A stretch of 64,000 nt of DNA, taken from a virus. Shown piece after piece: positions 1 through 64,000 of this stretch. The position numbers were made by a program, and so were the translations under genes. The stretch lies in the IMG/VR virus record IMGVR_UViG_3300033168_000001, positions 60-64,059 of that record, one strand, 5' to 3'. Numbering within the stretch: the stretch's first letter is position 1; every line of letters begins with the position of its first letter. The notes beneath the pieces were generated by a model that did no database searches, was not told the DNA's origin, and saw only the letters and a list, made by a program, of their open reading frames with translations.

Positions 1-499
1 GCGGATAGGCGATGATCATGCCCGAGCGCGCGATGCGCAGGCCCAGCTTGAAGCCATAGTAGTCTAGTTTCTTGGCCGCGCAGTGCCCATAGTCGGCGAG
101 GGGCTTGAAGCAGCGGTCGCGGCCGCTGCGCGTGTAGCCACAGACGGGCAGGGGCAGCGTGTCGATCACCTGCACCGGGTCAGCGGCCTGGCCGCTCACC
201 ACGGTCAAGCGCCGCTGGATGAGTTCTTTGACGCGCCACAGGCTGGCCGCCTGCCGCACGAACCGGCTGCGGTCGCGCAGGTGGGGGAAGTAGGCCCGGT
301 AATGGGCGCGAAAGTACGCGAAGATGTCCTTGTCCGTGCCGCCCTTGAGGTATTCGCCGCAAATCTCGATGGTGATCACCTCCTCGTCCGTCAAGGCGGG
401 GGCGAAGCCACCCCGCCGGATGTGCTGCTGCCGGGCGAGCGCCTGGTAGTGCTCGCAGACCAGGCAGTACACGGTAATGATAAAATGGTCACGATCCAT
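1..499 (-). CDS. IS982-family DDE transposase, N-terminal part (not in ORF track)
   Basis: Manual translation from ATG at 499 (RBS AGGAG): MDRDHFIITVYCLVCEHY...ALTDEEVITIEICGEYL...QVIDTLPLPVC...YGHCAAKKLDYYGFKLGLRI, matching IS982 motifs (L.D.EVIT, IDS.P.PVC, YYGFKLH-like). Confidence 0.85.
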   Translation of the reverse strand, partial: MDRDHFIITVYCLVCEHYQALARQQHIRRGGFAPALTDEEVITIEICGEYLKGGTDKDIFAYFRAHYRAYFPHLRDRSRFVRQAASLWRVKELIQRRLTVVSGQAADPVQVIDTLPLPVCGYTRSGRDRCFKPLADYGHCAAKKLDYYGFKLGLRIARSGMIIAYP

Positions 500-591
500 G
501 GTGGTCTCCTTTCGTACATGCGGGTGGTCAGATACCCGCTAGTCTACGCAGAAGATCCCCCTGGGTCAATCAAAAGAGTCGCACATTAGGT
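1..591 (-). mobile_element. IS982-family insertion sequence, truncated by the window edge
   Basis: Transposase ORF on minus strand; putative terminal sequence ACCTAATGTGCGACT ends near 591 (IS982 ends begin AC). Other end lies outside the window. Confidence 0.7.
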
Positions 592-692
592 TAGCTTGAT
601 GTCCCGCCGCGGCGCGAGCGGTCGCGTTCCCGGTCGCCGGGGCGTCCACTCTACTACATCACTTGCCATTGAACACCCCTTTTCCGAGCAAC

Positions 693-726
693 AAAAAGAG
701 GCGCTACCCATGCGGGTAACGCCTCT
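693..726 (-). terminator. Intrinsic terminator candidate for the minus-strand operon ending at 771
   Basis: AAAAAGAGGCGCTACCC-ATGC-GGGTAACGCCTCT: near-perfect stem followed by a T run on the minus strand. Confidence 0.6.
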
Positions 727-770
727 AAAGACACCGTTCTACTATATGTATTTTAGCATGTTTGTTTACG

Positions 771-1088
771 TCACACTATAGATTTATCCACATCGACCGA
801 CCCCACAGGTGTCGGTGAACGGGCGGGCAAGGCATCGTTCCGCGCTGTAATCCATCTCCCTACCGTCGGATGCGCCACTCCAAGATGGCGCGCGATTCCG
901 CGCAGACTACACCCGTCGCAGTGCATCCGCACGGCCGTCGCGTGCATCTCGGGCGGATACGCATGCGGCTTAGGCTCCGGCGTGTATCTGCGCCCACACC
1001 CCTTACACCAATAGCGCTGGCTCCCATAACGCGTCTCGCCGTTCTTGACCTGACGCTCGTTACTCCCACATGAAGGACATGTATTCAT
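771..1088 (-). CDS. IS1 InsA-like zinc-ribbon plus HTH protein, no InsB partner
   Basis: CPSCGS..VKNG...SQRYWCKGCGRRYT followed by HTH SLRGIARHLGVAHPTVGRW; no DDE ORF follows. Confidence 0.7.
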   Translation of the reverse strand: MNTCPSCGSNERQVKNGETRYGSQRYWCKGCGRRYTPEPKPHAYPPEMHATAVRMHCDGCSLRGIARHLGVAHPTVGRWITARNDALPARSPTPVGSVDVDKSIV

Positions 1089-1091
1089 GCC

Positions 1092-1505
1092 CTACTCTAG
1101 CATGCGCACGTCCTTGCCACTTCTATCCACATAACCAAGCGCGGCCACGACAGTCTCCTCACGCAAGCCGGTCCAGACGACGAGCTGGGCGACACCCGCC
1201 CGCTTGCGGGTGCAGACCGTCGCGGCCGAGATGCCGAGCGCGGCGGCCGCGTCCCGCGTCGTCATCCGCATAGGGCCGACACAGCAGCGCTCGACACACG
1301 CGGCCAAGTCCGGGTACTCATCGCCCAGGCGCCTGCGGCCCTCGTCGAGCGTGAGCGCGGCGGCAGGCACTGGTGTCTGATCCGCGCGGGTGCGTCGAGC
1401 ATCGAGGTACGACAGGAAGCGCTCGGTCAGGGCCGGCGCACCATCGTCGGCGAGGCGTTCCCGGCTATGCAGGGCGCTGTAATCGTCAGGGCTAGTAGGG
1501 GTCAT
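1092..1505 (-). CDS. Sigma-70 region-4-like HTH regulator
   Basis: C-terminal MTTRDAAAALGISAATVCTRKRAGVAQL resembles a sigma r4 HTH. Confidence 0.5.
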   Translation of the reverse strand: MTPTSPDDYSALHSRERLADDGAPALTERFLSYLDARRTRADQTPVPAAALTLDEGRRRLGDEYPDLAACVERCCVGPMRMTTRDAAAALGISAATVCTRKRAGVAQLVVWTGLREETVVAALGYVDRSGKDVRMLE

Positions 1506-1764
1506 TCGGGAGCCTCCGTCACGTCACGAACTCTTGATTCGGGCTTCATGCGAGCTTCATATGGGGCTGCGATGATGATGGGACGTACCGAGTGGGACTC
1601 GCCTTGACAGTCCGGCGTGAGCATGGAACGGGGCACCGTGGTTGGGCTAGATTGGTATCGGCCACGTCCCACTCGGTACATAACACTCCTCTTCCCCGCA
1701 AGGAGCCGCGACGCATCGAGCGCCACGGCTCTTTTCGCATCCACCGTCACGATAGAGCGCCGGC

Positions 1765-3210
1765 TTATGCGCTCCTCCGCTGTGTCGAGACCGTCGCCGG
1801 CGACATGGAGATCGCGCAGCCCTGGGCTGTGTAGACGCCTTTGCGGTTGCGGTAAGAGGCCCACAGCATCGGGTGATCGTCGCAATAGTCGATGACGTGA
1901 GCATCAGTCTTGCCGAGTGCCGTGCGGCTCACGCGCCCGAGATATTGCACGACGCGGCCGCTGTATGAGACCGGCGTTGCCAGAAACAGCGTGTTGAGGT
2001 TCGGCGCGTCGAAGCCTTCGCCCACTAAAGAGCCCGTGGCGACGACCGCCTGCAACGTCCCCGCGGCGAGGCCCTCAACCACCTCGCTCCTCTTGCGCTT
2101 GCCGAGCTGGCCATGAAGCGCGGCGGCCGCGACGCCGGCGACCGTGAGCATCTCCGCGAGGCCCTCGACATGCCCCACGCGATCCGAGAGTACGAGGCAG
2201 CGCCGACCGGCGGCCACCGCCGCCGCGACGTCCGCGACGATTAGGCGGTTACGCGCCGGGTCGTCGGCCAGGTCGCTCACGAGACCCGTGAAGGTATCGC
2301 CGAACAGGCGCAGCCCGGTGTCACGCTTGACGACGCGCGGCGTAATCAAGCGGTCCTGCAAGTCAGCCTTGTCGATGCGCGCCACGGTTGGCCCGAGATA
2401 CCACCCGATCACCGCGTCGAGCTTGTCACGCCGGTACGGCGTCGCCGTCAGCCCGAGGACGTACCGCGCCGGGATCCGCGCGACGACGGCCGCTAACTGC
2501 TCCGCTGGCGTGTGGTGGGCCTCGTCGACGATCAGGTGCCCAACCTCCAGCAGCGCCGGCGGGATGTCGCGCGCCAGGCTTTGCACTAGCGCCACGGTCA
2601 GACGCGCGCCGACACGACACTCGCCGTCGCCGATGAAGCCTACCTCGTCGGGTGTCAGACCAAGCACCAGGCCGGCCCGCTCGACCGCCTGGCGCGCGAG
2701 TTCCTTGGTGTGCGTCACCCATAAGGCAGGTTGACCACGCCGCGCCACGGCGACCAGGCCCATGATCGTCTTGCCCGAACCGGCCGGCGCTTCCAACACG
2801 CCCATACGCCGCGTGAGGACCTCGCCGACGGCCCGCTCCTGGGCCGGCGAGAGCGTGACGCGCTCCGCGAAGCCGACCGGCGTGGCCGCGTGCGTGGCGT
2901 CAACCATCTCAACCGCGACGCCGTGTGCACGACATAACGCCCGTACGCGTGGCTGCGCGCCACGCGGCACGACGAGCCCGCCATCAGTGGCGCGGCGGGC
3001 ATAGTACAGGTGCGAGTCCAGGTCGCGCGTACTTCGACCATTGGCCTCGGCGTCGAGCCAGGCCGGGTTGGGGAGCGTCAGCGCCAGGCTGATAGCGTGC
3101 CGCAGCGCAACGGGCACGGTTGCGTCGATCGTGACCGCCGCGGCGACCGTGATCTTAACCGGCGCCGCGTCAGGCGCCGGTGTCACGCCGGTTTCGATGT
3201 TAGCTACCAT
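1765..3210 (-). CDS. SF2 DEAD/DEAH-box helicase (XPB/ResIII-like)
   Basis: Walker A APAGSGKT, motif II LIVDEAHH, GLTATPYR, GEGFDAP, QYLGRVSR. Start set at ATG 3210 with RBS GAGGAGG. Confidence 0.9.
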   Translation of the reverse strand: MVANIETGVTPAPDAAPVKITVAAAVTIDATVPVALRHAISLALTLPNPAWLDAEANGRSTRDLDSHLYYARRATDGGLVVPRGAQPRVRALCRAHGVAVEMVDATHAATPVGFAERVTLSPAQERAVGEVLTRRMGVLEAPAGSGKTIMGLVAVARRGQPALWVTHTKELARQAVERAGLVLGLTPDEVGFIGDGECRVGARLTVALVQSLARDIPPALLEVGHLIVDEAHHTPAEQLAAVVARIPARYVLGLTATPYRRDKLDAVIGWYLGPTVARIDKADLQDRLITPRVVKRDTGLRLFGDTFTGLVSDLADDPARNRLIVADVAAAVAAGRRCLVLSDRVGHVEGLAEMLTVAGVAAAALHGQLGKRKRSEVVEGLAAGTLQAVVATGSLVGEGFDAPNLNTLFLATPVSYSGRVVQYLGRVSRTALGKTDAHVIDYCDDHPMLWASYRNRKGVYTAQGCAISMSPATVSTQRRSA

Positions 3211-3664
3211 GGGACACCTCCTCACTCTCGCTTGTCGCGGCGGTGGGGGACACAAACGCGCACGGGCCACGCTCACCCTGACGCGCGTCCTCGCTACACG
3301 GCCAGCACCAGCCATACGGGGGCGACAGGCTATGGCGCTGGCCACACTGGGGACAGGCCAGGTAGGCGCGCAGCAGCGCGGCGTTCGCCACGATACGCGT
3401 GAAGAGCGCGTGCGCGATCTCGCGACTAATGATCAGCAGAATCTCCTCGCCGCTGGCGCTGGCCGTCACGAGGACGCCGCGCTCACGCAGGTAGGTTAGG
3501 ATCTCGCGGGCCTTTGACGTGTCGCCCGCGTTGAGGCGCCCCGCCATGAAAGGCGCGTCCGCGTCGACCTCGACATGCAGGAGCCCCGGATCGACCACGA
3601 GGCGCGCGTCTTGCGGGACGTGCGGAACCTGTATGGCCAGGGGCCTGTCGGCGGTAAGGGTCAT
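3200..3664 (-). CDS. Hypothetical protein with C-terminal zinc finger
   Basis: CPQCGQRH...WCWPC; overlaps both neighbours, as expected in an operon. Confidence 0.5.
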   Translation of the reverse strand: MTLTADRPLAIQVPHVPQDARLVVDPGLLHVEVDADAPFMAGRLNAGDTSKAREILTYLRERGVLVTASASGEEILLIISREIAHALFTRIVANAALLRAYLACPQCGQRHSLSPPYGWCWPCSEDARQGERGPCAFVSPTAATSESEEVSHGS

Positions 3665-5808
3665 AATGACACCCCTACGCCGGTCTGAGTGCGGCTCACT
3701 ATGTGAAGTGGAGTAGTGAGCGACTGCTTGCATGTAGGGCAGCAGACGCCGCCGGGACTCGGCTGGTCGCAATACAGACAGGTCTCGATCAGGGGCGGCG
3801 GCGAGGTGCTGGAACCAATTAAATCGTCGTCCTCGTCGTCTGGCCCCGGATCACGAAATACGTGATTCCGAACAAGGGGTACCTTAGTACACGTATTTCG
3901 TGATCCGGGGGTATCTAGCTGCCCATCCGCGGCGAAACTCCCTGCGACAGGCTCGGGATCACACATTACGTGATCCGGGGCGGTGTCGGTGTCGGCTGGC
4001 TCGAACGGTTCCGGCGCGACGCCCGGCACGACGCACTCACCCGTTTCGTTGTTCACAAACCCACCGTCGGGTTGGGCGTCGATTGTTTCCGCCGCGTGCA
4101 TCGCGTCTACATCGCTGGATATGGTGTTGCAGTCGAGGCAGATATGGGCATGTGTTTTCAGGTTCGTGCTGAAGCAGTGCGGGCAGCGCGGGCGTTCGCG
4201 GGCGGTCTTGGCGCGTGTAGGGATATCCTTGGCTTCTTCCTTGGTCATGTACTGGCCCGGTAGCGTCCCGCTGTCCTGGTAGCTAAAGGTCTTTGTGAGG
4301 ATGGTTGTCTCGACCTTCTTGCCGTGATCATCCTTTAGCGTGATGACACGAGGTTCCTTCACCTCGTCGCGAGAACACACGCCCAGCGTGACAATGTCGG
4401 CGAGGTTCTTGGTGACGGTGTTGAGCTTGGTCAACCGCAATGAGCCATCCTTCTGGCGCGTCTCGACGGCTCCAAGTTGGCGTGCGATCGTGGCGGCGCA
4501 TACTCGCTGCGGCGGGGGTGGTTCCCCTCCGACCGGCGCGGCCAGGTGGGCGGACAACGCGATCGCGGTCAGCTTCTGCCCATCGTTCATGATCGTATCG
4601 GCTAAAATGGCCCGCAGCCGGTTATAGCGGACGCGCAGCGTGAACGCGGCGGCTGTCTGAGACATGAGTTCCCTCAGAAAGCGTGGGTCAACGCTGACCA
4701 TCTCGGCGTCGTTCGTGGGTTGGAGCAGCCCGGCGCCGTGTCCGCTCTCGTCGCGGGGGGGCGTGTAGCGCTCCATCGTGAAGGTATGGCCCGCGACGAG
4801 CAGATCGTCAACGCCCTTCGCCTGTGTGTGTGTCCATACGGCCAGCCGCACGGCGTAGCCGTGCGATACGGCGGTCGCGGCCAGGGCCTGGCGGGCGCGC
4901 TCGACGTCGGCGACGACGCGGCCCTCACCCTTTGCGGGGTCGTCCTGGTCGAGCATCAGCAGGACCACGCTGCCGGCGAACCGCTCCAGGATCTTGGGTA
5001 CGTCGCGGCGGGAACCAATACCAGCGATGCTGATGACGGGATAGCCCAGTGCGTCCGCTGCGTAATCGGCTTTCTTGACGCCTTCGGTGATTCCGATAAC
5101 GCCGTCGACCGTGACGCCGCCAGCGGGGATGGCGACGTGGGGCGGCGCCCCAGGGCTGGGCGCGTCCTGGTCATCGTCAGTCCGGCTCGAGAGTTTGTAG
5201 TAGCGGGCCTGTCCATCCGTCACGGTGTCTCGCCGGAGGTCGATGGCATGGATCTTTCCGTTGAGGTCGCGCGTCGGCAAGATCATGCCCGCGCCCCGAA
5301 TCGTGATGTGTCCGTTCTGTTCGCGGAAGCCGGGGACGCCGCGCAGTTCCTCACGGGTGTACTTGTGAAGCAGTGCGGTGATGATACCGGCCCGGTGTCC
5401 AGGATCTCCAGGGAGCCAGCCGTAGCGGTTCGCCTGCGCCTCGGTAAGGTGGTGTGCGTCGCGTTGGGCCTCGGACAGGGGGCACATCTTCAAGAGGTCC
5501 GCGTAGATGGCATCCCTCCGGTCGAGGTCCGCCGGCGCGATCGGCGGTGTTGAGGGCGCCGGTAGGCGTGCGCTCCAGACGCGCGGTCGGTCGTTGGTCG
5601 CGTTCGCGCGGTGCCAATAGCCACCGATGAAGGAATCGGTCCAGTTGCCTGGCTCGCCTTCACGGTGGCACAGGACGTCGCCGTTATCGAAGGAGATGCA
5701 CGGCCCATCGTGATCGCAGTGGGGACAACGGTTGCGTGTGGTGAAGCGGTGGAACCGGGCGCGGCCGTTGGATGCGGCGCTGGTGTCGTCGCGAGCGGCG
5801 GCGGTCAT
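3661..5808 (-). CDS. DUF3854/Toprim-type primase-replication protein with Zn-binding, HTH-like and Zn-ribbon regions
   Basis: N-terminal CPHCDHDGPC..VLCHR, Toprim-like GITEGVKKAD, VLLMLDQD, AKGVDDLL; later CPHC..C..C. Start at ATG 5808 with G-rich RBS. Confidence 0.75.
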   Translation of the reverse strand: MTAAARDDTSAASNGRARFHRFTTRNRCPHCDHDGPCISFDNGDVLCHREGEPGNWTDSFIGGYWHRANATNDRPRVWSARLPAPSTPPIAPADLDRRDAIYADLLKMCPLSEAQRDAHHLTEAQANRYGWLPGDPGHRAGIITALLHKYTREELRGVPGFREQNGHITIRGAGMILPTRDLNGKIHAIDLRRDTVTDGQARYYKLSSRTDDDQDAPSPGAPPHVAIPAGGVTVDGVIGITEGVKKADYAADALGYPVISIAGIGSRRDVPKILERFAGSVVLLMLDQDDPAKGEGRVVADVERARQALAATAVSHGYAVRLAVWTHTQAKGVDDLLVAGHTFTMERYTPPRDESGHGAGLLQPTNDAEMVSVDPRFLRELMSQTAAAFTLRVRYNRLRAILADTIMNDGQKLTAIALSAHLAAPVGGEPPPPQRVCAATIARQLGAVETRQKDGSLRLTKLNTVTKNLADIVTLGVCSRDEVKEPRVITLKDDHGKKVETTILTKTFSYQDSGTLPGQYMTKEEAKDIPTRAKTARERPRCPHCFSTNLKTHAHICLDCNTISSDVDAMHAAETIDAQPDGGFVNNETGECVVPGVAPEPFEPADTDTAPDHVMCDPEPVAGSFAADGQLDTPGSRNTCTKVPLVRNHVFRDPGPDDEDDDLIGSSTSPPPLIETCLYCDQPSPGGVCCPTCKQSLTTPLHIVSRTQTGVGVSL
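3844..3980. repeat. Iteron-like repeats (putative origin) in the primase 3' end
   Basis: CGTGATCCGGGG at 3899-3910 and 3969-3980, inverted copy at 3844-3855, variant CGTGATTCCG at 3861. Confidence 0.5.
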
Positions 5809-6298
5809 TGTGCACCCCCGCCATGCGCAAAGGGGCGCAACCATGGTACAATAGAGACAGCGCTCATAGCGCGTAACCTCGTTTTCAACTGGGCCGGTTG
5901 CACGAAACATCTTGGCGGGCGTATCGTGTAGCCGGCTTTTCCTATGTCCTGCGATAGTCTCGCAGCGGCATTGCCTCCTAATTGTCCTCTCGCACACTAG
6001 CCGCTCATCCATTATGATGAGGGCAACGACACAACGGGCGCTGTGCCCATACCTTTGCCAATGAGGCGGCTCTTTTGAGCCTGTGTCGTCGTGTGGAGCG
6101 CGTATTCCCGGTTTGGGTCGCCAAACTTATGGCCGGGGTACGCGCTTTCTATTTCCTACGTTCTACTCGCTCTTTTCTGTAAAGCTTCTCTGTGTCCAAT
6201 GGTCACAGAGCGCCTTGACACCACAAGCCTATCATGGGTGGACAGGGATTGCTAGAGTAAAGCTAATTTTGCTACACTTATAATAGGGGTAGCAGATT

Positions 6299-7447
6299 TT
6301 GATACACACATGTCGCCGCTGTGAAAAGTCTTTCCCTGGCACACGCGCCGGAACGTTGTACTGCAGCGACGCGTGTAAAGAGGCGGACAACACCCGCATC
6401 TGTAAGCTGTGTGGCAAGACCTTCCACGTTACGTTTGGGCACACCAGGTTGTATTGCGGGCGCAAGTGCGCTGGACAGGCGGATCGAGAGGTCGCCATCC
6501 AAGCAAGCGCGACCAAACGCCGTTCCCAGCGGATCTCCGTCCCTTGCATCTGGCCTGACTGTCCACGGCCATATGATCTCCTTTCTCTCCCGTCTAGTTG
6601 GACGAAGCATCCATCAAAACAGCGCCATCCAGAGTGCAGGGCCGCCTATCGCCTCGCGTGCGGAGGCGGCACGAAACCGCGCAAGGGACGTGTTGTCGAG
6701 TGCAAGGGCTGCGGGACGACGATTGGCTATCGGATGCCATCTCAAACAGGGCAGGAGTACTGTAATCTCTGCGCCCACCGTCACTTGCGGGGTAAGCCTC
6801 GCCCCATAAAGAGCGGCGAGTGGCGTACATGCCCCTTTGAGACTTGCTCTAACGTGACCTATGTCTCGCCCTCGCGCGCTGCGCGTGCGTCCGTGACCTT
6901 CTGTAGTGTGGCGCATCGTTTTGCTGCGCTCGAGTCCGGTGTGATCGTTACTTGTCGCGTGTGCGGCAGTGTGAAGCGGTACAGTCCAAGTCTCTTGCCG
7001 CGGGCAATGGATCGGGCGACAATGACCTGGGTATGTACTGACTGCCGCCCGCGTAAGACTGCGGTGCGGTCCTTCACATGCGCTCAGTGCCACGACTCCT
7101 TTACGCGGCGTGTTTCGCTTACTAGCTCGGTGGACGATGATCGGTTCTGTCAGGCGTCGTGCCGGAAGCAGTATTACCGAGAGATGCGCCGAAGAGCCAA
7201 TCCCTGCCAGTATTGCGGGAAGGTAATCGAGCGGAGAGGACGCCACAAAGCCTACTGTAACTGGGACTGCTATATCGCTGGTAAAACGGGCCAACCTTTG
7301 CCTCATTACCACCCTTCTAAAGCAGAATTGCGGATTATTGCCGCATGGACTGCTGGCGCGCGCGGCGTGCGTCCATTGGCTCGCGCCAGCAGTGCGTCGA
7401 TCAACACCGTGCAGAAGCTTATCAAGGCCGGCAAGATCGCGTCTTAA
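6299..7447 (+). CDS. Multi-zinc-finger protein (8 CxxC...(Y/F)CxxxC-type units) with C-terminal HTH-like end
   Basis: Repeated units such as CRRC..YCSDAC, CKLC..YCGRKC, CAQC..FCQASC, CQYC..YCNWDC. Confidence 0.7.
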   Translation: MIHTCRRCEKSFPGTRAGTLYCSDACKEADNTRICKLCGKTFHVTFGHTRLYCGRKCAGQADREVAIQASATKRRSQRISVPCIWPDCPRPYDLLSLPSSWTKHPSKQRHPECRAAYRLACGGGTKPRKGRVVECKGCGTTIGYRMPSQTGQEYCNLCAHRHLRGKPRPIKSGEWRTCPFETCSNVTYVSPSRAARASVTFCSVAHRFAALESGVIVTCRVCGSVKRYSPSLLPRAMDRATMTWVCTDCRPRKTAVRSFTCAQCHDSFTRRVSLTSSVDDDRFCQASCRKQYYREMRRRANPCQYCGKVIERRGRHKAYCNWDCYIAGKTGQPLPHYHPSKAELRIIAAWTAGARGVRPLARASSASINTVQKLIKAGKIAS

Positions 7448-7629
7448 AGGCAGTCGCCGCATCGCCCACCCCTCTACCACTCTCCGACCGTCGCCCCAAG
7501 GCGCGAGTTCCGCCCCCAGGCGTCAACCCTTAATCTTCAAATCGTCCGCGCTATCAGCGGTTCCCACGCCTACGCGTCCGCGCTAGCCGCTCTTCGAGTC
7601 ATCTACTGCTCATAATAAAGCGCGTACCG

Positions 7630-7767
7630 CTATCCCTGTCCGCCGTAGGGCACATGCAACAGTCCGCTGGCCCGCGCCTTGACGGCCTCGCCGTGGCGAT
7701 CATGGCGCTGGGTAGTCATGACGTTGCTGTGGCCAGCGAGCTTCTGCACGGTCGAGATGTCCGCGCC
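7630..7767 (-). pseudogene. Tyrosine recombinase/integrase C-terminal remnant
   Basis: Manual translation [45 protein letters not shown], the box II motif; no upstream ORF. Confidence 0.8.
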
Positions 7768-7831
7768 AGGCGCCGTGTGCGGTACGCTTCTGGTAGGCAT
7801 CATGCCGCCCCCTAATGTGGTGTGGTGTTTA

Positions 7832-7867
7832 GGGGGGTGAAGGTGCTTCGTACCACCTTCACCCCCC
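7832..7867. repeat. Perfect 14-bp inverted repeat
   Basis: GGGGGGTGAAGGTG-CTTCGTAC-CACCTTCACCCCCC. Confidence 0.8.
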
Positions 7868-7959
7868 GCCCATGTTGCTTGTTATGTTCTCCTCAGCATG
7901 GCCGGCGTACCGCGTCGTGGTGGGCCGTGTGCGGAGGGGAGCAGGCACGGAAAGACACA

Positions 7960-8142
7960 TTACTGTGCCTGCTCATAGCCAGGGAAAGGCGGCGGCAAAC
8001 CGCGCTTCTCCCAGGACGTCACCGCCTCTGATACGATCCACTCAAGGAGCGCGTCGTCGGCTGCTTGCTCCGGCAACCCACGCCGTCGCAGCATCTCATA
8101 GATACGGTTCTTTGCCGCTGCTTTGCCCGTCCAGTTAATCAT
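7960..8142 (-). CDS. Small hypothetical protein
   Basis: MINWTGKAAAKNRIYEML...; RBS GGAG upstream. Confidence 0.45.
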   Translation of the reverse strand: MINWTGKAAAKNRIYEMLRRRGLPEQAADDALLEWIVSEAVTSWEKRGLPPPFPGYEQAQ

Positions 8143-8301
8143 GGTTGCTCCTCTGACTCCGTACGTCCTGCACAATAAACGCGCCAGCAAACATGAGAGC
8201 GGCGACAATGGTCAGCCAGCGCCATCCCGTCGCATAGGCCGCTGCATCCAGGGCCAATGCGATACCCACCATGGCCCAAAAGGTGTTGGATGGTAGTATG
8301 A

Positions 8302-8565
8302 TCACCGTGCCCCCTTCGCCCTTTTCCGCGCAGCGTAGCGCCTGCGAGCGGCCACGTTCTCTCGATCAAGCCGCGCCCGGCGTATCCGCGCCAGTTCGGC
8401 GTCAAGCAGCGGATCATAGGCAACATCGACGGGCCGGCCACCAGGGTCAGCTCGTAGCGCGTCGGCATAGACCAGACACAAGACGATTGTGTCCATGCGA
8501 TAACGTTGCCTCGCTTCAAGCCAGCGCCGCGCGCTTTCGACAAAATCGCTCAGGTCACATTCCAT
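8302..8565 (-). CDS. Hypothetical protein
   Basis: ORF in the minus-strand run of small genes; RBS AGGAG upstream. Confidence 0.45.
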   Translation of the reverse strand: MECDLSDFVESARRWLEARQRYRMDTIVLCLVYADALRADPGGRPVDVAYDPLLDAELARIRRARLDRENVAARRRYAARKRAKGAR

Positions 8566-8581
8566 CGCGAGTCCTCTCCTG

Positions 8582-8872
8582 CTAGGGGTCGTTCGCCAGT
8601 CTCATCAGTGTTTGTGCGTGGCATCTTTTCGGCGTCCGATCCCCCGGTGACTGGCACCAACATGCCAGCGATTTCCCACGAAGCGGCGTCAGCCAGTCCG
8701 GCTCACGCGCCGCCTTCTCGGTCGCGTAATACTCATACTCATCACACGCCGCGTCACGTTCGCTCTCACGGCGCATCGCGAAGATGCTTCCCCAGGGCGA
8801 CGGACGCCCCACATACACCGCGTCAGGCGGCGGTGGTTCCGCGCCGCGGCGTCTACTATAGATGCATGGCAT
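8582..8872 (-). CDS. DUF4326 domain protein
   Basis: VYVGRPSPWG..F, LRGKSLACWC...RCHA, the family signature. Confidence 0.85.
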   Translation of the reverse strand: MPCIYSRRRGAEPPPPDAVYVGRPSPWGSIFAMRRESERDAACDEYEYYATEKAAREPDWLTPLRGKSLACWCQSPGDRTPKRCHAQTLMRLANDP

Positions 8873-8882
8873 ACACTCTCTC

Positions 8883-9179
8883 CTATGTCCCCCGATGCCG
8901 CGCCACCCAATCGACGCCCATCTCTTGCGCGATCGCCAGCCACTCTAATTCGGTGCAGTGCCGGCAGCGATAGTAGCGGCCATCGTCGAGCGGGCCGCCG
9001 CAGTCCGTGCAGGTCGCCGCCTTGGTGGCCGGCGCTGTTTCCCCCTCAATCGTGACGTGCGCCTCGCCGCCACTGTAGCGGCCGTCTTCATCGAATGTCA
9101 GGCGGGTCTCTATCTCCATCGTGTCGCCTGAGTGCAGTGGACAGGCCCCCTGGACCGGAATGTATTCACCTTCGTTCAC
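8883..9179 (-). CDS. Hypothetical protein with Zn finger
   Basis: CTDCGG...RCRHC. Confidence 0.5.
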   Translation of the reverse strand: MNEGEYIPVQGACPLHSGDTMEIETRLTFDEDGRYSGGEAHVTIEGETAPATKAATCTDCGGPLDDGRYYRCRHCTELEWLAIAQEMGVDWVARHRGT

Positions 9180-9391
9180 GGCAACTCTCCCCGCTTGACG
9201 TCAGGCATGACGCCGTTTGGCATCAGTTCAATACCCAACTTTGCCGCCACCCGTCCGTAGGCGACGGCCTGGCCTGATAGATAGTCGATACCCGCATCTC
9301 CACTAGGCGTCCGAGGACGCGTCACGTCCCTATCTCGGTCACGGATGACGCTGGCCCACTCCCTGCGCAGCCAATCAGCAAAGGTGGTCAT
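9176..9391 (-). CDS. Hypothetical protein
   Basis: MTTFADWL...; 4-bp overlaps with neighbours. Confidence 0.45.
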   Translation of the reverse strand: MTTFADWLRREWASVIRDRDRDVTRPRTPSGDAGIDYLSGQAVAYGRVAAKLGIELMPNGVMPDVKRGELP

Positions 9392-9696
9392 GGCAGCTCT
9401 CCCCGCTCCACGCGCGCACAGACGGCCTCGTGCGCTTCGGCCAGGCCGCCCACGGTGACGCGGGCGGGGTCGTAGTTTTTGCCGTAGATCCCAGGCCGAA
9501 GTATGCGGCCGGTGCGTGTATCGCTGACAACGGTTGAGGCACAGGCGGGTATGAGGGCGTTGGCCCCGAACCACAACGTGACAACGCACAGCCCCAGTGA
9601 AGGGTAGAATGTTTCCAGCCAGAAGTAGTCACGTCCGTTACGGGTGTGCAGGTCGCGGTCGACGCGCGGGCCAGCGCTGTGCGTGGTGGTGGTCAT
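9388..9696 (-). CDS. Hypothetical protein
   Basis: ORF with RBS GAGGAG; ends with the same RGELP peptide as the next gene downstream. Confidence 0.5.
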   Translation of the reverse strand: MTTTTHSAGPRVDRDLHTRNGRDYFWLETFYPSLGLCVVTLWFGANALIPACASTVVSDTRTGRILRPGIYGKNYDPARVTVGGLAEAHEAVCARVERGELP

Positions 9697-9906
9697 GACG
9701 TCGGCTCCTCTACCGTGACTGTCACGCCATCATAGCCGTTCGCTTCGTCGGCCAAGCGATGGGTGAGGTAGTGGCTTGTGCTGTCAATCACAATCGTTGC
9801 AGGGTCGTCACTGTTCCAACCCCCACCGCTATCAAGAGTCGTGGTGATGATGCCTGTGGTCCTGTGATTGTGATGCGTGTCGGCCTATCGCTGTCTGTTG
9901 CAGTGG

Positions 9907-10083
9907 TCATGCCTTTGGTTCCTTCTCAGTGCGCTGTGCCCATTGTTCGAGCACTTGCCTAACCATGGTGCCAACCGTCAACTCTCGCGCCGCCGCGATG
10001 CGATCTATGCGGTCGTATAGTTCGCGGCTCATGCGGAGCGTCAGATTCTTATCGAGTGGATGTTCCGTCCGTCGTCTTGCCAT
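9907..10083 (-). CDS. Ribbon-helix-helix (Arc-like) repressor (not in ORF track)
   Basis: Manual translation MARRRTEHPLDKNLTLRMSRELYDRIDRIAAARELTVGTMVRQVLEQWAQRTEKEPKA; RBS GGAGG. Confidence 0.75.
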   Translation of the reverse strand: MARRRTEHPLDKNLTLRMSRELYDRIDRIAAARELTVGTMVRQVLEQWAQRTEKEPKA

Positions 10084-10136
10084 ATACTGCCCTCCATTTA
10101 TCTATTGTAGCACAACATCATGGTTCCCATTTACGC

Positions 10137-10165
10137 TTGCATAATGTTGTGCATTATGCTATACT
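10137..10165 (+). promoter_or_regulatory. Sigma-70-type promoter with operator palindrome
   Basis: TTGCAT-17 bp-TATACT, overlapped by GCATAATG-N5-CATTATGC (10139-10159). Confidence 0.7.
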
Positions 10166-10208
10166 TAGGTCAGTTAGGGCGCACACAACGAACGAAGGAG
10201 ACAGGGAC

Positions 10209-10754
10209 ATGCAGCAGCAACAAGCCACCTTCAAACCACGGATGCGCCGCCTCTCGGAGGGCCGCTATCTCGTAGAGTCCGCGACCCATCACGGTACGGG
10301 TCATCAGGTAGACCTGTTGACGATGCGGTGTGGATGCAAGAGCTTCCAGTATCGGGGCGGCGCGTGCAAGCACATTACACTAGCCGAGAGCTTCGAGCGG
10401 GGCTACCAACTAATGCGGGCACAGGCCACGACGGCGCGGAAGGAGGGGACGGGTGTGGTACCTGGCAGGCACGTCTATGGCATCGTCAGCCGTCCCACGC
10501 CCGCAGGCAGTGTCCGCAAGATTCACTACAGCATCCATGACAAGACAGAAGATGAGTTCTACGGATCGTATAGGACGTTTGAGGAGGCACGGGATGCGTT
10601 GAAGGAGATGCCTGAAGAGGAGGGGGCCGTGGCCGTGCCGATGACGGCGGGGGCTCCCTCGGGCATCGTGCGGCCGGTCAGGGGCGAGGGGGCGTCTATG
10701 GCTTCGACGGGGGCGCGGGGCATGGGGGCCTTGCTAGAGGCGTTTGGAGGGTAG
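10209..10754 (+). CDS. SWIM zinc-finger protein
   Basis: YLVES...QVDL..MRCGCKSFQYRGGACKHI (CxC...CxH); RBS GAAGGAG. Confidence 0.75.
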   Translation: MQQQQATFKPRMRRLSEGRYLVESATHHGTGHQVDLLTMRCGCKSFQYRGGACKHITLAESFERGYQLMRAQATTARKEGTGVVPGRHVYGIVSRPTPAGSVRKIHYSIHDKTEDEFYGSYRTFEEARDALKEMPEEEGAVAVPMTAGAPSGIVRPVRGEGASMASTGARGMGALLEAFGG

Positions 10755-10759
10755 ATAGC

Positions 10760-10960
10760 ATGTGTTTAGGTGCGAGTCAGTATGATCTCGACTACTGCGT
10801 CTGTGCGGACGCCGCCGACGAGATGGCCCAGTGTCAGACGTGCGGGGCGTGGTGGCCGCGTGAGGAGCTGCTTGAGGGGTTCGACGATGAGGAGGGCGGG
10901 ATCGTGGCGGGGGCAAGCTATTGCCCCTTGTGTGGCGTCCTGGGACGGATAGAGGAATAG
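10760..10960 (+). CDS. Small Cys-rich hypothetical protein
   Basis: CVC, CQTC, CPLC motifs; RBS GGAGG. Confidence 0.5.
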   Translation: MCLGASQYDLDYCVCADAADEMAQCQTCGAWWPREELLEGFDDEEGGIVAGASYCPLCGVLGRIEE

Positions 10961-11020
10961 ACAACAAAAAGCCCCGCGCCTGCTATGAACAGGTGCGGGG
11001 CGGGAAGGACTGACCGAGAG

Positions 11021-11212
11021 ATGCAGCAGCCCTACGATGAGAGTATACCGCGCTCGCAGCGGCGCACACGCGCGCCACAGGAGCCGCAGTACCGGCCCAC
11101 CGGCGACGGGCGCTGGTTGCCGGCCAATCGGGCGGCGCGTGAGGAGTGCGCGGCGTGGAACGAATATGCATCACGGATCAATGCGCGGACGATGAAAGGA
11201 TTAGACCAATGA
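11021..11212 (+). CDS. Small hypothetical protein, paralog of 62467-62682
   Basis: GDGRWLPANRAAREECAAWNEYA versus GNGRFMPANAAAWREVDAWNEYA. Confidence 0.55.
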   Translation: MQQPYDESIPRSQRRTRAPQEPQYRPTGDGRWLPANRAAREECAAWNEYASRINARTMKGLDQ

Positions 11213-11484
11213 GCGATACAAACGATATGCTTCAACGCTATTACGCGGCTGTTCACGCCATGCAATCCGGTGTTGCTTACGAGATGAACAGCGACCCACG
11301 GGCAACTGAACCGAAGCATTTGCGTGTTGGCGTCAATACGGCGCTACGCAATCAGGCATCACTCACCGAATTGCTCATTAGCAAAGGCATTATCACAGAG
11401 GATGAACTTATGAAAGCCCTTGCCCTCGGCATGGAGAAGGAGCAGGCTCTGTTTGAGAATCGTCACGGATGCACGTTTGCGTGA
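11209..11484 (+). CDS. Phage hypothetical protein
   Basis: MSDTNDMLQRYYAAVHAMQSGVA..PKHLRVGVN; ATGA overlap with the upstream gene. Confidence 0.6.
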   Translation: MSDTNDMLQRYYAAVHAMQSGVAYEMNSDPRATEPKHLRVGVNTALRNQASLTELLISKGIITEDELMKALALGMEKEQALFENRHGCTFA

Positions 11485-11512
11485 AATAGCGTGGATAAGT
11501 CCACAACGCAGA

Positions 11513-11554
11513 AAAGAGCGGCGTCTACATCATATGATGTAGACGCCGCTCTTT
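11513..11554. terminator. Perfect 42-bp palindrome, probable bidirectional terminator
   Basis: AAAGAGCGGCGTCTACATCAT-ATGATGTAGACGCCGCTCTTT, just after the plus-strand operon. Confidence 0.6.
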
Positions 11555-11601
11555 ATGTTGGGTGCTGTTAGATGCGCTGCACGTTCGATCTGAGGCACCA
11601 T

Positions 11602-12009
11602 CAACAACCTCCCAGGGGACCCCGCCCTTTAGGGCTGGGGAGGAATGGGATCGGCCACGCCGATGGGCCGCGATCGCGGCCCATCAGTGACCGCATCCGT
11701 GGTAAAATACAGGTGAAGTACCGCGCACTCTTAGCCTTACGGAGCCTACGGGATTCCTGGTCGGGTGGCGGGAAACATGCACAGAAGGGCATGGGATAGC
11801 GAAAGCGCCTATCTCTGGTCCACCAAGTGGGCCAAAGAATCTGTCTGAGATATCCGTTCTGTGACGCGCCAAGCTGACAGTAGCTGTTGAGCACCTGGCG
11901 CGCTGGTGTGAGTCCAGCTAGGGTTGAGTCGCAACGTACTCCTCCTGAACGTGCCGCCCAACACGCGGGGCAGGCGCAAGCCCCTGGCTTTAGCCATGGG
12001 GTCGGTGAC
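11602..12009 (+). mobile_element. Non-autonomous IS200/IS605 derivative 1 (PATE/MITE-like, no ORF)
   Basis: Target CCAT on the left; subterminal hairpins CCCCGCCC-TTTA-GGGCTGGGG and AAGCCCCTGGCTTTAGCCATGGGG; ends ..TGAC; no TSD; internal TGGTAAAAT at 11700. Confidence 0.8.
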
Positions 12010-12122
12010 TTTAGGCTACGTTGTTTAATCCCACCTACCAATTTGGTATAATAGAAGTGTACACAAAGTGCCCAAGCGGTGCGGAAACACCCTTGGGCGC
12101 GTCACACGTATCGGAGGTACGT

Positions 12123-12821
12123 ATGCCAGATCAGTCTATCATTTTTCTGACCCTTCATGGTGTTACCGTTGATCGCGCTCAACTAGAAGAAAGATTCTGG
12201 TCGGGTGTGGACATAGCCGAAGGGTGTTGGCTGTGGAAACGGTCAACGACCAAAAGCGGCTACGGCAAAATCTTTCTTGCAAAGGTCCGTACACCCAACA
12301 AGCCGTTGCGCGGTGTTTTCATCGACACACATCGCCTCTCTTACATCCTGGCCCACGGCCCAATCCCCGATGGACTCATCGTTCGCCACAAATGCAATGT
12401 TAAACGATGTGTGCGACCTGACCATTTAATTTGCGGAACGTACACTCAAAACGCGGATGATGCAGTGAGGGATGGATTGCGAAAGCCTATGCGTGGAGAA
12501 GATTCACCCCGCGCTATCTTGAATGACGTACAGGTTCTGTGGGCGCGTCAGCAAGCCCGAAGAAACGTTCCTCTTAAAGACATAGCCCAGCAACTAAGCG
12601 TTTCTAGACCTATCGTTTCGCAGATAATAAGAGGATATGCATGGGCACATCTTCCGGGCGCGATCACATCTTCTAGGAAGCATAGCCGTCGCATCCTTGA
12701 TGTGTTGCCCCACTTACGGGAGTACCTAGAGGATGGTAAGGACATTGGCGAGATAGCCGAACATTTCGGCGTTCGCCGCACGACTATTTGCCGATGGATA
12801 GTGATATCTAACGAGGTCTAG
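12123..12821 (+). CDS. HNH homing endonuclease (HNH_3-like) with C-terminal HTH repeats
   Basis: CWLW..GYG..HRLSY..HGPIPDGLIVRHKCNVKRCVRPDHL.GTYTQN; RBS GGAGG. Confidence 0.85.
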   Translation: MPDQSIIFLTLHGVTVDRAQLEERFWSGVDIAEGCWLWKRSTTKSGYGKIFLAKVRTPNKPLRGVFIDTHRLSYILAHGPIPDGLIVRHKCNVKRCVRPDHLICGTYTQNADDAVRDGLRKPMRGEDSPRAILNDVQVLWARQQARRNVPLKDIAQQLSVSRPIVSQIIRGYAWAHLPGAITSSRKHSRRILDVLPHLREYLEDGKDIGEIAEHFGVRRTTICRWIVISNEV

Positions 12822-12824
12822 CCC

Positions 12825-13634
12825 TTACGGCAACCTGGTGATATTGTCGCGTCTGTCCCAACCGCCCCATTTACCGTTAGGCAACTTGAGACTGATCCAC
12901 GGTTGAGAGTCGCCCGCCTGCGCCATCAACACATCGCCTTTCTTGATGTGCTGCGTGATCGGCGCGGCCTGGTTGGGCTTGGCGTGGAGCGCGCCGTCGA
13001 ACAGCACGCGGAAGCGCAGCGGGCCGGCTGTGGCGCCACCGGGAGCGCCTGGTGAGCCGGAGGACGCGCCGGAGGTCTGGCCAGCCAGCGGCGCGACTGT
13101 TTGGGGGTTACAATCTACTTGTAAAAACCAACCATTGTAGGCACGACGGTAGGTGTCCAGGCTCCATGTATCGAACGCATCCTCCCACGGATTCGCGCGC
13201 GCGGCTTGCCCCGCGTCGTCGTCGACCGTCACGGTGGGGCAGAAATGGCCGCCCGTCAGGTTGGCGAGGTCGGCGTAGAACAGGGTGATGTTCGGACGTC
13301 CGTGTGCCAGGTTGTCACGAAACACGTTCAGCGCGGTATCAGCGTCGACCTGCGCGTAGTGGTTAGGAATGTTGTGCGTTGCTAGATCGTGCGAGAGCTG
13401 GCTGACGTTGGTATAGCCGAGGTCGTTGGCCTCGTTCGGCTGATTGAAAATGCGGTCATTGATGGTATCAGGGCTCACCAGGACGGGGCCAGGGCCGTAC
13501 AAGTAGCGCTCAATCATGGCTTCGCACGTCGGCCCGCACAAGTTGAGTCTGTTGTACGAGGGCTGGCCGTCGTTCGTGGCTGCCCAGAGCTGCGAGATGA
13601 GCGGAAACCCGTTAGCGATAGAAACATGACCCAT
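12825..13634 (-). CDS. Endolysin candidate: C39-like papain peptidase plus SH3-like cell-wall binding domain
   Basis: Catalytic-like NLCGPTC and GGHF, ANPW; G/P/S/A linker; C-terminal HAKPNQAAPI...W...NGKWGGW; last gene of the late operon. Confidence 0.7.
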   Translation of the reverse strand: MGHVSIANGFPLISQLWAATNDGQPSYNRLNLCGPTCEAMIERYLYGPGPVLVSPDTINDRIFNQPNEANDLGYTNVSQLSHDLATHNIPNHYAQVDADTALNVFRDNLAHGRPNITLFYADLANLTGGHFCPTVTVDDDAGQAARANPWEDAFDTWSLDTYRRAYNGWFLQVDCNPQTVAPLAGQTSGASSGSPGAPGGATAGPLRFRVLFDGALHAKPNQAAPITQHIKKGDVLMAQAGDSQPWISLKLPNGKWGGWDRRDNITRLP

Positions 13635-13651
13635 AGAACACCTCCATTAAA

Positions 13652-14065
13652 CTAGTCGTGAGAGGGCAGCACGTCACCTCGTGCCGGTAGGCGGTCACTG
13701 TGCCAGGGATGCGCGGCGGCGCGGGCGGCGCGCTCCTCGGTGGTTAGGCTGGTCGCGCGGTCGCATAGGCCGCGCGTGGGGAAGGGAGTTATTGTCTCCT
13801 TGAGCGTGCGAGGTCGTTCACGCGATGGCTCAATCTCGGGCTGAGGTAGCCGCAGCAGATCACCCCCGTACCAGACGACGATCAACTCGTTGGCCGACGT
13901 GACGCCGACGCGACGCAGCAGGAAAGTGACGTAGTGCTTGAGGGTGTTTTGACTGATGTGAAGGATGCGGCACATGTCACCGTAGCTCGCTCCGTGCGCC
14001 AGCAATTCCCACACTTCGTATTCGCGCGTCGTGACCTGCGGTGACGTGGGGTATGTGGTCGCCAT
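13652..14065 (-). CDS. LuxR/GerE-type HTH protein
   Basis: TTREYEVWELLAHGASYGDMCRILHISQNTLKHYVTFLLRRVGV. Confidence 0.8.
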   Translation of the reverse strand: MATTYPTSPQVTTREYEVWELLAHGASYGDMCRILHISQNTLKHYVTFLLRRVGVTSANELIVVWYGGDLLRLPQPEIEPSRERPRTLKETITPFPTRGLCDRATSLTTEERAARAAAHPWHSDRLPARGDVLPSHD

Positions 14066-14091
14066 ATGTCTCCCCTCCATCTACCGTGGAC

Positions 14092-14664
14092 TTAGTCGGC
14101 GTGTTCCGCGCGCTCTTCGACGCGGGCCGCGCCTGGATCATAGGGCGTCCAGCCAGCCACCGCACAGGCCGCTTCGAGTGCGGCCGGAGTGGCGTTACTG
14201 GTCTTGAAGAGCGGCATCGGATCAACCTTGACCGCTCTCAAAAGAGTCAATACTAACTGACTGCAGAACACGCTGGTATGGGGCAGGCGCTCGAACACAT
14301 CGGGCAGGCCGAAGCGGAGCAGCAGATAGGTGGCCACGACGCCGAGCGCACTGTAGGGCCGGCCGTCATACGGCGCGGCCAGTCGCCAGCACAGCCATGC
14401 GCCCTCCGCGTCGGTGGGCACGACGTACTCTCTGATGACCTGCCCCGCTTTGGTGGCCGGGTCGAACACATGCACGCGCGGCGGGATCGCCTCCAGGCCC
14501 CAGGTCGGGGCATCCGGTGTGCCCGCATCAGTCGTCCACCGGAGCCAGCAATGGGATGCCAGCGGCTTGTCGATCGCCAACACGTCAGCGGGCTCATATC
14601 GTTTTTCCACCGACGCGATTAGACGATCTAGCGGCGAGGCACTATTGGCCGAAAACCCAATCAA
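14092..14664 (-). CDS. Permuted papain-like (NlpC/P60, YiiX/YebB-type) amidase
   Basis: PADVL...SHC (His first), YDGRPYS, then FCSQLV (Cys late) and TP. Confidence 0.7.
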   Translation of the reverse strand: MIGFSANSASPLDRLIASVEKRYEPADVLAIDKPLASHCWLRWTTDAGTPDAPTWGLEAIPPRVHVFDPATKAGQVIREYVVPTDAEGAWLCWRLAAPYDGRPYSALGVVATYLLLRFGLPDVFERLPHTSVFCSQLVLTLLRAVKVDPMPLFKTSNATPAALEAACAVAGWTPYDPGAARVEERAEHAD

Positions 14665-14689
14665 TAAAGCAATGACACACCTCCCATCT

Positions 14690-14913
14690 GGTTTTGGGGG
14701 TTCTGGGGGTTTTGGGATGCCACCCCTACGCCAGAAATACCTCTTAGATAGGGGGACAGCATAGTAAAGTAGTATAACTACTACTATACATATATGATAT
14801 ATCTACGGCGACTTTTCAGCATTGACATGACCTGACAGAACCGACAGAACCCCCTGACGGCGCTCTTTTAGATGCAGAGATGACCTCCCAAAACCCCCAG
14901 AACCCCCAGAACC
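14690..14913. repeat. 28-bp inverted repeat (27/28) flanking a 168-bp core with an AT-rich centre
   Basis: GGTTTTGGGGGTTCTGGGGGTTTTGGGA (14690-14717) versus TCCCAAAACCCCCAGAACCCCCAGAACC (14886-14913). Confidence 0.85.
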
Positions 14914-14919
14914 TAGCGA

Positions 14920-15531
14920 CTAGCCTTGTGTGCCGGAGGCCATCGACGCGGCTACCTGAGCCTGTGGCGCCGGGAGTACATTGACCGTGACGGGAGCCTG
15001 TGCCGGCGCTGACCGTGGGGGCGTGATCCCTAACACGGTTGTGAGCGTATCGCGCAGACCACTTTGGACCGCGCCCTGGGCGACGGTGGTGGCGAGTGCG
15101 GACATATCGGCCTTGAACGCCTCGGTATCGAACGGCGCCGCTCCGACGCCCGTGCCTTGCAGCGGCGGCAGGACCGCCGCCGCGCCGGGCGCCACGGCCA
15201 CGACGCCCGCATGGAGCGCATAGACCGCCGCCTGTATGAGGGCTTTACGCTGCGCCGGTGTGACACTCTTGGGCAGCAGCGTGGCGAGGCCGGCGTCTAC
15301 TTGGCTGAACTTGGTCGTTCCGGTTTTGCCGGTCGCGGCGGCGAAGTCCTGTTCAGCGGCGGTCACGAGCCGCAGCGCAGTGGTGGCCCATGCCTGTTGT
15401 TGAGCCGTCAGTCGTTTGCTGCTGGCAAGCGCGCGGAGTTCCCAGGCGATCACAAAGGCAATCACGGCCAGCGCGGCGTAGGCGAGCTGGACGATGACGG
15501 GGGCAAACACGGACCATTGAAAACCATTCAC
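14920..15531 (-). CDS. Holin (LL-H-like)
   Basis: One N-terminal TM segment, then LVTAAEQ...TGTTKF...LIQAAVYAL; sits upstream of the lysis genes. Confidence 0.7.
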   Translation of the reverse strand: MNGFQWSVFAPVIVQLAYAALAVIAFVIAWELRALASSKRLTAQQQAWATTALRLVTAAEQDFAAATGKTGTTKFSQVDAGLATLLPKSVTPAQRKALIQAAVYALHAGVVAVAPGAAAVLPPLQGTGVGAAPFDTEAFKADMSALATTVAQGAVQSGLRDTLTTVLGITPPRSAPAQAPVTVNVLPAPQAQVAASMASGTQG

Positions 15532-15545
15532 AGCTATCTCCTTGT

Positions 15546-18041
15546 TTATTCGTTTGTGATCTGCACGGGCAGCCTAAACACCTGCGATGAGCCGCCTGCG
15601 GGCACGCGCACGATGACGGTGTACTCCGCGCCCACGTCGCTCGGCACGGTCGCGCCGTTGCCCACGGCAAACGACAGGACAGCCGTCGTTCCGGTCTGCG
15701 TCAGCGTCAACGCGCCGGTGACAAACGCGAGCATATGGGTCGGGGAGAGCGAGGCGAGGTTTTCATTGAGCACATCGACGAGCGTGGGTTGTCCCAGCGT
15801 CACTCCGGTCGGGATATTGGTAATGGTCAGGGAGGCGACGAGGCCCTGATCGAGCGTGTCAATTGAGTTAGTGCCAACAATCGTCACAGCCATAGCGGCT
15901 CCCATCTGGTAGGTGTACTGGATGATGCGCCACGGCGCGTTGTAGGTGAGGCCGCGCCACACGACGCTATAGGCGAGGCGTGGCAGCTCCGGCGCGGTCC
16001 CCGGCCCCTGTTGATGTGTCGTCAGCGTGGCAATAGCTGTTTGTAGCCACCCCAGCGCTTTACCGATGGCGCGGCCCAGCCCTGCAACGGTGGCCTGCGT
16101 CGCGCTCAGACTTTTGCCCATGCTCCGCGTCAGCGCGGGTAGACTGGCTTGCGCGACGGTCAGGACGACGATACGGCCCCTGCCACTGGTCAGCGCCGCC
16201 AACGCGCCTTGCAGTGCCGTGAGGCTGTGTGTGACGCCCCGCGTGAGCGTCGCCGTACTCGATTGACCCAGCGCCACCACGCGTGACGTGGCGCGCGTGA
16301 GCGTTGCCAGTGAGCCTTGCGTGACGGCCAACGCGATCAGACGGCCCCGCCCCACGCCCAGCGTTGAGGCGGTCCCTTGTATCCATGCCAGCCCTTTAGC
16401 GGCAACACGATTGATCGCCGTCGCGCTCGTTTGCACGACCATCAGTGGCTTGACGATAGCGCGCGTCAGGGCCGGCGCTGATCCCTGGAGAGCGGCCAGG
16501 GCGACGATCTTACTCTTGAGCGTGGAGAGGAGCGTGTTCGTCGCCTGTGTCGCGGTCAGAGCGTGCGCGATGCCCCGCGCGACGACCAGTGTGGACGACT
16601 GTGCCGCGGCCATGCTCTTGGTAACGCCACGCCCCAACGCGGGCGCGCTCGCCTGTGTGAGCGCGAACGCTATGATTTTACTCTTGAGCGCCGCCAGTGT
16701 GGTAAGCGTCGTTTGTGTCGCCGCGACACTTTTACTGAACCCGCGCTGGAGTGTGGCCGTGCTTGCCTGCGTCGCGGTCACAACGCGACCAAAGGAGCGT
16801 GTCAGTACAGGGGTGCTTGATTGTACGGCGGTGAGCGTCAGTACCTTGCTCTTGAGAGATGAGAGGATCGTCAGTGTGGCTTGCGTCACGCTTATGGCCT
16901 TGGCGATGCCACGGGCGAGAGCTGGCGTCGTCCCTTGTGTCGCACCTACGGCTTTGGCGATGCCACGGGCGAGGCCGGCCACGGTCCCCTGTGTGGCTGT
17001 GACGATGAGTGTCTTTGCCTTGAGTGTTGAGAGGAGCGCGGACGTGGCTTGTGCGGCGCTCACACCTTTGGTGATCGCACGCGTCAGTGTCGTGAGGCCA
17101 CCTTGCGCGAGCGCCACCCCATGGGCCGTGGCGCGTTGGAGCAGCGGGACAGACGCCTGGAGCGCGGCTAGCTGCTTCGCCGTGGCGCGGCTGAGAAGGG
17201 GGGCTGTGGCTTGTGCAGCTGTCAGCGTTTGACTCTTGAGCGCACCGCCCGCGCTCGCGGGCACGATCAGGCGCGGGGCCTGGAACATGGCGTAGGGGTC
17301 GGTGTAAAGAGTGGCGACTTCGGCGGCGGACAGGGTGCGGGACCAAGCGCGCGCGACCGCCACTGATCCCGTGAGCGGTAGCGCGCCGCCCTGCGCACCA
17401 GCCCCGATAGACAGGGGCTCTGTGTTTGTCACGTTCGGGGGAGTGCCAGCGTTGTAATCGACCGTGACGGGGACCGCTACCCCATCGACGTACAGGCTGG
17501 CAGAGGCGGTGGACCCATTGTATACTCCGACAAAGTGGTGCCAATTCCCATCCGCGACTGCGGCGACGCTCTTAAAACCACGCTGGGGCGCCGTGGCTCC
17601 TCCCTGGTAGAGGAGCATACAGAAATTCGATCCCGCTGTTCCGCCCTCGGAGTTGCCGGCGATCAATAAGCTCGTCTGCGTGTAGACGCTACTATCCCGT
17701 TTGGTCAGGAGGAAACCTGTCTGTGCGGGACTAGGGTTGGCCCATACTTCGTAGGTGACATCGCCCGCGCCGGTTGCCAGCCATGGAGCGTCGGGTGTCG
17801 CGGCGTACTGTGCCCCTGTGCCCGCGAACCGTAGCGCCGCTCCTTGCGGCCCACTGATCCACGGAGGGCCGCCCGCGACAGTGGCGGGACTCCGTCCCGT
17901 CGCATCGTTGAGGGTCGTCCCCCCGCCCTCGTTGAGGTGGTAGGCGGCCATCAGACCACGCGCCAATGGATGCGTGGGATCAAGCCGCGCGCCAAGGAAC
18001 GGTTTTTGCCCCGCGTGTCGCCGTAGCAAGGTAATCGCCAT
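15546..18041 (-). CDS. LamG/concanavalin-like domain tail fibre with an 18-20 aa repeat stalk
   Basis: GLMAAYHLNEGGG, GNWHHFVGVYNG..LYVDG, WSRTLSAAEV; about 22 xxQxxxxxLxR repeats follow. Confidence 0.7.
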   Translation of the reverse strand: MAITLLRRHAGQKPFLGARLDPTHPLARGLMAAYHLNEGGGTTLNDATGRSPATVAGGPPWISGPQGAALRFAGTGAQYAATPDAPWLATGAGDVTYEVWANPSPAQTGFLLTKRDSSVYTQTSLLIAGNSEGGTAGSNFCMLLYQGGATAPQRGFKSVAAVADGNWHHFVGVYNGSTASASLYVDGVAVPVTVDYNAGTPPNVTNTEPLSIGAGAQGGALPLTGSVAVARAWSRTLSAAEVATLYTDPYAMFQAPRLIVPASAGGALKSQTLTAAQATAPLLSRATAKQLAALQASVPLLQRATAHGVALAQGGLTTLTRAITKGVSAAQATSALLSTLKAKTLIVTATQGTVAGLARGIAKAVGATQGTTPALARGIAKAISVTQATLTILSSLKSKVLTLTAVQSSTPVLTRSFGRVVTATQASTATLQRGFSKSVAATQTTLTTLAALKSKIIAFALTQASAPALGRGVTKSMAAAQSSTLVVARGIAHALTATQATNTLLSTLKSKIVALAALQGSAPALTRAIVKPLMVVQTSATAINRVAAKGLAWIQGTASTLGVGRGRLIALAVTQGSLATLTRATSRVVALGQSSTATLTRGVTHSLTALQGALAALTSGRGRIVVLTVAQASLPALTRSMGKSLSATQATVAGLGRAIGKALGWLQTAIATLTTHQQGPGTAPELPRLAYSVVWRGLTYNAPWRIIQYTYQMGAAMAVTIVGTNSIDTLDQGLVASLTITNIPTGVTLGQPTLVDVLNENLASLSPTHMLAFVTGALTLTQTGTTAVLSFAVGNGATVPSDVGAEYTVIVRVPAGGSSQVFRLPVQITNE

Positions 18042-18060
18042 GCTGCGCTACCTCGCTTGG

Positions 18061-18489
18061 CTAGGCAATTCCGCTAAAGGTATCGGCCGTGATCGTCAAG
18101 GATGCAACCGCGTTCGTGCCGTCATTATTCGTCACGCTGATTCTCCATCCCGGTGAGGTCTGCAAGAACAGCTTGCGCGCCGCTGTGCCCGACGCGGCGA
18201 TGTTCCCCGAGCTATACGACACGGATGGCACGGTCTCGAAGTCAGGTGGCGCGCCGTTGCCTGATCCGGCGTAGCAACTGACCGTAAAGCCGTTCGTGGT
18301 CGAGACCGTCGCGCCCGCCACGACCTTTATTTCGATCTGTGTCTCGTAGACCGTGCTGGTGGGAATAGCGACGTTGCCCGTGCCGGTGGCGCCAGGATAG
18401 ATGTTGTAGGTGTCGGTGCCCGCCGCCGCCAACGCCACCGCGTTGGCGACGTTGCCGAGCGCCGCTAAAGTCATCGAGGGCGCAGCCAT
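18061..18489 (-). CDS. Putative virion structural protein
   Basis: Beta-rich small protein directly upstream of the LamG fibre. Confidence 0.5.
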   Translation of the reverse strand: MAAPSMTLAALGNVANAVALAAAGTDTYNIYPGATGTGNVAIPTSTVYETQIEIKVVAGATVSTTNGFTVSCYAGSGNGAPPDFETVPSVSYSSGNIAASGTAARKLFLQTSPGWRISVTNNDGTNAVASLTITADTFSGIA

Positions 18490-18490
18490 A

Positions 18491-18808
18491 TCAAACCCCC
18501 TCGGCGCTTGTCACGAGTCCGTTCACCGCCGTCTGGATCGTGGTGTCAGGGATCGCGTTCGATGAGTGCGGCGTCGCCGACGTGTACGCCGCGAGCACGT
18601 TGCTGTCAGCCGCCGCGCCTAAACACAACTGCTGCAAAATGTTGCCGGGGTTTTGCCGCAGAGCTTTAACCCAGGCCAGGTTCGCGGCGTGGTTGGTGGT
18701 GGTCGCGGGCTCGGTCTCGATGGCGTCAAGTGCGTTCGTGAGCGCCATGGCGACGCGCGCCGCGAAGGCGGCGTCGCTGCTCAGGGTGTATTGGTCGATC
18801 AGGGCCAT
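18491..18808 (-). CDS. Phage hypothetical protein
   Basis: Tight operon packing in the tail region. Confidence 0.55.
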   Translation of the reverse strand: MALIDQYTLSSDAAFAARVAMALTNALDAIETEPATTTNHAANLAWVKALRQNPGNILQQLCLGAAADSNVLAAYTSATPHSSNAIPDTTIQTAVNGLVTSAEGV

Positions 18809-18838
18809 CGCGCGGCGCTCCTTTTTTCTCTGAGTGGC

Positions 18839-19228
18839 TTACGTAAATTGGAGCGTCGCGTTGAGAGTTAGAGAATCGCCCGCGCTCAAGGGGATACCCG
18901 TGAAATCTGACTTAATCCCAAGCGAGCCGGCCGTGGCCGCGTCGAAGGTGCCGGCGTTGGTCACGGTCTGCGCGGCGCCCGCCGTGAATGATGGACCCCA
19001 CTTGAGCGTGTCGTTGGGCAGCGTCGTCGTTTGGCGGGTCGGGGCTGCGTTGACGCGGACGTAGCCGGCCCATGTGGCCGTCGTGTATTCGGTAAACAGC
19101 GTCGTATCCGTCGCGGCGGATGTCCCGGCGCCGGAGCCAATGCCCCAGTTGTTCGGAGGCGTGCCACCGAGGCCGCCGACGAGGTTGGTATAGATCGAGC
19201 GCATCGCGTTGCTAATAACCGTCGCCAT
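18839..19228 (-). CDS. Tail/baseplate-associated structural protein
   Basis: WGIGSGAGTSAATDTTLFTE, VTNAGTFDAATAG, GDSLTL: fibre-base-like motifs. Confidence 0.55.
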   Translation of the reverse strand: MATVISNAMRSIYTNLVGGLGGTPPNNWGIGSGAGTSAATDTTLFTEYTTATWAGYVRVNAAPTRQTTTLPNDTLKWGPSFTAGAAQTVTNAGTFDAATAGSLGIKSDFTGIPLSAGDSLTLNATLQFT

Positions 19229-19234
19229 CGTGTC

Positions 19235-19438
19235 TTACTCCTTCTCGCCGCGTAGAGCGAGCACATCGCTTTCCTCGATGCGCTCACCGCGCATCTGTTT
19301 CAGCCGCAACACGGCCCGCTTGAGGGGGTTGGACTCATGGAAGGCGACGACGCCTAACTCCTCGACCGTGCCATCGGCGCGCGTCACGGTCGCCGTGATC
19401 GTGGCGCGCTTGATCCTAGAACTTACCTGCATACTCAT
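19235..19438 (-). CDS. Small phage protein
   Basis: ITATVTRADGTVEELGV; operon position. Confidence 0.5.
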   Translation of the reverse strand: MSMQVSSRIKRATITATVTRADGTVEELGVVAFHESNPLKRAVLRLKQMRGERIEESDVLALRGEKE

Positions 19439-19441
19439 CGT

Positions 19442-19849
19442 TCACGTACTCCTTTTATTCTCTGGCTGTGGCGTGGCGCGCCCCGCCACTCCTCGCGCTA
19501 TCCGCGTTGCTTTCATCCCAAGGGCCACCGCCACATAGAACGTAGAGAGCAACAGGAAGCCCACGACGCTGTTTGCATAGTGGCCCGTATGGCCATACCA
19601 GTACTTCGGCAACCCGAAGCCGACCTGAAACATCAAGGCCAGGAATAGGTACATGAGTAGCGCCTGCGTGACCCAGCGCGTGCGGGGGACTATCTTTGTC
19701 ACGTCAATGACGACGCCGGCCACAAGGCCAAACACGATGATTGAAGCGATCCCTTGCCACGTCGTGTCTGTGTCGACCGCTGCAGACATGAACCAGGACA
19801 GGAACCAGGACCACGCCATCTCAAGTGGATTACCGATAGCCATGGTCAT
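19442..19849 (-). CDS. Membrane protein
   Basis: About three hydrophobic segments. Confidence 0.55.
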   Translation of the reverse strand: MTMAIGNPLEMAWSWFLSWFMSAAVDTDTTWQGIASIIVFGLVAGVVIDVTKIVPRTRWVTQALLMYLFLALMFQVGFGLPKYWYGHTGHYANSVVGFLLLSTFYVAVALGMKATRIARGVAGRATPQPENKRST

Positions 19850-20258
19850 TATCCTTGCGCCAATCAGGCAATCTGACGATGATGCGCCCGCCGAGGCGTA
19901 TCTGACGGCCGTGGAATAGTGCCATGTGCAGGTTGTAGCCGAGCATCATGCCCAGTGCGATGCCCAGGCCCAGGCACGCCCAGAAGATGTAGGAGGACCA
20001 ATGCTGATCAGCGCCCGGCACGCCGCTGATCTGTTGCAGCGCACTCAGGAGGAGATTGGCCCCCCAGCCAATTGTCGTGCAAAAAAGACCAGCGACGACC
20101 GCGAACTCACGGTAGAGCGAACGTAACCGACCATAAAAGAGGTAGTGGGTACACAGAGACAGGACGACGCCGATCAGCGCCGCGACAAGGACCGCCTCGG
20201 CGTCGATGCGAAATGAGAGTGTCTCACTGAAAAAAGGGCTACTCATGACGGTATCCAT
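19830..20258 (-). CDS. Membrane protein
   Basis: About three hydrophobic segments. Confidence 0.55.
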   Translation of the reverse strand: MDTVMSSPFFSETLSFRIDAEAVLVAALIGVVLSLCTHYLFYGRLRSLYREFAVVAGLFCTTIGWGANLLLSALQQISGVPGADQHWSSYIFWACLGLGIALGMMLGYNLHMALFHGRQIRLGGRIIVRLPDWRKDNDHGYR

Positions 20259-20750
20259 CTATCCATCCTCCTGTTCTTTGCCTTTACCGTCCCGTTCGCC
20301 GTGGATCAATCCACCGTCGCCGATACCCGCGCCGTCATCAGCGGCCACGATGCGCTGACTCTCGTTCGTGCGCGACTCGGCGGTGCGTTCCGCTGCTGTT
20401 TGGGTGTACCCCTCATGCGGCGTCCGGATGCCCGCCAACACAAGTTCATCGCGTAGGTTGGAGATGAGGCGATTGCGACTCGCCAACTCCTCGGTATGCT
20501 CCAGGCGTTCGCGGTCAATCTGATGCTCAAGCTCGGTGATCCGTCCGTCCTTCCAGACCAAACGCGCACCTAGGTCAGGATCAATCAGCACGGATGGCGG
20601 CGTTGGTACAGAGACAGATACGGTTGTCTTTGAGGCGACGGCTTTCGCGTGTTGGTTGAGTTTCCAGCCAAACCACGCCAACGCACATCCTCCTGTGAGT
20701 GTGAGGACGGCTTGAACGATGACAACGGTAAGCGAGTGCGTGAAGTCCAT
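20259..20750 (-). CDS. Membrane-anchored coiled-coil protein
   Basis: N-terminal TM segment, then ITELEHQIDRERL coiled coil; start at ATG 20750. Confidence 0.5.
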   Translation of the reverse strand: MDFTHSLTVVIVQAVLTLTGGCALAWFGWKLNQHAKAVASKTTVSVSVPTPPSVLIDPDLGARLVWKDGRITELEHQIDRERLEHTEELASRNRLISNLRDELVLAGIRTPHEGYTQTAAERTAESRTNESQRIVAADDGAGIGDGGLIHGERDGKGKEQEDG

Positions 20751-20943
20751 GCAATGTCGTCCTCTCCGATGGGCGTTAGGGCGACGGGGCCAATCGCGTG
20801 CCGCGACGGGATGGGCTGGTATCCTGGAAGGCACGGCGGCCAGGTCTCTGTCAGTGGGGGACTGGTCGTCGAGGGACGCGGCCTCCGCTGAGGCGCTATG
20901 GGCGTCGTCGGTGCGTCCCGCTCGGTGATGTAGGCTGGGCTGT

Positions 20944-21225
20944 TTAGGAGTCCGGAGTAGGCGCGGACGTTTGTTCTAGGACCGCCGGGATATCCTGTGG
21001 CGGCGGTGGGGGTGATTGATCGAGTCCGCTGGATGGCGCGGCGTCGGGGATGGTGGTTAGGCCCAGGCCCAGCGCCTGTAACGCGGCCAGCTCGTCGAGG
21101 CGGCCCGCCAGGCGCGTGTGTGCTTCACGCAGCGCCTGGAGGTCGGCCTCGTGCACGGCGATCTGTTGACCTAATTCGTCAAGGGCGGCGCAGCCGGCGT
21201 CGTAGCGATCAGTCAGTGTCGTCAT
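20944..21225 (-). CDS. Small coiled-coil protein
   Basis: LDELGQQIAVHEADLQALRE heptads. Confidence 0.5.
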   Translation of the reverse strand: MTTLTDRYDAGCAALDELGQQIAVHEADLQALREAHTRLAGRLDELAALQALGLGLTTIPDAAPSSGLDQSPPPPPQDIPAVLEQTSAPTPDS

Positions 21226-21226
21226 G

Positions 21227-21652
21227 TTAATATCCCGCTATTAAGGGAGAGGGCCGTCTGATTGCTAGCCCCTTGTCGGTCCCGATGCTCTTTAGGAGCC
21301 CTATCGTCGTCGGATCAGCGCTCACGACGGCGTAGGAGCCAATAGGTACGCTGATGGTGACGGCCGCCGTCCCCGCCGTGTTGTCCGTGCGCGTCGGCAC
21401 GGTAGCCGGCACGTAGGTGGTGAACGAAATGATGTCCGTCATGGCCTGCTGTGCCGCCGCGAGGTCGGCGGCGTCCTGCGTCGCCGTGGCTGACCCTGAC
21501 GCCGTATACGTGGCTTGCAGCGCCGTGGGGCCATAGTCAGCGAGCCGGATCAAGAAGTCGCGTGTTTGGTCCATCGTCGTGCGCAGGTTCATGGTGATCG
21601 TCGAGAGGCGTGCGCGTAGATCGGTCGCCAGTAATTCGTATCCACTTGACAT
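21227..21652 (-). CDS. Phage hypothetical protein
   Basis: Operon packing; RBS GGAGG. Confidence 0.55.
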   Translation of the reverse strand: MSSGYELLATDLRARLSTITMNLRTTMDQTRDFLIRLADYGPTALQATYTASGSATATQDAADLAAAQQAMTDIISFTTYVPATVPTRTDNTAGTAAVTISVPIGSYAVVSADPTTIGLLKSIGTDKGLAIRRPSPLIAGY

Positions 21653-21654
21653 AA

Positions 21655-22110
21655 TTACCCTCCTTCTTCTGTCAGGGTGAGGGGATGGGTGCGCGGATCA
21701 ATCGTGACGCCTAACTCGGCGGTCTTGGCGGCGATGATCGCATCACGCAGCTTGATTTGATCGTCACGCGACAGCGGCGCGGGCGCGGGCGACGTCACCG
21801 GGAAGCGCGACACATCCACAAGCGGATGCCCGTGCGGATGCAGATGCAGCGGCGTATCCTCCATCGTGGGTGAATTGAGTTCAAGGTGCGCGTGGTGCTC
21901 AAGATGCGTCGCGTTCACCATGGCGGGCAGCGTCATGGTATGCCACGCATTCGGCGCGAACCGTTTCCCGTAGCTGGAACCGGACGCGAGCGGTTGCCCA
22001 TCCAGGCCAATGAGTTGACAGGTGTGTTCGAGCGTCACGCTGCCGTCGTAGTCCATGTGGTACGTCCCCGAGAGGAGCCGCAGGCGCACGTCGGGATTGA
22101 GATTGCCCAT
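21655..22110 (-). CDS. His-rich tail-associated protein
   Basis: HLEHHAHL and LHLHPHGHP segments. Confidence 0.55.
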   Translation of the reverse strand: MGNLNPDVRLRLLSGTYHMDYDGSVTLEHTCQLIGLDGQPLASGSSYGKRFAPNAWHTMTLPAMVNATHLEHHAHLELNSPTMEDTPLHLHPHGHPLVDVSRFPVTSPAPAPLSRDDQIKLRDAIIAAKTAELGVTIDPRTHPLTLTEEGG

Positions 22111-22116
22111 TCGGCC

Positions 22117-22584
22117 TTAGCCTCCTTGGTTGCCTGGCAGGCCCGACGCCTCGACCGGATGGCCCGCGCCGTAGTGGTGCAGATAGAAGGCGTGATCGTT
22201 CATGGGCCGGATCATCTCCATGTGCGCCTTGACGCGTGGGTGTGGCTCCTGGTGATCAGGATGCCACGTCAACAGGCCACCCAGCCGGACGTGGGCATAG
22301 CGCGGATCGGTATGCGGCGTGCCGCCACGGTGCGAGAGATAGCCGGCATGGCCGTGCCCCTGGTCGCGCGTGGCCGGGTCGCAGTAGATCATCCACTCGC
22401 TGTAGAGGCGTAGCCAATGCTCCTTGTCGTCGTCCATCGGCACATGGTAGGCCGCGATGGGTGGCTCACCCCACTTATAGGGCTGAGCAGGCACGACGAT
22501 ATGGTGCTGGTTCGGAAAGCCGTCGATGGCGAACGTGAGGCAGGTTCCATCCGGCGCGAAGAGAGCGAGGCGATGCAGGCGCAT
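22117..22584 (-). CDS. His-rich tail-associated protein
   Basis: About 18 His in 155 aa; directly follows the tail fibre/spike gene. Confidence 0.55.
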   Translation of the reverse strand: MRLHRLALFAPDGTCLTFAIDGFPNQHHIVVPAQPYKWGEPPIAAYHVPMDDDKEHWLRLYSEWMIYCDPATRDQGHGHAGYLSHRGGTPHTDPRYAHVRLGGLLTWHPDHQEPHPRVKAHMEMIRPMNDHAFYLHHYGAGHPVEASGLPGNQGG

Positions 22585-22589
22585 AGTCG

Positions 22590-25007
22590 TTAGTTGATAA
22601 CCTCCGTCTGGAAGTACGCCGTCCCTGACCAGGCTGCCCCGGTGTACGTCGTGCCGTAGAGGTACATGCCGCCATCGCTATGCGTATCGACCTCGGTGAA
22701 ACCCGTCCCGGTGCCGCCCGTCCCCTCGGGGTTGATACCGTAGCCGCTGTTGAACGCCGGATGTGTGTTGCCATGGCGGTAGGTCGAGGGCGTTGTACCG
22801 TAGCACAGATTCGCGCCGGCAAACTTGAAGTGGCCGGCGGCCAGGTTCGCGTCGCCACTCCCGCCGCCGTTGGTAATGCCGCCGCCTGTGGTCGGAACCG
22901 TCGCGCCCACGCTCGGCGTCAAGATCGTCGTCGAGTGTGACGATTGCTTGATCGCGCCCTTGCCATAGCCGGACGGTGATCCCTGCGGCAAAAGGCGGAC
23001 CTCGGATGCGCCGCCAATGCCGCTGTCCATCGTCTGCCCCTGCGGCAACGTATAGACATCACCGTTGAAGGTGTGCTTTCTGCCGCTGGTGTTGGCGTTG
23101 GTGTAGAGGTAGACCTGCCCGTTTGAGAACTGCGAGAGGTTTCCGGTCGTGTCATCGCCGATCCAGTGCGAGAGATTGCCCGTGTTGATCGACAGGAACT
23201 GACGGGCCGATGAGCCAACGGCCTGCATCGAGGCGACGCGCGCCGCGCCAATGTAGGTTGAGAAGTCGCTTCCGTTGTGTGTCGCCGCCAACACGCCACC
23301 CCCGTAGTGGCGCAGTGTGGTCCCGTCGTGGTCGAGCACGCGCGCCCCGGCCAGGCCGTGTTTCAGGTAGAGCAGGCCCGTGCCATCGTCGCCGACACTG
23401 TGGAAAGCCGTGCCGTCGCGCATGATGTCCACGACGGCGCTATTGCCGCTGATAAACCGTGAGCGCGATGAGGGGATACGAGCCGATGAGCCAACGCCAT
23501 AGACGGTGTGTGTCGTCCCATCGTGCGTCGTGGCCGGCAAACCGCCGCCGCCGTAGGTAGTCGCGGTCGTACCGTCGTGATCCCACCCTTTGACGCCGTT
23601 TATGGTGGCGACGAACTTGCCCGTGCCATCCTCGCCGATCTCATGCCAGGTGGTCGCGCTCCGGGCGATACGATGTTTGGCGCCTGCACCTGAGGTGACG
23701 TGTTGCGCCGCCACGACACCCCCCGCATAGTGTTGCAAGGTTGTGCCATCGTGATCGAGCACCTTGTTCCCGGCGCCGTGTTTGAGGTGGAGTTTGCCCG
23801 CGCCATCGTCACCCATGAGATGGGTCTGCGCGGTGGTGGTGTTATAGAGTTTGAGGGCCAGTTGGCCACCGCCGCCCGCGCCGCTCGATTGATGGCGCGC
23901 GACCTCAGCGTAGCCACCCACGCTACTATAGACGCGGTGCGTCTGGCCGTCGTGCGTGATGGCCACGACGTTGGCCGCGTACTGCTGCCAGAGCGTGCCG
24001 TCGTGATCTATCACGCGGTTGCCGTTCGCGTGCGCCGCGTAGAACTTGCCGGTCCCATCATCACCGAGGCCATGGAGCGACGTGCTGTTCGTTTGCCCGA
24101 AGCGCGCCAGGCCGCCGTTCGATGAACCCGAGCCCTCGAAGCGCACCAGTTCATTGGTGTTGCCTCGGCTGCCCCCATACACACGGTGCGCGACACCGTC
24201 ATGATCCCAGGCACGGTTGCCCGAGGCGTGCTGTCCATGGAGCCGGCCCGCGCCGTCATCGCCGCTCAGGTGGTAGGCCGTCGTGTTGTGCTGCTTGTGT
24301 TTGGTCTGGCCCGCGTGCGCGCCGACGGTCACGATGTTGTGAATTAACTGACCATCGGAGTAGTGTCCGTGATCGCCCGTGACGGCATGGTGCCGCACGA
24401 TGGTCCCCGATTGATAGTGCTCGTAGCGCGCCGTCGCCGTGTTGTGCGTCTTCTTGTGGAACAGACCCGTCGCGTTGCCGCTCGCGTCGAGCGCCTGGGC
24501 GTTCTGAATGTGATCGCCCGTATGCGCTTTGTGACCGCTGGGGTGGTTATGATGAGCCACCGTGGCGCCGTCCGTCGCGTAGTGAACGGCATGGTGTGTA
24601 TCAAAGTGCTCATGTTGCTTGACGCGCGCCGCGTTGTACTTTCGATGGCTGCCGCCGGTGTAGGCGATGGTGTGCTCATTCGGGCGTCCGCCGTGATCCG
24701 CGCCGACGACGAGCCACGAGGAGCCGAGTTTCTGGAGGGTAATCCGGTCACCGACGATGGGCACGAAGCCTTGCGCGTAGACCACGTAGGGCGACGGGTC
24801 AGCGCTGTGTTGGCCGGTGCGCTGGATCGACACTTCGTTAATGCCCGTACTGTCACGCGTGATCGCTGTGACGACACCCCGTACCACCATCGGCTTGCGC
24901 GTGTCGAGCGTGTTGAGGACGAACGCGGTCAGATCATCCACGGCACGCGTGGCGGCGCGGTCGACCGCCGCCTCGTCGCCAGGGCGTGCGTGGGTGGGTG
25001 TGACCAT
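22590..25007 (-). CDS. Tail spike/fibre with His-rich GDDGxG...DHDG repeats
   Basis: OB-fold-like N terminus (GVVTAI..VSIQ..PIVGDRITLQKLGSSWLVVG); six repeats; fibre-like C terminus. Confidence 0.65.
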   Translation of the reverse strand: MVTPTHARPGDEAAVDRAATRAVDDLTAFVLNTLDTRKPMVVRGVVTAITRDSTGINEVSIQRTGQHSADPSPYVVYAQGFVPIVGDRITLQKLGSSWLVVGADHGGRPNEHTIAYTGGSHRKYNAARVKQHEHFDTHHAVHYATDGATVAHHNHPSGHKAHTGDHIQNAQALDASGNATGLFHKKTHNTATARYEHYQSGTIVRHHAVTGDHGHYSDGQLIHNIVTVGAHAGQTKHKQHNTTAYHLSGDDGAGRLHGQHASGNRAWDHDGVAHRVYGGSRGNTNELVRFEGSGSSNGGLARFGQTNSTSLHGLGDDGTGKFYAAHANGNRVIDHDGTLWQQYAANVVAITHDGQTHRVYSSVGGYAEVARHQSSGAGGGGQLALKLYNTTTAQTHLMGDDGAGKLHLKHGAGNKVLDHDGTTLQHYAGGVVAAQHVTSGAGAKHRIARSATTWHEIGEDGTGKFVATINGVKGWDHDGTTATTYGGGGLPATTHDGTTHTVYGVGSSARIPSSRSRFISGNSAVVDIMRDGTAFHSVGDDGTGLLYLKHGLAGARVLDHDGTTLRHYGGGVLAATHNGSDFSTYIGAARVASMQAVGSSARQFLSINTGNLSHWIGDDTTGNLSQFSNGQVYLYTNANTSGRKHTFNGDVYTLPQGQTMDSGIGGASEVRLLPQGSPSGYGKGAIKQSSHSTTILTPSVGATVPTTGGGITNGGGSGDANLAAGHFKFAGANLCYGTTPSTYRHGNTHPAFNSGYGINPEGTGGTGTGFTEVDTHSDGGMYLYGTTYTGAAWSGTAYFQTEVIN

Positions 25008-25011
25008 GGTT

Positions 25012-26532
25012 CTAACTCATTCCTATCGTGCTCGTGCCGGTACTGTCGAAAGGATGGAAAACACTCGTGACGCGACGTAACACATGGGTCATCACACTGC
25101 CCTGCTTCTGGTTACGGTTGCCAAGATCAATCGTGACGCCGGCCGCGCCCGCTACCACCTTCGCTCCGGTCAACTGAGGCAGGGCTGCTTTGATCGTCCA
25201 GGCTTTCTCCTGAAAGCGCTCCGATACCGTGAGCCCCGGCAGTTTCTCCGACGCGACGAATGGCACATTCTGCGCGTTCCCGGCTTTCACATCTTGCTGG
25301 TAGATATTGAGCGCGATGACGTCGAGGTTCTGGTGCGCGGGGTTCACGGCCGTCTCCATCGTCACGATGTCGGTCAGGAACATGTGGAACATCAACTGCT
25401 GATTCGCATAGGCCTGCGCCCAATTCTGATCTGTTGCTGAGGGGATGCCGGTGGCATGGATCACATCCACGAACGGCCCGATGCCATAAGGCCCAGGCCC
25501 CGGTAGGGCGGGAGGGGGAGGCGGCGGCGGCGCGGGCGGGTAGCAATTGTACGGACTGTGGGTATCGTGATTCAGCGCAATCGCGTAGATGGGGACGCGG
25601 CTGGCATCCTCGACGATCACTTGTACAACATTTTTGATCCCGTCAAGTTGTATCTCTTCCGAGACACCGGGCATGATAATGCAATCGACCTGACTATCGT
25701 AGGTGTAGGTTGGCGCGATGACGGTATAATCTTGATTCGGTGGCCAGGGCGTGATCTGGAACATGCCTGTTTCATCGACCCACAGCGGGTAGCACTTGAT
25801 GTAGCCAAGCAGCTTATTGATCTCATCGAGGTACGATGTCCCCTCGGCCAGGGTGTAGCCAGGAGCCATCACCGCCGTCAGGGTACTGCTGGTCGGCCAT
25901 GTCGCGGGTATCCAGGTGGTTGGGATGTCGCAGCCGGGCACGCCGTTCACCGAGGGGTTGCCGACGTTATTCGTGCCATCCAGGCCATTGACGAGCATCG
26001 CGTGGATCACGTCGATCACGTAGGCCCCCGCCGGCAGGTACAACGGGATGCCCGTCGCGCTGCTGGTCGCCTCATTTTCACTGACGATATAGGACAGGTC
26101 ACTGAGTGCGCCATGGCGCACGACGGCATAGCCGGGGTCCTGCGCGCCCGGTCTTTTCCACTTGAATATGCCCAGGGGGTACGAGACATACCCCCCGTCC
26201 GGCATGTAGATATGGCATACAGGGCGCACAAGGTCCGTCGAGTAGGCCACGCCCGCTGAGGTCACGATGCCGCCCTGCACCGTGACCATCTGACTGGCCG
26301 CCGTTTCCACCATATCCAGCGTCAGCGTGCGATGGATCGGCTGATCGGCGTCATGCGCCACCTCAAACGACGTGACGAACGGCGTCAAGTCGCTCTTGTA
26401 GCTCTTGTCGCCATTAAGCGCGTCGATCTGCCAGGCCATCTTACGTGTGCCGCCATGTGCATTGATCGCGTTGGGAATAGACGACGCCCCGTAGGCCGTG
26501 CCCGCGCTGCTCGTCTGCGCAAAAGATTGCAT
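25012..26532 (-). CDS. Minor tail / baseplate hub-like protein
   Basis: Follows the distal tail gene; SYPLGIF, LWVDETGMFQITP, KNVVQVI. Confidence 0.6.
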   Translation of the reverse strand: MQSFAQTSSAGTAYGASSIPNAINAHGGTRKMAWQIDALNGDKSYKSDLTPFVTSFEVAHDADQPIHRTLTLDMVETAASQMVTVQGGIVTSAGVAYSTDLVRPVCHIYMPDGGYVSYPLGIFKWKRPGAQDPGYAVVRHGALSDLSYIVSENEATSSATGIPLYLPAGAYVIDVIHAMLVNGLDGTNNVGNPSVNGVPGCDIPTTWIPATWPTSSTLTAVMAPGYTLAEGTSYLDEINKLLGYIKCYPLWVDETGMFQITPWPPNQDYTVIAPTYTYDSQVDCIIMPGVSEEIQLDGIKNVVQVIVEDASRVPIYAIALNHDTHSPYNCYPPAPPPPPPPALPGPGPYGIGPFVDVIHATGIPSATDQNWAQAYANQQLMFHMFLTDIVTMETAVNPAHQNLDVIALNIYQQDVKAGNAQNVPFVASEKLPGLTVSERFQEKAWTIKAALPQLTGAKVVAGAAGVTIDLGNRNQKQGSVMTHVLRRVTSVFHPFDSTGTSTIGMS

Positions 26533-26556
26533 GGTTCATGTCTCCAATCGACGTTC

Positions 26557-27003
26557 TTAGGAGACCTGCACAAAGGACGCGTCAATCTTGACGCCGCCAC
26601 CCGGCTGCCGCTCGAATGAGTCCTGTGTCAGAATGAGCCCGCCTAGCCATGAATTGCCTTCGGTGTCCTGATAGCGCGTCAGCGCGCCGTTGTGCTGCGC
26701 CTGCGCCATCGCCAGCAGCGCCGCTTTGATTTGGAGCGCGGTCATGGTCCCGCCGATACCATTGACAAGCGGGCCGGGCGGCAGGTCATACGAGAGCGTG
26801 ACGGCGGGCACGAAAAGCGTCCCCACTTCGAGGAAAACGCGGCCCAGCGCGGCCACGGGCGTCACGTCATCGATCACGCCTATTTTGTTGGCCTGTCCAT
26901 ATTGCAACAACGCCGGATTGCTCTGTGTGCCGGGGACTTCCGTGCACAGAAAGACGCCTGAATTGAAAGGGTAGCCGTTGCCGCTGTACACGAATTGGGC
27001 CAT
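26557..27003 (-). CDS. Distal tail-like protein
   Basis: Position downstream of the tape measure gene. Confidence 0.5.
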   Translation of the reverse strand: MAQFVYSGNGYPFNSGVFLCTEVPGTQSNPALLQYGQANKIGVIDDVTPVAALGRVFLEVGTLFVPAVTLSYDLPPGPLVNGIGGTMTALQIKAALLAMAQAQHNGALTRYQDTEGNSWLGGLILTQDSFERQPGGGVKIDASFVQVS

Positions 27004-27085
27004 ACGACAACCTCCCCGTTGGCGCGTTCTTTGCGTATAGAGAGATGATGGAGTATGCTAGTGCGCGAAGAGGAGGTGGAGTGAC

Positions 27086-27565
27086 GTGTACGAAAAAACA
27101 ATACCATCAGTTAGTGGGACCGTCGATGTTCGGCGCGTTGTCAGCCATTGGGCGGCGCTCAATGATATCGCTCTCATAGAAACAACTATGCAGCCTCACT
27201 TAGAGATTAGAGGCAAGAAAATCTACTTATCTTCTGCACGAGTGACCTTTTGGGGCTTAGTGCTGTGGATACTAATCGGGATGGGCATATTGGTCGTAGA
27301 GGTAGTCATACTAGCCATGACTAGCGCGCTGCCGGTGGCATCCAATCCTACTATGGGCTTAATCAACTTGCTTATCCTCATCGGTACACCCATTTTCTAT
27401 GTCGTTCGGCAACTTCAACGAAGCAAACCGAGCACTGCTATCATTGCTATTGCCGCCCTCCCCTCACCTATAAGCGACCAGACAAACACCATTCGCATCG
27501 TCTCATCGCTTAATGGCGATGGAGTAAAAGTAACACTCAATAACTTGGTTAATATGCTCCTCTAA
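27086..27565 (+). CDS. Moron-like membrane protein, AT-richer, opposite strand
   Basis: Two TM segments; visibly lower GC; own RBS GAGGAGG; interrupts the tail operon. Confidence 0.65.
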   Translation: MYEKTIPSVSGTVDVRRVVSHWAALNDIALIETTMQPHLEIRGKKIYLSSARVTFWGLVLWILIGMGILVVEVVILAMTSALPVASNPTMGLINLLILIGTPIFYVVRQLQRSKPSTAIIAIAALPSPISDQTNTIRIVSSLNGDGVKVTLNNLVNMLL

Positions 27566-27566
27566 G

Positions 27567-30500
27567 CTAACGCCCGTGCCTGGCTTTGCGCTGCGCCGCC
27601 GCCGACAAGGCTTTAAGCACCACGTCGCCGGTCTCGCGGGGCGTCCTGGACTCATTGACCGTGACGTGGTACGTGTCACCCGCCTTGTGGTGATGCACCG
27701 TATGATGCGTCGCATGATGATGCACGACGGGCGCGTGATGCGGTAGGACGTGCGCCGGAGGATGCAAGACCGCCGGATTAATGTTGGCCACATTGAAGCT
27801 GTTGCCCCAAGAGCCTGATCCACCCTTACCCGTATCGCCTGGGGTTTTACTGGTACTCGCGCCTGCAAGTGGGATTTGGTGATTGCCGGGTAAGTGTTTC
27901 AGCAGGGCGTTGATTGGAGCCAGCACAGCGTTGATGAGATCGTTGAACAAGGCTGAGATGCGTTGCGTGAGCGTGCCCCAGCCAGCCTTCACGCCATCGC
28001 TGAACTTGCCCACAACAGCCTTTCCCAATCCAAGTATTTCAAGGTCAAGGCCCGCGCCCGCGAAGGCGGCGGCCACGGTCGGCCCGCTTTTCTGCCCCGG
28101 CTTGTTCGTCGTCGTCAACCCCTTGAGGGGGAAGCTGATAAGGGCGATGATGGACGCAAACGCGCCTTCAACAGTCCCGGCCAGCCCTGTAGCCGCCGCC
28201 TTGATGACGCCGCCCGACTTGAACGCGCCCACGAGTACGAGCCCGAGCGGCGCTCCAATGCTCAGGGCTTTAATGCCTGTATCGAACGCTCCCTGAATGT
28301 CATGCCCGAAATTGAGGTCTTGCGCCCACGAAGGCGTCGTGGATGTGGACTTCCGGGACGCGACCGATCCGGGACGCGCGGGTTCCGGCTGATGGACAGC
28401 CGCGGGCGGCTTCGTGAGCGTCCGGTTGGCCGGGTTCGCCGACCCCTGCGTCGCGCGACGCGCGGCATCAGCCGCTGCCTTCTGCTCAGATGCTTGCGCA
28501 TCTTGCTGTAAAAGTGATAGTTCCGCGTCAACGGACCCCGATGAGCCTCCACTGCTTGGTGGCTTTGGCCCCTTGGAGTCGTCAAACAAGCCCTTGATTT
28601 TGCCGATACCTGCTGAACCGCCTTTGCTCACAAGCGCGCCGACGACGGAAAAGACGACGGCTGACTCGATCATGCCTGCCCAGTCCGTGCCACCACCACC
28701 ACCACCACCGGCGGGTGTGCCGCTGGCGCCGGGCCCGGTCGGCCATTTCGCGCCCGGCGCAAGCTCCGGCTTGAAGTACAGCGGCAGCGGATGATTAGAA
28801 CCGAAGCCAACGGCGTTGCTGATCGCGCCCGCACTCAGCGTGAGGCCCTTGGCATTGACCGTATCCAGCGTCGCTGATCCGCTGGTGACGTGGACCGTCG
28901 CGCCATGTTTCAGGGTCACGCCGTCGATCTCAGCGCTGCCCTTGACGCCACTGATCGTCAGATGCTTACCCGGCGCGGGGATCACATTGTCAATGATCGC
29001 CGTGCCGCCGACGTTGCCCACAGTGAGTTTCTTACCAGGGGCCACGGTCGCATTGTCGATTTGCACGGTCCCGCGAACGTTGCTGATCGTGATGCCCTGC
29101 TTGACATGGACGCTGTTGATCTCAGCCGCGCCGCCGACCTGGATGGTCGTGCCCTTCTTGACCGAGATACTGTTGATGTCGCCTTTGCCGGTCGCCGTGA
29201 ACGTCGTTCCTGGGGGCAGGCTGACGCTCGTGACCTTAGCTGTGCCGCTGACCGTCACGCTCTCTTTCTTGGGCAAGACGACGCGGCCAACGGTGAACGT
29301 GCCGTCAACGGACGCGATGACGCCGGCCTTCATCGCCACACCGCTAATGGACGCCGTACCTGGGACTGTGACGCCTTTCTTGGCATCCCCACCAAAGGCC
29401 CAATGTGTGATGGTGGCCGTTAGGTCGCTTAGACTCGGGCCCGGCGACGTGTACCAGTGCTTGATCGAGCCCGTCAGGTTCTCAACCGTGCCAGGTAGGC
29501 TGTCAAATATCCACTGTCCAATGTGCGCCGATACGGCCTTCGGGTCAGGCAGCGGCTGATCGAGTATCCATGACCCAATGTGGCCGGGGACAGCGGCGGG
29601 CTGCGGCAACGCATCCATAATCCATGACCCGACATGGACAGCAACCGCCTGCGGGTTGGGGAGTGGCGTATCGAGCACCCATCCCTTTACATGCTCCACA
29701 ATAGACGATGGCGCGATAGGCGTATCGTAGACCCAGGACGCGACGTGTCCCACCCCTGAAAACACGGGAGATGCCGCGTCATCCACGACAGAGGTGACAT
29801 GCCCCGTGAGATTGCCGAGCGCCGTCATCACTGGCTTGAGCGCGCCGTCCATGACGGCTATTGTCGCCACCGTGGCAACGGCGGTCACGGCCAACGTCGG
29901 AAGGACGGCCCCCGCGAATGAGGGGGTTGTCGTGACCGTTGCCGGAACCGTCGCCAGTTCACCCTCGTAGTGCGCCAAATTGGCTTCAGCGCCGGTTGCA
30001 ACGAACGTGGGAACCGTGGCCGGCTGCGGCGCCCCCCCCAAGCCGGGAATGAGCGCGCCAGGGATGCGGCTCAGGTTCAGTAGGTAGGCATCCTTGAACG
30101 CGCTCGCGTCAGTGGCGTTGAACATGGCAATGGTGCGCACCACCGGCGGGATAGACCCAATAGCGTCACTCGCCTTGGTCGCTTGGACCGCTTCTTCGGC
30201 AAAGCCGCCAGCGGCCGCCGACACATCACCCAGCAGCCGGCTGCGGATGAAATCCCCCAACGCCGAGTGCGCTATTTTCAGCCCCAGGAAAATGGTCGAG
30301 ATACCAATGAGCGCGGGCTTCCACGTCGCTTGCAGGAAGGTGGACAAGCCGCCCACGGCCGACAGCATTGAGTTCGCGCCCTGGATCATCCCCGTGAAGC
30401 TGCTCACCATGTCCGTCAGCACCGGCAACAGCGACGTGCCTACCGTCTCCTTGAGATCGGCCAACGAGGCGTTCAGGGCGGCAATCTGGCCCTGCGCGCC

Positions 30501-31340
30501 CTTGGTGCCCGCCGCGCCCTGCCCCGCGAAGGCGGTCTGCTGGACGCGGTTCAAGAGGAACTGCGTGCGGTCGTTGGCGCTCATATGGGGGTTAGCTAAC
30601 TCTTGCATCGTGCGGCGCTGATCCATCAGCGACAGGTTCAGCCGGCTAATGACGCGCTGGGCGCCACGCCCGCCACGCTCAATCTCGCCCAGCGCCGTGG
30701 GCACATCCTCGCCCAGCGCCTTCGCCAGGTCAGCGATCTTGCCCGGCTGGCCGATGATCGTTTCGGGATTGATACCCGCGCCGACGCCTTGCGCCACGGC
30801 GGCTTTCAGGACGCCGACCGAGATACCGAACTTGGCCCAGGTGGTCGACGACTCCTCGATGGCCTTGTTGGTCTCTTGAAACGCGCCGGGCGTCTTGCGG
30901 AGCGCGGCTTGCAGTTGGTTGGTGGCCTGCTCACCGGCGATGGAGTCCTCTATTGAACTTTTCAAGAAAGACGCGCCGAAAAAAGCGGCGCTTAATCCTA
31001 GTCCGCCAACCAAACCCGCTTTAAGATTTGCAAAAGAGCCGGTCAGTTCACTCGCGCCCATACGGAGTGACATAAGCTTCCCATAGGTCTCGCCACTTTC
31101 TACGCCCAGCGTCCCCACAAGTTCTGAGGCGATCTTCACCGATTCACCGAGGCTTTTCGCCTCGTGGGCCGCTTTGGCCTCGCCTTCGCTCATCTTGGCG
31201 AGCTTGTCGCCCGTCGCACTCGCATCGACGCCTGTACCAGCCAATTGGCCGCGCACAGTTTTGAGAGCAGTATCAAGGTTTTGGGTAACGCCGTTGAATA
31301 TAATCTGAACATTAGAGGTCGAGTTGCCCGAATTGCTCAT
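27567..31340 (-). CDS. Tape measure protein
   Basis: 1257 aa; VQIIFNG N terminus; Ala/Gly-rich helical part; position after tube and chaperone. Confidence 0.85.
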   Translation of the reverse strand: MSNSGNSTSNVQIIFNGVTQNLDTALKTVRGQLAGTGVDASATGDKLAKMSEGEAKAAHEAKSLGESVKIASELVGTLGVESGETYGKLMSLRMGASELTGSFANLKAGLVGGLGLSAAFFGASFLKSSIEDSIAGEQATNQLQAALRKTPGAFQETNKAIEESSTTWAKFGISVGVLKAAVAQGVGAGINPETIIGQPGKIADLAKALGEDVPTALGEIERGGRGAQRVISRLNLSLMDQRRTMQELANPHMSANDRTQFLLNRVQQTAFAGQGAAGTKGAQGQIAALNASLADLKETVGTSLLPVLTDMVSSFTGMIQGANSMLSAVGGLSTFLQATWKPALIGISTIFLGLKIAHSALGDFIRSRLLGDVSAAAGGFAEEAVQATKASDAIGSIPPVVRTIAMFNATDASAFKDAYLLNLSRIPGALIPGLGGAPQPATVPTFVATGAEANLAHYEGELATVPATVTTTPSFAGAVLPTLAVTAVATVATIAVMDGALKPVMTALGNLTGHVTSVVDDAASPVFSGVGHVASWVYDTPIAPSSIVEHVKGWVLDTPLPNPQAVAVHVGSWIMDALPQPAAVPGHIGSWILDQPLPDPKAVSAHIGQWIFDSLPGTVENLTGSIKHWYTSPGPSLSDLTATITHWAFGGDAKKGVTVPGTASISGVAMKAGVIASVDGTFTVGRVVLPKKESVTVSGTAKVTSVSLPPGTTFTATGKGDINSISVKKGTTIQVGGAAEINSVHVKQGITISNVRGTVQIDNATVAPGKKLTVGNVGGTAIIDNVIPAPGKHLTISGVKGSAEIDGVTLKHGATVHVTSGSATLDTVNAKGLTLSAGAISNAVGFGSNHPLPLYFKPELAPGAKWPTGPGASGTPAGGGGGGGTDWAGMIESAVVFSVVGALVSKGGSAGIGKIKGLFDDSKGPKPPSSGGSSGSVDAELSLLQQDAQASEQKAAADAARRATQGSANPANRTLTKPPAAVHQPEPARPGSVASRKSTSTTPSWAQDLNFGHDIQGAFDTGIKALSIGAPLGLVLVGAFKSGGVIKAAATGLAGTVEGAFASIIALISFPLKGLTTTNKPGQKSGPTVAAAFAGAGLDLEILGLGKAVVGKFSDGVKAGWGTLTQRISALFNDLINAVLAPINALLKHLPGNHQIPLAGASTSKTPGDTGKGGSGSWGNSFNVANINPAVLHPPAHVLPHHAPVVHHHATHHTVHHHKAGDTYHVTVNESRTPRETGDVVLKALSAAAQRKARHGR

Positions 31341-31447
31341 GTTCGACCTCTCTAAATGATATAATTAGGGTAACGAAAAGCCCCCGCGATGCTGAAACAT
31401 CCGAGGGCATGACCACCACTCAAACCAGTAACGGGAGTGATGATACT

Positions 31448-32128
31448 ATGAGTCTACCTCAACCAGGACAGTTACCACTTTTCACCCTCGAAAAGACATG
31501 TACCGCGTGTCTTAACACAAAGAGCCTGGAAAGTTTCGATAGACAGCTTTTAGGCGCGTGCGGTCGGCGTAGCACCTGTAAGACATGTCGAGCCCTAGAG
31601 CGCCTGCGCAATCGCGACGTTAACCGCGCCTATCAGAAGCTATGGTACGACGCCCATAAAGATCAGGTTAAAGCTAGGGTTCGCGCCTGGCATTGGGCGC
31701 ACCGAGATAAATCGCTTCGGGCTAGCCAAGAGTATTATCGTAGCCATAAAGACCACCTTAACGCCTTAAATCGCATGTACTGGCTCAACCATCGGGAACA
31801 AGTACGTACCATGCACCAACGCTACTATCGGAACAATCCGCATCTATTTCGGCTACACCGATTGAAGCGACGCGCCCGTGAGGCTCAGGCCGAAGGCTTC
31901 TGGACCGTCGCGGACCTCGAAGCCATCCTGTCTCGGCAGCAAGGCTTGTGCGCCTATTGCGCCTGTAAGTTGCAATCTGACATGCATATGGATCACATCA
32001 TCCCTCTTGCGCGCGGCGGTTCCAACTGGCCGAGCAATCTAACATTTTCCTGCCCTTACTGCAATCGAAGCAAGAACGCGAAAACGCCCGAAGAGTTTTA
32101 CGCTTACCGTGCCCGCATCGCTCTTTAG
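31448..32128 (+). CDS. HNH endonuclease with N-terminal Zn finger and W/Y..H helical repeats
   Basis: CTACLNTK...CKTC; CAYC..HMDHIIPLARGGSNWPSNL..CPYCNRSK. Confidence 0.85.
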   Translation: MSLPQPGQLPLFTLEKTCTACLNTKSLESFDRQLLGACGRRSTCKTCRALERLRNRDVNRAYQKLWYDAHKDQVKARVRAWHWAHRDKSLRASQEYYRSHKDHLNALNRMYWLNHREQVRTMHQRYYRNNPHLFRLHRLKRRAREAQAEGFWTVADLEAILSRQQGLCAYCACKLQSDMHMDHIIPLARGGSNWPSNLTFSCPYCNRSKNAKTPEEFYAYRARIAL

Positions 32129-32193
32129 TTTGATTGGGCATTGTTCGACACAAGGACACCTCACAAACAGCGATACTATAGGCAAGAGAAAGG

Positions 32194-32550
32194 ATGGATG
32201 ATGTGATGAACTTCGAGGATTTGGCACGGGCCGAGGTATCGATGCCGGATGGCTATACACCTATGTTAAGGTTAGCGGCGTTGCTGGCCGTTAGTCCTGG
32301 CGAGTGGGATCTATCGAGCCGTGAAACGCACGAGTTGCTGTACGACCTCTGGGCCGCACAGTCAAAACGACGCCCCTGGCCGGACGGGTATGCCACATGT
32401 GATATCACGTTGTCAGGTGGCCCTGCTGGAGAGTTCGATGATACGCGCATCGTCCCCGTCGTTGTGTTCGACAAGCCATATATGTATGTCTCCATCAACA
32501 ACGTTGCCCGTATCCCGCTAGCGCCCGCCACCGCCGAAGAGCGCCGCTAG
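32194..32550 (+). CDS. Hypothetical protein following the HNH gene
   Basis: RBS GAAAGGA; plus-strand island within the tail operon. Confidence 0.5.
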   Translation: MDDVMNFEDLARAEVSMPDGYTPMLRLAALLAVSPGEWDLSSRETHELLYDLWAAQSKRRPWPDGYATCDITLSGGPAGEFDDTRIVPVVVFDKPYMYVSINNVARIPLAPATAEERR

Positions 32551-32703
32551 CATCTCAACGCCTTCGCGCCGCCGCTCATACTCGCGATAGCGTACGTAGC
32601 CGAGCGTGTGCCAGAAACGGTGTACGGGCATGTCCCACACCGCATCCTCGGACCACTGGCCGGGCGCGCTACAGCACACCTCAAGCACGAGGTCGCGCAG
32701 CAC
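32518..32703 (-). CDS. Tail assembly chaperone GT C-terminal part (probably reached by -1 frameshift)
   Basis: WSEDAVWDMPVHRF...EMLAALFGG resembles chaperone T; the frame is open upstream to 32985. Confidence 0.55.
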   Translation of the reverse strand: MLRDLVLEVCCSAPGQWSEDAVWDMPVHRFWHTLGYVRYREYERRREGVEMLAALFGGGGR

Positions 32704-32717
32704 GAACGGTGGTTGGT

Positions 32718-33227
32718 CTACTCCGGCTGGGGCGGCCAGTCCTGCGTCACCTTGACCGCTGGCTGATCCGAGTGCTTGTGGGGCGTCGAAGCCGGAGCGG
32801 AGTTCGCCGCGCCGGTACTTTTCTTTGAGCGCGCGGGCTTCGTCGTCGTCGCCTTGCCCCCTGTGGGAGCCGTGGCCGCCTCCGTTGCTGCGGTCGCTCC
32901 ACCCCGCATCAGGGTAAAAACAATCTGTAGTAACTGGATAAGATCGCTCACCGTGAACAGGTCTATCAGTTCGTCGCGTGTCATGTCAGGGCTATGACGC
33001 TGAAACATCTGCGTCATGCCTGTAATAAGGTCGTCAATGGCCGCTGTGCTGATTTGGTTGTTCGCCAAATCCGTTCCGTGTTGCATCAGGACAGCCATCA
33101 GGCGCAGCGGCAAATCCACCTCAAGGATGTATGTCCCACCGCGCCCGTCATTGATCTGGAAGAGCTTCTTATCGACGCTCCCGAGCGTAAAGACCGGCAT
33201 ACTAGCCGTCATGTGTGGATCAGTCAT
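32718..33227 (-). CDS. Tail assembly chaperone G
   Basis: Between tube and tape measure genes; acidic helical protein. Confidence 0.65.
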   Translation of the reverse strand: MTDPHMTASMPVFTLGSVDKKLFQINDGRGGTYILEVDLPLRLMAVLMQHGTDLANNQISTAAIDDLITGMTQMFQRHSPDMTRDELIDLFTVSDLIQLLQIVFTLMRGGATAATEAATAPTGGKATTTKPARSKKSTGAANSAPASTPHKHSDQPAVKVTQDWPPQPE

Positions 33228-33239
33228 TATCTCACCAGC

Positions 33240-34241
33240 CTAATAGGCCGCCGCGACGGGCAGATTGACCGTGATTTGGTAGGGCGCCACCGCGCCGACC
33301 TTGACAGCCTGCAGCGTCAGCTTCTCGGGCATCGGCGCGCCCTCCGTCGCCGGCGTCAGCACCGTCGAGTCAAAGCTCACGTTCGGCAACGACAGCAGGA
33401 AGGTTTGCGTGGCGTCACTCTGGCATTGAAACGAGGCGCTAAAGGGGCTCGTGGGCAAGAGCGGGCTGTCGGTCGTGCCGTTGTTGAAGTACGCGGCGGC
33501 GGCGGCCCCGCCATCGGTCCAGAACACGTCCAATTCGAGCGTGACGAGGGTGATCGTGCCGCTGAACGGGTTCGGCGTGACGGTCTCGCCAATGTAGTTT
33601 TCAGGGGAGACGCCATTGTCGATCGTGCAGGTGAAGCCTGTCACCTGGCCGTTGAGCGACGTGACCGGCGCGACCCACGTCCCGCCGAAGTAGCCGAAGG
33701 GGAGGTCAGTCAAGACGGAGCTTGTCGCCAGTGTGCCGCCCTGGCTGTTGGTCAGGCCTAGAAAGTCCGCGTCCAGCTTGAGCAGCGGGTCTTCCTTCGA
33801 CGCCGAGATGACCATCTTGTGACAGACCGCATCGACGATCTGCCGGTAGTAGTTGCTGCTGACATTGGCCGCGATGGTATGCGGCTGCAACGCGCCGGCC
33901 GCCGTCCTGGTGATGACGTGGGGATAGTTTGCGCCGGCCAGGGCGCCGGGTACATCGCTGCCAGGGCCAGAGAGGGCCGTGGCGAGCAGGGCCGCCTCTT
34001 TGGGCCGCGCGTAGGTGACGAACTTCGCCATGCCCCACTGGCCGGTCTTGATGTTCAGGGACTGGAAGGCCGAGCCATCGCCCTCGTTGTACTTCTTGGT
34101 GCGCGATTGGGGCTGGGCGTTGGTGCCGTTCTCCCACTTGGGCCAGAGACCGACCGTTGACGAGGGGGGAACAGCCGTTCCGAGGGCGGCTTGCTTGGCA
34201 AGGCCCTGCGCATATGCGCGGCCAGAGACAGTCGTTGCCAT
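33240..34241 (-). CDS. Major tail tube protein
   Basis: GLAKQAALGT N terminus; beta-rich; DAVCHKMVIS..LKLDADF; position. Confidence 0.75.
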   Translation of the reverse strand: MATTVSGRAYAQGLAKQAALGTAVPPSSTVGLWPKWENGTNAQPQSRTKKYNEGDGSAFQSLNIKTGQWGMAKFVTYARPKEAALLATALSGPGSDVPGALAGANYPHVITRTAAGALQPHTIAANVSSNYYRQIVDAVCHKMVISASKEDPLLKLDADFLGLTNSQGGTLATSSVLTDLPFGYFGGTWVAPVTSLNGQVTGFTCTIDNGVSPENYIGETVTPNPFSGTITLVTLELDVFWTDGGAAAAAYFNNGTTDSPLLPTSPFSASFQCQSDATQTFLLSLPNVSFDSTVLTPATEGAPMPEKLTLQAVKVGAVAPYQITVNLPVAAAY

Positions 34242-34317
34242 AATGGTATACCTCCGGCCGTGGCCGCGTTAGTAGGGTCGATGATAAGTGGGAACGGGAT
34301 GGGGCTAGATGTGCTCT

Positions 34318-34665
34318 TTAGGGCGTCGGCTCCGCAGGAAGCGTCGGCTCCGTGGGAGCAGCGACGACCGGTGGAACAACAGGCGCGGCGGGGACACCGG
34401 GCGCCGTGTTCACCGGCTGTACCGGAGTGGCCGCCTGTGGTGTCGCCGTCGCGGGTCCAGGCGCTGTCGCGATCGATGGGGCCGGATTGACGCGCTCCCA
34501 GTCGGTCGGCGGTGGCGTGGGCCACGCCTCGACCTCGCGCGTCGGCACGCTCACCACATCGCCGTTCGTGACGAAGCGCGTCCCATCGGCCGTCGTGACG
34601 CCGATCTCATCCGCGCCGGTGTAGCGCACATCCTCGTAGGGCTCTTGAGTCTCGTTATCAGCCAT
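34318..34665 (-). CDS. Small protein with Pro/Ala/Thr-rich tail
   Basis: Position between tail terminator and tube genes. Confidence 0.5.
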   Translation of the reverse strand: MADNETQEPYEDVRYTGADEIGVTTADGTRFVTNGDVVSVPTREVEAWPTPPPTDWERVNPAPSIATAPGPATATPQAATPVQPVNTAPGVPAAPVVPPVVAAPTEPTLPAEPTP

Positions 34666-35149
34666 TCTTCATGTACTCCATAACACTTATGTCGATAGGA
34701 AGGGCGTAGACGCGGAACATATCAGCGTCGTCGCCCTCGCGTAGATCACTAAAGGCTTTCGTGATGCCCTGCCCCAAGCCAGCCCACACCACCGCGCCAT
34801 CGAGATTAGATGCGCCCGGCGTCATGCTGCGTTCAGCCGCTAACGCGCGCTCTAAGGCGTCGGCGAACCGCGTCGCGCCCGTCAAGAGGTCGGCCCGATT
34901 GGAATAGGTGGCGTCGATCATGTCGGTATAGAACAGGCGATACGTGCCGCTCTCTTGCACCGATGAGCCACTTTGAGGCACGGTGGTTTGACTTTGCGCC
35001 GTCACAATGACGAGGGGATAATCGCCGGTGTAGGGCTCGGGCGGTCCCCACTTGAAGGCGGGAATGTTGAGCGGCGCCGCCTGCGTCGCCAGCCACGCGA
35101 TCCAGGCGTTCAGCACGTCATCGGAGCCGAGCGCGGGTGAGAAAGGCAT
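34658..35149 (-). CDS. Tail terminator/completion protein
   Basis: Position; YPLVIV motif; size. Confidence 0.55.
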   Translation of the reverse strand: MPFSPALGSDDVLNAWIAWLATQAAPLNIPAFKWGPPEPYTGDYPLVIVTAQSQTTVPQSGSSVQESGTYRLFYTDMIDATYSNRADLLTGATRFADALERALAAERSMTPGASNLDGAVVWAGLGQGITKAFSDLREGDDADMFRVYALPIDISVMEYMKNG

Positions 35150-35665
35150 TTACGCGTCCTCCGTTCCCGTTCCGACAATCGTCCCGATGACCTTCACGGC
35201 GGCTTTCTGGCCCTCACGCGACGGGTCGAAGCCCTCCATCGCCCGCGCGATGAACGGATCGGCCTGGGTTCCTGGGTGGAACATGCCAGCGAAGCGCCCA
35301 CCGACGCCGAACGGCGGCTTGTAGCCAAACGCGCCGGGAATGTTGTGCGGCTGCGTCCCTGACGCCACGAGGTCGGCCAGAAAGTAGGTCTTGCCGCCGC
35401 CTGTGACCGTCTTGCTGTTGGTGACACTGATCGTCGCGCCCGTGGTCGTCACGGTGATGGGTGCGGGCCGGAACAGGTCGGCCATGTGCCCGCCGCCCGT
35501 GGTGGTCTTGCCACGCGGGGCGGCGTCTTTGAGGCGCGCGGCGGCTTGTTGCGCCAGGCGCGTGAGCATCGCGTCACGCTGCTGCGTGAGCGTCGCAGAG
35601 GCGCGGGCGATGCGGCCATCGAAGGCGCGCAGGCCACGCGCGTCGATGGTGAACACGTCAGCCAT
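35150..35665 (-). CDS. HK97 gp10-like neck protein
   Basis: LKDAAPRGKT.TG, SGTQPHNI, HPGTQADPFIARA. Confidence 0.7.
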   Translation of the reverse strand: MADVFTIDARGLRAFDGRIARASATLTQQRDAMLTRLAQQAAARLKDAAPRGKTTTGGGHMADLFRPAPITVTTTGATISVTNSKTVTGGGKTYFLADLVASGTQPHNIPGAFGYKPPFGVGGRFAGMFHPGTQADPFIARAMEGFDPSREGQKAAVKVIGTIVGTGTEDA

Positions 35666-35687
35666 CAGCGCACCTCGCTAACGATGA

Positions 35688-36065
35688 TTAGGCCGGCGTT
35701 GACGCCAGCCGTTGCGCGTAGATTTCGATGTGATCGCCCCACCACGGCGCGGCGCGCTTGATATGGTAGAGCGCCGGCGTATTGGTGATAAAGTCTGTTT
35801 CGTTGAGGTCTTGCAACTGGTCGCTATTGCGGATGTCCGGCAGTTTCGTGAACTGCGGGTTATCGTCCAGTGTGACGAAGATGTGATACCAGACGTACTT
35901 GGACGGATCGAGCACACCGGGCATACTCTGCACGTCCAACGGCGGGTCGGTGGTCGGCTGCACGTCGGCTACGACGCCTGTGTAGGCGACGGGCGCCGGG
36001 GCCGTCTGGTTGGGCTTGCGCGGCGTGGGGCGCAGGACGGTGAGCGTCGTCTGATCCGCATCCAT
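35688..36065 (-). CDS. Head closure protein
   Basis: Beta-rich; DIRNSDQL; position. Confidence 0.55.
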   Translation of the reverse strand: MDADQTTLTVLRPTPRKPNQTAPAPVAYTGVVADVQPTTDPPLDVQSMPGVLDPSKYVWYHIFVTLDDNPQFTKLPDIRNSDQLQDLNETDFITNTPALYHIKRAAPWWGDHIEIYAQRLASTPA

Positions 36066-36101
36066 CGACGCTCACCGTCCTCTCACGCTAGCCGGCACGA
36101 T

Positions 36102-36593
36102 TTAGGGCAACGCCAGATAGGCGCGCACGTAGGGCGAGCCGACCAGGATGGGATCAATCTCGTCGGGTTGATCCACCAGGTAGGGCGTGATCGGCGCAAT
36201 GGCCGTGATCATGCCGGTCGCCGCGGCCTGGGCGCTCTCGACGCGTACAATCTCAGCCGTGACTTCGGTACGCATCGCCCGTAAGTGCGCGGTCTCTTGA
36301 TCGCGCTTGACGATGCGCGCGCCCGTCGTGGTATCGACCTGCATCCGCACGGAAGCGAGCGCGATGTCGATAAACGTCCGCTTGGTGTAGAGCCTGAGCA
36401 AGCGCGGGTCTACGGCGCCCTGCGCCTGGTACTGTGTCCAGACGCGATTCGCGTTCGCCTGTAGCAGCAAGGTGGGCGTATCGCCCACCTCCGCGATCAG
36501 GAGCGCGAGCTCGTCTGAGGGCGCTTCCATGATCGGCGGCCCTGGCACATACGGCGCGGGTACGAGTGGCGCGTCGCCATTCCAGTTACTCAT
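36102..36593 (-). CDS. Head-tail adaptor
   Basis: Helical protein downstream of the capsid gene. Confidence 0.5.
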   Translation of the reverse strand: MSNWNGDAPLVPAPYVPGPPIMEAPSDELALLIAEVGDTPTLLLQANANRVWTQYQAQGAVDPRLLRLYTKRTFIDIALASVRMQVDTTTGARIVKRDQETAHLRAMRTEVTAEIVRVESAQAAATGMITAIAPITPYLVDQPDEIDPILVGSPYVRAYLALP

Positions 36594-36612
36594 AGCTCAC
36601 CTCTCGGATTGA

Positions 36613-36972
36613 CTAATGAGTTGGCCCGGCGAGGGACGGGCCGGACGGCGCGGCATCAACCGCCGCCTGGGCCGTGGCCTGTGCATCGGCGGCGGCCTGC
36701 TGCGCCTGCGCGGCGGTCTCGGTCGCCGCCTGTTGGGCCGCTTTCAAGGACGCGATCTGCGCCTTGTGCTTGGCTTGCTGATCGAGCAACTTGTCGATTT
36801 GGGCCTGGATTTGATCCTCGTCGTTAGATTCGACAGACAGATCGGCTTCACTCGGCAGCGCATCGACACGGGTATAAAGCACGCCTTTATGCAAGACGCT
36901 GCCGCCGTTCTGGATGACCTGAGCCATCTCTTCGTGAGACATGGTATCGCTAGCCACGCTTAATCCTTTCAT
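36613..36972 (-). CDS. Capsid-adjacent small protein
   Basis: Directly after the capsid gene; coiled coil. Confidence 0.5.
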   Translation of the reverse strand: MKGLSVASDTMSHEEMAQVIQNGGSVLHKGVLYTRVDALPSEADLSVESNDEDQIQAQIDKLLDQQAKHKAQIASLKAAQQAATETAAQAQQAAADAQATAQAAVDAAPSGPSLAGPTH

Positions 36973-37002
36973 GAGTTGTTCCCTCCGCAGGGCAATGATG
37001 CA

Positions 37003-37033
37003 CCGACGTCACGCTTTGGTAGCGTGACGTCGG
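37003..37033. terminator. 13-bp perfect hairpin after the capsid gene (terminator or mRNA stabiliser)
   Basis: CCGACGTCACGCT-TTGGT-AGCGTGACGTCGG. Confidence 0.5.
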
Positions 37034-37055
37034 CGGCGCTCACACTCCCTCTAGA

Positions 37056-38195
37056 TTAGAAGGGATTAGTATACGGTATAGGATCTACGAACGTCCCGAC
37101 TGACAAGACAGCTGTCGCTTGTAGTCTATGCTTACGTGGAAACCCACGAGACACTCCCCAGTACGTGACTCCAGGTGGATTCAGGTTCGCATCGTTCGCC
37201 GTGGCGTAGGCGATAGGCCCACGCTGCGGGCCGGCGAAGTCGCCGATGATGTTGTTCGGCACCATCGAGGCGACGAGAGTCTCGGTACAAATGCCCGATG
37301 CGAAGTCCATGACCTCGGGGTTATTGTCGTCCTGGCTGTCCGACAAGATCACCTTGTTAATGGGCAGGCCGGGCAAGTTGCTGAAGGTGCCGTCGGGCGC
37401 CTGCGACCAGAAGCGCTCGTCGTAGAGTTCGAGTTGCATCCCCAGGACACTCCGCGCGAGGTTCTTCATAGTCTCGGTGTCTTGCAGCGGCAGGACCGTT
37501 GAGGGCGCGCCAATCGGCAGAATCCAGCGCACTTTGTTTTGGAACTCGGTCGTGCCGATCATGTAAATGAACGCGGCGGTGCTCATGGTGATGCGGTCGT
37601 ACTGCTCCCCATAGCGCACCGAGGCGTAGCGCCGCGTGGTCAGGATGTCATTGACCGGGGTCGCCGTCGTCTGATCCCACGTCGTCGTTGGCGTCACTTT
37701 GAGGTCGGCGGGCATACCCCACGTCGCCCCGTTCAACACAAGGCCGAGGCGATTGTAGTTGAGGGCGTCGAGTTGCATGGCGATAATCAGAATCTCCATG
37801 CGCTGCCGGATGCCCAACAGCAGGGTATTGATCGTGCGGTTCTCCATCGCGGAGAAGATGCCGCCGTCGTTCTGGATGCCACCGTTGGCGTTGATCGACT
37901 GCAACTGATTGAGCATGGCCTGTGTCATCGACATACCCAGTTTGATATTGGGGATGTTGGTCGACTCGTAGGACAGTTTGCCACTGCTGTAGGTGACAGC
38001 GCGCTCGTCATCGGCGATCAGGTCGGCGACCTGGATGTAGCCAATGAAACGGGCCATAATCTCGGCGTCCACCGCCGGCGTAACGGGCGTGCGATTGAGG
38101 AACACGAGACGCCCTGGCAGCGTTCGTATATCTTGAAGCGCCTGGATTATGCTATTAATCCGCGCCACCTGAAGGATCTGATAACCAACGGCCAT
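37056..38195 (-). CDS. Major capsid protein (phage cap E-like)
   Basis: 379 aa; after decoration and protease genes; IPNIKLG, WGMPADLKV..TWD, LELYDER. Confidence 0.8.
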   Translation of the reverse strand: MAVGYQILQVARINSIIQALQDIRTLPGRLVFLNRTPVTPAVDAEIMARFIGYIQVADLIADDERAVTYSSGKLSYESTNIPNIKLGMSMTQAMLNQLQSINANGGIQNDGGIFSAMENRTINTLLLGIRQRMEILIIAMQLDALNYNRLGLVLNGATWGMPADLKVTPTTTWDQTTATPVNDILTTRRYASVRYGEQYDRITMSTAAFIYMIGTTEFQNKVRWILPIGAPSTVLPLQDTETMKNLARSVLGMQLELYDERFWSQAPDGTFSNLPGLPINKVILSDSQDDNNPEVMDFASGICTETLVASMVPNNIIGDFAGPQRGPIAYATANDANLNPPGVTYWGVSRGFPRKHRLQATAVLSVGTFVDPIPYTNPF

Positions 38196-38217
38196 AGGGT
38201 GAGCCCTCCTTTAGAGG

Positions 38218-38895
38218 TTAAAGGTCCGCGTAGTCGAGGCGCGGCATGGCCGCTTCCACCTGAGCGAAGGTCGGCTGGCCGGCAGCGCCAGCCAGGATGC
38301 GCGCGTGCCACACGCGCCCACCCGTCAGCACGCCGGGATGATCGGACGCGACGGCCACGAGCTGATCGTAGCCACTCTGCAAGACGGTCTCATTGAGGAT
38401 GACCGTCGTGCCGCGCGCCAGCGCCTGCCGACCATCGGTCGGACTCGCCACGGCCACGCCCAGGGCGTGCGCCTGCGTGGTCGGCGCGACCGTCGTGACG
38501 GTGTTGCCGTTGACCGCCGAGACCTGTACGGTCTCTTGTGTCGCGCCGGTATCGACCAGCAGCGCCTCGCCGGGCACGATACCCACGCCCGAGGACACCG
38601 GCAGCGTCTGCGTGCCGACCGTGGTCGCGGCCGTCAAGGTGACGCCCGTCACGGCGGCGATAGCGGGGCCATACAAGCCGCTGGCCATGATTTCAGCCAG
38701 GACCGTGCCGTAGCGTAGGCCCTTCTGGCCGCTCTTGATGATCGCGCCATCGGTGAGCGTTGTATCACCGACAACGGGCGCGACCGTGGTCCAGTCGAGG
38801 GTGATGCCGCCCGTCTTCCACTCGGGATGGCTATCGGCCGCGACCTGGACCGGCTGCCCAGACGTTGTTAAAGCTTGCCTGCCAAATGAAGCCAT
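38218..38895 (-). CDS. Head decoration protein
   Basis: GGITLDW..V, IKSGQKGLRYGTVLAEIMASGLYGP, with an inserted beta domain. Confidence 0.65.
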   Translation of the reverse strand: MASFGRQALTTSGQPVQVAADSHPEWKTGGITLDWTTVAPVVGDTTLTDGAIIKSGQKGLRYGTVLAEIMASGLYGPAIAAVTGVTLTAATTVGTQTLPVSSGVGIVPGEALLVDTGATQETVQVSAVNGNTVTTVAPTTQAHALGVAVASPTDGRQALARGTTVILNETVLQSGYDQLVAVASDHPGVLTGGRVWHARILAGAAGQPTFAQVEAAMPRLDYADL

Positions 38896-38898
38896 GGT

Positions 38899-40407
38899 TT
38901 ACTTACCTCCCTTAGCGGCGCGGGCGTTCGCCTCGGCCTTGTTCATTTGTTCAGCGTAGGCTTTCGCGGTGGCGACGGCCTGAGCGATGGTGTCATCGTC
39001 GGGTGTGCCCATGACGGCCGACGCCGGTAACACGCCGTGCTTATCCTCGATAAGCTCACGGGTGAGGGGATGCGCCTTGCCCGCCGTCAAGGTGGCTTCG
39101 AGCCGTGCGACGCGTGTTGGTTGACCATCGGCCACGGGACGCGCGACGTCATCCTCGGCGGCCAGCGTGAAGTCGGACGTCAGGCCAGCGCGCGCCGCTG
39201 GCAATGCCTTGTGCGCGCTGATAACGCGCTCCACAGCCGCGCTCACGGTCGCCGCGCGCTCGGCATCGGCGCGGACGTGAGCCTGCGCCTCGTAGGCCGT
39301 AATTTTCGCCTCGGCTTCCTCGGCGCGACGCTGCGCGGCCAGGAACTCCGCGCTTGACGTATACGGTGGCGGCGGCGGCGGTGCGTCATCGGTAGCGCCC
39401 ATACCGGCGAAATCGACACCAGCTTCTTTCGCGCCCGTGAAGAGGTGGCGGAAGAACTCTTTTCCGTCCATGCGTGTACTCCCTTGCTTCTGAGTGCTAT
39501 TGTTGTCTAACGCGGCACGCCTCAGCGGAGGCAGGGCCGCTTGTTTGCCGAGCCAACCCGGCGGCTTGATCTGCCTTGCCTGGATCGTCGCCATGGTTGC
39601 GCTCATGACGCCCTCGTAGCTGCCGATGCGATCGGCTAGGCCCGCATCCACCGCCGCTTGTCCGAGGAATACGCCGCCCTGTCCGAAGTCGGAGAGGACC
39701 GTCGCCTTAGGGACGTTCCGGTTGCGCGCCACCGCTGCCACGAACACATCCATGCAGGTGTCGATGAGCGCCTGTATCTGTGTGCGTCCGTAGGTGGTGG
39801 TCGGGTCCATGCGCTTGTCGGGACTCTGGGAACTGACAAACTCGATCGAGGCCCGGCTACCACCACCCCTGTCGGGTGGACGCGCGGTGGCAATGACGCC
39901 GATACTGCCCACGGTGGCCGTTGGCGCGACGATCACCTCATCGGCGGCGCTGGCGATCCAGTAGGCCGCCGACGCGCCCATGTCGCTGATGTAGGAGGTA
40001 ATGGGCTTCTGGCCGCGCGCCGCGTACACCATGTCGGCGAACTCGGCTGTCCCGTTGACCTCACCGCCTGGACTGTCGATCGCCAAGACGATAGCCTGAA
40101 TCGTGGGGTCGTCGAGCGCCGTGCGCAGATCAGTCGCCAGCGCGTCGATGGACGTGGCCCCGCTGATCTGGCTGAACATGTCGCCGTGGCGGAACAATGG
40201 CCCCTCGATCGGAATTGTCGCCACGCCGTCGCGCACCGTCACGACGTGGGTGTTGTCAAGCGGGCGTCCCAGCTTGGCGGCCACGGCTTCGAGTGAGGCC
40301 AGGTCTCCCTTGTCCATGTGCTCGCGGGCCGCGATGCTCATGATCATTTCTAAGGCCGATTGGGTGATCGCCCATGGAGCGTTCGCCGCCAGATCAAACG
40401 CTCTCAT
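38899..40407 (-). CDS. S49 (SppA/ClpP-like) prohead protease fused to scaffold
   Basis: IVLAIDSPGGEVNG, MGASAAYWIAS, GSIGV, GLADRIGS; helical C-terminal scaffold. Confidence 0.9.
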   Translation of the reverse strand: MRAFDLAANAPWAITQSALEMIMSIAAREHMDKGDLASLEAVAAKLGRPLDNTHVVTVRDGVATIPIEGPLFRHGDMFSQISGATSIDALATDLRTALDDPTIQAIVLAIDSPGGEVNGTAEFADMVYAARGQKPITSYISDMGASAAYWIASAADEVIVAPTATVGSIGVIATARPPDRGGGSRASIEFVSSQSPDKRMDPTTTYGRTQIQALIDTCMDVFVAAVARNRNVPKATVLSDFGQGGVFLGQAAVDAGLADRIGSYEGVMSATMATIQARQIKPPGWLGKQAALPPLRRAALDNNSTQKQGSTRMDGKEFFRHLFTGAKEAGVDFAGMGATDDAPPPPPPYTSSAEFLAAQRRAEEAEAKITAYEAQAHVRADAERAATVSAAVERVISAHKALPAARAGLTSDFTLAAEDDVARPVADGQPTRVARLEATLTAGKAHPLTRELIEDKHGVLPASAVMGTPDDDTIAQAVATAKAYAEQMNKAEANARAAKGGK

Positions 40408-41939
40408 GGTTCACCGTCCTTCGTCTTATCATCCTGATCAGGCGTTTTGTCGCCACTGCCACCAGGCGGCAACATAACCGGCGGTGGTGGCGGTGGCGCG
40501 ATGACGGCGTGTGACTTCGCCTCGATCTCAGCCGGATCAGCTTCCGGCAGTTGATACTTCCGACTGATGCCGGGAAACTGCGACGGCTGCACCGTGTACC
40601 CCGCCTTCGCCAGGGCCACCATGTCGTCCGCGAAGTTCTGCGGCTCACTCTGTCCAAGCGAGAAGCGCGGTGTCAACGGTATCGCGGCGTCGCCGAAGTT
40701 GTAGCGCACCCACGGCCGCGCCACGTCATTCCTGAGCATCTTGGGGATCATCATCTTGGCGTGAGCGATAATATCATCCTGCGTATGCTCATGGACGGAC
40801 GTCGCCGCCAGGCTATGCGCGCTTGTTTGCGCGCCCTGGGCTAGCGTCTGATTGAGCACGGCGACGCTCATTTGCGCGTCGAACAGGCCAAACGCCGCCA
40901 GGAAGTTGTCGCCGCCGCTCGGGTTGAACAGCGTTTCAACGCGGTCGTCTTTCGTAAAGGCCAGGGCCGCGCCTCCGTGATGGGCTTTGAGGCCATTGAG
41001 CATGGCCTGTTGCGCCGGAACAAGATTGTTCTCCCCGTCGTAGACCAGCCCCGATGACGTGTCCGCGAATCCAATGGGCACGGGTGAGGCGTGCTGCGTC
41101 AAGAACTTGCGGTACTCAGTCCACATCTCGACTTTTAGCGTCCACGGCGTATAGGCCGGTCGTAAGATCGACGTACCACGCGGGTCAGAGTCAGCCATGC
41201 GCCACGACAAGACGACGAACTTCTCACGCGGGAAGAGATTGTCCTGTGTCTCAGGATCGTTGATGATCGCGCCCCAGCCAACCAGCGAGGCGCTGTCACC
41301 CGGTATGAGTCCGAGCAGGCCGACGACGTTGCGATAGCTATCAACGACGAAGGCGGTGGAGCGGCGCGGTTTGACTTTGATACTCGTCAGGACGAGGCCA
41401 GCGAATCCGTTCACGTCGCCATCGTCGTAGACCTGCTCGGCGACCTTGTTCCCGTAGGCCAGCGCGTCCATCATGTTCCACAGCACCTCGTCAAGCGAGG
41501 GGGTGAGATCATCCAGCATCTTGTCGCAGGCCGTGGCGATCTCGACGGCGCGGGCGTAGCCGTCCGCGTCCTTGTCGTCGATGGCTGGCACAACGTTCAC
41601 GCCGCCGTTGAGCGTGCCGCTCTTGACGATGTTGAGGCAGGCGGCGATCATCGGGTCACGCGCCATGCGGTCGTAGAGATCGTCGCCAAAGACAATCGTG
41701 ATGTCATCGACGGCCCACGACAGCGCCTGCAGGTAGTTGGTCAACCACAACGCGCCGCCGGCGACGTACTCCTTCGTCGGGTCGGCCGTAATCGTCACGT
41801 CATGCGTCGGCGTCGGCTCACCGGGCAGCGGCGCGATCAGCGGATCAGGCGCGGCGACGGTATCGCTGACCTGCCTCGACGATGAGGAGGACGATGAGCC
41901 GCGCGCGGCCACGGCAGTACTGGTACGGTGATCAGCCAT
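40404..41939 (-). CDS. Portal protein (DUF935 / Mu gp29-like)
   Basis: DLYDRMARDPMIAACL, ALAYGNKVAEQVY, RGTSILRPAY.W.LK, HSLA..SVH. Confidence 0.85.
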   Translation of the reverse strand: MADHRTSTAVAARGSSSSSSSRQVSDTVAAPDPLIAPLPGEPTPTHDVTITADPTKEYVAGGALWLTNYLQALSWAVDDITIVFGDDLYDRMARDPMIAACLNIVKSGTLNGGVNVVPAIDDKDADGYARAVEIATACDKMLDDLTPSLDEVLWNMMDALAYGNKVAEQVYDDGDVNGFAGLVLTSIKVKPRRSTAFVVDSYRNVVGLLGLIPGDSASLVGWGAIINDPETQDNLFPREKFVVLSWRMADSDPRGTSILRPAYTPWTLKVEMWTEYRKFLTQHASPVPIGFADTSSGLVYDGENNLVPAQQAMLNGLKAHHGGAALAFTKDDRVETLFNPSGGDNFLAAFGLFDAQMSVAVLNQTLAQGAQTSAHSLAATSVHEHTQDDIIAHAKMMIPKMLRNDVARPWVRYNFGDAAIPLTPRFSLGQSEPQNFADDMVALAKAGYTVQPSQFPGISRKYQLPEADPAEIEAKSHAVIAPPPPPPVMLPPGGSGDKTPDQDDKTKDGEP

Positions 41940-41971
41940 AAGGTGTGATCCCCTCTCAGTACGTGTCGTGT

Positions 41972-42196
41972 TTAGTAGTGGCCGCCCGTGGCATTCAGCA
42001 CAATGACGTTTTCGCCCAATGGATCAACAGCGATCTTGATGTCGACTTTCGCGCCGGGATACAAGCCGAGGATGTCCATAAGTGTGTCAGGGAGGGCGAT
42101 CTGTTTGTCAGGCGAGCACGCTGTGATGTAGGCATCGGTGTCGATGCGCGTGGGCGAGCGGCGATAGTAGCCGCGTGGTAGAGGGTCAGGGACCAT
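41972..42196 (-). CDS. Small AbrB/SpoVT-like protein
   Basis: KQIALPDTLMDILGLYPGAKVDI resembles the AbrB swapped hairpin. Confidence 0.5.
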   Translation of the reverse strand: MVPDPLPRGYYRRSPTRIDTDAYITACSPDKQIALPDTLMDILGLYPGAKVDIKIAVDPLGENVIVLNATGGHY

Positions 42197-42218
42197 CGCG
42201 CCACCGCCTTAACCGTGG

Positions 42219-43709
42219 TTAGTACGCGGGCACAGTGCCCCAGTCGTCGCGCTCCGGGCCAATGGCGGGACCGCTGTTCGTCGGCATGGCGGCGATCTTG
42301 TTGAACGCTCCGCTTGTGCCGTCCACATCATCGTCATGTGCCCCGGTCGGAAACGCACACATGACCGCCAGGTAGGGGCCATTCCACGGCGCTTCGAGCA
42401 TCCGTACATTGCCCGCGCGTAGCTGGCTGGACGCAGGCTCGGCACGTTCGATCTTGTCGCGGTGAACCGGATCGGCCTGTACGTTGTGGCCAGCCAACAG
42501 CCGGACCACGGCGTCGGTGCTCTCTTTGCCAAGACCAGGCGGCTGCTCAATCCAGGTCTTGACATGGGGGTAACGCAGTCGGTCGGTCTTGGCTGTTTCG
42601 ACGATAACCTTGTTCCGTTCATCGCTTGGCCACTGGCCGCGCACCACGTCGAGTATCCAATAGTAGTTATCACTGGTGCGGCCCATCAGCACACCAACGG
42701 TCCAGTCGCCCTTACCAGGCATGGCGCCCGCTTTGTCCCAATAGCGCACGATAGCGGCGAAGTGCGCGGGCGCGGCTGGCTCTTTGCGAAACCATCCAAC
42801 CTGAAACATGCCGCCGATGCGCGGGGAGGGCTGCTGCTGCATCTGGCCGGCATAGCCGTATGGCCCTAGCATCCGTTTGAAGGCCGCGATCTCATCGGGG
42901 CCAACGCGTTCCGGCCACAACAAGTCGCCCTCTTCGGCGCGCGGATCAATAAAGCCGAGCGACGTCACGCGCGTGGTCGGCTCGTACTCAGCGGGCAAAC
43001 ACAGGTGCTCGTAGCCGCCTTGTGCAAGCGCGTGTCCGGTGAGGTCGCGCTCGTGCAGGCGCTGCATCACGATCACGCGCGCGCCGGTCTTGGGATCGTT
43101 CAGACGCGTGGACATAGCTTCATCCCACCACGTCAGCACCTTCTCGCGTTCAATATCCGACTCAACCTCAAGCATATTATGAGGGTCATCGACCACGACG
43201 CGATCGCCGCCCTCGCCCGTGACCGCGCCGCCCACTGAGGTCGCCAGCCGATAGCCCGTCTTGTCATTCTCAAACTTGATCTTGGCGTTCTGGTCGTCTG
43301 TCAGCCGGAAGACGTGCCCATAGCGCACTTGATACCACGGGCTCTCGATGATGCGCCGGCACTTGAGCGAGTCACGGATAGAGAGGCTATTGGCATAAGA
43401 GGCGAACAGCCAGCGCCGCGCAGGATACTGTGTCCATTCCCAGCAGGGCCAGAACACGGCGACTAACAGAGACTTGGCGTGACGCGGCGGGATGTTGATG
43501 ATGAGGTTGCGAATGTGGCCGGCGCTGACCGCTTCGAGGTGCTGCGCGATGGCCTGCAAGTGCCAGCCATCCACGAACGGCACGCCCGGCTCCACGATGG
43601 GCCACGCCTGACGCATGAACTCATAGAGTGACTGCCGCGCGAGCTCAATATCAATCGCCTGACGCGACGACGGCTTTGCTAGCCAACTGTTGAAGAGCAC
43701 GGAGTTCAT
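42219..43709 (-). CDS. Terminase large subunit
   Basis: LIINIPPRHAKS, VVVDDPHN, VIVMQRLHERD; nuclease domain YWDKA and HDDDVDGTSGAF. Confidence 0.92.
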   Translation of the reverse strand: MNSVLFNSWLAKPSSRQAIDIELARQSLYEFMRQAWPIVEPGVPFVDGWHLQAIAQHLEAVSAGHIRNLIINIPPRHAKSLLVAVFWPCWEWTQYPARRWLFASYANSLSIRDSLKCRRIIESPWYQVRYGHVFRLTDDQNAKIKFENDKTGYRLATSVGGAVTGEGGDRVVVDDPHNMLEVESDIEREKVLTWWDEAMSTRLNDPKTGARVIVMQRLHERDLTGHALAQGGYEHLCLPAEYEPTTRVTSLGFIDPRAEEGDLLWPERVGPDEIAAFKRMLGPYGYAGQMQQQPSPRIGGMFQVGWFRKEPAAPAHFAAIVRYWDKAGAMPGKGDWTVGVLMGRTSDNYYWILDVVRGQWPSDERNKVIVETAKTDRLRYPHVKTWIEQPPGLGKESTDAVVRLLAGHNVQADPVHRDKIERAEPASSQLRAGNVRMLEAPWNGPYLAVMCAFPTGAHDDDVDGTSGAFNKIAAMPTNSGPAIGPERDDWGTVPAY

Positions 43710-44223
43710 CAACGGAGAGGCGCTTGAGGTCGATGGGCTCATAGGCCGCCTCTCCCGTGGGGTTCGTCGGGGCCAACTTCTCGACCCACTGCCCCATCTC
43801 TTGCGCCGCTTGCTTCTCGGCTTGCCGCATCTCACTCATCAGCGCGGAGTCGAACGCCCACTCGCTGCCAAACTCGCCCGGCTTCTCGACCACCAGGCCC
43901 GTTTCACCGTGCGGCCCCGCCTCAGCATGGATCGTCGCGCGTGCGTCAATGAGGTCTTGCATCCGGCGCCAGCGGTCATTCAAGGCCGTCAACCGCCGTG
44001 CCCGTTGCGTGATCGCCAACCGGCCAATCGTTGACGCGTAGCTCGTGTTGATCGCATCGACGCGGGCCTGAAACTCAGGCGTATTCTTCCAGCGAAAAAG
44101 GGTGGTACGCGTCGTGCCGACCGTCTCGCATATTTTGTCATCCGTCAGCCGATCATCGGCCACGAGCTGCGCTGTGTGCTCGCGTTGCGCCGTCCACGTG
44201 AAAAGCGAGGTGGTTTGTGCCAT
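43651..44223 (-). CDS. Terminase small subunit (phBC6A51-like HTH)
   Basis: LVADDRLTDDKICETVGTTRTTLFRWKNTPEFQARVD; upstream of terL. Confidence 0.75.
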   Translation of the reverse strand: MAQTTSLFTWTAQREHTAQLVADDRLTDDKICETVGTTRTTLFRWKNTPEFQARVDAINTSYASTIGRLAITQRARRLTALNDRWRRMQDLIDARATIHAEAGPHGETGLVVEKPGEFGSEWAFDSALMSEMRQAEKQAAQEMGQWVEKLAPTNPTGEAAYEPIDLKRLSVDELRALQQLASKAVVASGD

Positions 44224-44242
44224 TTTATGCCTCACCTCTGGC

Positions 44243-44476
44243 CTACGATCCCTCGCCGATGTGCCCCGACTCAACCATCCAGCGCCAGAACCGCAATCGC
44301 GCCAAATCGTCGCCGTCGAACACGCGATGATACAGCACCTGATAGGGATGCACGTTAGCCCAGCACTCACAGGCCGCCTTGATCCGTTCCACCTCGACGG
44401 GCGAGGGCGGCGCGGGCTTCGGCCCCAACGCGCGTAGCGTCAACGCCGCCGGCTGTGGCCAGGAATAATCAACCAT
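44243..44476 (-). CDS. Small hypothetical protein, first late gene
   Basis: RBS AGGTGAGG; operon position. Confidence 0.5.
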   Translation of the reverse strand: MVDYSWPQPAALTLRALGPKPAPPSPVEVERIKAACECWANVHPYQVLYHRVFDGDDLARLRFWRWMVESGHIGEGS

Positions 44477-44873
44477 CGCCCTCACCTATCGCGGAACGTG
44501 GGGAAGAATGTGTGAGCCGCCATGAGCATCAACCGCGCCGCACGGAGACCCAGCGCGGGACGGCCCCATAGCCCTGGAGGCTGACCACGGAGCGGCGGCC
44601 AGTGTCGGTCGTCAGAAACAAGAAGGGGCCTGCTGGCACGCTGGCCGGGGCTGGCCGCTAGGCCCGTGTTGGCGGTAGCCAACCGCTGTTCACGTGAACA
44701 GACCCTCCCCCACCTCGTACTCTCTATGAGAGGCAAGTTGGGGGAGTTTATTATTATGTCTCGTTGAAGAGACAGTGATACCTGCTGCTACTTTACAGCA
44801 TAATAAGGGAGGCTGTAAAGCCCTTTAAGCCCCTAAAGCACGTATAAGGGGAAATGGCCTTACATGAGGGCTA

Positions 44874-45470
44874 TCAACACGCCTCGTGCTCCTCAGGCGC
44901 TCTCAGGGCATCTAGCTCAGGATCATCGCCTATCTGCTGCTCTTTCAGGCCCTCGTACAGGCGTTTGACCTGCGCCTTGGCAAAGCGGATATAGTCGCCG
45001 GCGGTGGTCTGGTGGCAATGCAGTTCCTCGCCTATTTCCGTTTGGGTCTTGGGCTTCACGTCGTCGTCGAGCGGGTACGCCAAGTCAAGCGCCCTGGCCT
45101 CCGTTGGGTACAGATAGGCCAGGAGCTTGTAGGCTTTGTAGAGCGTGAAGCCGTCCACCTTGCGCAGCAGCGCCGCTTTGACATCGACGTTGTAGACGTG
45201 TGAGCCCTCGTGCTGCTGTTCTGTCAGCGCCTGAAAGTTCACCTCGGAGCGCTCACTGTTCTTCCAACGGTCGCCCAGTTCCGTCGCCTCACCGCGCCGG
45301 ATGGCACGGCGGCGCACCTGCTCTTTCTGATGCGCCGCTTCCCGCTGCCAGCGTTGGTGATACGCCGCCTCTAAAGCGCGCTCTCGGGCGCTTTCCTGTG
45401 CCGTCTTAGGCGTGGGTGGCACGGGGGGCGGCGTCGATGTCGCAGGCTGATCTTTTCTGTTTGAGGCCAT
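44874..45470 (-). CDS. Late transcription regulator with sigma r4-like HTH
   Basis: KTQTEIGEELHCHQTTAGDYIRFAKAQVK; last gene before the terminase leader. Confidence 0.6.
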   Translation of the reverse strand: MASNRKDQPATSTPPPVPPTPKTAQESARERALEAAYHQRWQREAAHQKEQVRRRAIRRGEATELGDRWKNSERSEVNFQALTEQQHEGSHVYNVDVKAALLRKVDGFTLYKAYKLLAYLYPTEARALDLAYPLDDDVKPKTQTEIGEELHCHQTTAGDYIRFAKAQVKRLYEGLKEQQIGDDPELDALRAPEEHEAC

Positions 45471-45532
45471 CTTGTCTATGATCTCCTTCTCGTCGTCGTC
45501 GCCCACGCGGAGGCCGTCGCCCACCGTGGAGA

Positions 45533-46270
45533 CTATGTGTGATCCGCGTCGATAAGCGCCTCGATTAACGCGCGTATCTGGTCACGGTCGAAGTGCCTTG
45601 AAAGGATGCGCGCCGCTCCGATAGGATCGCACGGCACACTGACACGCCTTTTCGCAATGCCTGCCTCTTTCGCCGCCGCATGGACACTCGGAAACTCGCC
45701 CGCTTGCATCCGTTCTAGAATGGCGGGGTGGTCACGCGCGATGCGGGCGGTACCATATTTAGCGTTACCGCTGCCCCTCTCGGAAACAGTGGTGTGATTC
45801 ACACCGCTGTTTCTACCGTCAAGAATATCTCCAATAGTAGGGGGGGGCGGTGTCGCGCCCGGAACCTCCTTGTCTTTGACCGCGTTCTTGTTCCCTCTCA
45901 TGGCCTGTTCGAGAGTGAGTTGGGGTGTTGCGCCGTAGGCGCTTGCCTGGGCGGTCTTGCGATCTTCGATGAGGCGGTCAATCATCGCGGGTGGCATCCC
46001 CAGGCCGTAGGGTAGGCGTGCCAGGCAGAAGGCCGTGAAGTCCGCGAACGGTCGCCCCTGCTCATCAGTCAGTTGCTCATACCCCTTATGCGTGAGCATG
46101 AGACGATACATCGCGTCGAGGTGGGACGCGTCAGCCTTCATATCGTGGAGTGTGCCCTGTAATTCCAGGCGCACCGCGATAGCCCAGTCACGCGAGCCCG
46201 GCGTGGCCGTCAGGTTGCCCGCATGGTCGAAGCCGCCTAGCGCGGCAGGGGATACAGGTCGTGTAGCCAT
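45533..46270 (-). CDS. Phage hypothetical protein
   Basis: YGTARIARDHPAILERMQAGEFPSVHAAAKEAGI motif. Confidence 0.6.
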   Translation of the reverse strand: MATRPVSPAALGGFDHAGNLTATPGSRDWAIAVRLELQGTLHDMKADASHLDAMYRLMLTHKGYEQLTDEQGRPFADFTAFCLARLPYGLGMPPAMIDRLIEDRKTAQASAYGATPQLTLEQAMRGNKNAVKDKEVPGATPPPPTIGDILDGRNSGVNHTTVSERGSGNAKYGTARIARDHPAILERMQAGEFPSVHAAAKEAGIAKRRVSVPCDPIGAARILSRHFDRDQIRALIEALIDADHT

Positions 46271-48189
46271 TCCCACACCCTTTTTAGCTGCTCTTCGGTC
46301 ATCTCATCACGCGCCGTCTTGAACTGTCGGAGAATCTCGGAATTGAGTGTCCCAAAGGCGACCCCCGTGTTTGACTCAAAACGACCCGTGTAGGTCGCAA
46401 TACTCTTGCGCAACAGACGCTCCCGGCGGCTTCCAGGCGTGTCGGGTAGAGGCGGCATATCGGGCGTCACAGCCTCACCGCACGCCTTGCGCATATGGAA
46501 ACTGTCCATTGTACGTTTAAGAACGATAGGGTCAAGGAGCCCTGCAAGTCCGTTCTCACTAATGCAAGAGAGGAGCAGCGCCGTTTCGCCATGGTCGATA
46601 GATTGACCCGTGGCTAAATCGAAAGCACGCTCACGAGCAACCTGGCCCGCGAGAGGAATAACGTTTCCCATCACGCGCGTTAATTCGCCATCGTCCACCC
46701 TTGCCGTATCTTGGTCGATATCCCGTTCTCGACTGTCGCGCACCACTGATTCTTGCTCTTCGCGAATTTTGTCAACGCACTCCATCAGAAGGCGATCATC
46801 GGGGCAGTAAATGCGCCCTACTTGCTCGTCATAGGAACCGCCTTCCGCATCGACGCGAACGGCCCGCGCCAGCATTTGTTCAATCCATGGTCGGCTGCGC
46901 ACATGTGTGAGACACGCCAGGTGCGTAATAGCCTCGACATCAAGTCCTTCGTAGGCCATTGCTACGGTGACGAGCACATCTAGCGCCCCTGGCTTAGAGC
47001 ACGCCCGACTAAAGCGCTCAATGGTCGCGACCGCCGCTTCGGAGTCATCACTAGCCGCGATCTCAGCATCGGTGATGCCCATTTCCTTGAGCCTTTTAAC
47101 ATACGTTTTGGCGACGTCAATGCGCGGCGCGACCACCAACAACTTTCCACTCCGTCGATGCATGCGGTATTGCTTCCAATCGCCCGCACATCGTGCAAGA
47201 AGATGGAATGCGAATTCGGTACGGAGCGCGGTATAAATGGCGTTAGGAGCTTCGTCGTCGTCAACAGACGCCAGGCCATCAACAGATTGCTCCGCACCAG
47301 CCCTATCGAGCCAACGAAGAGCGCCATCCACAACGGCAAAATGGAGGGGTTTGATAGCGCGATCTCGCAGCGCCTGAGTGCGACTATATTGAATGTACGG
47401 GGTTGTCGGCGTGGTATTTTCAAGCGATAACGCGGGCCTGTACTTTCCCTTACCAACATATTCGTAGGGCAAGTGGGCGATACGCCTGCCATCACCCCGC
47501 TCCCACGTTCCGCTCATATAGACCGTTAAGACAGCGCGCTCGATCAGAGGTCGTGTCGCGCGATCCCATTCCCCGCCTTCATCGCAGTGGTGCGGCTCAT
47601 CGAGAAAAAGGATGTATCGTTTGGTGTCAAATTCTTGCCGTTGCATCGAAGCACTGTCCGCCACAAGGGATTGGTACGTTGTGACGTATCCGCTCCTGCC
47701 GCGCGTTGGATTGTACACATTGCCAGCCACGCTGATCTCATTATGATGGCCGATCATCGCGCGATATTCAGGTTTGATGAATTGCTTTTCAGCTTGCTCA
47801 CGGAGCGCCAAACGGGGGACGACCCAGCAAATCGCATCCGCCACTTTAGGCAGCAAGCGGTGCGCTGCTATCACAGGTAAAAGACTCTTCCCGCCTCCCG
47901 GCGTGACCGCCACAAACACTTCTTTAACCGGAACGCCCGCCGCGATCTCCTTGCACATTCCATCGAATTGAGATTGAAAACTCCGCAGCATCCTAACCCC
48001 CTTCTTCCTGTTACACGAACGACATAACGCCCGCATCTCGTGCACGTTCGTTCGATGCGTGACCGACCACGGCATGATATGATCAGCCTCCCAATCGTCG
48101 CCCAGCGCGCATCCGCACGCCGGACATTGCCCTTCCGCCGCATACCACAACGCGCCGCGTAACGCCTTGGACCGTAACGTCCGTCCCAC
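46237..48189 (-). CDS. HNH nuclease-SF2 helicase fusion
   Basis: CPACG..WEADHIMPWS..ALCRSCNRKKG, then TPGGGKS, LFLDEPHH, MSGT, EGLD, QMLARAVR. Confidence 0.8.
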   Translation of the reverse strand: MGRTLRSKALRGALWYAAEGQCPACGCALGDDWEADHIMPWSVTHRTNVHEMRALCRSCNRKKGVRMLRSFQSQFDGMCKEIAAGVPVKEVFVAVTPGGGKSLLPVIAAHRLLPKVADAICWVVPRLALREQAEKQFIKPEYRAMIGHHNEISVAGNVYNPTRGRSGYVTTYQSLVADSASMQRQEFDTKRYILFLDEPHHCDEGGEWDRATRPLIERAVLTVYMSGTWERGDGRRIAHLPYEYVGKGKYRPALSLENTTPTTPYIQYSRTQALRDRAIKPLHFAVVDGALRWLDRAGAEQSVDGLASVDDDEAPNAIYTALRTEFAFHLLARCAGDWKQYRMHRRSGKLLVVAPRIDVAKTYVKRLKEMGITDAEIAASDDSEAAVATIERFSRACSKPGALDVLVTVAMAYEGLDVEAITHLACLTHVRSRPWIEQMLARAVRVDAEGGSYDEQVGRIYCPDDRLLMECVDKIREEQESVVRDSRERDIDQDTARVDDGELTRVMGNVIPLAGQVARERAFDLATGQSIDHGETALLLSCISENGLAGLLDPIVLKRTMDSFHMRKACGEAVTPDMPPLPDTPGSRRERLLRKSIATYTGRFESNTGVAFGTLNSEILRQFKTARDEMTEEQLKRVWEWLHDLYPLPR

Positions 48190-48190
48190 T

Positions 48191-48523
48191 CTATATCCCC
48201 TTGTCTTGCACGTCCTCAACCGACGTCGCCACCAGACACCGCGCCCCGTGCGCCGTCAAGCGCGCCGCCATCGCCGCCTGGATAGGCGTCGGCCGTTTGC
48301 CGGGCCGCTTCACCTCCACGAAGAGGGGTGGCTGGCCGTCCTTAATCGCCAACAGGTCCGGCGTCCCTGGCTCCCCCATCCTGACCGGACGGCCCTGCTG
48401 GTTGAGCAAGGCCCCCGCGTTTTGCCGGAGGACGTGCCAGCCCTTGAGCGTTAGATACTGGATGATGGATCGCTGTATCTCCGCTTCCGTCGCCGCCAGT
48501 TGCTGCATCGCCGCTGCTTTCAT
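48191..48523 (-). CDS. VRR-NUC domain nuclease
   Basis: TEAEIQRSI, GEPGTPDLLAI, LFVEVKRPG.RPTPIQ. Confidence 0.85.
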   Translation of the reverse strand: MKAAAMQQLAATEAEIQRSIIQYLTLKGWHVLRQNAGALLNQQGRPVRMGEPGTPDLLAIKDGQPPLFVEVKRPGKRPTPIQAAMAARLTAHGARCLVATSVEDVQDKGI

Positions 48524-48795
48524 CGCTTATACCCCACAAGCCCCGCACCGTGTTTCGCATCCTCGCAGTGAGAGGGGATTTCCGCACAATGGGGACACAA
48601 GGCCAACACATAGTCGCCTGGGCCAGCGAAATAGCGCGCCATCGTGTCCGGCCTATCCCGTTCGCAGCCAGGGCAATACCACACGCCACCGTCTATCGGC
48701 CCCGTCGCCATGCGCGTGCCGTCATGGAAAAGGGTCATCTCATGCGGCTCGACTATGAATCCGTCTGGTACTGCTTTCATGATCCCCGCCTCCAT
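48520..48795 (-). CDS. Small Zn-finger protein
   Basis: YCPGC...LCPHC. Confidence 0.45.
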   Translation of the reverse strand: MEAGIMKAVPDGFIVEPHEMTLFHDGTRMATGPIDGGVWYCPGCERDRPDTMARYFAGPGDYVLALCPHCAEIPSHCEDAKHGAGLVGYKR

Positions 48796-49212
48796 CCCCC
48801 ATCCATCACCGCATCACACAGCCACGGGATCGTATGCCGTGCCACGTTATCGTCGATCCATTTGACCCGCCTCCATCCACCCCGCTTCCATCGCCCGTAC
48901 ATGCGGGCCAGCGCACACGACCACGGAACGATGTGCCGGCCTGTGTGATCGTCCAGCCAGTTGACGCGCATCCAGAACCGCCGCCGTCGTGCAATGGCCG
49001 GCCAATGGTACCGCCGCCTGGCCCGCGTCGGGCTGTACACCCGCCGCCGCACGGTGATGCGATCTAACACGCGCTCAACCCGCTCCTGGTCGAGGCGCTG
49101 CCGCTCGGCCGCCGCCCATTCGCACTCACTCATCGCCGTGCCCTTCCGCTCCGCCAGCGGCGCACCGCGCACCACCACAACCTGCCGACCATAAACCGCA
49201 CCTTTGCGATGT

Positions 49213-49440
49213 TCATACCTGCACTCTCCACTCTTTCAATCCCGCATACCGCAGCGCTTCGGCGCGGCTCACACGCCACAAATAGTAGTGGTCGAAAGTG
49301 CCTGACCAGTGGTGTTCCGGCTTCCCTGGGAGGTGCAACCGCACGACCGTATGGCCGCGCCCATCCTCATCCAATTTGACCGCCAACACACGCGGATCAT
49401 TGTGGGTGGATGATCGCCAGTACACCCATTTACGGCTCAT
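49213..49440 (-). CDS. Small hypothetical protein whose ATG abuts element 2
   Basis: MSRKWVYW...; ATG immediately follows the element boundary at 49441. Confidence 0.6.
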   Translation of the reverse strand: MSRKWVYWRSSTHNDPRVLAVKLDEDGRGHTVVRLHLPGKPEHHWSGTFDHYYLWRVSRAEALRYAGLKEWRVQV

Positions 49441-49802
49441 ACGATGGACCTCCCAGGAAACCCACCCTCTTTAGGAGTGGGAGGAATGGGACCGGCCCCC
49501 CGCCAGTCGTGGTATAATAGAGACAGCACCACACGAAAGGCACGAACCTCCGGGGGACACAGTTTTAGCGTGTGCGGCAGCGCCAGCGGGTGACGCCGCC
49601 ATCGGCGTCGAGGCAGGAGTAAGCCGAGAGAATCGGCGGGACGGCGGCTGCATGGTCCTGACTCCTGTTGTGGTCGGTCGTACACCCTCGGGTGGCCGGA
49701 GCAGTCCGGTTGTAGTGCGGCCGGGAGGTCCGCCCCCTGTGTCGGGTATCGAAAGGGGCAGGGCTGCTGAAAGCCCACGGCTTTAGTCGTGTGGCACATT
49801 AC
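49441..49802 (+). mobile_element. Non-autonomous IS200/IS605 derivative 2
   Basis: Target TCAT; left hairpin CCCACCCT-CTTT-AGGAGTGGG; right hairpin AAGCCCACGGCTTTAGTCGTGTGGC; ends ..TTAC; TGGTATAAT at 49510. Confidence 0.85.
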
Positions 49803-50035
49803 ACCCCCTCCTCCACCAACATGGCCGGCCTGTGCCCCCACTGCCGGCAGTCCTCGCAGCGCGTCAGCACCATCAACACGCGCCCTGTTTGATCTCTGAC
49901 TGTCCAGCATTTGTCCATCAGCGCGTGGCTCGCCTCCGTCATCAGCGCGCCACAACAGCAACACTGATCTGGCCTTTCGTCGACGTCCTCTGACTGATCG
50001 ATCCATGCCTCCATGCCCTCGTGTTGTGTCGTCAT
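49799..50035 (-). CDS. Small Zn-finger protein
   Basis: CCCCG...RCEDC; its stop codon lies inside the element 2 terminus. Confidence 0.55.
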   Translation of the reverse strand: MTTQHEGMEAWIDQSEDVDERPDQCCCCGALMTEASHALMDKCWTVRDQTGRVLMVLTRCEDCRQWGHRPAMLVEEGV

Positions 50036-50595
50036 ACCGCTCCCCATCCCCTCTCCGCACATCGCGCTTGCGTGCGCCAGTACATCGCCTCCATCTCCGC
50101 CCGCCTCGATCGCTCCCTCTGCCGTCCTGAGCGCTGCTGCCTCAGCGGAGGCCGCCCCGCGTCCACACGCCACGCCGCCAGCTCCTGCCCCACCACCGCC
50201 CGACGTAGCGCCCCCAGCAGCGTGAGCGCCTCATCGTAGCCCGTCATCTCTGGCCGCTCCGGCGGCGTCCACCCACACGGCGCCAGGATGTGCCCCAGCG
50301 CATCGCCCAGCAGCGCCCGGCGTGCGTGCTCTCCGCCAGGTTGGAGCTTCCGCATCATCACCCCGACGCCGTGGATCACCGTTGTGTGGTTGCGGTGCAC
50401 CTCACGCGCCGCCTCCATCAGCGTCAACCCCGCCCAATAATAGAGCGCGGTCATCAGCGACTGCCGCGCGTCCGTGATCGCCTGGTGGCGGTCCCTCCCC
50501 GTCAGATCGTCCGGCGTGTAGCCGTAGTAGTCCTCGACCTGCTGCCACACGATGTCGGCGCGCTCCTGCTTCGTCTGTGTTAAAACGGTTGTCAT
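50032..50595 (-). CDS. DnaA domain IV-like HTH protein
   Basis: VEDYYGYTPDDLTGRDRHQAITDARQ..M...GLTL..AREVHRNHTTVIHGV, the Bac_DnaA_C signature. Confidence 0.75.
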   Translation of the reverse strand: MTTVLTQTKQERADIVWQQVEDYYGYTPDDLTGRDRHQAITDARQSLMTALYYWAGLTLMEAAREVHRNHTTVIHGVGVMMRKLQPGGEHARRALLGDALGHILAPCGWTPPERPEMTGYDEALTLLGALRRAVVGQELAAWRVDAGRPPLRQQRSGRQRERSRRAEMEAMYWRTQARCAERGWGAV

Positions 50596-51350
50596 GACAC
50601 CACTCCCTCTTTCCGCGCTTGCCCCGTCCCCGTCCCCCGCGCCCGCTGCTTCGTCCCTGGAGCGTTGACGCCGCTTGTGGCGCTGCTTATGCCGTGCTGC
50701 CTGCTCCCGTGGCTGTCTATCTCTCTGAACGCCGCTCCGTCCGTCTCAGCGCGCGTCAGGGGGTGATCGCACAGCCACGCCGCCTGATCCGCTTTGGCTT
50801 TGTCATCTAAAGCGGATCAGGCGGCGCCATAGGGCTGGCTCTGTGCGCGGCGTAGCAGGCAGATCACACACAGGCCGTCGCGCCAGGGCTCGTGATGGCG
50901 GCAGCCGCAGAGACCGGCCTTGAGCGCCGCTTGCTGGGCGCGAGTCAGCGCGAGCGGCGTGGTAATGGGTTTGATGGACGTGGTCATAGCGTTACCGCCC
51001 GCGCCGCTTCGGCGTCCAACTCCGCGATGCGCCGTCGGATGGCCCGCGCCGCCGCCTCCGCTGAGTCCAGGTCCGCCTCGTCCATGCCCGGCCGCTCTAA
51101 ACGGTTGAGCGCCGCCAGCAGCTCGCCGCGCTCCTGCTGGCGTTGACGCGCCGCCAGGGACCAGGCGCGACGTCGCGCGCGATACTCCTTGAGCCAGCCT
51201 GTCTCGCTCGCTCTCGTTGGTGTCAGTCGTGTGTGCATTGGTGGCCTCCCTCGGTCCGGTAATAGTAGCGGTAATAAATGTATGACCAGTCGAGGAGCAG
51301 GACCGCCGCGGTGAAGATCGCTATTTTGACGGCCTGTACGCACACGGTCC

Positions 51351-52490
51351 TTACGCGCTCCATGGGGCGTCCTCCTCGTCGAATAAGGCGTGCTGTGTCG
51401 CCGTCGGGGTCTCAGACAAACACGCGGGGCTGATCCAGAGGCGCTCCCGTTCGGCGTTCCCTTTGTCGTGAGACTGATAACCCGCTCGCTGTTTCCAAGC
51501 CACGACACGCCAGTCCGCAGGCGCCGTAAACTCGCCGTCGTAGCCGCACAATATGACGCGAAGGAGCGGGTTGTGCCAGTTGGTCTTACACCATTCCACG
51601 ACTGACTCAGCCACATTGCTCTTGACGCCGTACAGATCGCTCCCTGTCTCATAGGGAGGGTCGAGGAATACAGCGGTCATGCCATGCTTCTCCGTCACCG
51701 ATGGCCCCATGACGCGCGACCAATCGCCACAGACGACGCGCACCCGGCGTAGGCGTGCCGCCAATAGGTGAAAGTAGTCAACGAGGCCACCTTGGGAATG
51801 ACGGTCGCGGTGGACACCGCGACCGTCATTCCCAAGGTGGGGCAACTGATGCCGGGGCCGGTGGACACCGGCCCCGGCATCACTGAGCGCCGGAAGCTGA
51901 TGGGTGGCCGTGAGGGGACGCGGGGCGCGGTGGACACCGCGCCCCGCGTCCCCTAAATGAGGAAGCTGGATGGGGGCCGTCACGTCGCCCTGTGGGCGAT
52001 GCTGGCCGCGGTGTCCACCGCGGCCAGCATCGCCCAGGTGCGGTATCTTGACAGCGGGCTCGCCATCGACGCGCAGCGCGGCCACGTCGCACCACCCATG
52101 TCCAATCCAGGCGCATTGTCCCCACACCCACCAGCCCGCGATGTTGGCATCGTAGTACGCCGGGTCGGTCATCATGCGCTCACACCACGTCGATTGATTC
52201 AGAAGCCAACGGTGACGCGCGTGCAGGTCCGCCTCATTCACCGGCCAGTCGGTGTAATGCGCCACCGCGTCGGGATCAGCGGCCACCGCACGCCACCAAT
52301 TAGCGATGTAGGGGTTAAGCTCGTTGACGGTCTCGGTCTTGCCCTCCCACTCAGGACGCGCCAGGAGCACCGCCAGGCTTCCGGCGAAGGGCTCAACATA
52401 GTTGGTCGCGTCTCCGAAGTAGCGCCACGCTAGATCGCCCACACGGCTCTTGCCGCCGAAGTACGGGAAGGGGGACGGCATGGCTCTCAT
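51351..52490 (-). CDS. DNA adenine methyltransferase (D12/Dam-like) with an internal repeat insertion
   Basis: FPYFGGKS, YVEPFAGS, VFLDPPY. Confidence 0.88.
   Translation of the reverse strand: MRAMPSPFPYFGGKSRVGDLAWRYFGDATNYVEPFAGSLAVLLARPEWEGKTETVNELNPYIANWWRAVAADPDAVAHYTDWPVNEADLHARHRWLLNQSTWCERMMTDPAYYDANIAGWWVWGQCAWIGHGWCDVAALRVDGEPAVKIPHLGDAGRGGHRGQHRPQGDVTAPIQLPHLGDAGRGVHRAPRPLTATHQLPALSDAGAGVHRPRHQLPHLGNDGRGVHRDRHSQGGLVDYFHLLAARLRRVRVVCGDWSRVMGPSVTEKHGMTAVFLDPPYETGSDLYGVKSNVAESVVEWCKTNWHNPLLRVILCGYDGEFTAPADWRVVAWKQRAGYQSHDKGNAERERLWISPACLSETPTATQHALFDEEDAPWSA
51787..52036. repeat. Array of four perfect hairpins with conserved apex GGTG(GA/TC)CACC
   Basis: Stems of 26 bp (51787-51840), 17 bp (51847-51882), 20 bp (51913-51954) and 21 bp (51993-52036), each with a 2-nt loop. 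Confidence 0.92.
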
Positions 52491-52659
52491 GCGGCCACCG
52501 CGCCCTCTCGCCCCGAGGCCAGCGCCCGCGCCGTACCGGCAAACACCGGCCCGAACGACCGCCCCGTCGCCATGTGCCACCGCACGCGGACGCACGCCAC
52601 CAGGGCCGGGAAAAGAAGGGGGTATACGTTGCCAAGAAAAGAGGGGCCGAGTGGTATCT

Positions 52660-52835
52660 TGGACATCTTGGCAATCTTGGCAACGTATAGGTTTTTCAGG
52701 TTGCCAAGTTCCCTATAGGTTGCCAATATATATATAGGTAAATATATATAGGTTGCCAAGATGTCCAACAGGGACACCCACGGCCTGCAACTTGGCAACC
52801 TAGTCAGGCTATTTTCAGGCGCACGGCTATAGGTT
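52660..52835. repeat. Putative phage replication origin
   Basis: Several (G)GTTGCCAA/TTGGCAAC copies in both orientations around TATATATATA runs, just downstream of the helicase gene. Confidence 0.6.
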
Positions 52836-52841
52836 GCCACG

Positions 52842-54047
52842 CTAGAAGCCATGGGGTCGGTGACTATCGTCGTCATCACGGTCCTCCTTGTCCCACGGAG
52901 CGCGGCCACCGGCGGCCTGCTCAGGCGGGAGTTTCCAATACCATTTGGATTTGACGCTGCCCTTTTCGCGGTAGGACACCACGCCCAGCGCTTCCTTGGC
53001 GCGGTTCAGCGTGCGATCCGCGATGGGCACTTGACGCGACTCGGCCTTGACATCCACCGCGAGCACGGGGCCACCGGCGAGCACTTCACGCAGGAAGTCT
53101 TCGGCCTCGCGCTCCTTCTCCGGCTCAGGGCCAGGCGCGCTACTCGTGGCGCTAAACACGGTGTCAGCGGTCACGGCCACGGCGTTGGTGTCCCATATCA
53201 CCGTGCCTGGAGGCATCAACTTAAAGCCGATGCCGGGCGCCGTGGCGGCCAGGTTGCTCTTGATCTGCACGACCACGCGCCGCGCCGGATCATCGGGGTC
53301 AACGCCCATCGCCAGTGCCGATCGCGCGGCGGCGACGTAGGCCACCGAACCGATCACGCGATGGATGGCCGGCCCCTCCTTGCTTTTGTTGCTGTGCGTG
53401 ATGGCGAGCACGGCTGCGCCCGTCCGCATCGCCAGGGCGGCCAGCGGCGTCAAGACGCTGCGGAGCTTGACATCAGCGTTGCCCTCGACATCGCCCAAAT
53501 AGGCGTTGATCGGGTCAACCACGAGCAGGCGGGCGCCGTACTCATACATGACATCCTCCATCACGGATAGGTCACGGTCGAGGCGGGGCGCCCGCTCCAC
53601 TTCACGGCCGGCGACAACCTCCTGCATCCCCGTGATGCACTTGATACGGGCGCAGTCGGCGCGCAGCATCTCAAGGCGTGGTTTCATGGTCGTTTCAAGG
53701 TCGTCCTCGGCAGCCATAATGACCGTCGCGGCGAGGGGATGGCCCTGTGTGTGGCCGGGGAACGGCGTTCCGGTCGATAGGCGTGAGGCCAGGTCGAGCG
53801 TTAGAAACGATTTACCCAGGCCCGGATCACCCACCAGGAGCGTCAGCTTGCCGAACGGGATACGCCCCTCCCATAGCCAGCGCAGTGGTTGTGCGACGAC
53901 GGTCTCCATGGATACCACGATCGCCCGCGTCGTTGGCGCATCCCCGCCGGCCTTGTCGTGGCTGTTTGACGCGCCAGGAGGCGACTCAGGGGGCAGTTCC
54001 ATGCTCGCCAGGTGTTGGAGGACGTCGAGAGGCTGACGGGGCATCAC
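52842..54047 (-). CDS. AAA_25 / RepA-like replicative helicase
   Basis: LLVGDPGLGKS, AAEDD, LLVVDPINAY, VLAITHSNK, GSVAYVAAARS. Confidence 0.85.
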   Translation of the reverse strand: MMPRQPLDVLQHLASMELPPESPPGASNSHDKAGGDAPTTRAIVVSMETVVAQPLRWLWEGRIPFGKLTLLVGDPGLGKSFLTLDLASRLSTGTPFPGHTQGHPLAATVIMAAEDDLETTMKPRLEMLRADCARIKCITGMQEVVAGREVERAPRLDRDLSVMEDVMYEYGARLLVVDPINAYLGDVEGNADVKLRSVLTPLAALAMRTGAAVLAITHSNKSKEGPAIHRVIGSVAYVAAARSALAMGVDPDDPARRVVVQIKSNLAATAPGIGFKLMPPGTVIWDTNAVAVTADTVFSATSSAPGPEPEKEREAEDFLREVLAGGPVLAVDVKAESRQVPIADRTLNRAKEALGVVSYREKGSVKSKWYWKLPPEQAAGGRAPWDKEDRDDDDSHRPHGF

Positions 54048-54760
54048 GAGGCGTCCTGTCCTCTCTGCGCACCCTTCGCTAAGGCGTCAGCGGGTAGGCG
54101 ACCGATGGGCGCAAGCGCGCCCACGGTCTCAATGATGGCCGCGCCGTCATACATGGCGTGGCGGCACAGATCATCAAGCGTGGCGCCCCCCCACATCCAA
54201 AGATGCGGCGCGTCGGCCAGTCGCACGGCCCCCGCTGACAAGCCCGCGCGCCGAAGGGCATGGGCGACATGGAGCGCGCCGCCTGGCAGACCGCACGCCT
54301 CGTCGTCAATCACCACGCAGAGCGCGGGCGCCGCGTCGCACAGTTGCCGTATGGCGCGCGGGGGCACGACGGCCGATCGCCCGCACAGGAAGGCGACCAC
54401 CGCGACGCCGGCGCGGTGGAGCATCCAGACATGCGGGATGCGTGCGACCACCAGGACCGGCTCCCCCGCCACCACGCCAGCCGGGTTATACAGTTGGCGC
54501 GACGCGGCCTGACCGTCCCAGGCCGCGCCCGGCGCTTTCTCGTCCACCGCCACGAGGCGATAGCTCGTGGCGTGCCCATTGGCATCTCTGACGGGGAAAC
54601 GCCACCACAGGCGCTCCTGGCGCGTCACAAGGCGCACGTCGAACGCGCGCAGGGCCTCCGGCGTGACGCCACGATAGCCCCAGTACGTGCGGGCGGTGTC
54701 AGCCATGCGCGCGGCCAGCACGCCCTTATCCGTGGCCTGGGGGATTGATTCAGCGGTCAT
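54044..54760 (-). CDS. Toprim-like primase (possibly degenerate)
   Basis: YWGYRGVT, WRFPVRDANG...YRL, LYNP; the expected Toprim Glu is not evident. Confidence 0.6.
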   Translation of the reverse strand: MTAESIPQATDKGVLAARMADTARTYWGYRGVTPEALRAFDVRLVTRQERLWWRFPVRDANGHATSYRLVAVDEKAPGAAWDGQAASRQLYNPAGVVAGEPVLVVARIPHVWMLHRAGVAVVAFLCGRSAVVPPRAIRQLCDAAPALCVVIDDEACGLPGGALHVAHALRRAGLSAGAVRLADAPHLWMWGGATLDDLCRHAMYDGAAIIETVGALAPIGRLPADALAKGAQRGQDAS

Positions 54761-55014
54761 AAGCCGAGACCTGTTGATGTGAGGGCGGCGGCTTGCGCGT
54801 CTACCCACACCTGTCGCAGGCGCTCCACCTGCGGCGCCCTGAGCCCGCCATCGGCCAGGTAGTCGGTGATGCCCTGGAATAGGTCGGCCTGTATCTCAGC
54901 GGGTACCGTCGTGGTGGCGCACTCCCGTAGTTGCCGATCCAGGAGCGCGGCCATCTCGTCTTGCCACGCGGCGGGGCATATCCAGGCCCCGCGCTGTGTG
55001 TGTGGTGGTTGCAT
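54757..55014 (-). CDS. Small hypothetical protein
   Basis: RBS AAGGAG; ATGA overlap. Confidence 0.5.
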   Translation of the reverse strand: MQPPHTQRGAWICPAAWQDEMAALLDRQLRECATTTVPAEIQADLFQGITDYLADGGLRAPQVERLRQVWVDAQAAALTSTGLGL

Positions 55015-55029
55015 CGTGAACGCTCCTTG

Positions 55030-56064
55030 TTAGAACGGCAGGGCGACGGTGAGCCGCTCGTCGATGCGCTTATCAAGCGTGGCGTACTGCTCCGGGGTGA
55101 TTCCGCCAGCGTCCGGTCCCGCGTCGCGCGCCGTGAGCGCGTCCTGCCGGACCTCGTGCGCGCCGTCCTCATTGGAGACCAGTCCAACACGGCGCTCCAA
55201 TTCGTTGTAGGGCACGACGGGCGGGGTAGCTTGGGCCTCAATCACCTGGGGCGCGGCCAACGCGGCTTTCACCGTGTCCTTGAGCGCGGTCAGGGTCGCG
55301 GCCTCGTCTGCGGTGATCTGGCCGGCCTTGCGTGCGGCCTTGAGCGCGTTCCACGCCGCCAGTAGATCATCCTGGGTTGTGGCCGCATTGAAGTCCCGCC
55401 AGAGATGGTCGTAGACGCCGGTCATGGTGGGGTCGTCGATCACTTCGCCGGTCGCGGTGTTGATCGTGCGCCCGCTTGGCGTCACGTCTACGACGGTCGG
55501 CGTCGCGCCGTCCTGGGCCTGCATGTCCTCCATCTCCTCCTCTGAGTACATTCCTCCGATGGAGTCGGGGAAAGCCATGCGCGCCACGTTGGAGATGCAG
55601 CGGGCGCGCAGCATGTTGCCGGGGATTTTCTTCCAGTTGGGGTTTGTGGAGGGGTAGCCAGCGCGCTCGGCGTCCTTGATGCTAAAGCTGTACTCCTGGC
55701 GCTGCGTGGCCGTGCGACGCCTGTAGCTGACCGTGGCGCGTTCGTCGGTCGCCTCAAGCCATTGCAGTGAGTCGTCGCCGTGATCGCGGTAGATCAGCGC
55801 GGCCATGGTTTCAGCGGTCACAGTCGGCTTGCCTTTGATGACGTTGATCCCGTTGATCGCCGTCATGGCTGGCAATCCTAACTCCCGGCCTTTGAGCATG
55901 ATTGTCAGGATGGCGGCGCGATTGCCTTTGAGGCTATCGGGCATCAGTCCGCTGTCGGCCAGGACGGCCGACATTTGGGACATGGTCGACCACGCATCCG
56001 GCGCGGGCAGCAGTGACGTATCTGCGCGTGTCGTCGTCAGTTGCGTCGAGGTGTTTGTACTCAT
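55030..56064 (-). CDS. RecT/Bet-like single-strand annealing protein
   Basis: IMLKGRELGLPAM.AINGINVIKGKPT, WKKIPGNMLRARCIS..AR.AFPD..GGMYSEEEM. Confidence 0.85.
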   Translation of the reverse strand: MSTNTSTQLTTTRADTSLLPAPDAWSTMSQMSAVLADSGLMPDSLKGNRAAILTIMLKGRELGLPAMTAINGINVIKGKPTVTAETMAALIYRDHGDDSLQWLEATDERATVSYRRRTATQRQEYSFSIKDAERAGYPSTNPNWKKIPGNMLRARCISNVARMAFPDSIGGMYSEEEMEDMQAQDGATPTVVDVTPSGRTINTATGEVIDDPTMTGVYDHLWRDFNAATTQDDLLAAWNALKAARKAGQITADEAATLTALKDTVKAALAAPQVIEAQATPPVVPYNELERRVGLVSNEDGAHEVRQDALTARDAGPDAGGITPEQYATLDKRIDERLTVALPF

Positions 56065-56474
56065 CTAGAACCTCCCAGGATACCCCCGCCCTTTAGGGCT
56101 GGGGAGGAATGGGATCGGCCCCTGGGCGATGGGCTGCGTGAGCAGCACAGAGCCCCCATCCATCGGGCGATCCGTGGTAAAATAAGGGTAACGTTCCGCA
56201 AAGGCACAAGCCGTTGACCAACGGCGGGAACACGGTTTCGTGTGGACGTGCGTGGTACCGGATAGCAATGGGCTATCCGATGAGGCAGGGGTAAGTCGAG
56301 AGAATCGACGGGACGGCGGCTGCATGGTCCTGACTCCTGTTGTGGTCGGTCGTACACCCTCGGGTGGCCGGAGCAGTCCGGTTGTAGTGCGGCCGGGAGG
56401 TCCGCCCCCTGTGTCGGGTATCGAAAGGGGCAGGGCTGCTGAAAGCCCACGGCTTTAGTCGTGTGGCACATTAC
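56065..56474 (+). mobile_element. Non-autonomous IS200/IS605 derivative 3
   Basis: Target TCAT; left end like element 1; right 193 bp near-identical to element 2; TGGTAAAAT at 56175; ends ..TTAC. Confidence 0.85.
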
Positions 56475-56806
56475 AGGTGTGCGAACTCCAATCAGTCAGA
56501 TGGTCGATTAACGGGTGATGAGATAGACGATGTTGGACCACTCCAACACGCCCACGATGAGCAGCGCCAGGGCGATCCACCAGTCGTCTTTGAGCGTGAC
56601 CACCAGGGCTACGACGGTGAACTCGATCAATAAAGCCCACACGAGGCCCCTCCAGACGCGGTTGTAGCGCTCTCCAACGACGCTACGATGCCATGCGGGG
56701 CGATAGGGGCCACCCTCGCAACAAAGGCGCAGGACGTGGTGCTCTGGATGCGGCGTGATGACACGCCTGGATGGTTGCTGTGAGCTGCTAGCTGTGGGGG
56801 TCATCA

Positions 56807-57070
56807 TCATGCCCCCCAGAACGCTTGACTCTCGTTGTAGGCCTCGACAAGCGCGGTATAGACGCGCATCAGCCGGTCCATCTCGCCGTCGTAGCGCGTG
56901 ATAAGCCAGTCGAAACGGGCTGTGTGCCCACGCCACGCGGCGACGTGCAGATGGGCCGTGGCACGCTTGAGCGCGCATATCTCGTTAGCCGTGCCGTCCA
57001 GACTCTCACGGAGAACGTCGGGTGTGGACTGTTGCCGCGTGCGGCGCGTCAGGTGGTTGTGGAAGGTCAT
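56807..57070 (-). CDS. Small hypothetical protein
   Basis: ATGA overlap with the upstream gene. Confidence 0.45.
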   Translation of the reverse strand: MTFHNHLTRRTRQQSTPDVLRESLDGTANEICALKRATAHLHVAAWRGHTARFDWLITRYDGEMDRLMRVYTALVEAYNESQAFWGA

Positions 57071-57792
57071 AAGCGTGTCGTGGCCGATGCGACATCAGAC
57101 GCGGCAGAGACTGGATACAGCGCGAGCGCACGATTGAACACGTCGAGCGCGCTTTGGCGTATAGTCGCGCTGTCTATCGTCGTTCGCTTGGCGGAGGCGG
57201 CGGCGTAGGATGCGGAGGCGGCGGCGTAGGATGCGGAGGCGGCGTAGGATGCGGCGTAGGCGTTGTAGGCGGCGTTGTAGGCGGCGTTGTAGGCGGCGTT
57301 GTAGGCGGCGGCGTCGGCGTTGTAGGCGGCGTTGTAGGCATCTTTAGCTGTGCGTGCCGTTGCCGCATCAACGATAGGCGCAAGCGCGCGCAGGGTGGCC
57401 GCGTGATCCGTGAGGCCAATCGCATCGAGCGCGCGCGGCGTGATGTCACGGACAGCCCAATCCGCCAGCAGATACGCCGCCTGTTGGTCGATGTCATAAT
57501 GACCCGCCGTGCCGATGAGGCGCGGCGCGAAAGGCTTGAGGTCATCCAGATGGTCAGCGAACAAGCGATCATTGAGATTGCGTCCGAATGCGGCCAGGAC
57601 CGGGCTGACGCATTGTGGCCGATCTGACCACGGCTCATGAGCGAGCCATGATGATAGTTCGAGAAGGCACGCGCCGTCGTCGATGTTTTGGTGGCTGCCG
57701 GTGGAGAGCGTGATCGTGTCTAGTGTACGTTGCTGTTGTTGCATCGTCGTTGCTCCGTTATCTGTGTGTGGTGTTGTCGGTGTCGTGGTCAT
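57067..57792 (-). CDS. Phage protein with AYNA/ASY low-complexity repeats
   Basis: LSTGSH..DGACLLE..WSDRPQCVSPVL; tandem GCCTACAACGCC units at about 57190-57340. Confidence 0.65.
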   Translation of the reverse strand: MTTTPTTPHTDNGATTMQQQQRTLDTITLSTGSHQNIDDGACLLELSSWLAHEPWSDRPQCVSPVLAAFGRNLNDRLFADHLDDLKPFAPRLIGTAGHYDIDQQAAYLLADWAVRDITPRALDAIGLTDHAATLRALAPIVDAATARTAKDAYNAAYNADAAAYNAAYNAAYNAAYNAYAASYAASASYAAASASYAAASAKRTTIDSATIRQSALDVFNRALALYPVSAASDVASATTRL

Positions 57793-58343
57793 GAGCCATA
57801 CCCTTTCAAGGCCAGCTTGATCTCGCGTAAGGCGTCCTCGACCTGACACGACGTGTCAGGTCGAGGATTATCCAGATAGGCGTCCCGCGCCATCTCAATG
57901 GCAACATCGGCCAGCCCCTCCAGGATGGCGACAATGGCGCGCTCAGTCGCGGCGCTCATGACCGGTCCCCGAGGAGGGCCACGGCCAGCCGCGCCACAGC
58001 CTGCTCCGTCTCGATCTGCGCGAGGCTGTGCGGCACGCCCGTGCGGGCCGCGTCCAGCTCGTCGAGCCACAACAGCAGTTGCACCTCCACCACGGCGCGT
58101 GAGATCGGGTGGCCCGCGCGCACGAGGTCCATAATCGCCGCGATGTTCCGGTCGGTGTCAGAGCGGGGTGAACTATCTGATTGACAGCCCCGCGCAGAGT
58201 TATGTATACTGCGGGCAGATGGTGTGTTAGCTGCATACATCGTTCTTCCGTTGATCCTTTCCCGGCTGATGTGCTCCACACATCAGCCGGTTTTGCTATT
58301 CCTCGGAGCCGCCACGGAGCGGGGCGTCGGGTTGTCTGTGCAT

Positions 58344-58622
58344 TCATGCTGCTGTTGCCTCCTTCGCGACGGCCCTCTTCGCGCGCCGCCGACGGCCCGG
58401 CGGCAAGATGTCGGCATCCCAGTCGAACAACTCGTGCGCCTGGATGCCATAGGTCGTCTTAAATGCCTCACTAATTTTGTTCGCCTCCTCTCGCGTAAAG
58501 GGGTAACGACCCGCGCGTAGGCGCCGGTACCTGTCCGCGGAGGCCCCAAGGACATCGCGTACCCACATTTCGTCGATGTGCTTGTCCTTCACCACATCAA
58601 AAACATGGACGCCTTTTGCCAT
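58344..58622 (-). CDS. Cro-like HTH regulator
   Basis: WVRDVLGASADRYRRLRAGRYPFTREEANKISEAF; divergent from the repressor. Confidence 0.65.
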   Translation of the reverse strand: MAKGVHVFDVVKDKHIDEMWVRDVLGASADRYRRLRAGRYPFTREEANKISEAFKTTYGIQAHELFDWDADILPPGRRRRAKRAVAKEATAA

Positions 58623-58671
58623 ACGCACCTCCCGAGATGTACGACAATGCAATTGAATTGCCGATATAGAT

Positions 58672-58700
58672 AGAGTACAGCAACGCAATTGCTTTGTCAA
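58672..58700 (-). promoter_or_regulatory. Early lytic promoter candidate with overlapping operator-like repeats
   Basis: TTGACA-17 bp-TACTCT on the minus strand; GCAATTG-type repeats at about 58645-58692. Confidence 0.65.
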
Positions 58701-58811
58701 TAGCCTATGGGCGTGCGTTTAGGTCAGTATAAAAGCACGTATACAGGCGTTTATGATATTGTATGGATGTGAAATGCAGTTGCATTGGCGTAAAGGTTAG
58801 AGGAGTTGACA

Positions 58812-59195
58812 GTGGCAGTTGCGGTGATGGAAATGGAGAGGACTAAGCGTGGCATCCCTGATTTTGACCGGCTTGAAGCGCGCATACGCGACGGCGCGCA
58901 GCTGAAGGGGACGTCGCTTCGTGAACTAAGTCTTGACCTTGGATTTAGCCATGCCACGATTACCGAGATGTTGCGCCATCGCAGCAAAGCGGGCCGGGAT
59001 GTCCTGATTGCCCTGGCGGACTACTTCGACGAGTCGCGCGAAGAATGGCAAAAAATGGGGGGTTTTGACGTTCAGGCGCTGCCGCAGGATAAAGGTTTTA
59101 CCACGGCCGAACGCACAATCGCCCGTCTATTTGCCGCCCTTAGCGAGGAGGATAAGGCAGCTTTTCTTCATGAGCTAGCCGAGTGGGAGCAGTAA
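58812..59195 (+). CDS. CI-like XRE-family repressor
   Basis: SLRELSLDLGFSHATITEMLR...LIALADYF; RBS AGGAG 6 nt before GTG. Confidence 0.75.
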   Translation: MAVAVMEMERTKRGIPDFDRLEARIRDGAQLKGTSLRELSLDLGFSHATITEMLRHRSKAGRDVLIALADYFDESREEWQKMGGFDVQALPQDKGFTTAERTIARLFAALSEEDKAAFLHELAEWEQ

Positions 59196-59564
59196 GCCGA
59201 TCAGGAGCAGCATACAGACCGCTCGCATAGGCGGCATGCAAGAGCAGACATGCGCCCCTTGTATCGTGACGTCTTTCTAGATCAGCGCGCACGCCTGGTG
59301 TGAGTAACACTCTTATCGCACGCCGCGCAATCTCTACATCGTCCACGACCGCCTCCCGTCTTCTTTATACGTATAGAACATACGTTCCACAATACATCTA
59401 AAGGGGCAGGTGCGTCAAGAAACCGTCCGTCGTGAGGGGAACAAAACATCACACCAACGCTATCCCTTATGCCTCCGCTGCGACCTGACGATGAGCGGTC
59501 CAACCTCTCCTAGATGCCCCTCCAACCACTGTGCTATCATCTCTAGCAGAGGGAGGGACACCAC

Positions 59565-60086
59565 ATGCATCGTAGGGATATACCGACACTCAGCGTCGCG
59601 GAGGCCGCCAAGCTACTCACGGTTCACGCCAACACGATACGCTACCGCTTGACGAAAGGCGTCTATAAACATTCCAAAGCGGTGACGCCGACCGGCGAGG
59701 TCTACATGATCGACGCCCGCGACTTCTATCGGCAACATCCAGAGGTCGCGCCGGAGGGCTGGTCGCACGGGGTGTTGGAGGGGGATACAGCATTTGTTGG
59801 AGATAGCGACGCCATCGAGGGCGGCGCGGGCGCGCGGGCGATGGAGCCCCTACAGGAGGGCGCCACAGGGGCGCTCGCGTTCACGCCGGCGATGCTGCGG
59901 TCTATCGTGCATGACGAGGTACAAACGGCTGTATCGCCCCTTCACGAGGCGCTACGTGTGTCACATGAGGATAGTCAGATGCTCCGACAACAGGTGACGC
60001 AACTGCAACAACAGCAAGCGGTGATTTACCATGAGGTACGGCAGCAGCGGGGGAGGGGCGTCCTCCGGCGCTTGATGGGGTTGTAG
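59565..60086 (+). CDS. Excisionase/MerR-like HTH with C-terminal coiled coil
   Basis: LSVAEAAKLLTVHANTIRYRL; ends GVLRRLMGL. Confidence 0.7.
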   Translation: MHRRDIPTLSVAEAAKLLTVHANTIRYRLTKGVYKHSKAVTPTGEVYMIDARDFYRQHPEVAPEGWSHGVLEGDTAFVGDSDAIEGGAGARAMEPLQEGATGALAFTPAMLRSIVHDEVQTAVSPLHEALRVSHEDSQMLRQQVTQLQQQQAVIYHEVRQQRGRGVLRRLMGL

Positions 60087-60088
60087 TC

Positions 60089-60670
60089 ATGCCCGACGAC
60101 GATGTACGGCTCGATGAGGAGATGGAGGCTCCGAACTACACGCAGTTTCCTAACCTTCTCCTTGACTGGCTTATGCCGAAAGTGTCGGGAGCCGAGTTCA
60201 AGGTTATCGCCTACATCGTCCGGCAAACCTGGGGCTACCATCGCTATGACGACTTCGTACCGATCAGCTTGACGGCGATCGTCGCCGGCACGGGCCTGTC
60301 ACGCAGCGCGGTGAACGATGCGCTCAAGATGTACGATCAGCGCGGCTTCATCCTCATCGACAAGCACGCCAGTTCGGCTCACGGCAAGGAGTCAAACACC
60401 TACCGCTTGCGCGTGCGGAAAAATGGCATAGCTAGTAGTCCAGGACTACTAGGGTCGACGGCGCCCTCGTCGCCTGAGACTACTAGCCCTAGTCGTGTGG
60501 GACTACCTCCTATCCTTATGAAAGAAAATAGAAAAGATAGGATAGACAAAAACCCCGACCTGTACAGACAGGTCGGGGATCGTTGGCAGTGCATCGCGTG
60601 TTGGGGCTGGGACGGCCGCCACGGCGAGGGCTGCCGGGTGGGGCAGGCCGAGGCCGAGGCGGCGGGTTAG
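60089..60670 (+). CDS. Phage replication initiator-like (O-type N terminus)
   Basis: NYTQFPNLLLDWLMPKVSGAEFKVIAYIVRQTWGY..ISL..GTGLSRSAV. Confidence 0.75.
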   Translation: MPDDDVRLDEEMEAPNYTQFPNLLLDWLMPKVSGAEFKVIAYIVRQTWGYHRYDDFVPISLTAIVAGTGLSRSAVNDALKMYDQRGFILIDKHASSAHGKESNTYRLRVRKNGIASSPGLLGSTAPSSPETTSPSRVGLPPILMKENRKDRIDKNPDLYRQVGDRWQCIACWGWDGRHGEGCRVGQAEAEAAG

Positions 60671-60849
60671 CGCCGGCGCCAGGGCCGCGTGTAGATCACC
60701 TCAACCCATGCGCCCTCCGGGTCCAAGATGTTGGCATAGCCGCGCCCGTTGACGGCCTTGACGAGCCGGCGTCGGTCGCGCCATCCCCACCGCTCGATGC
60801 CGCAAAAGCCGCGCCCGCGACAGTGTGCATGCCCGTAGGGACAGCCCAT

Positions 60850-61134
60850 CTAGCCCTCCTTGTCTTCGTCCATTTGCCGATGCTCAATCCACCATCGTTG
60901 ATATCCGATGCGTCGATAGATGCGACTGTGCACGTCCATCATCGCGGATCGGTAGTCCCGTTTCTTACCAAGGAGCGTCAAATCCATCAGGTGAACCAAG
61001 AACGATTCCAAGCAGTGTTTCTGGCTCTCCGCTGATCTATATTGCAATTCAGCGATCTGGCGATAACTCCCATTAGACTCGATATGCACACGTTGGCCGC
61101 ATGTTGGGCATGGTTCAATAGTTGGCGCATCCAT
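60850..61134 (-). CDS. Hypothetical protein with Zn ribbon
   Basis: CPTCG; RBS GGAGG. Confidence 0.5.
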   Translation of the reverse strand: MDAPTIEPCPTCGQRVHIESNGSYRQIAELQYRSAESQKHCLESFLVHLMDLTLLGKKRDYRSAMMDVHSRIYRRIGYQRWWIEHRQMDEDKEG

Positions 61135-61243
61135 TTCAACCTCCTTTTTCGCTCTAAAACACAGGCAGGACGCACGGAAAGCGCTCTTACTGTGTGTGCT
61201 CTCTCGTACTACGACACGCCCTCACCGGGCCTGGCGCGCCTGC

Positions 61244-61606
61244 TCATGACTGCGTTCCTCCCTGGCCCTCACGCCGTAATTGCTCTAACCGCTCCATTTC
61301 ATCATCAAGCGATGCCTGGTAGAGCTTGGCTGCGTGCAGTTTGGTGAAGGGCGCGTCAGGATGCCACCGGGTTTCTTCCTGTGACATCAAAAAGCGCCGC
61401 GTGATGGCGATCATCTTGGGAGCTACCCGTTCGGCGCATGGTAGACATACCTCATGGCCTTTGGCAAAGCCGTTCTTGTAAGAGACCATCTCCTTGGGTT
61501 GAACGGTCCACTGCGTGTGGCAGATGACGCATGTTACCTGGGCCTCACATTGCGCCTCACGCATCTCGTAGACTGCACGGGAATTCTCCGACTCAATCGA
61601 GTTCAT
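61244..61606 (-). CDS. Hypothetical protein with Zn ribbon
   Basis: CVIC...CLPC; ATGA overlap. Confidence 0.5.
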   Translation of the reverse strand: MNSIESENSRAVYEMREAQCEAQVTCVICHTQWTVQPKEMVSYKNGFAKGHEVCLPCAERVAPKMIAITRRFLMSQEETRWHPDAPFTKLHAAKLYQASLDDEMERLEQLRREGQGGTQS

Positions 61607-61818
61607 TGCTGCCCCTCTGCACGCTCATGCCGTCGTGCCTCTGCCGTGAGTTGGTCGAGTCGCTCCTTAATGAGCTGCCGTAGCGCGATCGTTGGCGGCA
61701 CTAGTCGCTGCTGCGCTATCTCCTTTATGGCGGGCTCCAGGTCGCGGGGTAACCGGACCGTGACCTGCCATGTCTTGTCGTCTACTGCTGGCATCTCTAA
61801 CACTCCCACTGCGTTCAT
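61603..61818 (-). CDS. Ribbon-helix-helix regulator
   Basis: QVTVRLPRDLEPAIKEIAQQRLVPPTIALRQLIKERL. Confidence 0.7.
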   Translation of the reverse strand: MNAVGVLEMPAVDDKTWQVTVRLPRDLEPAIKEIAQQRLVPPTIALRQLIKERLDQLTAEARRHERAEGQQ

Positions 61819-61896
61819 TGTACGTACCTCCTTAGTCTACTACGTGCTATCTACACATACTACACCACTATCCGCCATCTTTAACAATGTAATAGA

Positions 61897-61925
61897 TTGA
61901 CACAGACTCTAATGGGTGCTATACT
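61897..61925 (+). promoter_or_regulatory. Near-consensus sigma-70 promoter
   Basis: TTGACA-17 bp-TATACT. Confidence 0.75.
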
Positions 61926-62015
61926 AGAAGGGTGAGGAGCGGATAGCTTCCACAAAGAAAAGGCCGAGGCGCTGCGACAACAGCCCTCGGCCAGAGCACG
62001 ACGAAGGTGATCGCC

Positions 62016-62465
62016 ATGCCAGTCAAAGTATCGCAGACCTACAAGCCCACCGTCCGCTTAACCACCCACCGGGGACACTACCGCGTCCAGTCCGGTACCG
62101 ACCCGCACACCTGGTACGAGACAACTGCCAACTCGTGCACCTGCCCGGCCCGTAAGCCCTGTAAGCATCAGAAGTTCGTCCGCTCGTTGAACGTGAGCTT
62201 TTATGTCACGAAGGAGGCCGAGGCCCCGGTGGTCGTGCCGATGTCGGCTGGCGCTCCGAGTGGGCTCGTGCGGCCCGTGCAAGGCAATCCCACCGCCGGT
62301 GTCGACGCACAGATCGACGCGGCCGAGGCGCGGCTCGCCCAGGCGCGGCGGGCGCTTCAAGACACGGATCTCCGCGATGATAGCTATGCGGTCCTGTGGC
62401 GCCAGGTGGATACGTTGGAGCGGGAAGTGGCCGCGCTGCACTACAGTGCAATGAGAGCGGCGTAG
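62016..62465 (+). CDS. SWIM zinc-finger protein, paralog of 10209-10754
   Basis: YRVQS...SCTCPARKPCKH; shared peptide VPM(T/S)AGAPSG(I/L)VRPV. Confidence 0.7.
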   Translation: MPVKVSQTYKPTVRLTTHRGHYRVQSGTDPHTWYETTANSCTCPARKPCKHQKFVRSLNVSFYVTKEAEAPVVVPMSAGAPSGLVRPVQGNPTAGVDAQIDAAEARLAQARRALQDTDLRDDSYAVLWRQVDTLEREVAALHYSAMRAA

Positions 62466-62466
62466 T

Positions 62467-62682
62467 ATGAGCCCTACACCATCATCTCCGGTCCGTGGTG
62501 GAATTAATTCCACCACGGCGCCCTGCCCTACCCTCGCCGCCGAGCGCGCCACGTACGCCTATGCGGGCAACGGCCGGTTCATGCCCGCCAACGCCGCCGC
62601 CTGGCGCGAGGTAGACGCCTGGAATGAGTACGCTACGATGATGACGGACCGCAGCGCGGCCGCGAGGAGCCTACGCCAATGA
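62467..62682 (+). CDS. Small hypothetical protein, paralog of 11021-11212
   Basis: Shared G.GR..PAN.AA..E..AWNEYA motif. Confidence 0.55.
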   Translation: MSPTPSSPVRGGINSTTAPCPTLAAERATYAYAGNGRFMPANAAAWREVDAWNEYATMMTDRSAAARSLRQ

Positions 62683-62929
62683 CCACTGAGACCGCTCACC
62701 AGATCGCCCCACCGGCCCCGCCCGCGACCTCGTACACGCCCGCTTGGGCTGTCTACGTCTATGACTCGATTGGATACGTGACGTTCAATGGTCGCCTCGT
62801 GGCGACGGAAAAATGCCCCACGGCGGCACAGGAGGCCAGCCTCGTGGCGACCAGGGATCGCCTCAACCACCGCAACGCCGCGCACTGATCCGTGCCGGCA
62901 CGACGATATCGTTAAGGAGCTAGCTCATC

Positions 62930-63292
62930 ATGACCACCAACGCACCACACTGCGCGTCCTTTAACCCCGACGACCGCGCCACGTTCGCGCAGCACATGAC
63001 CGCGCGCCACCACGCCTATGAGGAGGCGCTTGTCGTCCTCGACCGGAACGGGGATATCGCGCTCGACTACGGGGACGGGTTGCATCTCATCACCGTCCTC
63101 CAACGCGCCATTGCCGCGCATGACATTACCCTCTTTGGCGACGGGAGCCAGGAGCAGCCCGTCGACGCGCGTGAGGGCTACAACCAGATGCGCTTAGACG
63201 CGGAGGCCCTCGCCCACCTCACCAAAACGTTCTGTGACGATGAATGGCGGTCTAGCCACCGCCTGGAGGCCGGCGTCAACATCGACGACTAA
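62930..63292 (+). CDS. Hypothetical protein
   Basis: RBS AAGGAG; followed by a hairpin. Confidence 0.55.
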   Translation: MTTNAPHCASFNPDDRATFAQHMTARHHAYEEALVVLDRNGDIALDYGDGLHLITVLQRAIAAHDITLFGDGSQEQPVDAREGYNQMRLDAEALAHLTKTFCDDEWRSSHRLEAGVNIDD

Positions 63293-63312
63293 CGACCATC
63301 GACCGCACCCCG

Positions 63313-63344
63313 AGGGCCGCCGGCGTTCTGCCGGTGGCCCTCTT
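63313..63344 (+). terminator. Terminator-like hairpin
   Basis: GAGGGCCGCCGGC-GTTCT-GCCGGTGGCCCTC followed by TT. Confidence 0.5.
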
Positions 63345-63389
63345 CGCGTTGCAGGCTGTTACAATCGCCGGTAGAAGGAGGGAGGAGCG

Positions 63390-63635
63390 ATGGTGAAGAG
63401 TCACCGGGTCGGCCGCGCGACGCTAGACGATGGCGTGGTCACGACCGCCTACCGCGCGGTCGTCGCGTTTGAATGCGTCGAGTGTGCCAAGGCTATCGCG
63501 CCGGGCGCCCTCTTTTCGCGCCGGCCTCGACGCACCCCTCCAGGGATGTTTGGCTTGACAACGACCGACCCCGTTTGCCTCACCTGCCGCCCGCTACGCC
63601 TGGAGGGCATTGACGAGGGGCCTGTAAGCGGTTAA
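63390..63635 (+). CDS. Small Zn-binding hypothetical protein
   Basis: CVEC...CLTC; RBS GGAGG. Confidence 0.5.
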   Translation: MVKSHRVGRATLDDGVVTTAYRAVVAFECVECAKAIAPGALFSRRPRRTPPGMFGLTTTDPVCLTCRPLRLEGIDEGPVSG

Positions 63636-63691
63636 GACTCCATCTACCATGCGCGTCCCTCGTCGTGTTAGGGCGTGGTACACTGGCGGGC

Positions 63692-64000
63692 ATGATGGAC
63701 AACCTTGACACTGGACAGATCGGCACCGGTCTGTCCAGTGACGCCGGACTGGCTGTTGACGAGGCCGCTGCGCATGCAGAGGTCTCTGACCGCACGATTA
63801 GACGCGCTCTGAAAGCGCGGCCGGGTGACGCTGGACATTTGCCATCCTGGCGCGTGAAAGGTCCGCGTGGTTCCGAGTACCGTATCAGCCTGGCCGCGCT
63901 CGACGAGTGGATGGGCCGGCGTGATGCCCTCGACAGTGACACTAGCAACACTGGACAGACCGGCACGATAAACAGCCAGGCAAGCCTAGCACGCGGGGCA
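63692..64000 (+). CDS. Excisionase-like HTH protein, truncated by the window edge (not in ORF track)
   Basis: Manual translation ...LAVDEAAAHAEVSDRTIRRALK..GHLPSWRVKGPRGSEYRISLAALDEW. Confidence 0.7.
   Translation, partial: MMDNLDTGQIGTGLSSDAGLAVDEAAAHAEVSDRTIRRALKARPGDAGHLPSWRVKGPRGSEYRISLAALDEWMGRRDALDSDTSNTGQTGTINSQASLARGA

Follow-up and report, generated by a model that had tools for sequence, protein, structure and literature searches.

Gene-less IS200/IS605-type elements with ISC/IsrB-lineage ends in a phage genome: recent mobility, a structure-conserved interior and a possible guide-RNA function

What do elements without any gene of their own contribute to a phage genome, and could they supply guide RNAs to a nuclease that is encoded elsewhere? 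This question is raised by three short insertions in a stretch of 64,000 nucleotides of viral DNA (the window), which is part of the IMG/VR record IMGVR_UViG_3300033168_000001 and belongs to a phage from a rock community. An earlier note, made from the sequence alone, had described them as IS200/IS605 cassettes lacking transposase and nuclease genes, and had proposed that they express guides directing a TnpB or IscB of the host against element-free alleles. The three gene-less elements were found at the positions and with the sequence features described there (Table 1).

Table 1. Features of the gene-less elements and their surroundings (positions in the window; top strand, +)
Feature	Position	Strand	Remark	Basis
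Empty ATGA (TCAT) target	8139-8142	-	at stop/start overlap; occupied by el4 in contig L025	
Element 1	11602-12009	+	408 nt, PATE-type mini element	sequence
Target CCAT, element 1	11598-11601			sequence
GGGAGG, element 1	11608-11613		equivalent of the element 3 Shine-Dalgarno motif	sequence
Left-end subterminal hairpin, element 1	11620-11640	+	followed by conserved GGAGGAATGGGATCGGCC	D4 repeat
Extended -10 promoter-like box TGGTAAAAT, element 1	11700-11708	+	points to right end, 310 nt away	
First-domain match (S1, SL1, SL2), right-end 96 nt of element 1	11914-12009	-		cmsearch, model R1
Right flank, element 1	12010-12029	+	prospective guide, with TnpB as with IsrB	position only
Element 2	49441-49802	+	362 nt	sequence
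Target TCAT, element 2	49437-49440		ATG of a 75-codon minus-strand gene	
GGGAGG, element 2	49449-49454		equivalent of the element 3 Shine-Dalgarno motif	sequence
Left-end hairpin, element 2	49461-49481	+		sequence, D4 repeat
Box TGGTATAAT, element 2	49510-49518	+	right end 293 nt away	
Terminator-like hairpin and T-tract, element 2	49526-49543	-		
Right module shared with element 3	49610-49802	+	compensatory changes versus el4 and el1	D2 repeat
Right-end hairpin, element 2	49774-49794	+	inside D2 right module	
Right flank, element 2	49803-49822	+	adjoins right end of element 2	
Element 3	56065-56474	+	410 nt	sequence
Target TCAT, element 3	56061-56064		ATG of RecT gene (55030-56064, minus strand)	
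GGGAGG Shine-Dalgarno motif borne by element 3	56071-56076	-	6-10 nt before abutting ATG	
Left-end hairpin, element 3	56083-56104	+		hairpin analysis
Box TGGTAAAAT, element 3	56175-56183	+	right end 300 nt away	
Right module shared with element 2	56282-56474	+		D2 repeat
Right-end hairpin, element 3	56446-56466	+	inside D2 right module	
Right flank, element 3	56475-56494	+	matching element-free allele present in sibling phage	

Repeat finding revealed a 50-nt left end common to all three elements (family D4) and a 194-nt right part (D2) with 98% identity between elements 2 and 3. Element 1 is homologous to element 3 over its full length (nhmmer E 9.8e-15). Five copies are known (el1 to el5): the fourth lies on a phage contig with 93% identity (L025), and the fifth (copy P0122) surfaced through pseudo-ORF protein searches, which yielded nothing for element 1 or for the top-strand frame. 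Domains of the Y1 transposase TnpA, of TnpB and of IsrB/IscB (Y1_Tnp, OrfB, RRXRR) were not detected in the whole 66-kb phage record. Open reading frames within the elements had no protein relatives except translations of the same DNA. A coding role for these frames was rejected, since relatives are missing and the substitutions are compensatory in stems.

Each end carries an imperfect subterminal hairpin, the two lying on one strand, and terminal inverted repeats are lacking. In el5, both hairpins are altered jointly, to one identical new sequence. The elements are inserted 3' of the tetranucleotides CCAT, TCAT and TCAT (elements 1, 2 and 3, respectively) without target-site duplication. Full-length relatives with a gene were detected in the same rock metagenomes (L034 and L041-L049). 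On the opposite strand they encode an RRXRR protein (Pfam E 2e-34), the best PDB match of which is IsrB (8DMB, E 5e-34). IsrB is an RNA-guided nickase. The left end of about 80 nt is common to the mini elements and these IsrB elements (nhmmer E down to 5e-8), and the two also agree in their right-end hairpin and in the junction ...CCTGGGAGG-N5-9 followed by ATG(A/G). Furthermore, the 5'-GT terminus and the target, N before ATGA (TCAT on the other strand), match those of the rock-metagenome IsrB transposons. The left-end motif of element 1 also occurs in L034 and L041, its right end resembles those of L034 and L049, and IsrB elements with matching ends are present in the sample that contains el5. 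L034 also carries two TnpB genes, the ends of which are unrelated. Among 401 sampled genomes of Alphaproteobacteria, no IsrB was found. ISC elements insert between N and ATGA (Kapitonov et al. 2016, PMC4810608), and their termini are shared by TnpB-only elements with tnpB on the opposite strand (PMC4810608). Being gene-less, with two subterminal hairpins and ends common to coding relatives, the elements are non-autonomous members of the IS200/IS605 superfamily, as had been assigned before, and belong to the PATE type and the ISC/IsrB lineage. Y1 TnpA supplied in trans would move them as single strands, because their ends, 5'-GT terminus and ATGA target are those of IsrB-carrying ISC transposons; an autonomous element was not recovered.

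The elements were recently mobile. In a sibling phage contig (run X7), position 56064 is joined directly to position 56475, so that exactly 410 nt are skipped, with 0 shared letters. Run X7 also contains sequence whose similarity to the window begins exactly at 49803, after ...TTCAT. The exact skip confirms independently the boundaries and the lack of target-site duplication given in the earlier note. A second polymorphic site is occupied by el4 in L025 and is an empty TCAT in the window. Copies are polymorphic between sibling phages of one habitat, and therefore an element-free allele as the potential target of a guide, postulated in the earlier note, is indeed present there. In runs X4 and X5, pieces of the elements reached a depth of 34-54, although hardly any of the phage itself was present. 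The exact presence/absence alleles also led to rejection of the idea that the elements are native 5' leaders of the minus-strand genes. Contigs with identical flanking genes broke within the repeats and gave no empty site, and a protein-based search of IMG/VR for sibling phages yielded nothing.

Insertion takes place directly ahead of start codons, and each element contributes a ribosome-binding site, GGGAGG. Removal of element 2 would leave GGAGGAGGGGGTATGA on the minus strand, where a native ribosome-binding site is combined with a stop/start overlap; element 2 additionally supplies a stop codon. The flanking phage genes are intact because the elements bring the ribosome-binding site and, in the case of element 2, the stop codon. 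Insertion at a start codon together with an own ribosome-binding site makes the entry into phage operons almost costless. Full-length IsrB elements of the clade have the CCTGGGAGG tail as well.

Beside the ends, the interior is also conserved, namely as a structure. In the interior module 88% of the cells are paired in comparison to 77% in shuffles (0 of 500 shuffles reached 88%), and 34 pairs are changed on both sides (14.5 expected); in slid controls about 40% were paired. Base pairs have been kept through compensatory changes, and the stretch from the promoter-like box to the right end is conserved in structure, in line with the structured right end of the earlier note. The interior RNA may tentatively be assigned to the top strand, for which the consensus fold has a predicted energy of -66.9 kcal/mol with 86 pairs (bottom strand -38.4 kcal/mol, 60 pairs). 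This assignment is a weak one: G is enriched on the top strand (36% G, 27% C), those helices that are predicted on both strands lack a G-U/A-C asymmetry, and the Z-scores of the folds are modest (-1.9 to -2.1 versus -1.2 to -1.9). RNA runs containing the sequence were not found.

The motif TGGTAWAAT occurs four times in the window, where 0.15 occurrences are expected, and three of these lie in the elements (Table 1); the relaxed form TGNTAWAAT is 9-fold enriched in the window. The box is kept in all five copies although their surroundings have diverged. It lies 293-310 nt from the right end, but anywhere between 61 and 104 nt from the left end. Conservation and fixed right-end distance thus agree with the promoter-like box that had been noticed before. 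In reverse complement, the box comes directly after a small hairpin and might represent a weak terminator for the opposite direction. The conserved box, the top-strand fold and the spacing make a layout plausible in which an own promoter drives an RNA across the right end into the flank.

The explanation that we favour, at about even chances, is that these PATE-type elements with ISC/IsrB-lineage ends carry a stand-alone TnpB-style omega-RNA gene in their interior, the nuclease being supplied in trans. The box would fire a top-strand RNA of about 290 nt, which would finish in the right-end hairpin and continue into the flank. It would be the product of an omega-RNA gene with a 3' guide, and the nuclease would be encoded elsewhere. 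Transcription, strand, guide function and partner of this RNA are all presumed.

TnpB had been favoured as the partner in the earlier note. By layout it fits, with the box directed towards the right end, the flank as prospective 3' guide and the target 5' of the left end as prospective TAM, but no tnpB remnant, tnpB-linked module homologue or model match joined this agreement. Remnants of OrfB_IS605 or TNB domains were found neither in the phage record nor in the elements, and the top-strand frame had no protein match among 1.8 billion representatives. In viral contigs the module had no homologue, whether linked to tnpB or not, and a tnpB-carrying counterpart of the elements was missing from every collection searched. 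BLAST of the elements against GenBank phages gave nothing, and pattern scans of IMG/VR (left-end, interior and composite) found nothing beyond this record. In all genomes of GTDB the left-end pattern gave 10 matches, all of them by chance (the pattern itself only). A metagenome scan yielded 20 loci, which except for L025 and L034 are unrelated; weak nhmmer matches in L024 and L032 were rejected as chance, as they lie inside coding sequence. A cognate nuclease gene is thus missing from the phage record, and the coding relatives that were found carry IsrB, and with it the guide RNA, on the other strand. This speaks against a top-strand omega RNA, as does the possible terminator function of the reverse complement of the box.

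Instead, the elements might be plain selfish PATEs with no guide role, the interior of which is kept because it aids transposition as single-stranded DNA or renders the insertion harmless. Harmlessness would then be achieved by the ribosome-binding site, the stop codon and perhaps a leaky terminator, and the box would be a promoter that happens to point outwards, or would belong to a terminator as its T-tract. The missing nuclease partner, the lack of a guide-RNA model match beyond the right end, the precise preservation of both neighbouring genes and the terminator-like hairpin of element 2 all agree with this. Helices on both strands without strand asymmetry are also expected if the DNA itself or either strand matters. 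TnpA requires only the subterminal hairpins and a short adjoining sequence, as in IS608 and ISDra2. An interior of about 200 nt with 34 double-changed pairs goes beyond this requirement, and neither the fixed spacing of the box to the right rather than the left end nor the enrichment of TGNTAWAAT fits plain selfish elements. We consider such an explanation rather unlikely.

The lineage of the ends suggests yet another possibility, namely that the elements are stand-alone IsrB-type omega RNAs on the minus strand. Read-through from the right flank would produce an RNA with a 5' guide followed by the scaffold, and an IsrB from the host or from another element would nick empty sites adjacent to ATGA. 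Together with the ends and the 5'-GT terminus, the junction at ATGA/ATGG corresponds to the NTGA/NTGG TAM of IsrB (PMC9581776), and a size of about 290 nt suits an IsrB omega RNA, as does the match of element 1 to the first domain of the model for this RNA. Elements 2 and 3 are sense-oriented in minus-strand operons, as the biogenesis requires (bioRxiv 10.1101/2023.03.14.532601), and the IsrB elements in the sample of el5 have the same ends. Element 1, however, is not co-oriented in this way; it lies between two plus-strand genes and has no evident minus-strand transcription.

The IsrB omega-RNA model R1 speaks against this possibility. It found complete RNAs (29-131 bits) beside 57 of 65 distant viral IsrB genes, whose proteins are only 46-59% identical, yet elements 2 and 3 scored only 5.6 bits, and the match in element 1 is confined to the first domain (26.6 bits, E 1.2e-4), the positions of the entire second (nexus) domain being deleted. 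Motifs that are invariant in this domain are absent from the elements even if two mismatches are allowed, and IsrB activity requires the nexus and adaptor pseudoknots (PMC9581776). Folding of the bottom strand is also far worse. The HEARO model gave no match to the elements at E<=10, although it recognised the own RNA of L049 (E 0.008), and Rfam gave no meaningful match in the elements at the gathering threshold or at E<=10. Beyond the right end, the elements matched none of these guide-RNA models. The interior is something other than the IsrB omega RNA, and a minus-strand IsrB-type function of the elements is distinctly improbable.

Highly improbable is a top-strand regulatory or antisense RNA directed against the right-end part of an IsrB omega RNA and the operon mRNA, as an anti-guide or local regulator: the top-strand box and structure are conserved and the right-end 35-96 nt correspond, in reverse complement, to the 5' stem region in IsrB omega RNAs from the same family, but this complementarity is short and imperfect, and the literature searched contained no precedent.

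The TnpB-style stand-alone omega-RNA gene with a nuclease in trans remains the preferred reading. Since no partner nuclease was found and the IsrB omega-RNA model failed, we can therefore only infer the "RNA-only homing or exclusion device" of the earlier note. Its fullest version is improbable: promoter-equipped, nuclease-less guide-RNA genes with an undescribed class of scaffold would borrow a host or co-resident RNA-guided nuclease, TnpB-like or of another kind, and cut TCAT-plus-flank alleles of sibling phages. If true, a few hundred bases would suffice for homing into competitor phages or for their exclusion, with the phage genes undisrupted.

In comparison to known systems, the element type is not new, as PATEs and stand-alone omega RNAs have been described. 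Like the ISC/IsrB transposons (PMC4810608; DtIsrB, Hirano et al. 2022, PMC9581776), the mini elements terminate in 5'-GT on the IsrB-sense strand, have a subterminal hairpin at either end and insert immediately ahead of ATGA/ATGG, where the target is not duplicated; their left end and right-end hairpin are homologous to those of the full-length IsrB elements from the rock metagenomes. In contrast to these transposons, they have no IsrB gene and no omega-RNA nexus domain in their interior, and a promoter-like box is present on the opposite strand. IS605B elements, which carry only TnpB (PMC4810608), use the same target and have the strand and layout that are predicted for the mini elements, with a promoter after the left end and an RNA ending at the right end; the difference is that none of the collections searched contained a tnpB-carrying counterpart of the mini elements.

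PATEs often encode omega RNAs that are used in trans (Meers et al., bioRxiv 10.1101/2023.03.14.532601). Such PATEs, for example those of Geobacillus stearothermophilus, are likewise gene-less IS200/IS605 derivatives with both ends, are presumably mobilised in trans, and keep a structured RNA beside the right end, as predicted here. The RNA of the mini elements differs in that it matches no known omega-RNA model and has no nuclease-linked copy; moreover, the mini elements are carried by a phage, where they abut start codons and bring a ribosome-binding site along. Guide-RNA genes apart from their nuclease, as putatively here, are also known for IscB, which can use stand-alone omega RNAs in trans (Altae-Tran et al. 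2021, as cited in PMC9581776). Those RNAs are recognisably of the IscB type, whereas class and function of the RNA of the mini elements are predicted. What distinguishes the elements is the combination of an ISC/IsrB-lineage mini element with a structure-conserved interior that differs from the lineage's own guide RNA, and a promoter-like box on the other strand. If this RNA guides a nuclease in trans, phages could wield guide RNAs of transposons as weapons or homing devices without a gene for the enzyme.

Most of the phage record, which comprises 66 kb and originates from a rock metagenome, is covered by the window, and terminase and other phage genes are encoded there. Re-reading of the window sequence confirmed the coordinates and sequence features of three gene-less elements described in the earlier note (see table). 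Repeat comparison within the window showed a 50-nt left end common to all three, and the right part (194 nt) is 98% identical between elements 2 and 3. Imperfect hairpins near both ends of each element are alike and lie on the same strand. The plus strand of each element carries the extended -10 promoter-like box TGGTAWAAT, which occurs four times in the window (0.15 expected) and in the elements points to the right end. Y1 transposase, TnpB or IsrB/IscB domains were not detected in the whole 66-kb record, and the only relatives of the ORFs within the elements are translations of the same DNA. A native motif of the same form (TTTGGTATAAT, 12044-12052) is located 35 nt right of element 1 and precedes a plus-strand gene (12124-12821). 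Any RNA made from the top strand of element 1 would therefore continue into this gene.

Positions of the mini elements in the window and of further copies on other contigs
Element	Sequence	Positions	Length
Element 1	window	11602-12009	408 nt
Element 2	window	49441-49802	362 nt
Element 3	window	56065-56474	410 nt
el4	contig L025	1145-1565	
el5	contig L050	5014-5423	

The mini elements are mobile and their borders are exact. Contigs from four other rock metagenome runs were aligned to window positions 48000-58000. In a sibling phage from run X7, position 56064 is joined to 56475; exactly 410 nt are skipped with 0 shared letters, and therefore no target duplication occurred at element 3, as previously claimed. 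Also in run X7, the match to the window starts exactly at 49803, after ...TTCAT. There the sibling phage has a different gene on the left side of the element 2 site; the loose end reads ...GTTGTGTTCAT, and this site is thus also a mosaic junction between phages. Contig L025, from a phage 93% identical, contains element 3 unchanged and additionally el4 (76% identical to element 2), which occupies a TCAT that is empty at window 8139-8142. This TCAT lies at the start of a gene ending near window 8142, and the 750 nt to the right of it, which hold two small minus-strand ORFs in the window (8143-8892), are missing from L025, so that el4 is situated at a module boundary or adjoins a deletion. The fifth copy, el5, was found on an unrelated contig bearing ParB/TraG. 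Its interior is almost identical to that of element 3. Both end hairpins have changed to an identical new sequence, which looks as though conversion, or selection for one transposase, keeps the two ends alike. Pieces of the element reached a depth of 34-54 in runs X4 and X5, where the phage itself was almost absent; hence, members of the family are also present in other genomes.

Read on the minus strand, each copy terminates in CCTGGGAGG plus 5-9 nt, directly followed by ATG. A ribosome-binding site is thus put before the abutting gene; element 2 abuts a gene of 75 codons and element 3 abuts RecT. Without element 2, the sequence reads as a native site in which stop and start overlap (ATGA); with the element in place, its first bases supply the upstream gene with an unchanged last residue and a TAA stop codon. 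Insertion of the mini elements is therefore almost harmless.

When metagenomes were scanned for the left-end motif, a bacterial contig (L034) was found in which the same left end and an element-1-like right end flank an element of 1.3 kb; its single gene lies on the opposite strand. The gene product possesses an RRXRR domain (E 2e-34) and a PLMP motif, and among solved structures IsrB (8DMB, E 5e-34) is its closest relative. Another six full-length elements (L041-L049), from the same sample series, are alignable over the whole 1.3 kb; all start with GTCAC... and end with ...GGGAGG N5-9|ATG(A/G). These full-length elements with the same ends carry IsrB on the opposite strand.

The five mini copies are homologous throughout (element 3 versus element 1, nhmmer E 9.8e-15) and mosaic, element 3 combining a type 1 left part with a type 2 right part. 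The distance from the box to the right end is 293-310 nt in all five, and that to the left end 61 to 104 nt. In the consensus fold from box to right end, 34 of the 86 pairs show changes on both sides; paired cells amount to 88%, compared to 77% in shuffles (0/500 reached the observed value) and about 40% with partners slid. This structure is under selection. In consensus, the top strand folds far better, at -66.9 kcal/mol compared to -38.4 kcal/mol and 60 pairs for the bottom strand, and the top-strand helices accommodate element 1. The top strand is rich in G, the helices common to both strand predictions show no G-U/A-C asymmetry, single-sequence z-scores differ little between strands, and the box is readable on the other strand as a T-tract behind a small hairpin. 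The strand evidence leans towards the top strand, not decisively. It appears about as likely as not that the top strand yields an RNA with guide-RNA layout, and the proposal that the elements are stand-alone guide-RNA genes is plausible, if unproven. That these mobile, almost harmless elements are plain selfish PATEs (palindrome-associated transposable elements) is a less probable but serious alternative.

A reading of the elements as genes for IsrB-type guides on the opposite strand is unlikely. In five full-length elements, the sequence upstream of IsrB has a conserved fold (double changes in 19/64 pairs), from which the covariance model R1 was made. Just upstream of the ORF, R1 detected a complete omega RNA in 57/65 IsrB loci of viral contigs (29-131 bits), even though protein identity to the query is only 46-59% at these loci. 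In element 1, its match on the minus strand was limited to the first 96 nt (26.6 bits, E 1.2e-4), the second domain being deleted; elements 2, 3 and el4 scored about 5.6-6 bits. The invariant second-domain motifs are absent from elements 1, 2 and 3, even at two mismatches. This domain comprises the nexus and pseudoknots, and these are essential for IsrB activity (PMC9581776). R1 thus detected a first domain in element 1 but no complete IsrB omega RNA in the elements, and the interior was rejected as an IsrB guide RNA. A weak R1 match at window 161-309 (+; 18.4 bits, E 0.0095) falls within overlapping ORFs where the window begins and is probably due to chance. IsrB elements are frequent in IMG/VR viral contigs (65 loci, L051-L115); most end with a hairpin, about 20 nt and ATGA/ATGG, and a Shine-Dalgarno sequence occurs in the tail of only some, compared to every rock-clade member examined. 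That the elements make a regulatory or antisense RNA is very improbable.

The earlier note favoured a host TnpB, or else IscB, acting in trans. TnpB-only elements, with tnpB on the other strand, are known to have termini in common with ISC elements (PMC4810608). A deletion derivative of such a counterpart would look like the mini elements: a promoter after the left end would be followed by an RNA that ends at the right end. Neither traces of tnpB nor a copy of the module linked to tnpB were found in the phage record, the elements, a protein search of the top-strand frame or viral contigs. Two TnpB genes, one of them complete and the other partial, are present on L034 (1481-2734 and 3513-4442); their ends are unrelated to the mini elements.

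ISC elements insert at N|ATGA and have 5'-GT termini (PMC4810608), and the TAM of IsrB is NTGA/NTGG (PMC9581776). IscB-type omega RNAs are located at the right end, take their 5' guide from the flank and need read-through transcription (bioRxiv 10.1101/2023.03.14.532601). Because of these features and the ends shared with full-length IsrB elements, the gene-less IS200/IS605 elements can be assigned more precisely, as PATE-type derivatives of the ISC/IsrB lineage. The ends and target of the mini elements, of L034 and of L041-L049 match the published pattern of ISC insertion site, 5'-GT terminus and IsrB TAM.

Follow-up and report, generated by a model that had tools for sequence, protein, structure and literature searches.

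Three gene-less elements in this phage DNA, E1, E2 and E3, are in our view miniature derivatives of TnpB-only IS200/IS605 insertion sequences that target TCAY, an explanation to which, taken as a whole, we give a probability of about 0.78. They would be found on start codons because TCAT and TCAC are the reverse complements of ATGA and GTGA. We propose that they are non-autonomous PATEs or MITEs of elements living in Chloroflexota-type hosts and, by analogy with the mechanism of IS608 and ISDra2, that a Y1 TnpA acting in trans would move them as single strands. On covariation evidence, they insert without duplication and directly 3' of a 4-nt target (TCAT in the case of E2 and E3, CCAT in that of E1), which is read by pairing with the nucleotides just 5' of the left-end hairpin. 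An antisense insertion of this kind would lie immediately 5' of a start codon whose next base is A, typically at the 4-nt stop/start overlap of packed operons. The downstream ORF would be kept whole, and we propose that such insertions persist in compact genomes for that reason. The features are collected in Table 1; the window is the whole 64,000-nt stretch of DNA analysed, part of a 66-kb IMG/VR virus record.

Table 1. Features of the elements and their flanking genes, in window coordinates.
Feature	Position	Strand	Description
E2	49441..49802	+	362-bp ORF-less element, probable PATE/MITE of TnpB-type IS200/IS605; left end 49441, right end 49802
Target/TAM TCAT of E2	49437..49440	+	minus-strand reading is the ATGA that starts the 75-aa gene
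E2 GGAGG	49453-49449	-	spacer TCCATCGT (8 nt), then ATG 49440
E2 left-end subterminal hairpin	49461..49481	+	TTTAG-type loop
E2 extended -10, TGGTATAAT	49510..49518	+	top strand, directed towards right end
E2 right-end subterminal hairpin	49773..49795	+	CTTTAG loop
E2 right-end terminal motif (TEM) TTAC	49799..49802	+	minus strand GTAA
78-aa gene upstream of E2	49799..50035	-	ends EEGV*, stop from E2
75-aa gene downstream of E2	49213..49440	-	ATG adjoins E2 left end
E3	56065..56474	+	410-bp probable PATE/MITE
Target/TAM TCAT of E3	56061..56064	+	minus strand is ATGA at recT start
E3 GGAGG	56075-56071	-	spacer TTCTAG (6 nt), then recT ATG 56064
RecT-like gene	55030..56064	-	344 aa, PF03837
E1	11602..12009	+	about 408-bp probable PATE/MITE, related to E2/E3; TEM TGAC
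E1 GGAGG	11612-11608	-	spacer TTGTTG (6 nt), then ATG 11601
Unoccupied E4 site	8139..8153	-	native GAGGAG, CAACC and ATGA, with stop/start overlap, at 8142

On the minus strand, which is the gene strand, all three elements finish in GGAGG, 6-8 nt and ATG. This pattern had first been proposed in a sequence-only reading of the same DNA and is borne out by the window sequence; the spacings of 8 (E2), 6 (E3) and 6 nt (E1) lie within 5-10 nt. The conserved gene-strand end consists of CCCATTCCTCCC, a hairpin with a CTAAAG loop, CCTGGGAGG, the 6-8 nt spacer and ATG. About 50 terminal nt are common to all three elements, E2 and E3 have 194 nt in common at 98% at the end away from the ATG, and DNA folds place hairpins on the same strand at both ends of each element. 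The gene at 56064, described earlier as RecT-like, matches PF03837 and follows E3, and the ATG of the 78-aa gene upstream of E2 (50035) overlaps the TGA of the preceding gene. E1 is at no real gene start: its target is CCAT (11598-11601), and the ATG after it opens just 23 codons, the number given in the earlier reading, before a terminator hairpin. The right-end limit of E1 is uncertain, either 12009 or 12016.

Few mobile genes are as abundant as IS200/IS605 and TnpB elements, from which Cas12 descends. The left-end motif of the window elements was found directly upstream of TnpB genes and diverging from them, first in a viral contig (L005) and then in many metagenome and Streptomyces/Mycobacterium loci (among them L012, L018, L036, L039, L045 and L073). 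In the full-length relative L018 the gene product is a 386-aa protein that matches PF07282 (9.6e-21) and PF01385; its named homologues are from Chloroflexota. The window left end matches L018, L036, L028 and L073, and the right end of E2-E4 (E4 is described below) matches L063; in a comparison made with a possible guide-RNA (omega/reRNA) scaffold in mind, only the terminal 43-80 nt aligned to full-length copies. Since the motif is a left end in the orientation of tnpB, E1-E3 have the window plus strand as their top strand and run antisense to the phage genes; the left end of E2 is homologous to those of TnpB-bearing copies. The TEM is TTAC in E2, E3 and E4, TGAC in E1 and most Chloroflexota-type copies, and TCAA in actinobacterial copies. 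The sequence-only reading had pointed to ATGA(A) target motifs reported for IscB-type IS200/IS605 elements. The IS200/IS605 type and the lack of target duplication hold, but the relatives carry TnpB (PF07282/PF01385); no IscB was found next to homologous ends, which flank TnpB genes only.

The whole virus record had no match to the TnpB domain PF07282, Rfam at gathering and E-value thresholds gave no relevant match for E1-E3 (HEARO and omega RNA families included), and blastn of E2 against GenBank phages gave no match. A TnpB alignment scan of IMG/VR yielded 3 loci only, a relaxed left-end pattern matched 4 times in 401 Streptomyces genomes, and a right-end pattern scan of IMG/VR for further E2-type MITEs returned chance matches only. 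The extended -10 of E2 is also found just upstream of tnpB in L059, L082 and L084 and is kept in the window elements as TGGTATAAT or TGGTAAAAT; judging from these sequences, it appears to be inherited from the tnpB promoter of full-length relatives. We rejected TATTATACC on the gene strand as an outward promoter, since the top strand opposite it is the extended -10 of tnpB. Two further observations concern the wider family. In the Streptomyces loci L101, L106 and L120 a small ribbon-helix-helix-like ORF (..RRSLNSE(L/I)..) lies on the opposite strand between the left end and tnpB. Two IMG/VR phage contigs of 30% GC (L142 and L145) show a hairpin that resembles a right end, with a CTTTAG loop and ATTAC after it; this end may be distantly related to those described here.

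Next, we searched related phages for empty alleles. The empty E3 allele, found in L092-L095, reads GGAGTTCGCACACCT/ATGAGTAC (CACACCT/ATGAGT, with the slash at the insertion point) and equals the window sequence minus exactly 56065-56474, a clean 410-bp insertion without target duplication. E3 is present or absent among phages with 99% identical RecT. In the empty allele a native GGAG precedes the recT ATG by 11 nt; in the occupied one it is about 420 nt away. For E2, homology of L094 to the window ends at 49803 and fixes the right end (a half-empty allele). The element boundaries proposed from the sequence alone were thus correct at both places. A full empty E2 allele was not found, the right-end flank being present in L094 only, and every contig with the E2 flank proteins is broken within the repeat. 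The 75-aa protein beside E2 matched nothing but itself, the 78-aa upstream protein has no record under that start, and a search of IMG/VR for close relatives of the flanking proteins found none. L032, which is about 93% identical overall to the window phage, has E3 and a fourth element, E4 (L032:1166-1564; 398 bp), which lies exactly 5' of ATGA, before ATGATTAAC, and is fixed by half-empty alleles. A second copy of E1 in L094 is 99.3% identical, has other flanks and is again followed by ATGG. These presence/absence alleles show movement or loss and do not point to the responsible enzyme; tnpA was seen in none of the fetched loci.

Several observations bear on the history of these sites. E3 is identical at 410/410 positions in the window (56065-56474) and L032 (L032:7327-7736), while their recT genes differ at 17 sites, and the recT of L032 is nearer to that of L094, an empty allele (5 differences). 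The presence of E3 therefore conflicts with recT relatedness, and its distribution could reflect recent spread, homing or precise excision. The identity of the two E3 copies suggests that E3 is younger than the recT divergence or was exchanged after it, and because of this identity a test for purifying selection on recT after insertion was uninformative. At the E2 locus (window 49216-49803 versus L094:13318-14372), the module downstream of the 78-aa gene is replaced between otherwise collinear phages, with E2 and the 75-aa gene in the window and three other genes in L094. The left breakpoint of this replacement is exactly at the E2 right-end junction.

The empty alleles also bear on a different identification of the elements, as phage leader or non-coding RNA genes, or as IscB-type rather than TnpB-type derivatives. 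The elements are indeed ORF-less, structured and conserved, with an internal extended -10 promoter. However, the empty allele lacks the element and nothing else, the ends share homology with those of TnpB-carrying insertion sequences, and neither the Rfam search nor the homologous ends gave support to an RNA family or to IscB. We consider this identification very improbable.

We then compared the insertion sites of the wider family. On the gene strand, RTGA follows a GGAG motif by 4-9 nt in nearly all of about 50 independent copies, and copies without GGAG have RTGA at the equivalent left-end position. Read on the top strand, the elements sit 3' of TCAY in about 50 copies. The ATGA target named in the sequence-only reading was therefore right in that the insertions lie exactly 5' of ATGA, but the real target is its reverse complement, TCAT, on the plus strand. 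In 32 of 34 copies, a TCAT target goes with an A directly 5' of the left-end hairpin and a TCAC target with a G (Fisher 9e-7, kinship not corrected); in E2 this base is an A, which matches the last base of its TCAT target. Both copies with CCAY targets (E1 and L044) have G where others have A. This A/G versus T/C covariation corresponds to guide pairing of the IS608 type, so that the preference for ATG or GTG is written in the left end, in a single base. TCAC is a published TnpB TAM (AmaTnpB; PMC10278001), and NTGA TAMs have been published for IsrB (PMC9581776).

Do the elements lie on start codons more often than the frequency of ATGA predicts? In the window about 32 of 472 ATGA sites are predicted gene starts (6.8%, from a rough gene call), and both ATGA-type insertions, E2 and E3, are at starts (p ~0.005). 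Among sites found by pattern, 14-15 of 31 open a coding-like ORF of at least 50 aa, compared with 22.8% of 3005 control RTGA sites in the same loci under the same test, a control that also counts internal in-frame codons (binomial p 0.002-0.005). Completeness of the N-terminus was verified by Pfam profile coordinates for L005, L011, L027, L033, L038, L039 and RecT (E3). In L005 the target gene is an exoribonuclease whose residues 2-165 lie on profile positions 2-173 of 177; in L027, from another phage, it is a prohead protease. Other insertions are at the narH/narJ junction (L008) and between an ABC ATPase gene and a permease gene (L073). Among copies retrieved by TnpB protein only, true N-termini were hit by 5-6 of 12 in Streptomyces (three lipoprotein signal peptides, a response regulator and NarJ) and by 3 of 7 of Chloroflexota type; in 6 of the latter 7 the element is antisense to both neighbours.

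Altogether, roughly 35-50% of about 50 independent insertions, from Chloroflexota-type metagenomes, Streptomyces and a P1-like phage, are exactly on true starts. This exceeds the 10-20% expected among tolerated intergenic RTGA sites, a null share that is an estimate and not a measurement, and the excess could come from insertion preference or from the survival of insertions that do no harm. Roughly half of the copies lie off gene starts, including E1 and its L094 copy, L059 (co-oriented, inside the 3' end of a gene), and L063, L079 and L084, which are merely intergenic. The full-length L018 (L018:2146-2500) splits an RRXRR-family gene at an internal in-frame GTGA, so TCAY targeting also gives ordinary gene disruption. 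In-frame openness upstream of RTG in reconstructed empty sites was tried as a further measure and dropped, as it did not discriminate starts from internal codons at 65-72% GC.

It might be argued that insertion occurs at any TCAT and that two of three elements are at starts by chance: the window has only three copies, one of which (E1) is off-start, and starts within ATGA are common in this phage (32 of 108 predicted genes). We give this very little weight. The window figures themselves speak against it (p ~0.005), the same placement is seen for E4, L027 and in many unrelated genomes, and in several cases the protein N-terminus is complete.

The right end affects the upstream gene. Where that gene overlaps the target at RTGA, its last codons change from NN|R TGA to NN|G TAA with an E2-type TEM, or to NN|T TGA with an actinobacterial TEM; both restore the stop at the same place. 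In E2, the GTAA end supplies a TAA (49801-49799) in place of the TGA of ATGA, which leaves the upstream protein as it was. The E2 site as reconstructed earlier, with EEGV* either way, agrees with L094, where the gene ends GAGGAGGGGGT/ATGA: its final codons are GTA TGA in the empty state and GTG TAA in the occupied one. The C-terminal residue is preserved in E2 (V), L008 (S; RRRS* either way) and Salmonella phage SJ46 (A). The commoner right-end motif, gene-strand GTCA (TEM TGAC), gives no stop, and the L073 ATPase gains a 5-aa tail there; the gene upstream of E4, which is in a different frame, gains a tail ending RNVPHD*. The earlier claim that both flanking proteins stay unchanged is thus valid for E2 and E3 but is no rule of the family.

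To interpret the GGAGG motif, we compared it with the structure of the left end. In E2 it is the complement of CCTCC, the 5' arm of the left-end outer helix. In DNA folds, top-strand CTCCCA (alignment columns 15-19 of the left end) pairs with TGGGA(G) beyond the hairpin. In an alignment of 34 sequences, four pairs of this outer helix are changed on both sides (CCGA/TCGG, CCAA/TTGG and CCGG/CCGG), and none of 500 shuffles reached the observed score. The inner hairpin is 94-98% paired over the 34 copies, again with compensatory changes. Three of the four Shine-Dalgarno core bases are complementary to the outer-helix arm, so the covariation of this helix explains most of the motif as transposon-end structure.

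Lying 6-8 nt before the ATG, GGAGG could nevertheless replace the displaced native RBS. In the strongest form of this idea, which underlies the sequence-only reading, it would be a selected, working Shine-Dalgarno sequence, the right-end stop would be selected as well, and both neighbours would stay translated. GGAG(G) does precede RTG by 4-9 nt in two very divergent subfamilies, and 9-10 of 12 Streptomyces copies retrieved by TnpB protein have GGAG in varying contexts (TGGGAG, TCGGAG, TTGGAG, CAGGAGG). In L073 a GGAGG precedes the permease start within the ABC operon. The occupied E3 allele has GGAGG 6 nt from the ATG, compared with 11 nt for the native GGAG, and RecT is intact in every occupied allele; at the other end, two different motifs, GTAA and TTGA, regenerate stops. 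However, the helix that accounts for most of the motif is also predicted to sequester it in the mRNA of E2 and E3 (-37 and -33 kcal/mol per 100 nt), whereas the RBS of the empty allele is predicted to be unstructured and unusually open (-10 kcal/mol per 100 nt). GGAG is absent in L082, which is at a probable true start, and in L063, L079, L084, L101 and L102. In the protein-retrieved samples 6 of 8 copies at starts have it, as do 5 of 10 elsewhere, so that its presence is not associated with placement; its conservation in the pattern-based sample is biased by collection, since that pattern required CTGGGAG. The commoner right-end motif, moreover, supplies no stop. On the helix covariation, the predicted pairing, the absences and the lack of association with starts, we hold a selected, working Shine-Dalgarno sequence to be a tentative proposal with the odds somewhat against it. 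The motif and its spacing are as originally described, while its core is mostly a helix complement, predicted to be paired and partly absent in relatives.

A sequence near this motif also has a partner in the downstream gene. At 49325-49340 on the minus strand, inside the 75-aa gene, CACCTCCCAGGGAAG has its complement about 100 nt upstream in the E2 end TTCCTGGGAGGT; this complementarity produced a spurious microRNA-like Rfam alignment. It could be due to chance or to a long-range pairing that covers GGAGG.

We also looked at the reading frame that crosses the elements. On the gene strand, an ATG at element nt 4-6 (GTAATG or GTCATG) opens a frame that ends on the TGA of the target ATGA. This bridging frame is open throughout E2 (120 codons; minus strand, 49437-49799), E3 (136 codons; 56061-56471) and an independent phage MITE, L027 (130 codons), and over 92% of the length of E4 (122 of 133 codons). 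Shuffling gives a chance of 2.4-5.8% per element for an open frame. The six MITEs at gene starts all have lengths of 2 modulo 3 (362, 410, 398, 392, 416 and 419; chance about 0.004), the class that places the bridging frame onto the target TGA; the off-start E1 is 0 modulo 3.

Since the bridging ATG is only 3 nt past the old start position, it would be served by the displaced native RBS, and ribosomes translating this frame might melt the left-end helix and re-initiate downstream. Besides the open frames and the length class, native Shine-Dalgarno sequences 7-8 nt before the bridging ATG in E2, E4 and L027 are consistent with such a relay. In E3, though, 14 nt separate the native GGAG and the bridging ATG; the frame is interrupted by stops in L026 and L017 and closes 11 codons short in E4. 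There are few copies, E2 and E3 do not count as independent because half of their sequence is shared, and GC-rich DNA that was once coding often has open antisense frames. Full-length copies follow no length rule, and the IMG/VR right-end scan added no MITEs to the set. We regard the relay as improbable.

To our knowledge, avoidance of harm to compact genomes by TnpB elements is known only for self-splicing IStrons. A broader proposal is that TCAY-targeting TnpB insertion sequences and their miniatures are specialists of operon junctions, with a right end that restores the stop and a left end that supplies either an RBS or a bridging ORF. We think this rather doubtful in its full form. If true, insertion would be scarless at the protein level, which could explain persistence in compact phage and operon DNA. 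The placement described here itself offers a second route, simpler than that of IStrons, in which a whole target class, TCAY, puts the element between stop and start. Gene callers mis-set starts and stops at such junctions, the elements are of relevance to phage engineering, and TnpB guide RNAs derived from them would have the unoccupied gene junctions of related phages as predicted targets. The natural occupied and empty alleles of the same recT gene make the claim directly testable.

PATEs of IS200/IS605 have been described in Geobacillus stearothermophilus (Meers et al., PMC10055086, from which the term TEM is taken) and Haloquadratum. Like these, the window elements are gene-less and have same-strand subterminal hairpins, a fixed 4-nt TAM, a terminal TEM and no target duplication; for both, mobilisation in trans is presumed and a guide-RNA scaffold may be present. 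Unlike them, the window elements are in a phage and antisense to operons, their TAM, read on the opposite strand, gives a start codon plus A, their left end reads GGAGG just before the start, and their right end regenerates the upstream stop. No mention of any of these differences came up in the searchable papers. With AmaTnpB (PMC10278001), as with IS608/ISDra2, they share a TCAY 5' of the left end that is read by nucleotides adjoining the left-end hairpin, and their full-length relatives have a TnpB of the same PF07282/PF01385 type as AmaTnpB. In contrast to AmaTnpB, the window copies have no tnpB and are at TCAT (E2, E3) and CCAT (E1) instead of TCAC; the searchable literature gave no description of copy placement relative to genes for the AmaTnpB family.

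The closest parallel in placement is a TnpB-only insertion sequence (IS1341 group) in the P1-like phage SJ46 (KU760857), which is antisense and exactly 5' of the next gene's ATGA, with the TGA stop of the upstream gene (DdrA) at its right-end junction. That element differs from the window copies in being full-length (about 1.3 kb) and in Enterobacteria, with a weak AAGG/AGGG at its left end and not GGAGG; its TnpB is distantly related (about 45% identity over the zinc-ribbon part). IStrons, in which a group I intron is fused to an IS605/IS607 TnpB element (bioRxiv 10.1101/2023.11.20.567912), are likewise TnpB-family transposons that lower the cost of their own insertion for the host gene. They splice RNA and lie in sense orientation inside genes, whereas the window elements have no ribozyme (no Rfam match) and, sitting between stop and start, leave the ORFs uninterrupted. 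PATEs, TAM and TEM motifs, TCAC TAMs and trans-mobilisation are thus already known. We did not find the link between TCAY and start/stop overlaps, the antisense placement at junctions or the regenerated stop in the searchable literature, outside which many subscription papers lie.

Two other repeat families were noticed in the window. Between 51794 and 52049 are four long perfect hairpins (family D3) with different stems and a shared CGGTGGACACCG-type apex, spaced by 51, 69 and 81 nt. Tandem 9/12-nt repeats resembling GGCGGCGTTGTA (family D1) lie at 57184-57348, within a minus-strand ORF.

Follow-up and report, generated by a model that had tools for sequence, protein, structure and literature searches.

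Within the window, by which we mean the whole 64,000-nt stretch of DNA that was analysed, the linker of a phage DNA methyltransferase gene contains four perfect inverted repeats, all in frame. Their arms are 26, 17, 20 and 21 bp long and each has a 2-nt loop. A comparison of two near-identical haplotypes reveals inverted loops in these hairpins and one stem change mirrored in the partner arm, and a single protein family has repeatedly gained such palindromes, in scattered lineages and only in a linker predicted to be disordered. We consider it likely that the hairpins are 'coding palindromes', made and kept perfect by replication template switching and tolerated as its product in a permissive linker. 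Both the replication mechanism and the status of tolerated by-product, as opposed to selected device, are what we infer from these observations. The array belongs to an already described kind, that of coding palindromes maintained by template switching, and is not a new system; on this reading, it offers an unusually clear view of template switching in a natural protein-coding gene.

Four palindromes in the linker of a methyltransferase gene

The hairpins lie in a minus-strand gene at 51351–52490 (379 amino acids from the ATG used in the gene calls of relatives), which is assigned by its sequence to the D12-class (Dam-like, alpha-type) N6-adenine DNA methyltransferases. The longest open reading frame there, 51351–52595 on the minus strand (414 amino acids), holds all four hairpins in frame. 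The gene product is a Dam-like adenine methyltransferase of predicted activity: it matches PF02086 in its N-terminal part only (32.6 bits against a cut-off of 22, E = 9.2 × 10−8) and phrog_56, 'DNA methyltransferase' (E = 8.6 × 10−24), and it carries AdoMet motif I, EPFAGSLAV, at residues 68–76, followed by the catalytic motif IV, DPPY, at residues 312–315 (P0001 translation). Both motifs were invariant across a 45-sequence alignment. The nearest structures in a PDB profile search were 7m6b and DpnM (2dpm), again over the N-terminal part only. The methyltransferase family has more than 7,999 homologs. A protein search of phage records returned relatives at no more than 40% identity, and comparison of the gene's DNA with 50,697 phage records gave no match. 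The neighbouring genes encode an AAA_25 ATPase, RecT, a DnaA_C-type HTH protein and an HNH-SF2 helicase, which places the methyltransferase gene in a replication/recombination module.

The repeat linker (51786–52049, minus strand) consists of four (Q/K)(L/I)PHLGxAGxGVHR units, each followed by a non-canonical 'mirror' peptide. A tandem peptide repeat was found at the same place, between GWWVWGxCxWIGxGWC and the catalytic half, in all of the 61 IMG/VR loci and 120 database proteins that were compared, with the family consensus (Q/K)LPHLG(D/N)AGxGV(H/N)R and often a PSQ tail. There were from one to more than eight copies per homolog, a variation in unit number among homologous methyltransferases that the sequence-only reading had suggested looking for. 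In an AlphaFold2 model built on the 45-sequence alignment, residues 130–231 of 379 were coil with pLDDT below 50, and the flanking methyltransferase halves had pLDDT of 85–94. Given the variable copy number and the low pLDDT, the hairpins occupy a variable, probably disordered linker.

Hairpin A (51993–52036) has 21-bp arms and, on the gene strand, the loop GA (Gly), and hairpin B (51913–51954) has 20-bp arms with 85% G+C and the loop TC (Val). Hairpin C (51847–51882) has 17-bp arms and hairpin D (51787–51840) has 26-bp arms; read on the plus strand in coordinate order, the four loops are GA, GA, GA and TC. All 84 stem pairs are Watson–Crick, with no G–T pair among them. The 281-nt stretch folded as single-stranded DNA at −125.9 kcal/mol, compared with −59.7 ± 4.0 in shuffled sequences (z = −16.5). 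The same 12-mer, CGGTG-NN-CACCG, caps all four hairpins at apex-to-apex spacings of 51, 69 and 81; the window contains four copies of it (shuffles predict 0.34), and no further copy was found anywhere in the 66.2-kb record outside the four hairpins. These particulars are as the sequence-only reading had given them, correct in every detail. The apex consists of the codons CGC GGT GTC CAC CGC (R-G-V-H-R), which form a 6-bp stem with a 2-nt loop by themselves. No shared iteron was found beyond this 12-nt, codon-determined apex, and the region is ~66% G+C without an AT-rich stretch, so the array is not of the iteron type (lambda ori-like). The apex also contains GTNNAC, which had been taken as a hint that the methyltransferase regulates itself. 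This idea finds no support, since GTNNAC occurs at chance frequency (213 observed, 226 ± 16 expected) and the hairpins of other lineages have other loops; its presence at the apex simply follows from the R-G-V-H-R codons.

On the gene strand, the 5′ arms encode (I/L)P(H/A)L(G/S)xxGxG(V/G)HR, and the midpoint of every hairpin falls on the Val/Gly codon of G-x-G-(V/G)-H-R. The canonical (H)LGDAGRG is encoded by the 5′ arm of units A, B and D, whose 3′ arms encode the non-canonical peptides HRGQHRP, HRAPRPL and HRDRHSQGG; these 3′-arm peptides correspond to the reverse complement of the 5′ arm with the reading register shifted by one base. Unit C is reversed, with a near-canonical 3′ arm (HRPRHQ, compared with HRPSQQ) and an aberrant 5′ arm (AGAG, compared with AGRG). 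Since the canonical or near-canonical arm is the 5′ one in A, B and D and the 3′ one in C, one arm has been overwritten from the other, and this has happened in either direction. The direction of templating varied both among units and among lineages. It is not the case that both arms encode conserved protein regions: they lie in a linker of low pLDDT and variable copy number, and one arm of each hairpin is non-canonical.

Loop inversions and a mirrored arm change between two haplotypes

The array exists in two forms: type I, comprising the window, runs X1 and X2 and loci L070 and L071, and type II, comprising L068, L069/L398 and run X3. Type II has 97–98% DNA identity to the window over the best-matching stretches, which include the gene, and 84–93% in the remaining segments of the alignment, which is mosaic; genome divergence is ~1–3.5% over the best-matching long stretches and greater elsewhere. 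All five members of the 90% protein cluster were type I or type II. A search of the metagenome collection with a pattern spanning three apexes recovered the type II contig only, and no further haplotype.

Ten nucleotides differed between the types inside the hairpins (186 nt), compared with three substitutions outside them (1059 of 1245 nt). Three of the four loops were exactly inverted, GA for TC or the reverse, exchanging Gly and Val in units A, B and D, with the arms otherwise matched. In type II the gene-strand loop of hairpin A is TC (Val), seen in run X3 as TC>GA at 52014–52015 on the plus strand, and that of hairpin B is GA (Gly); the loop of hairpin C is identical in both haplotypes. 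Hairpin D of type II combines an inverted loop with a change of two adjacent nucleotides, TC>GT at 51805–51806, which is mirrored in the partner arm by GA>AC at 51821–51822; this unit also lacks the conserved Arg in type II. This is the single instance of a mirrored arm change, and it may represent one or two events. All four hairpins are perfect in both haplotypes. Run X3 also yielded a 46-nt contig with the loop GC at a depth of 6.7, against ~880, which is as likely to be an error as a variant.

Point mutation cannot yield three exact dinucleotide inversions together with a mirrored double change, and a templated process is therefore required. The sequence-only reading had argued that protein-level selection is insufficient and that something keeps the symmetry, and the hairpins of the relative, perfect despite three flips and a mirrored arm change, bear this out. 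The DNA between the hairpins has the same orientation in types I and II, and each arm is matched to its own partner, which excludes recombination between different hairpins and with it the inversion between hairpins that had been suggested. Clustered, multi-nucleotide, non-synonymous differences between phage strains can thus arise without positive selection. All three substitutions outside the hairpins were also non-synonymous, which leaves doubt about the selective state of the gene and counts against the template-switch reading.

The hairpins were present in Logan contigs (k = 31) from three rock-metagenome runs, belonging to three studies, at word depths of ~190–880. The type I form was found in the IMG/VR record and in the Logan contigs of two runs, with the whole stretch on a single contig in run X1, and the type II form was identical in the JGI assembly, the NCBI record of that contig, a MEGAHIT k141 assembly and Logan. 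Some features could suggest that the palindromes or their loop orientations are a sequencing or assembly artefact: contigs from two runs break at hairpin B, the most G+C-rich of the four, with poly-G/C tails in one sample, another hairpin-bearing lineage (L169) is split at its hairpin zone in a second sample, and the loop GC appeared at low depth in run X3. The breaks at hairpin B reflect sequencing difficulty and are not the source of the palindromes; it is the hairpins that account for assembly breaks in the methyltransferase gene. An artefact is very unlikely, because the same four perfect hairpins recurred in three studies and in the JGI, ENA/MEGAHIT and NCBI assemblies, and we give it hardly any weight. 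Different assemblers agreed within a sample, depth was high, the reading frame was intact and the downstream domains were conserved. Fold-back in a de Bruijn graph, considered separately, was ruled out because the 2-nt loop is not self-complementary and the k141 contigs span whole hairpins. The sequence-only reading had allowed for an assembly or chimeric-read artefact, and recurrence across studies and assemblers makes it very unlikely.

Palindromes in scattered lineages of the family

Perfect in-frame palindromes were found in at least eight other, phylogenetically scattered lineages of the methyltransferase family, in every case within the repeat linker. A scan of IMG/VR for the apex added two palindromised members: L120, with five hairpins (arms of 11–14; loops C, AA, ATTTA, GA and CTGT), and L169, with four (arms of 14–23). 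Hairpins 1–3 of L169 were identical in a second sample, with no flip, and in that sample the lineage was split across its hairpin zone. No close relatives of L120, L237 or L239 were found in IMG/VR. The flanks of L120 and L169 gave no evidence of a genome-wide excess of palindromes.

We also assembled an unbiased set of 149 distinct family genes, gathered by protein homology, in which perfect arms of at least 11 were scored as palindromes. Six further genes in this set carried perfect palindromes, with arms of 11–20, and ~94% of the sampled family members had none. All ten palindromes lay in the linker (41 kb); the remaining 139 kb of gene sequence was free of them. Hairpin identity was binary, with 19 perfect hairpins and one imperfect (score of at least 12), and codon phases were biased 13 : 9 : 1 against pairing of third positions with third positions. 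Loop sequences, stem sequences and hairpin centres differed between lineages, with no shared apex. The carriers were scattered on a quick family tree, from which a motif filter left out L239, L268 and L358, with six changes for seven rows (shuffled mean 6.9) and no deep clade. A GGHR tip (loop GA) occurred in palindromised units of four lineages and in none of the canonical units counted, and we read it as the flipped state.

Homologs with canonical repeats had at most 11 of 22 bases complementary at the same apex, and no perfect arm of 11 or more. Pre-existing quasipalindromy was sought in homologs with 14- or 18-aa units (L073–L075, L057 and L031) and rejected, as only 5–11 of 22 bases were complementary. 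The sequence-only reading had envisaged that homologs might keep the peptide repeat while palindromy was unique to this phage and inert; the first part of this is what we found, whereas palindromy proved not to be confined to this phage and not to be inert.

Palindromes were strongly clustered within genes: all four units were palindromic in the window phage, and there were five palindromes in L120 and four in L169. Three genes of the unbiased set had two or more hairpins, against 0.33 expected (Poisson, calculated from the counts). Such clustering would not be expected of a purely random neutral process and is left unexplained by the reading of a tolerated product; it would require spread of palindromic units within the array, a lineage-specific rise in switching, or selection for hairpins.

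Template switching, its alternatives and known systems

Template switching had been among the options offered by the sequence-only reading, and it fits every change observed between the haplotypes. A single event of this kind can produce a perfect stem, and the process also yields compensatory changes of several bases and inverted loops (PMC8794818, PMC5453318). In Escherichia coli it is a defined mutational pathway, which was first inferred in phage T4 (PMC7202029), and in bacteria conservation favours those inverted repeats that are perfect (PMC5941160). In yeast open reading frames, arms are homogenised and spacers of 2–5 nt are reversibly inverted, only where the arms exceed 9 bp (PMC8604942), and a bias against phase 3 pairings has been reported for coding palindromes (PMC6649704). 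In the phage gene, the arms are exact reverse complements and one arm is derived relative to outgroups, whose units are non-palindromic; between close relatives, the spacer is exactly inverted and a multi-nucleotide change is mirrored, the latter in a single instance. Counting against template switching, stems of 17–26 bp exceed most of its reported products in coding DNA.

The process would begin with the G+C-rich tandem repeat of the methyltransferase family, encoding a putatively disordered linker rich in Gly, Arg and His. Codons of the repeat would provide short self-complementary seeds, such as R-G-V-H-R written as CGC GGT GTC CAC CGC. At such a seed, the nascent strand would occasionally pair with itself or with the sister strand, copy the opposite arm and go back to its template, lengthening the stem and replacing one arm by the reverse complement of the other, which would give the 'mirror' peptides. 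Subsequent events would remove new mismatches, making arm changes look mirrored, and a switch across strands would invert the loop, toggling between GTC (Val) and GGA (Gly). The survivors would be in-frame products in the tolerant linker only. At ~250 bp, the array is compact enough to serve as a laboratory substrate on which the flipping of hairpins and the conversion of arms could be measured.

We weighed explanations in which the hairpins are themselves selected. Template switching might be only the origin of cis-acting DNA or mRNA structures, which would control methyltransferase expression by way of translational pausing, RNase III-type cleavage or mRNA stability, or would serve the replication module as a cruciform or single-strand signal. 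Such a role would accord with the clustering of hairpins within single genes and their repeated gain in one gene region across the family, with the retention of all four in both haplotypes despite genome divergence of ~1–3.5% or more, and with an extremely stable fold in a gene among replication and recombination genes. We nevertheless think it unlikely: some 94% of the sampled family lacks hairpins, the carriers form no deep clade, and loops, stems and centres vary among lineages. The absence of G–T pairs among the 84 stem pairs favours templating at the DNA level over selection on RNA, Rfam returned only sub-threshold, generic microRNA-hairpin matches, and there is neither an AT-rich stretch nor an iteron shared past the codon-determined apex. 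Alternatively, the loops might flip at high frequency as a programmed source of diversity, with Gly or Val at each tip giving 16 combinations that alter how the linker handles DNA. Three of the four tips do differ between near-identical phages, each flip changes one residue (Val to Gly or the reverse), and the tip position elsewhere in the family is almost always V, I or L. The last point also tells the other way, as Gly in place of a conserved hydrophobic residue resembles damage and not design. The linker is, moreover, predicted to be disordered and is poorly conserved, unit D of type II has also lost its conserved Arg, and the stretch in run X1 is a single contig; a programmed device is thus improbable. 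Together with the other possible causes of clustering, the selection-based explanations are kept as rivals that are jointly rather unlikely. There is a slim chance that the array is a selected, self-renewing flip-flop cassette (16 isoforms of a DNA-facing linker) or a cis structure setting methyltransferase expression. If so, the repeated gain and within-gene clustering in at least nine lineages would reflect selection of the hairpins, and, were the clustering due to selection, phages would have a new way to regulate or diversify their methyltransferases.

We give still less credence to a dedicated enzyme that keeps or moves the hairpins, whether a Y1/HUH transposase (RAYT/TnpA), a serine invertase or resolvase, or the agent of an in-frame mobile palindromic element (RPE-like). 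The palindromes, with their 2-nt asymmetric core, superficially resemble invertase crossover sites, and the enzyme could be encoded by the host. But the 66-kb record contains no match at E ≤ 1 to Y1_Tnp (PF01797), Resolvase (PF00239) or RVT_1 (PF00078), and its sole TnpB-type match, to PF07282, scored 11.2 bits, far below the cut-off of 26.3. The apex is found at its four places without dispersed copies in the record, and the stems share homology with the repeat units of the gene itself rather than being copied from an element. Only loops are inverted between the haplotypes, and recombination between different sites would break the matching of arms. The Y1/HUH enzyme or resolvase put forward by the sequence-only reading thus finds no counterpart in the record. 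REP/RAYT or IS200/IS605-type substrates were likewise not matched, given the undispersed apex and the lack of PF01797, nor were serine-invertase sites (hix/gix-like), given the lack of PF00239 and the collinear inter-hairpin segments in both haplotypes.

Mutation by template switching at quasipalindromes reportedly goes back to Ripley in 1982. It has been studied in E. coli with thyA and lacZ reporters (PMC7202029). As in the phage array, imperfect repeats become perfect, single events produce multi-base compensatory changes and loop inversions, and a short seed suffices. Unlike the quasipalindrome cases, which concern single hotspots, RNA genes or non-coding DNA, the phage array has four stems of 17–26 bp in frame in one protein-coding repeat.

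The sequence-only reading knew of no described system like this one, yet both spacer inversion with arm homogenisation in coding repeats (PMC8604942) and perfect coding palindromes (PMC6649704) are on record. In the literature searched, we found no description of coding palindromes in phages or methyltransferases. The inverted repeats of yeast are, like those of the phage, perfect, within open reading frames and subject to exact spacer inversion between close strains; the inverted spacers are of 2–5 nt and alter one or two residues, for example TCC>GGA, Ser>Gly (PMC8604942). Whereas yeast has one repeat per gene with arms of ~10–16 bp (PMC8604942), the phage gene has four with arms of up to 26 bp, and its protein family has gained them repeatedly. 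The closest described phenomenon is that of nematomorph mitochondria, where perfect coding palindromes are binary, dynamic and phase-biased, their function is unclear, and conversion or template switching has been proposed (PMC6649704). Shared features are long perfect repeats in a translated open reading frame, the binary pattern and the codon-phase bias. The nematomorph palindromes, unlike those of the phage, reach 284 bp and have both arms in conserved protein regions; the phage arms lie in a poorly conserved repeat linker that is probably disordered, one arm encodes an evidently derived mirror peptide, and the type of genome differs.

Palindromic elements of Rickettsia are mobile and insert in frame; their dispersed copies all represent one element and decay over time. 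They are mentioned alongside the nematomorph case (PMC6649704). They too illustrate that open reading frames tolerate palindromic DNA; the phage stems differ from them in being perfect, in deriving from the gene's own repeat units and in having an apex found nowhere else in the record. Phase-variable methyltransferases and phasevarions change through frameshifting simple repeats or recombinase-driven shuffling of recognition domains (PMC7383803, PMC1557822). The phage gene resembles these in having a hypermutable repeat tract within a DNA methyltransferase gene. Unlike in phasevarions, the reading frame is kept in the phage gene, and the change is the inversion of a 2-nt loop.

Possible recombination between the two haplotypes

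The type I haplotype, represented by the window, and the near-identical type II haplotype, in which the loops of three hairpins are inverted, were compared across the D12 methyltransferase gene (minus strand, 51351-52595). Outside the hairpins, the window differed from the type II contigs L068 and L069 by three substitutions, all of which (3/3) were non-synonymous (C>R, V>A and E>G). Divergence between haplotypes was only 0.3% in the non-hairpin part of the gene, against roughly 4% in its flanks, and this greater conservation of the gene suggests that its history has been mosaic or recombinant.

Alignment of the type II contig L398 (JAABUV010000618.1) to window positions 38215-52747 gave blocks of 96.5-98% identity interspersed with blocks of 84-93%; the type II genome is a mosaic relative to the window. 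Part of the region between the methyltransferase and helicase genes was rearranged or replaced. The window also carries two copies of a ~195-bp repeat, at 49610-49805 and 56282-56475; a single 196-bp stretch of L068 matches both at ~98% identity. One copy adjoins the RecT gene; the other adjoins the gene that lies downstream of the one for the DnaA_C-HTH protein.

Contig ends within the hairpin zone

Public contigs end inside the hairpin zone both in this phage (L070, positions 1-40; L071, positions 1-20) and in L169, another lineage of the same methyltransferase family (the end of L276 and the start of L277). Some of the contigs in this set that terminate there bear poly-G/C tails. In practice, the coding palindromes are one reason why assemblies break within genes of this methyltransferase family.

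Inverted repeats elsewhere in the window

A 42-bp perfect palindrome with 21-bp arms, no spacer and the centre CATATG occupies 11513-11554, and a second, of 24 bp, spans 11662-11685; neither falls within the methyltransferase region. They may serve as an operator, as a site of recombination or as a telomere-resolution-type site. Further perfect inverted repeats, whose arms measure 12-16 bp, occur at 37003-37033, 57835-57867, 58262-58290 and 62493-62518. Counting arms of at least 12 bp, there were six perfect inverted repeats in the window outside the methyltransferase gene, including both at 11513-11685 (~0.09 per kb), compared with ~0.03 per kb in the flanks of homologous loci, where arms of at least 11 bp were counted.
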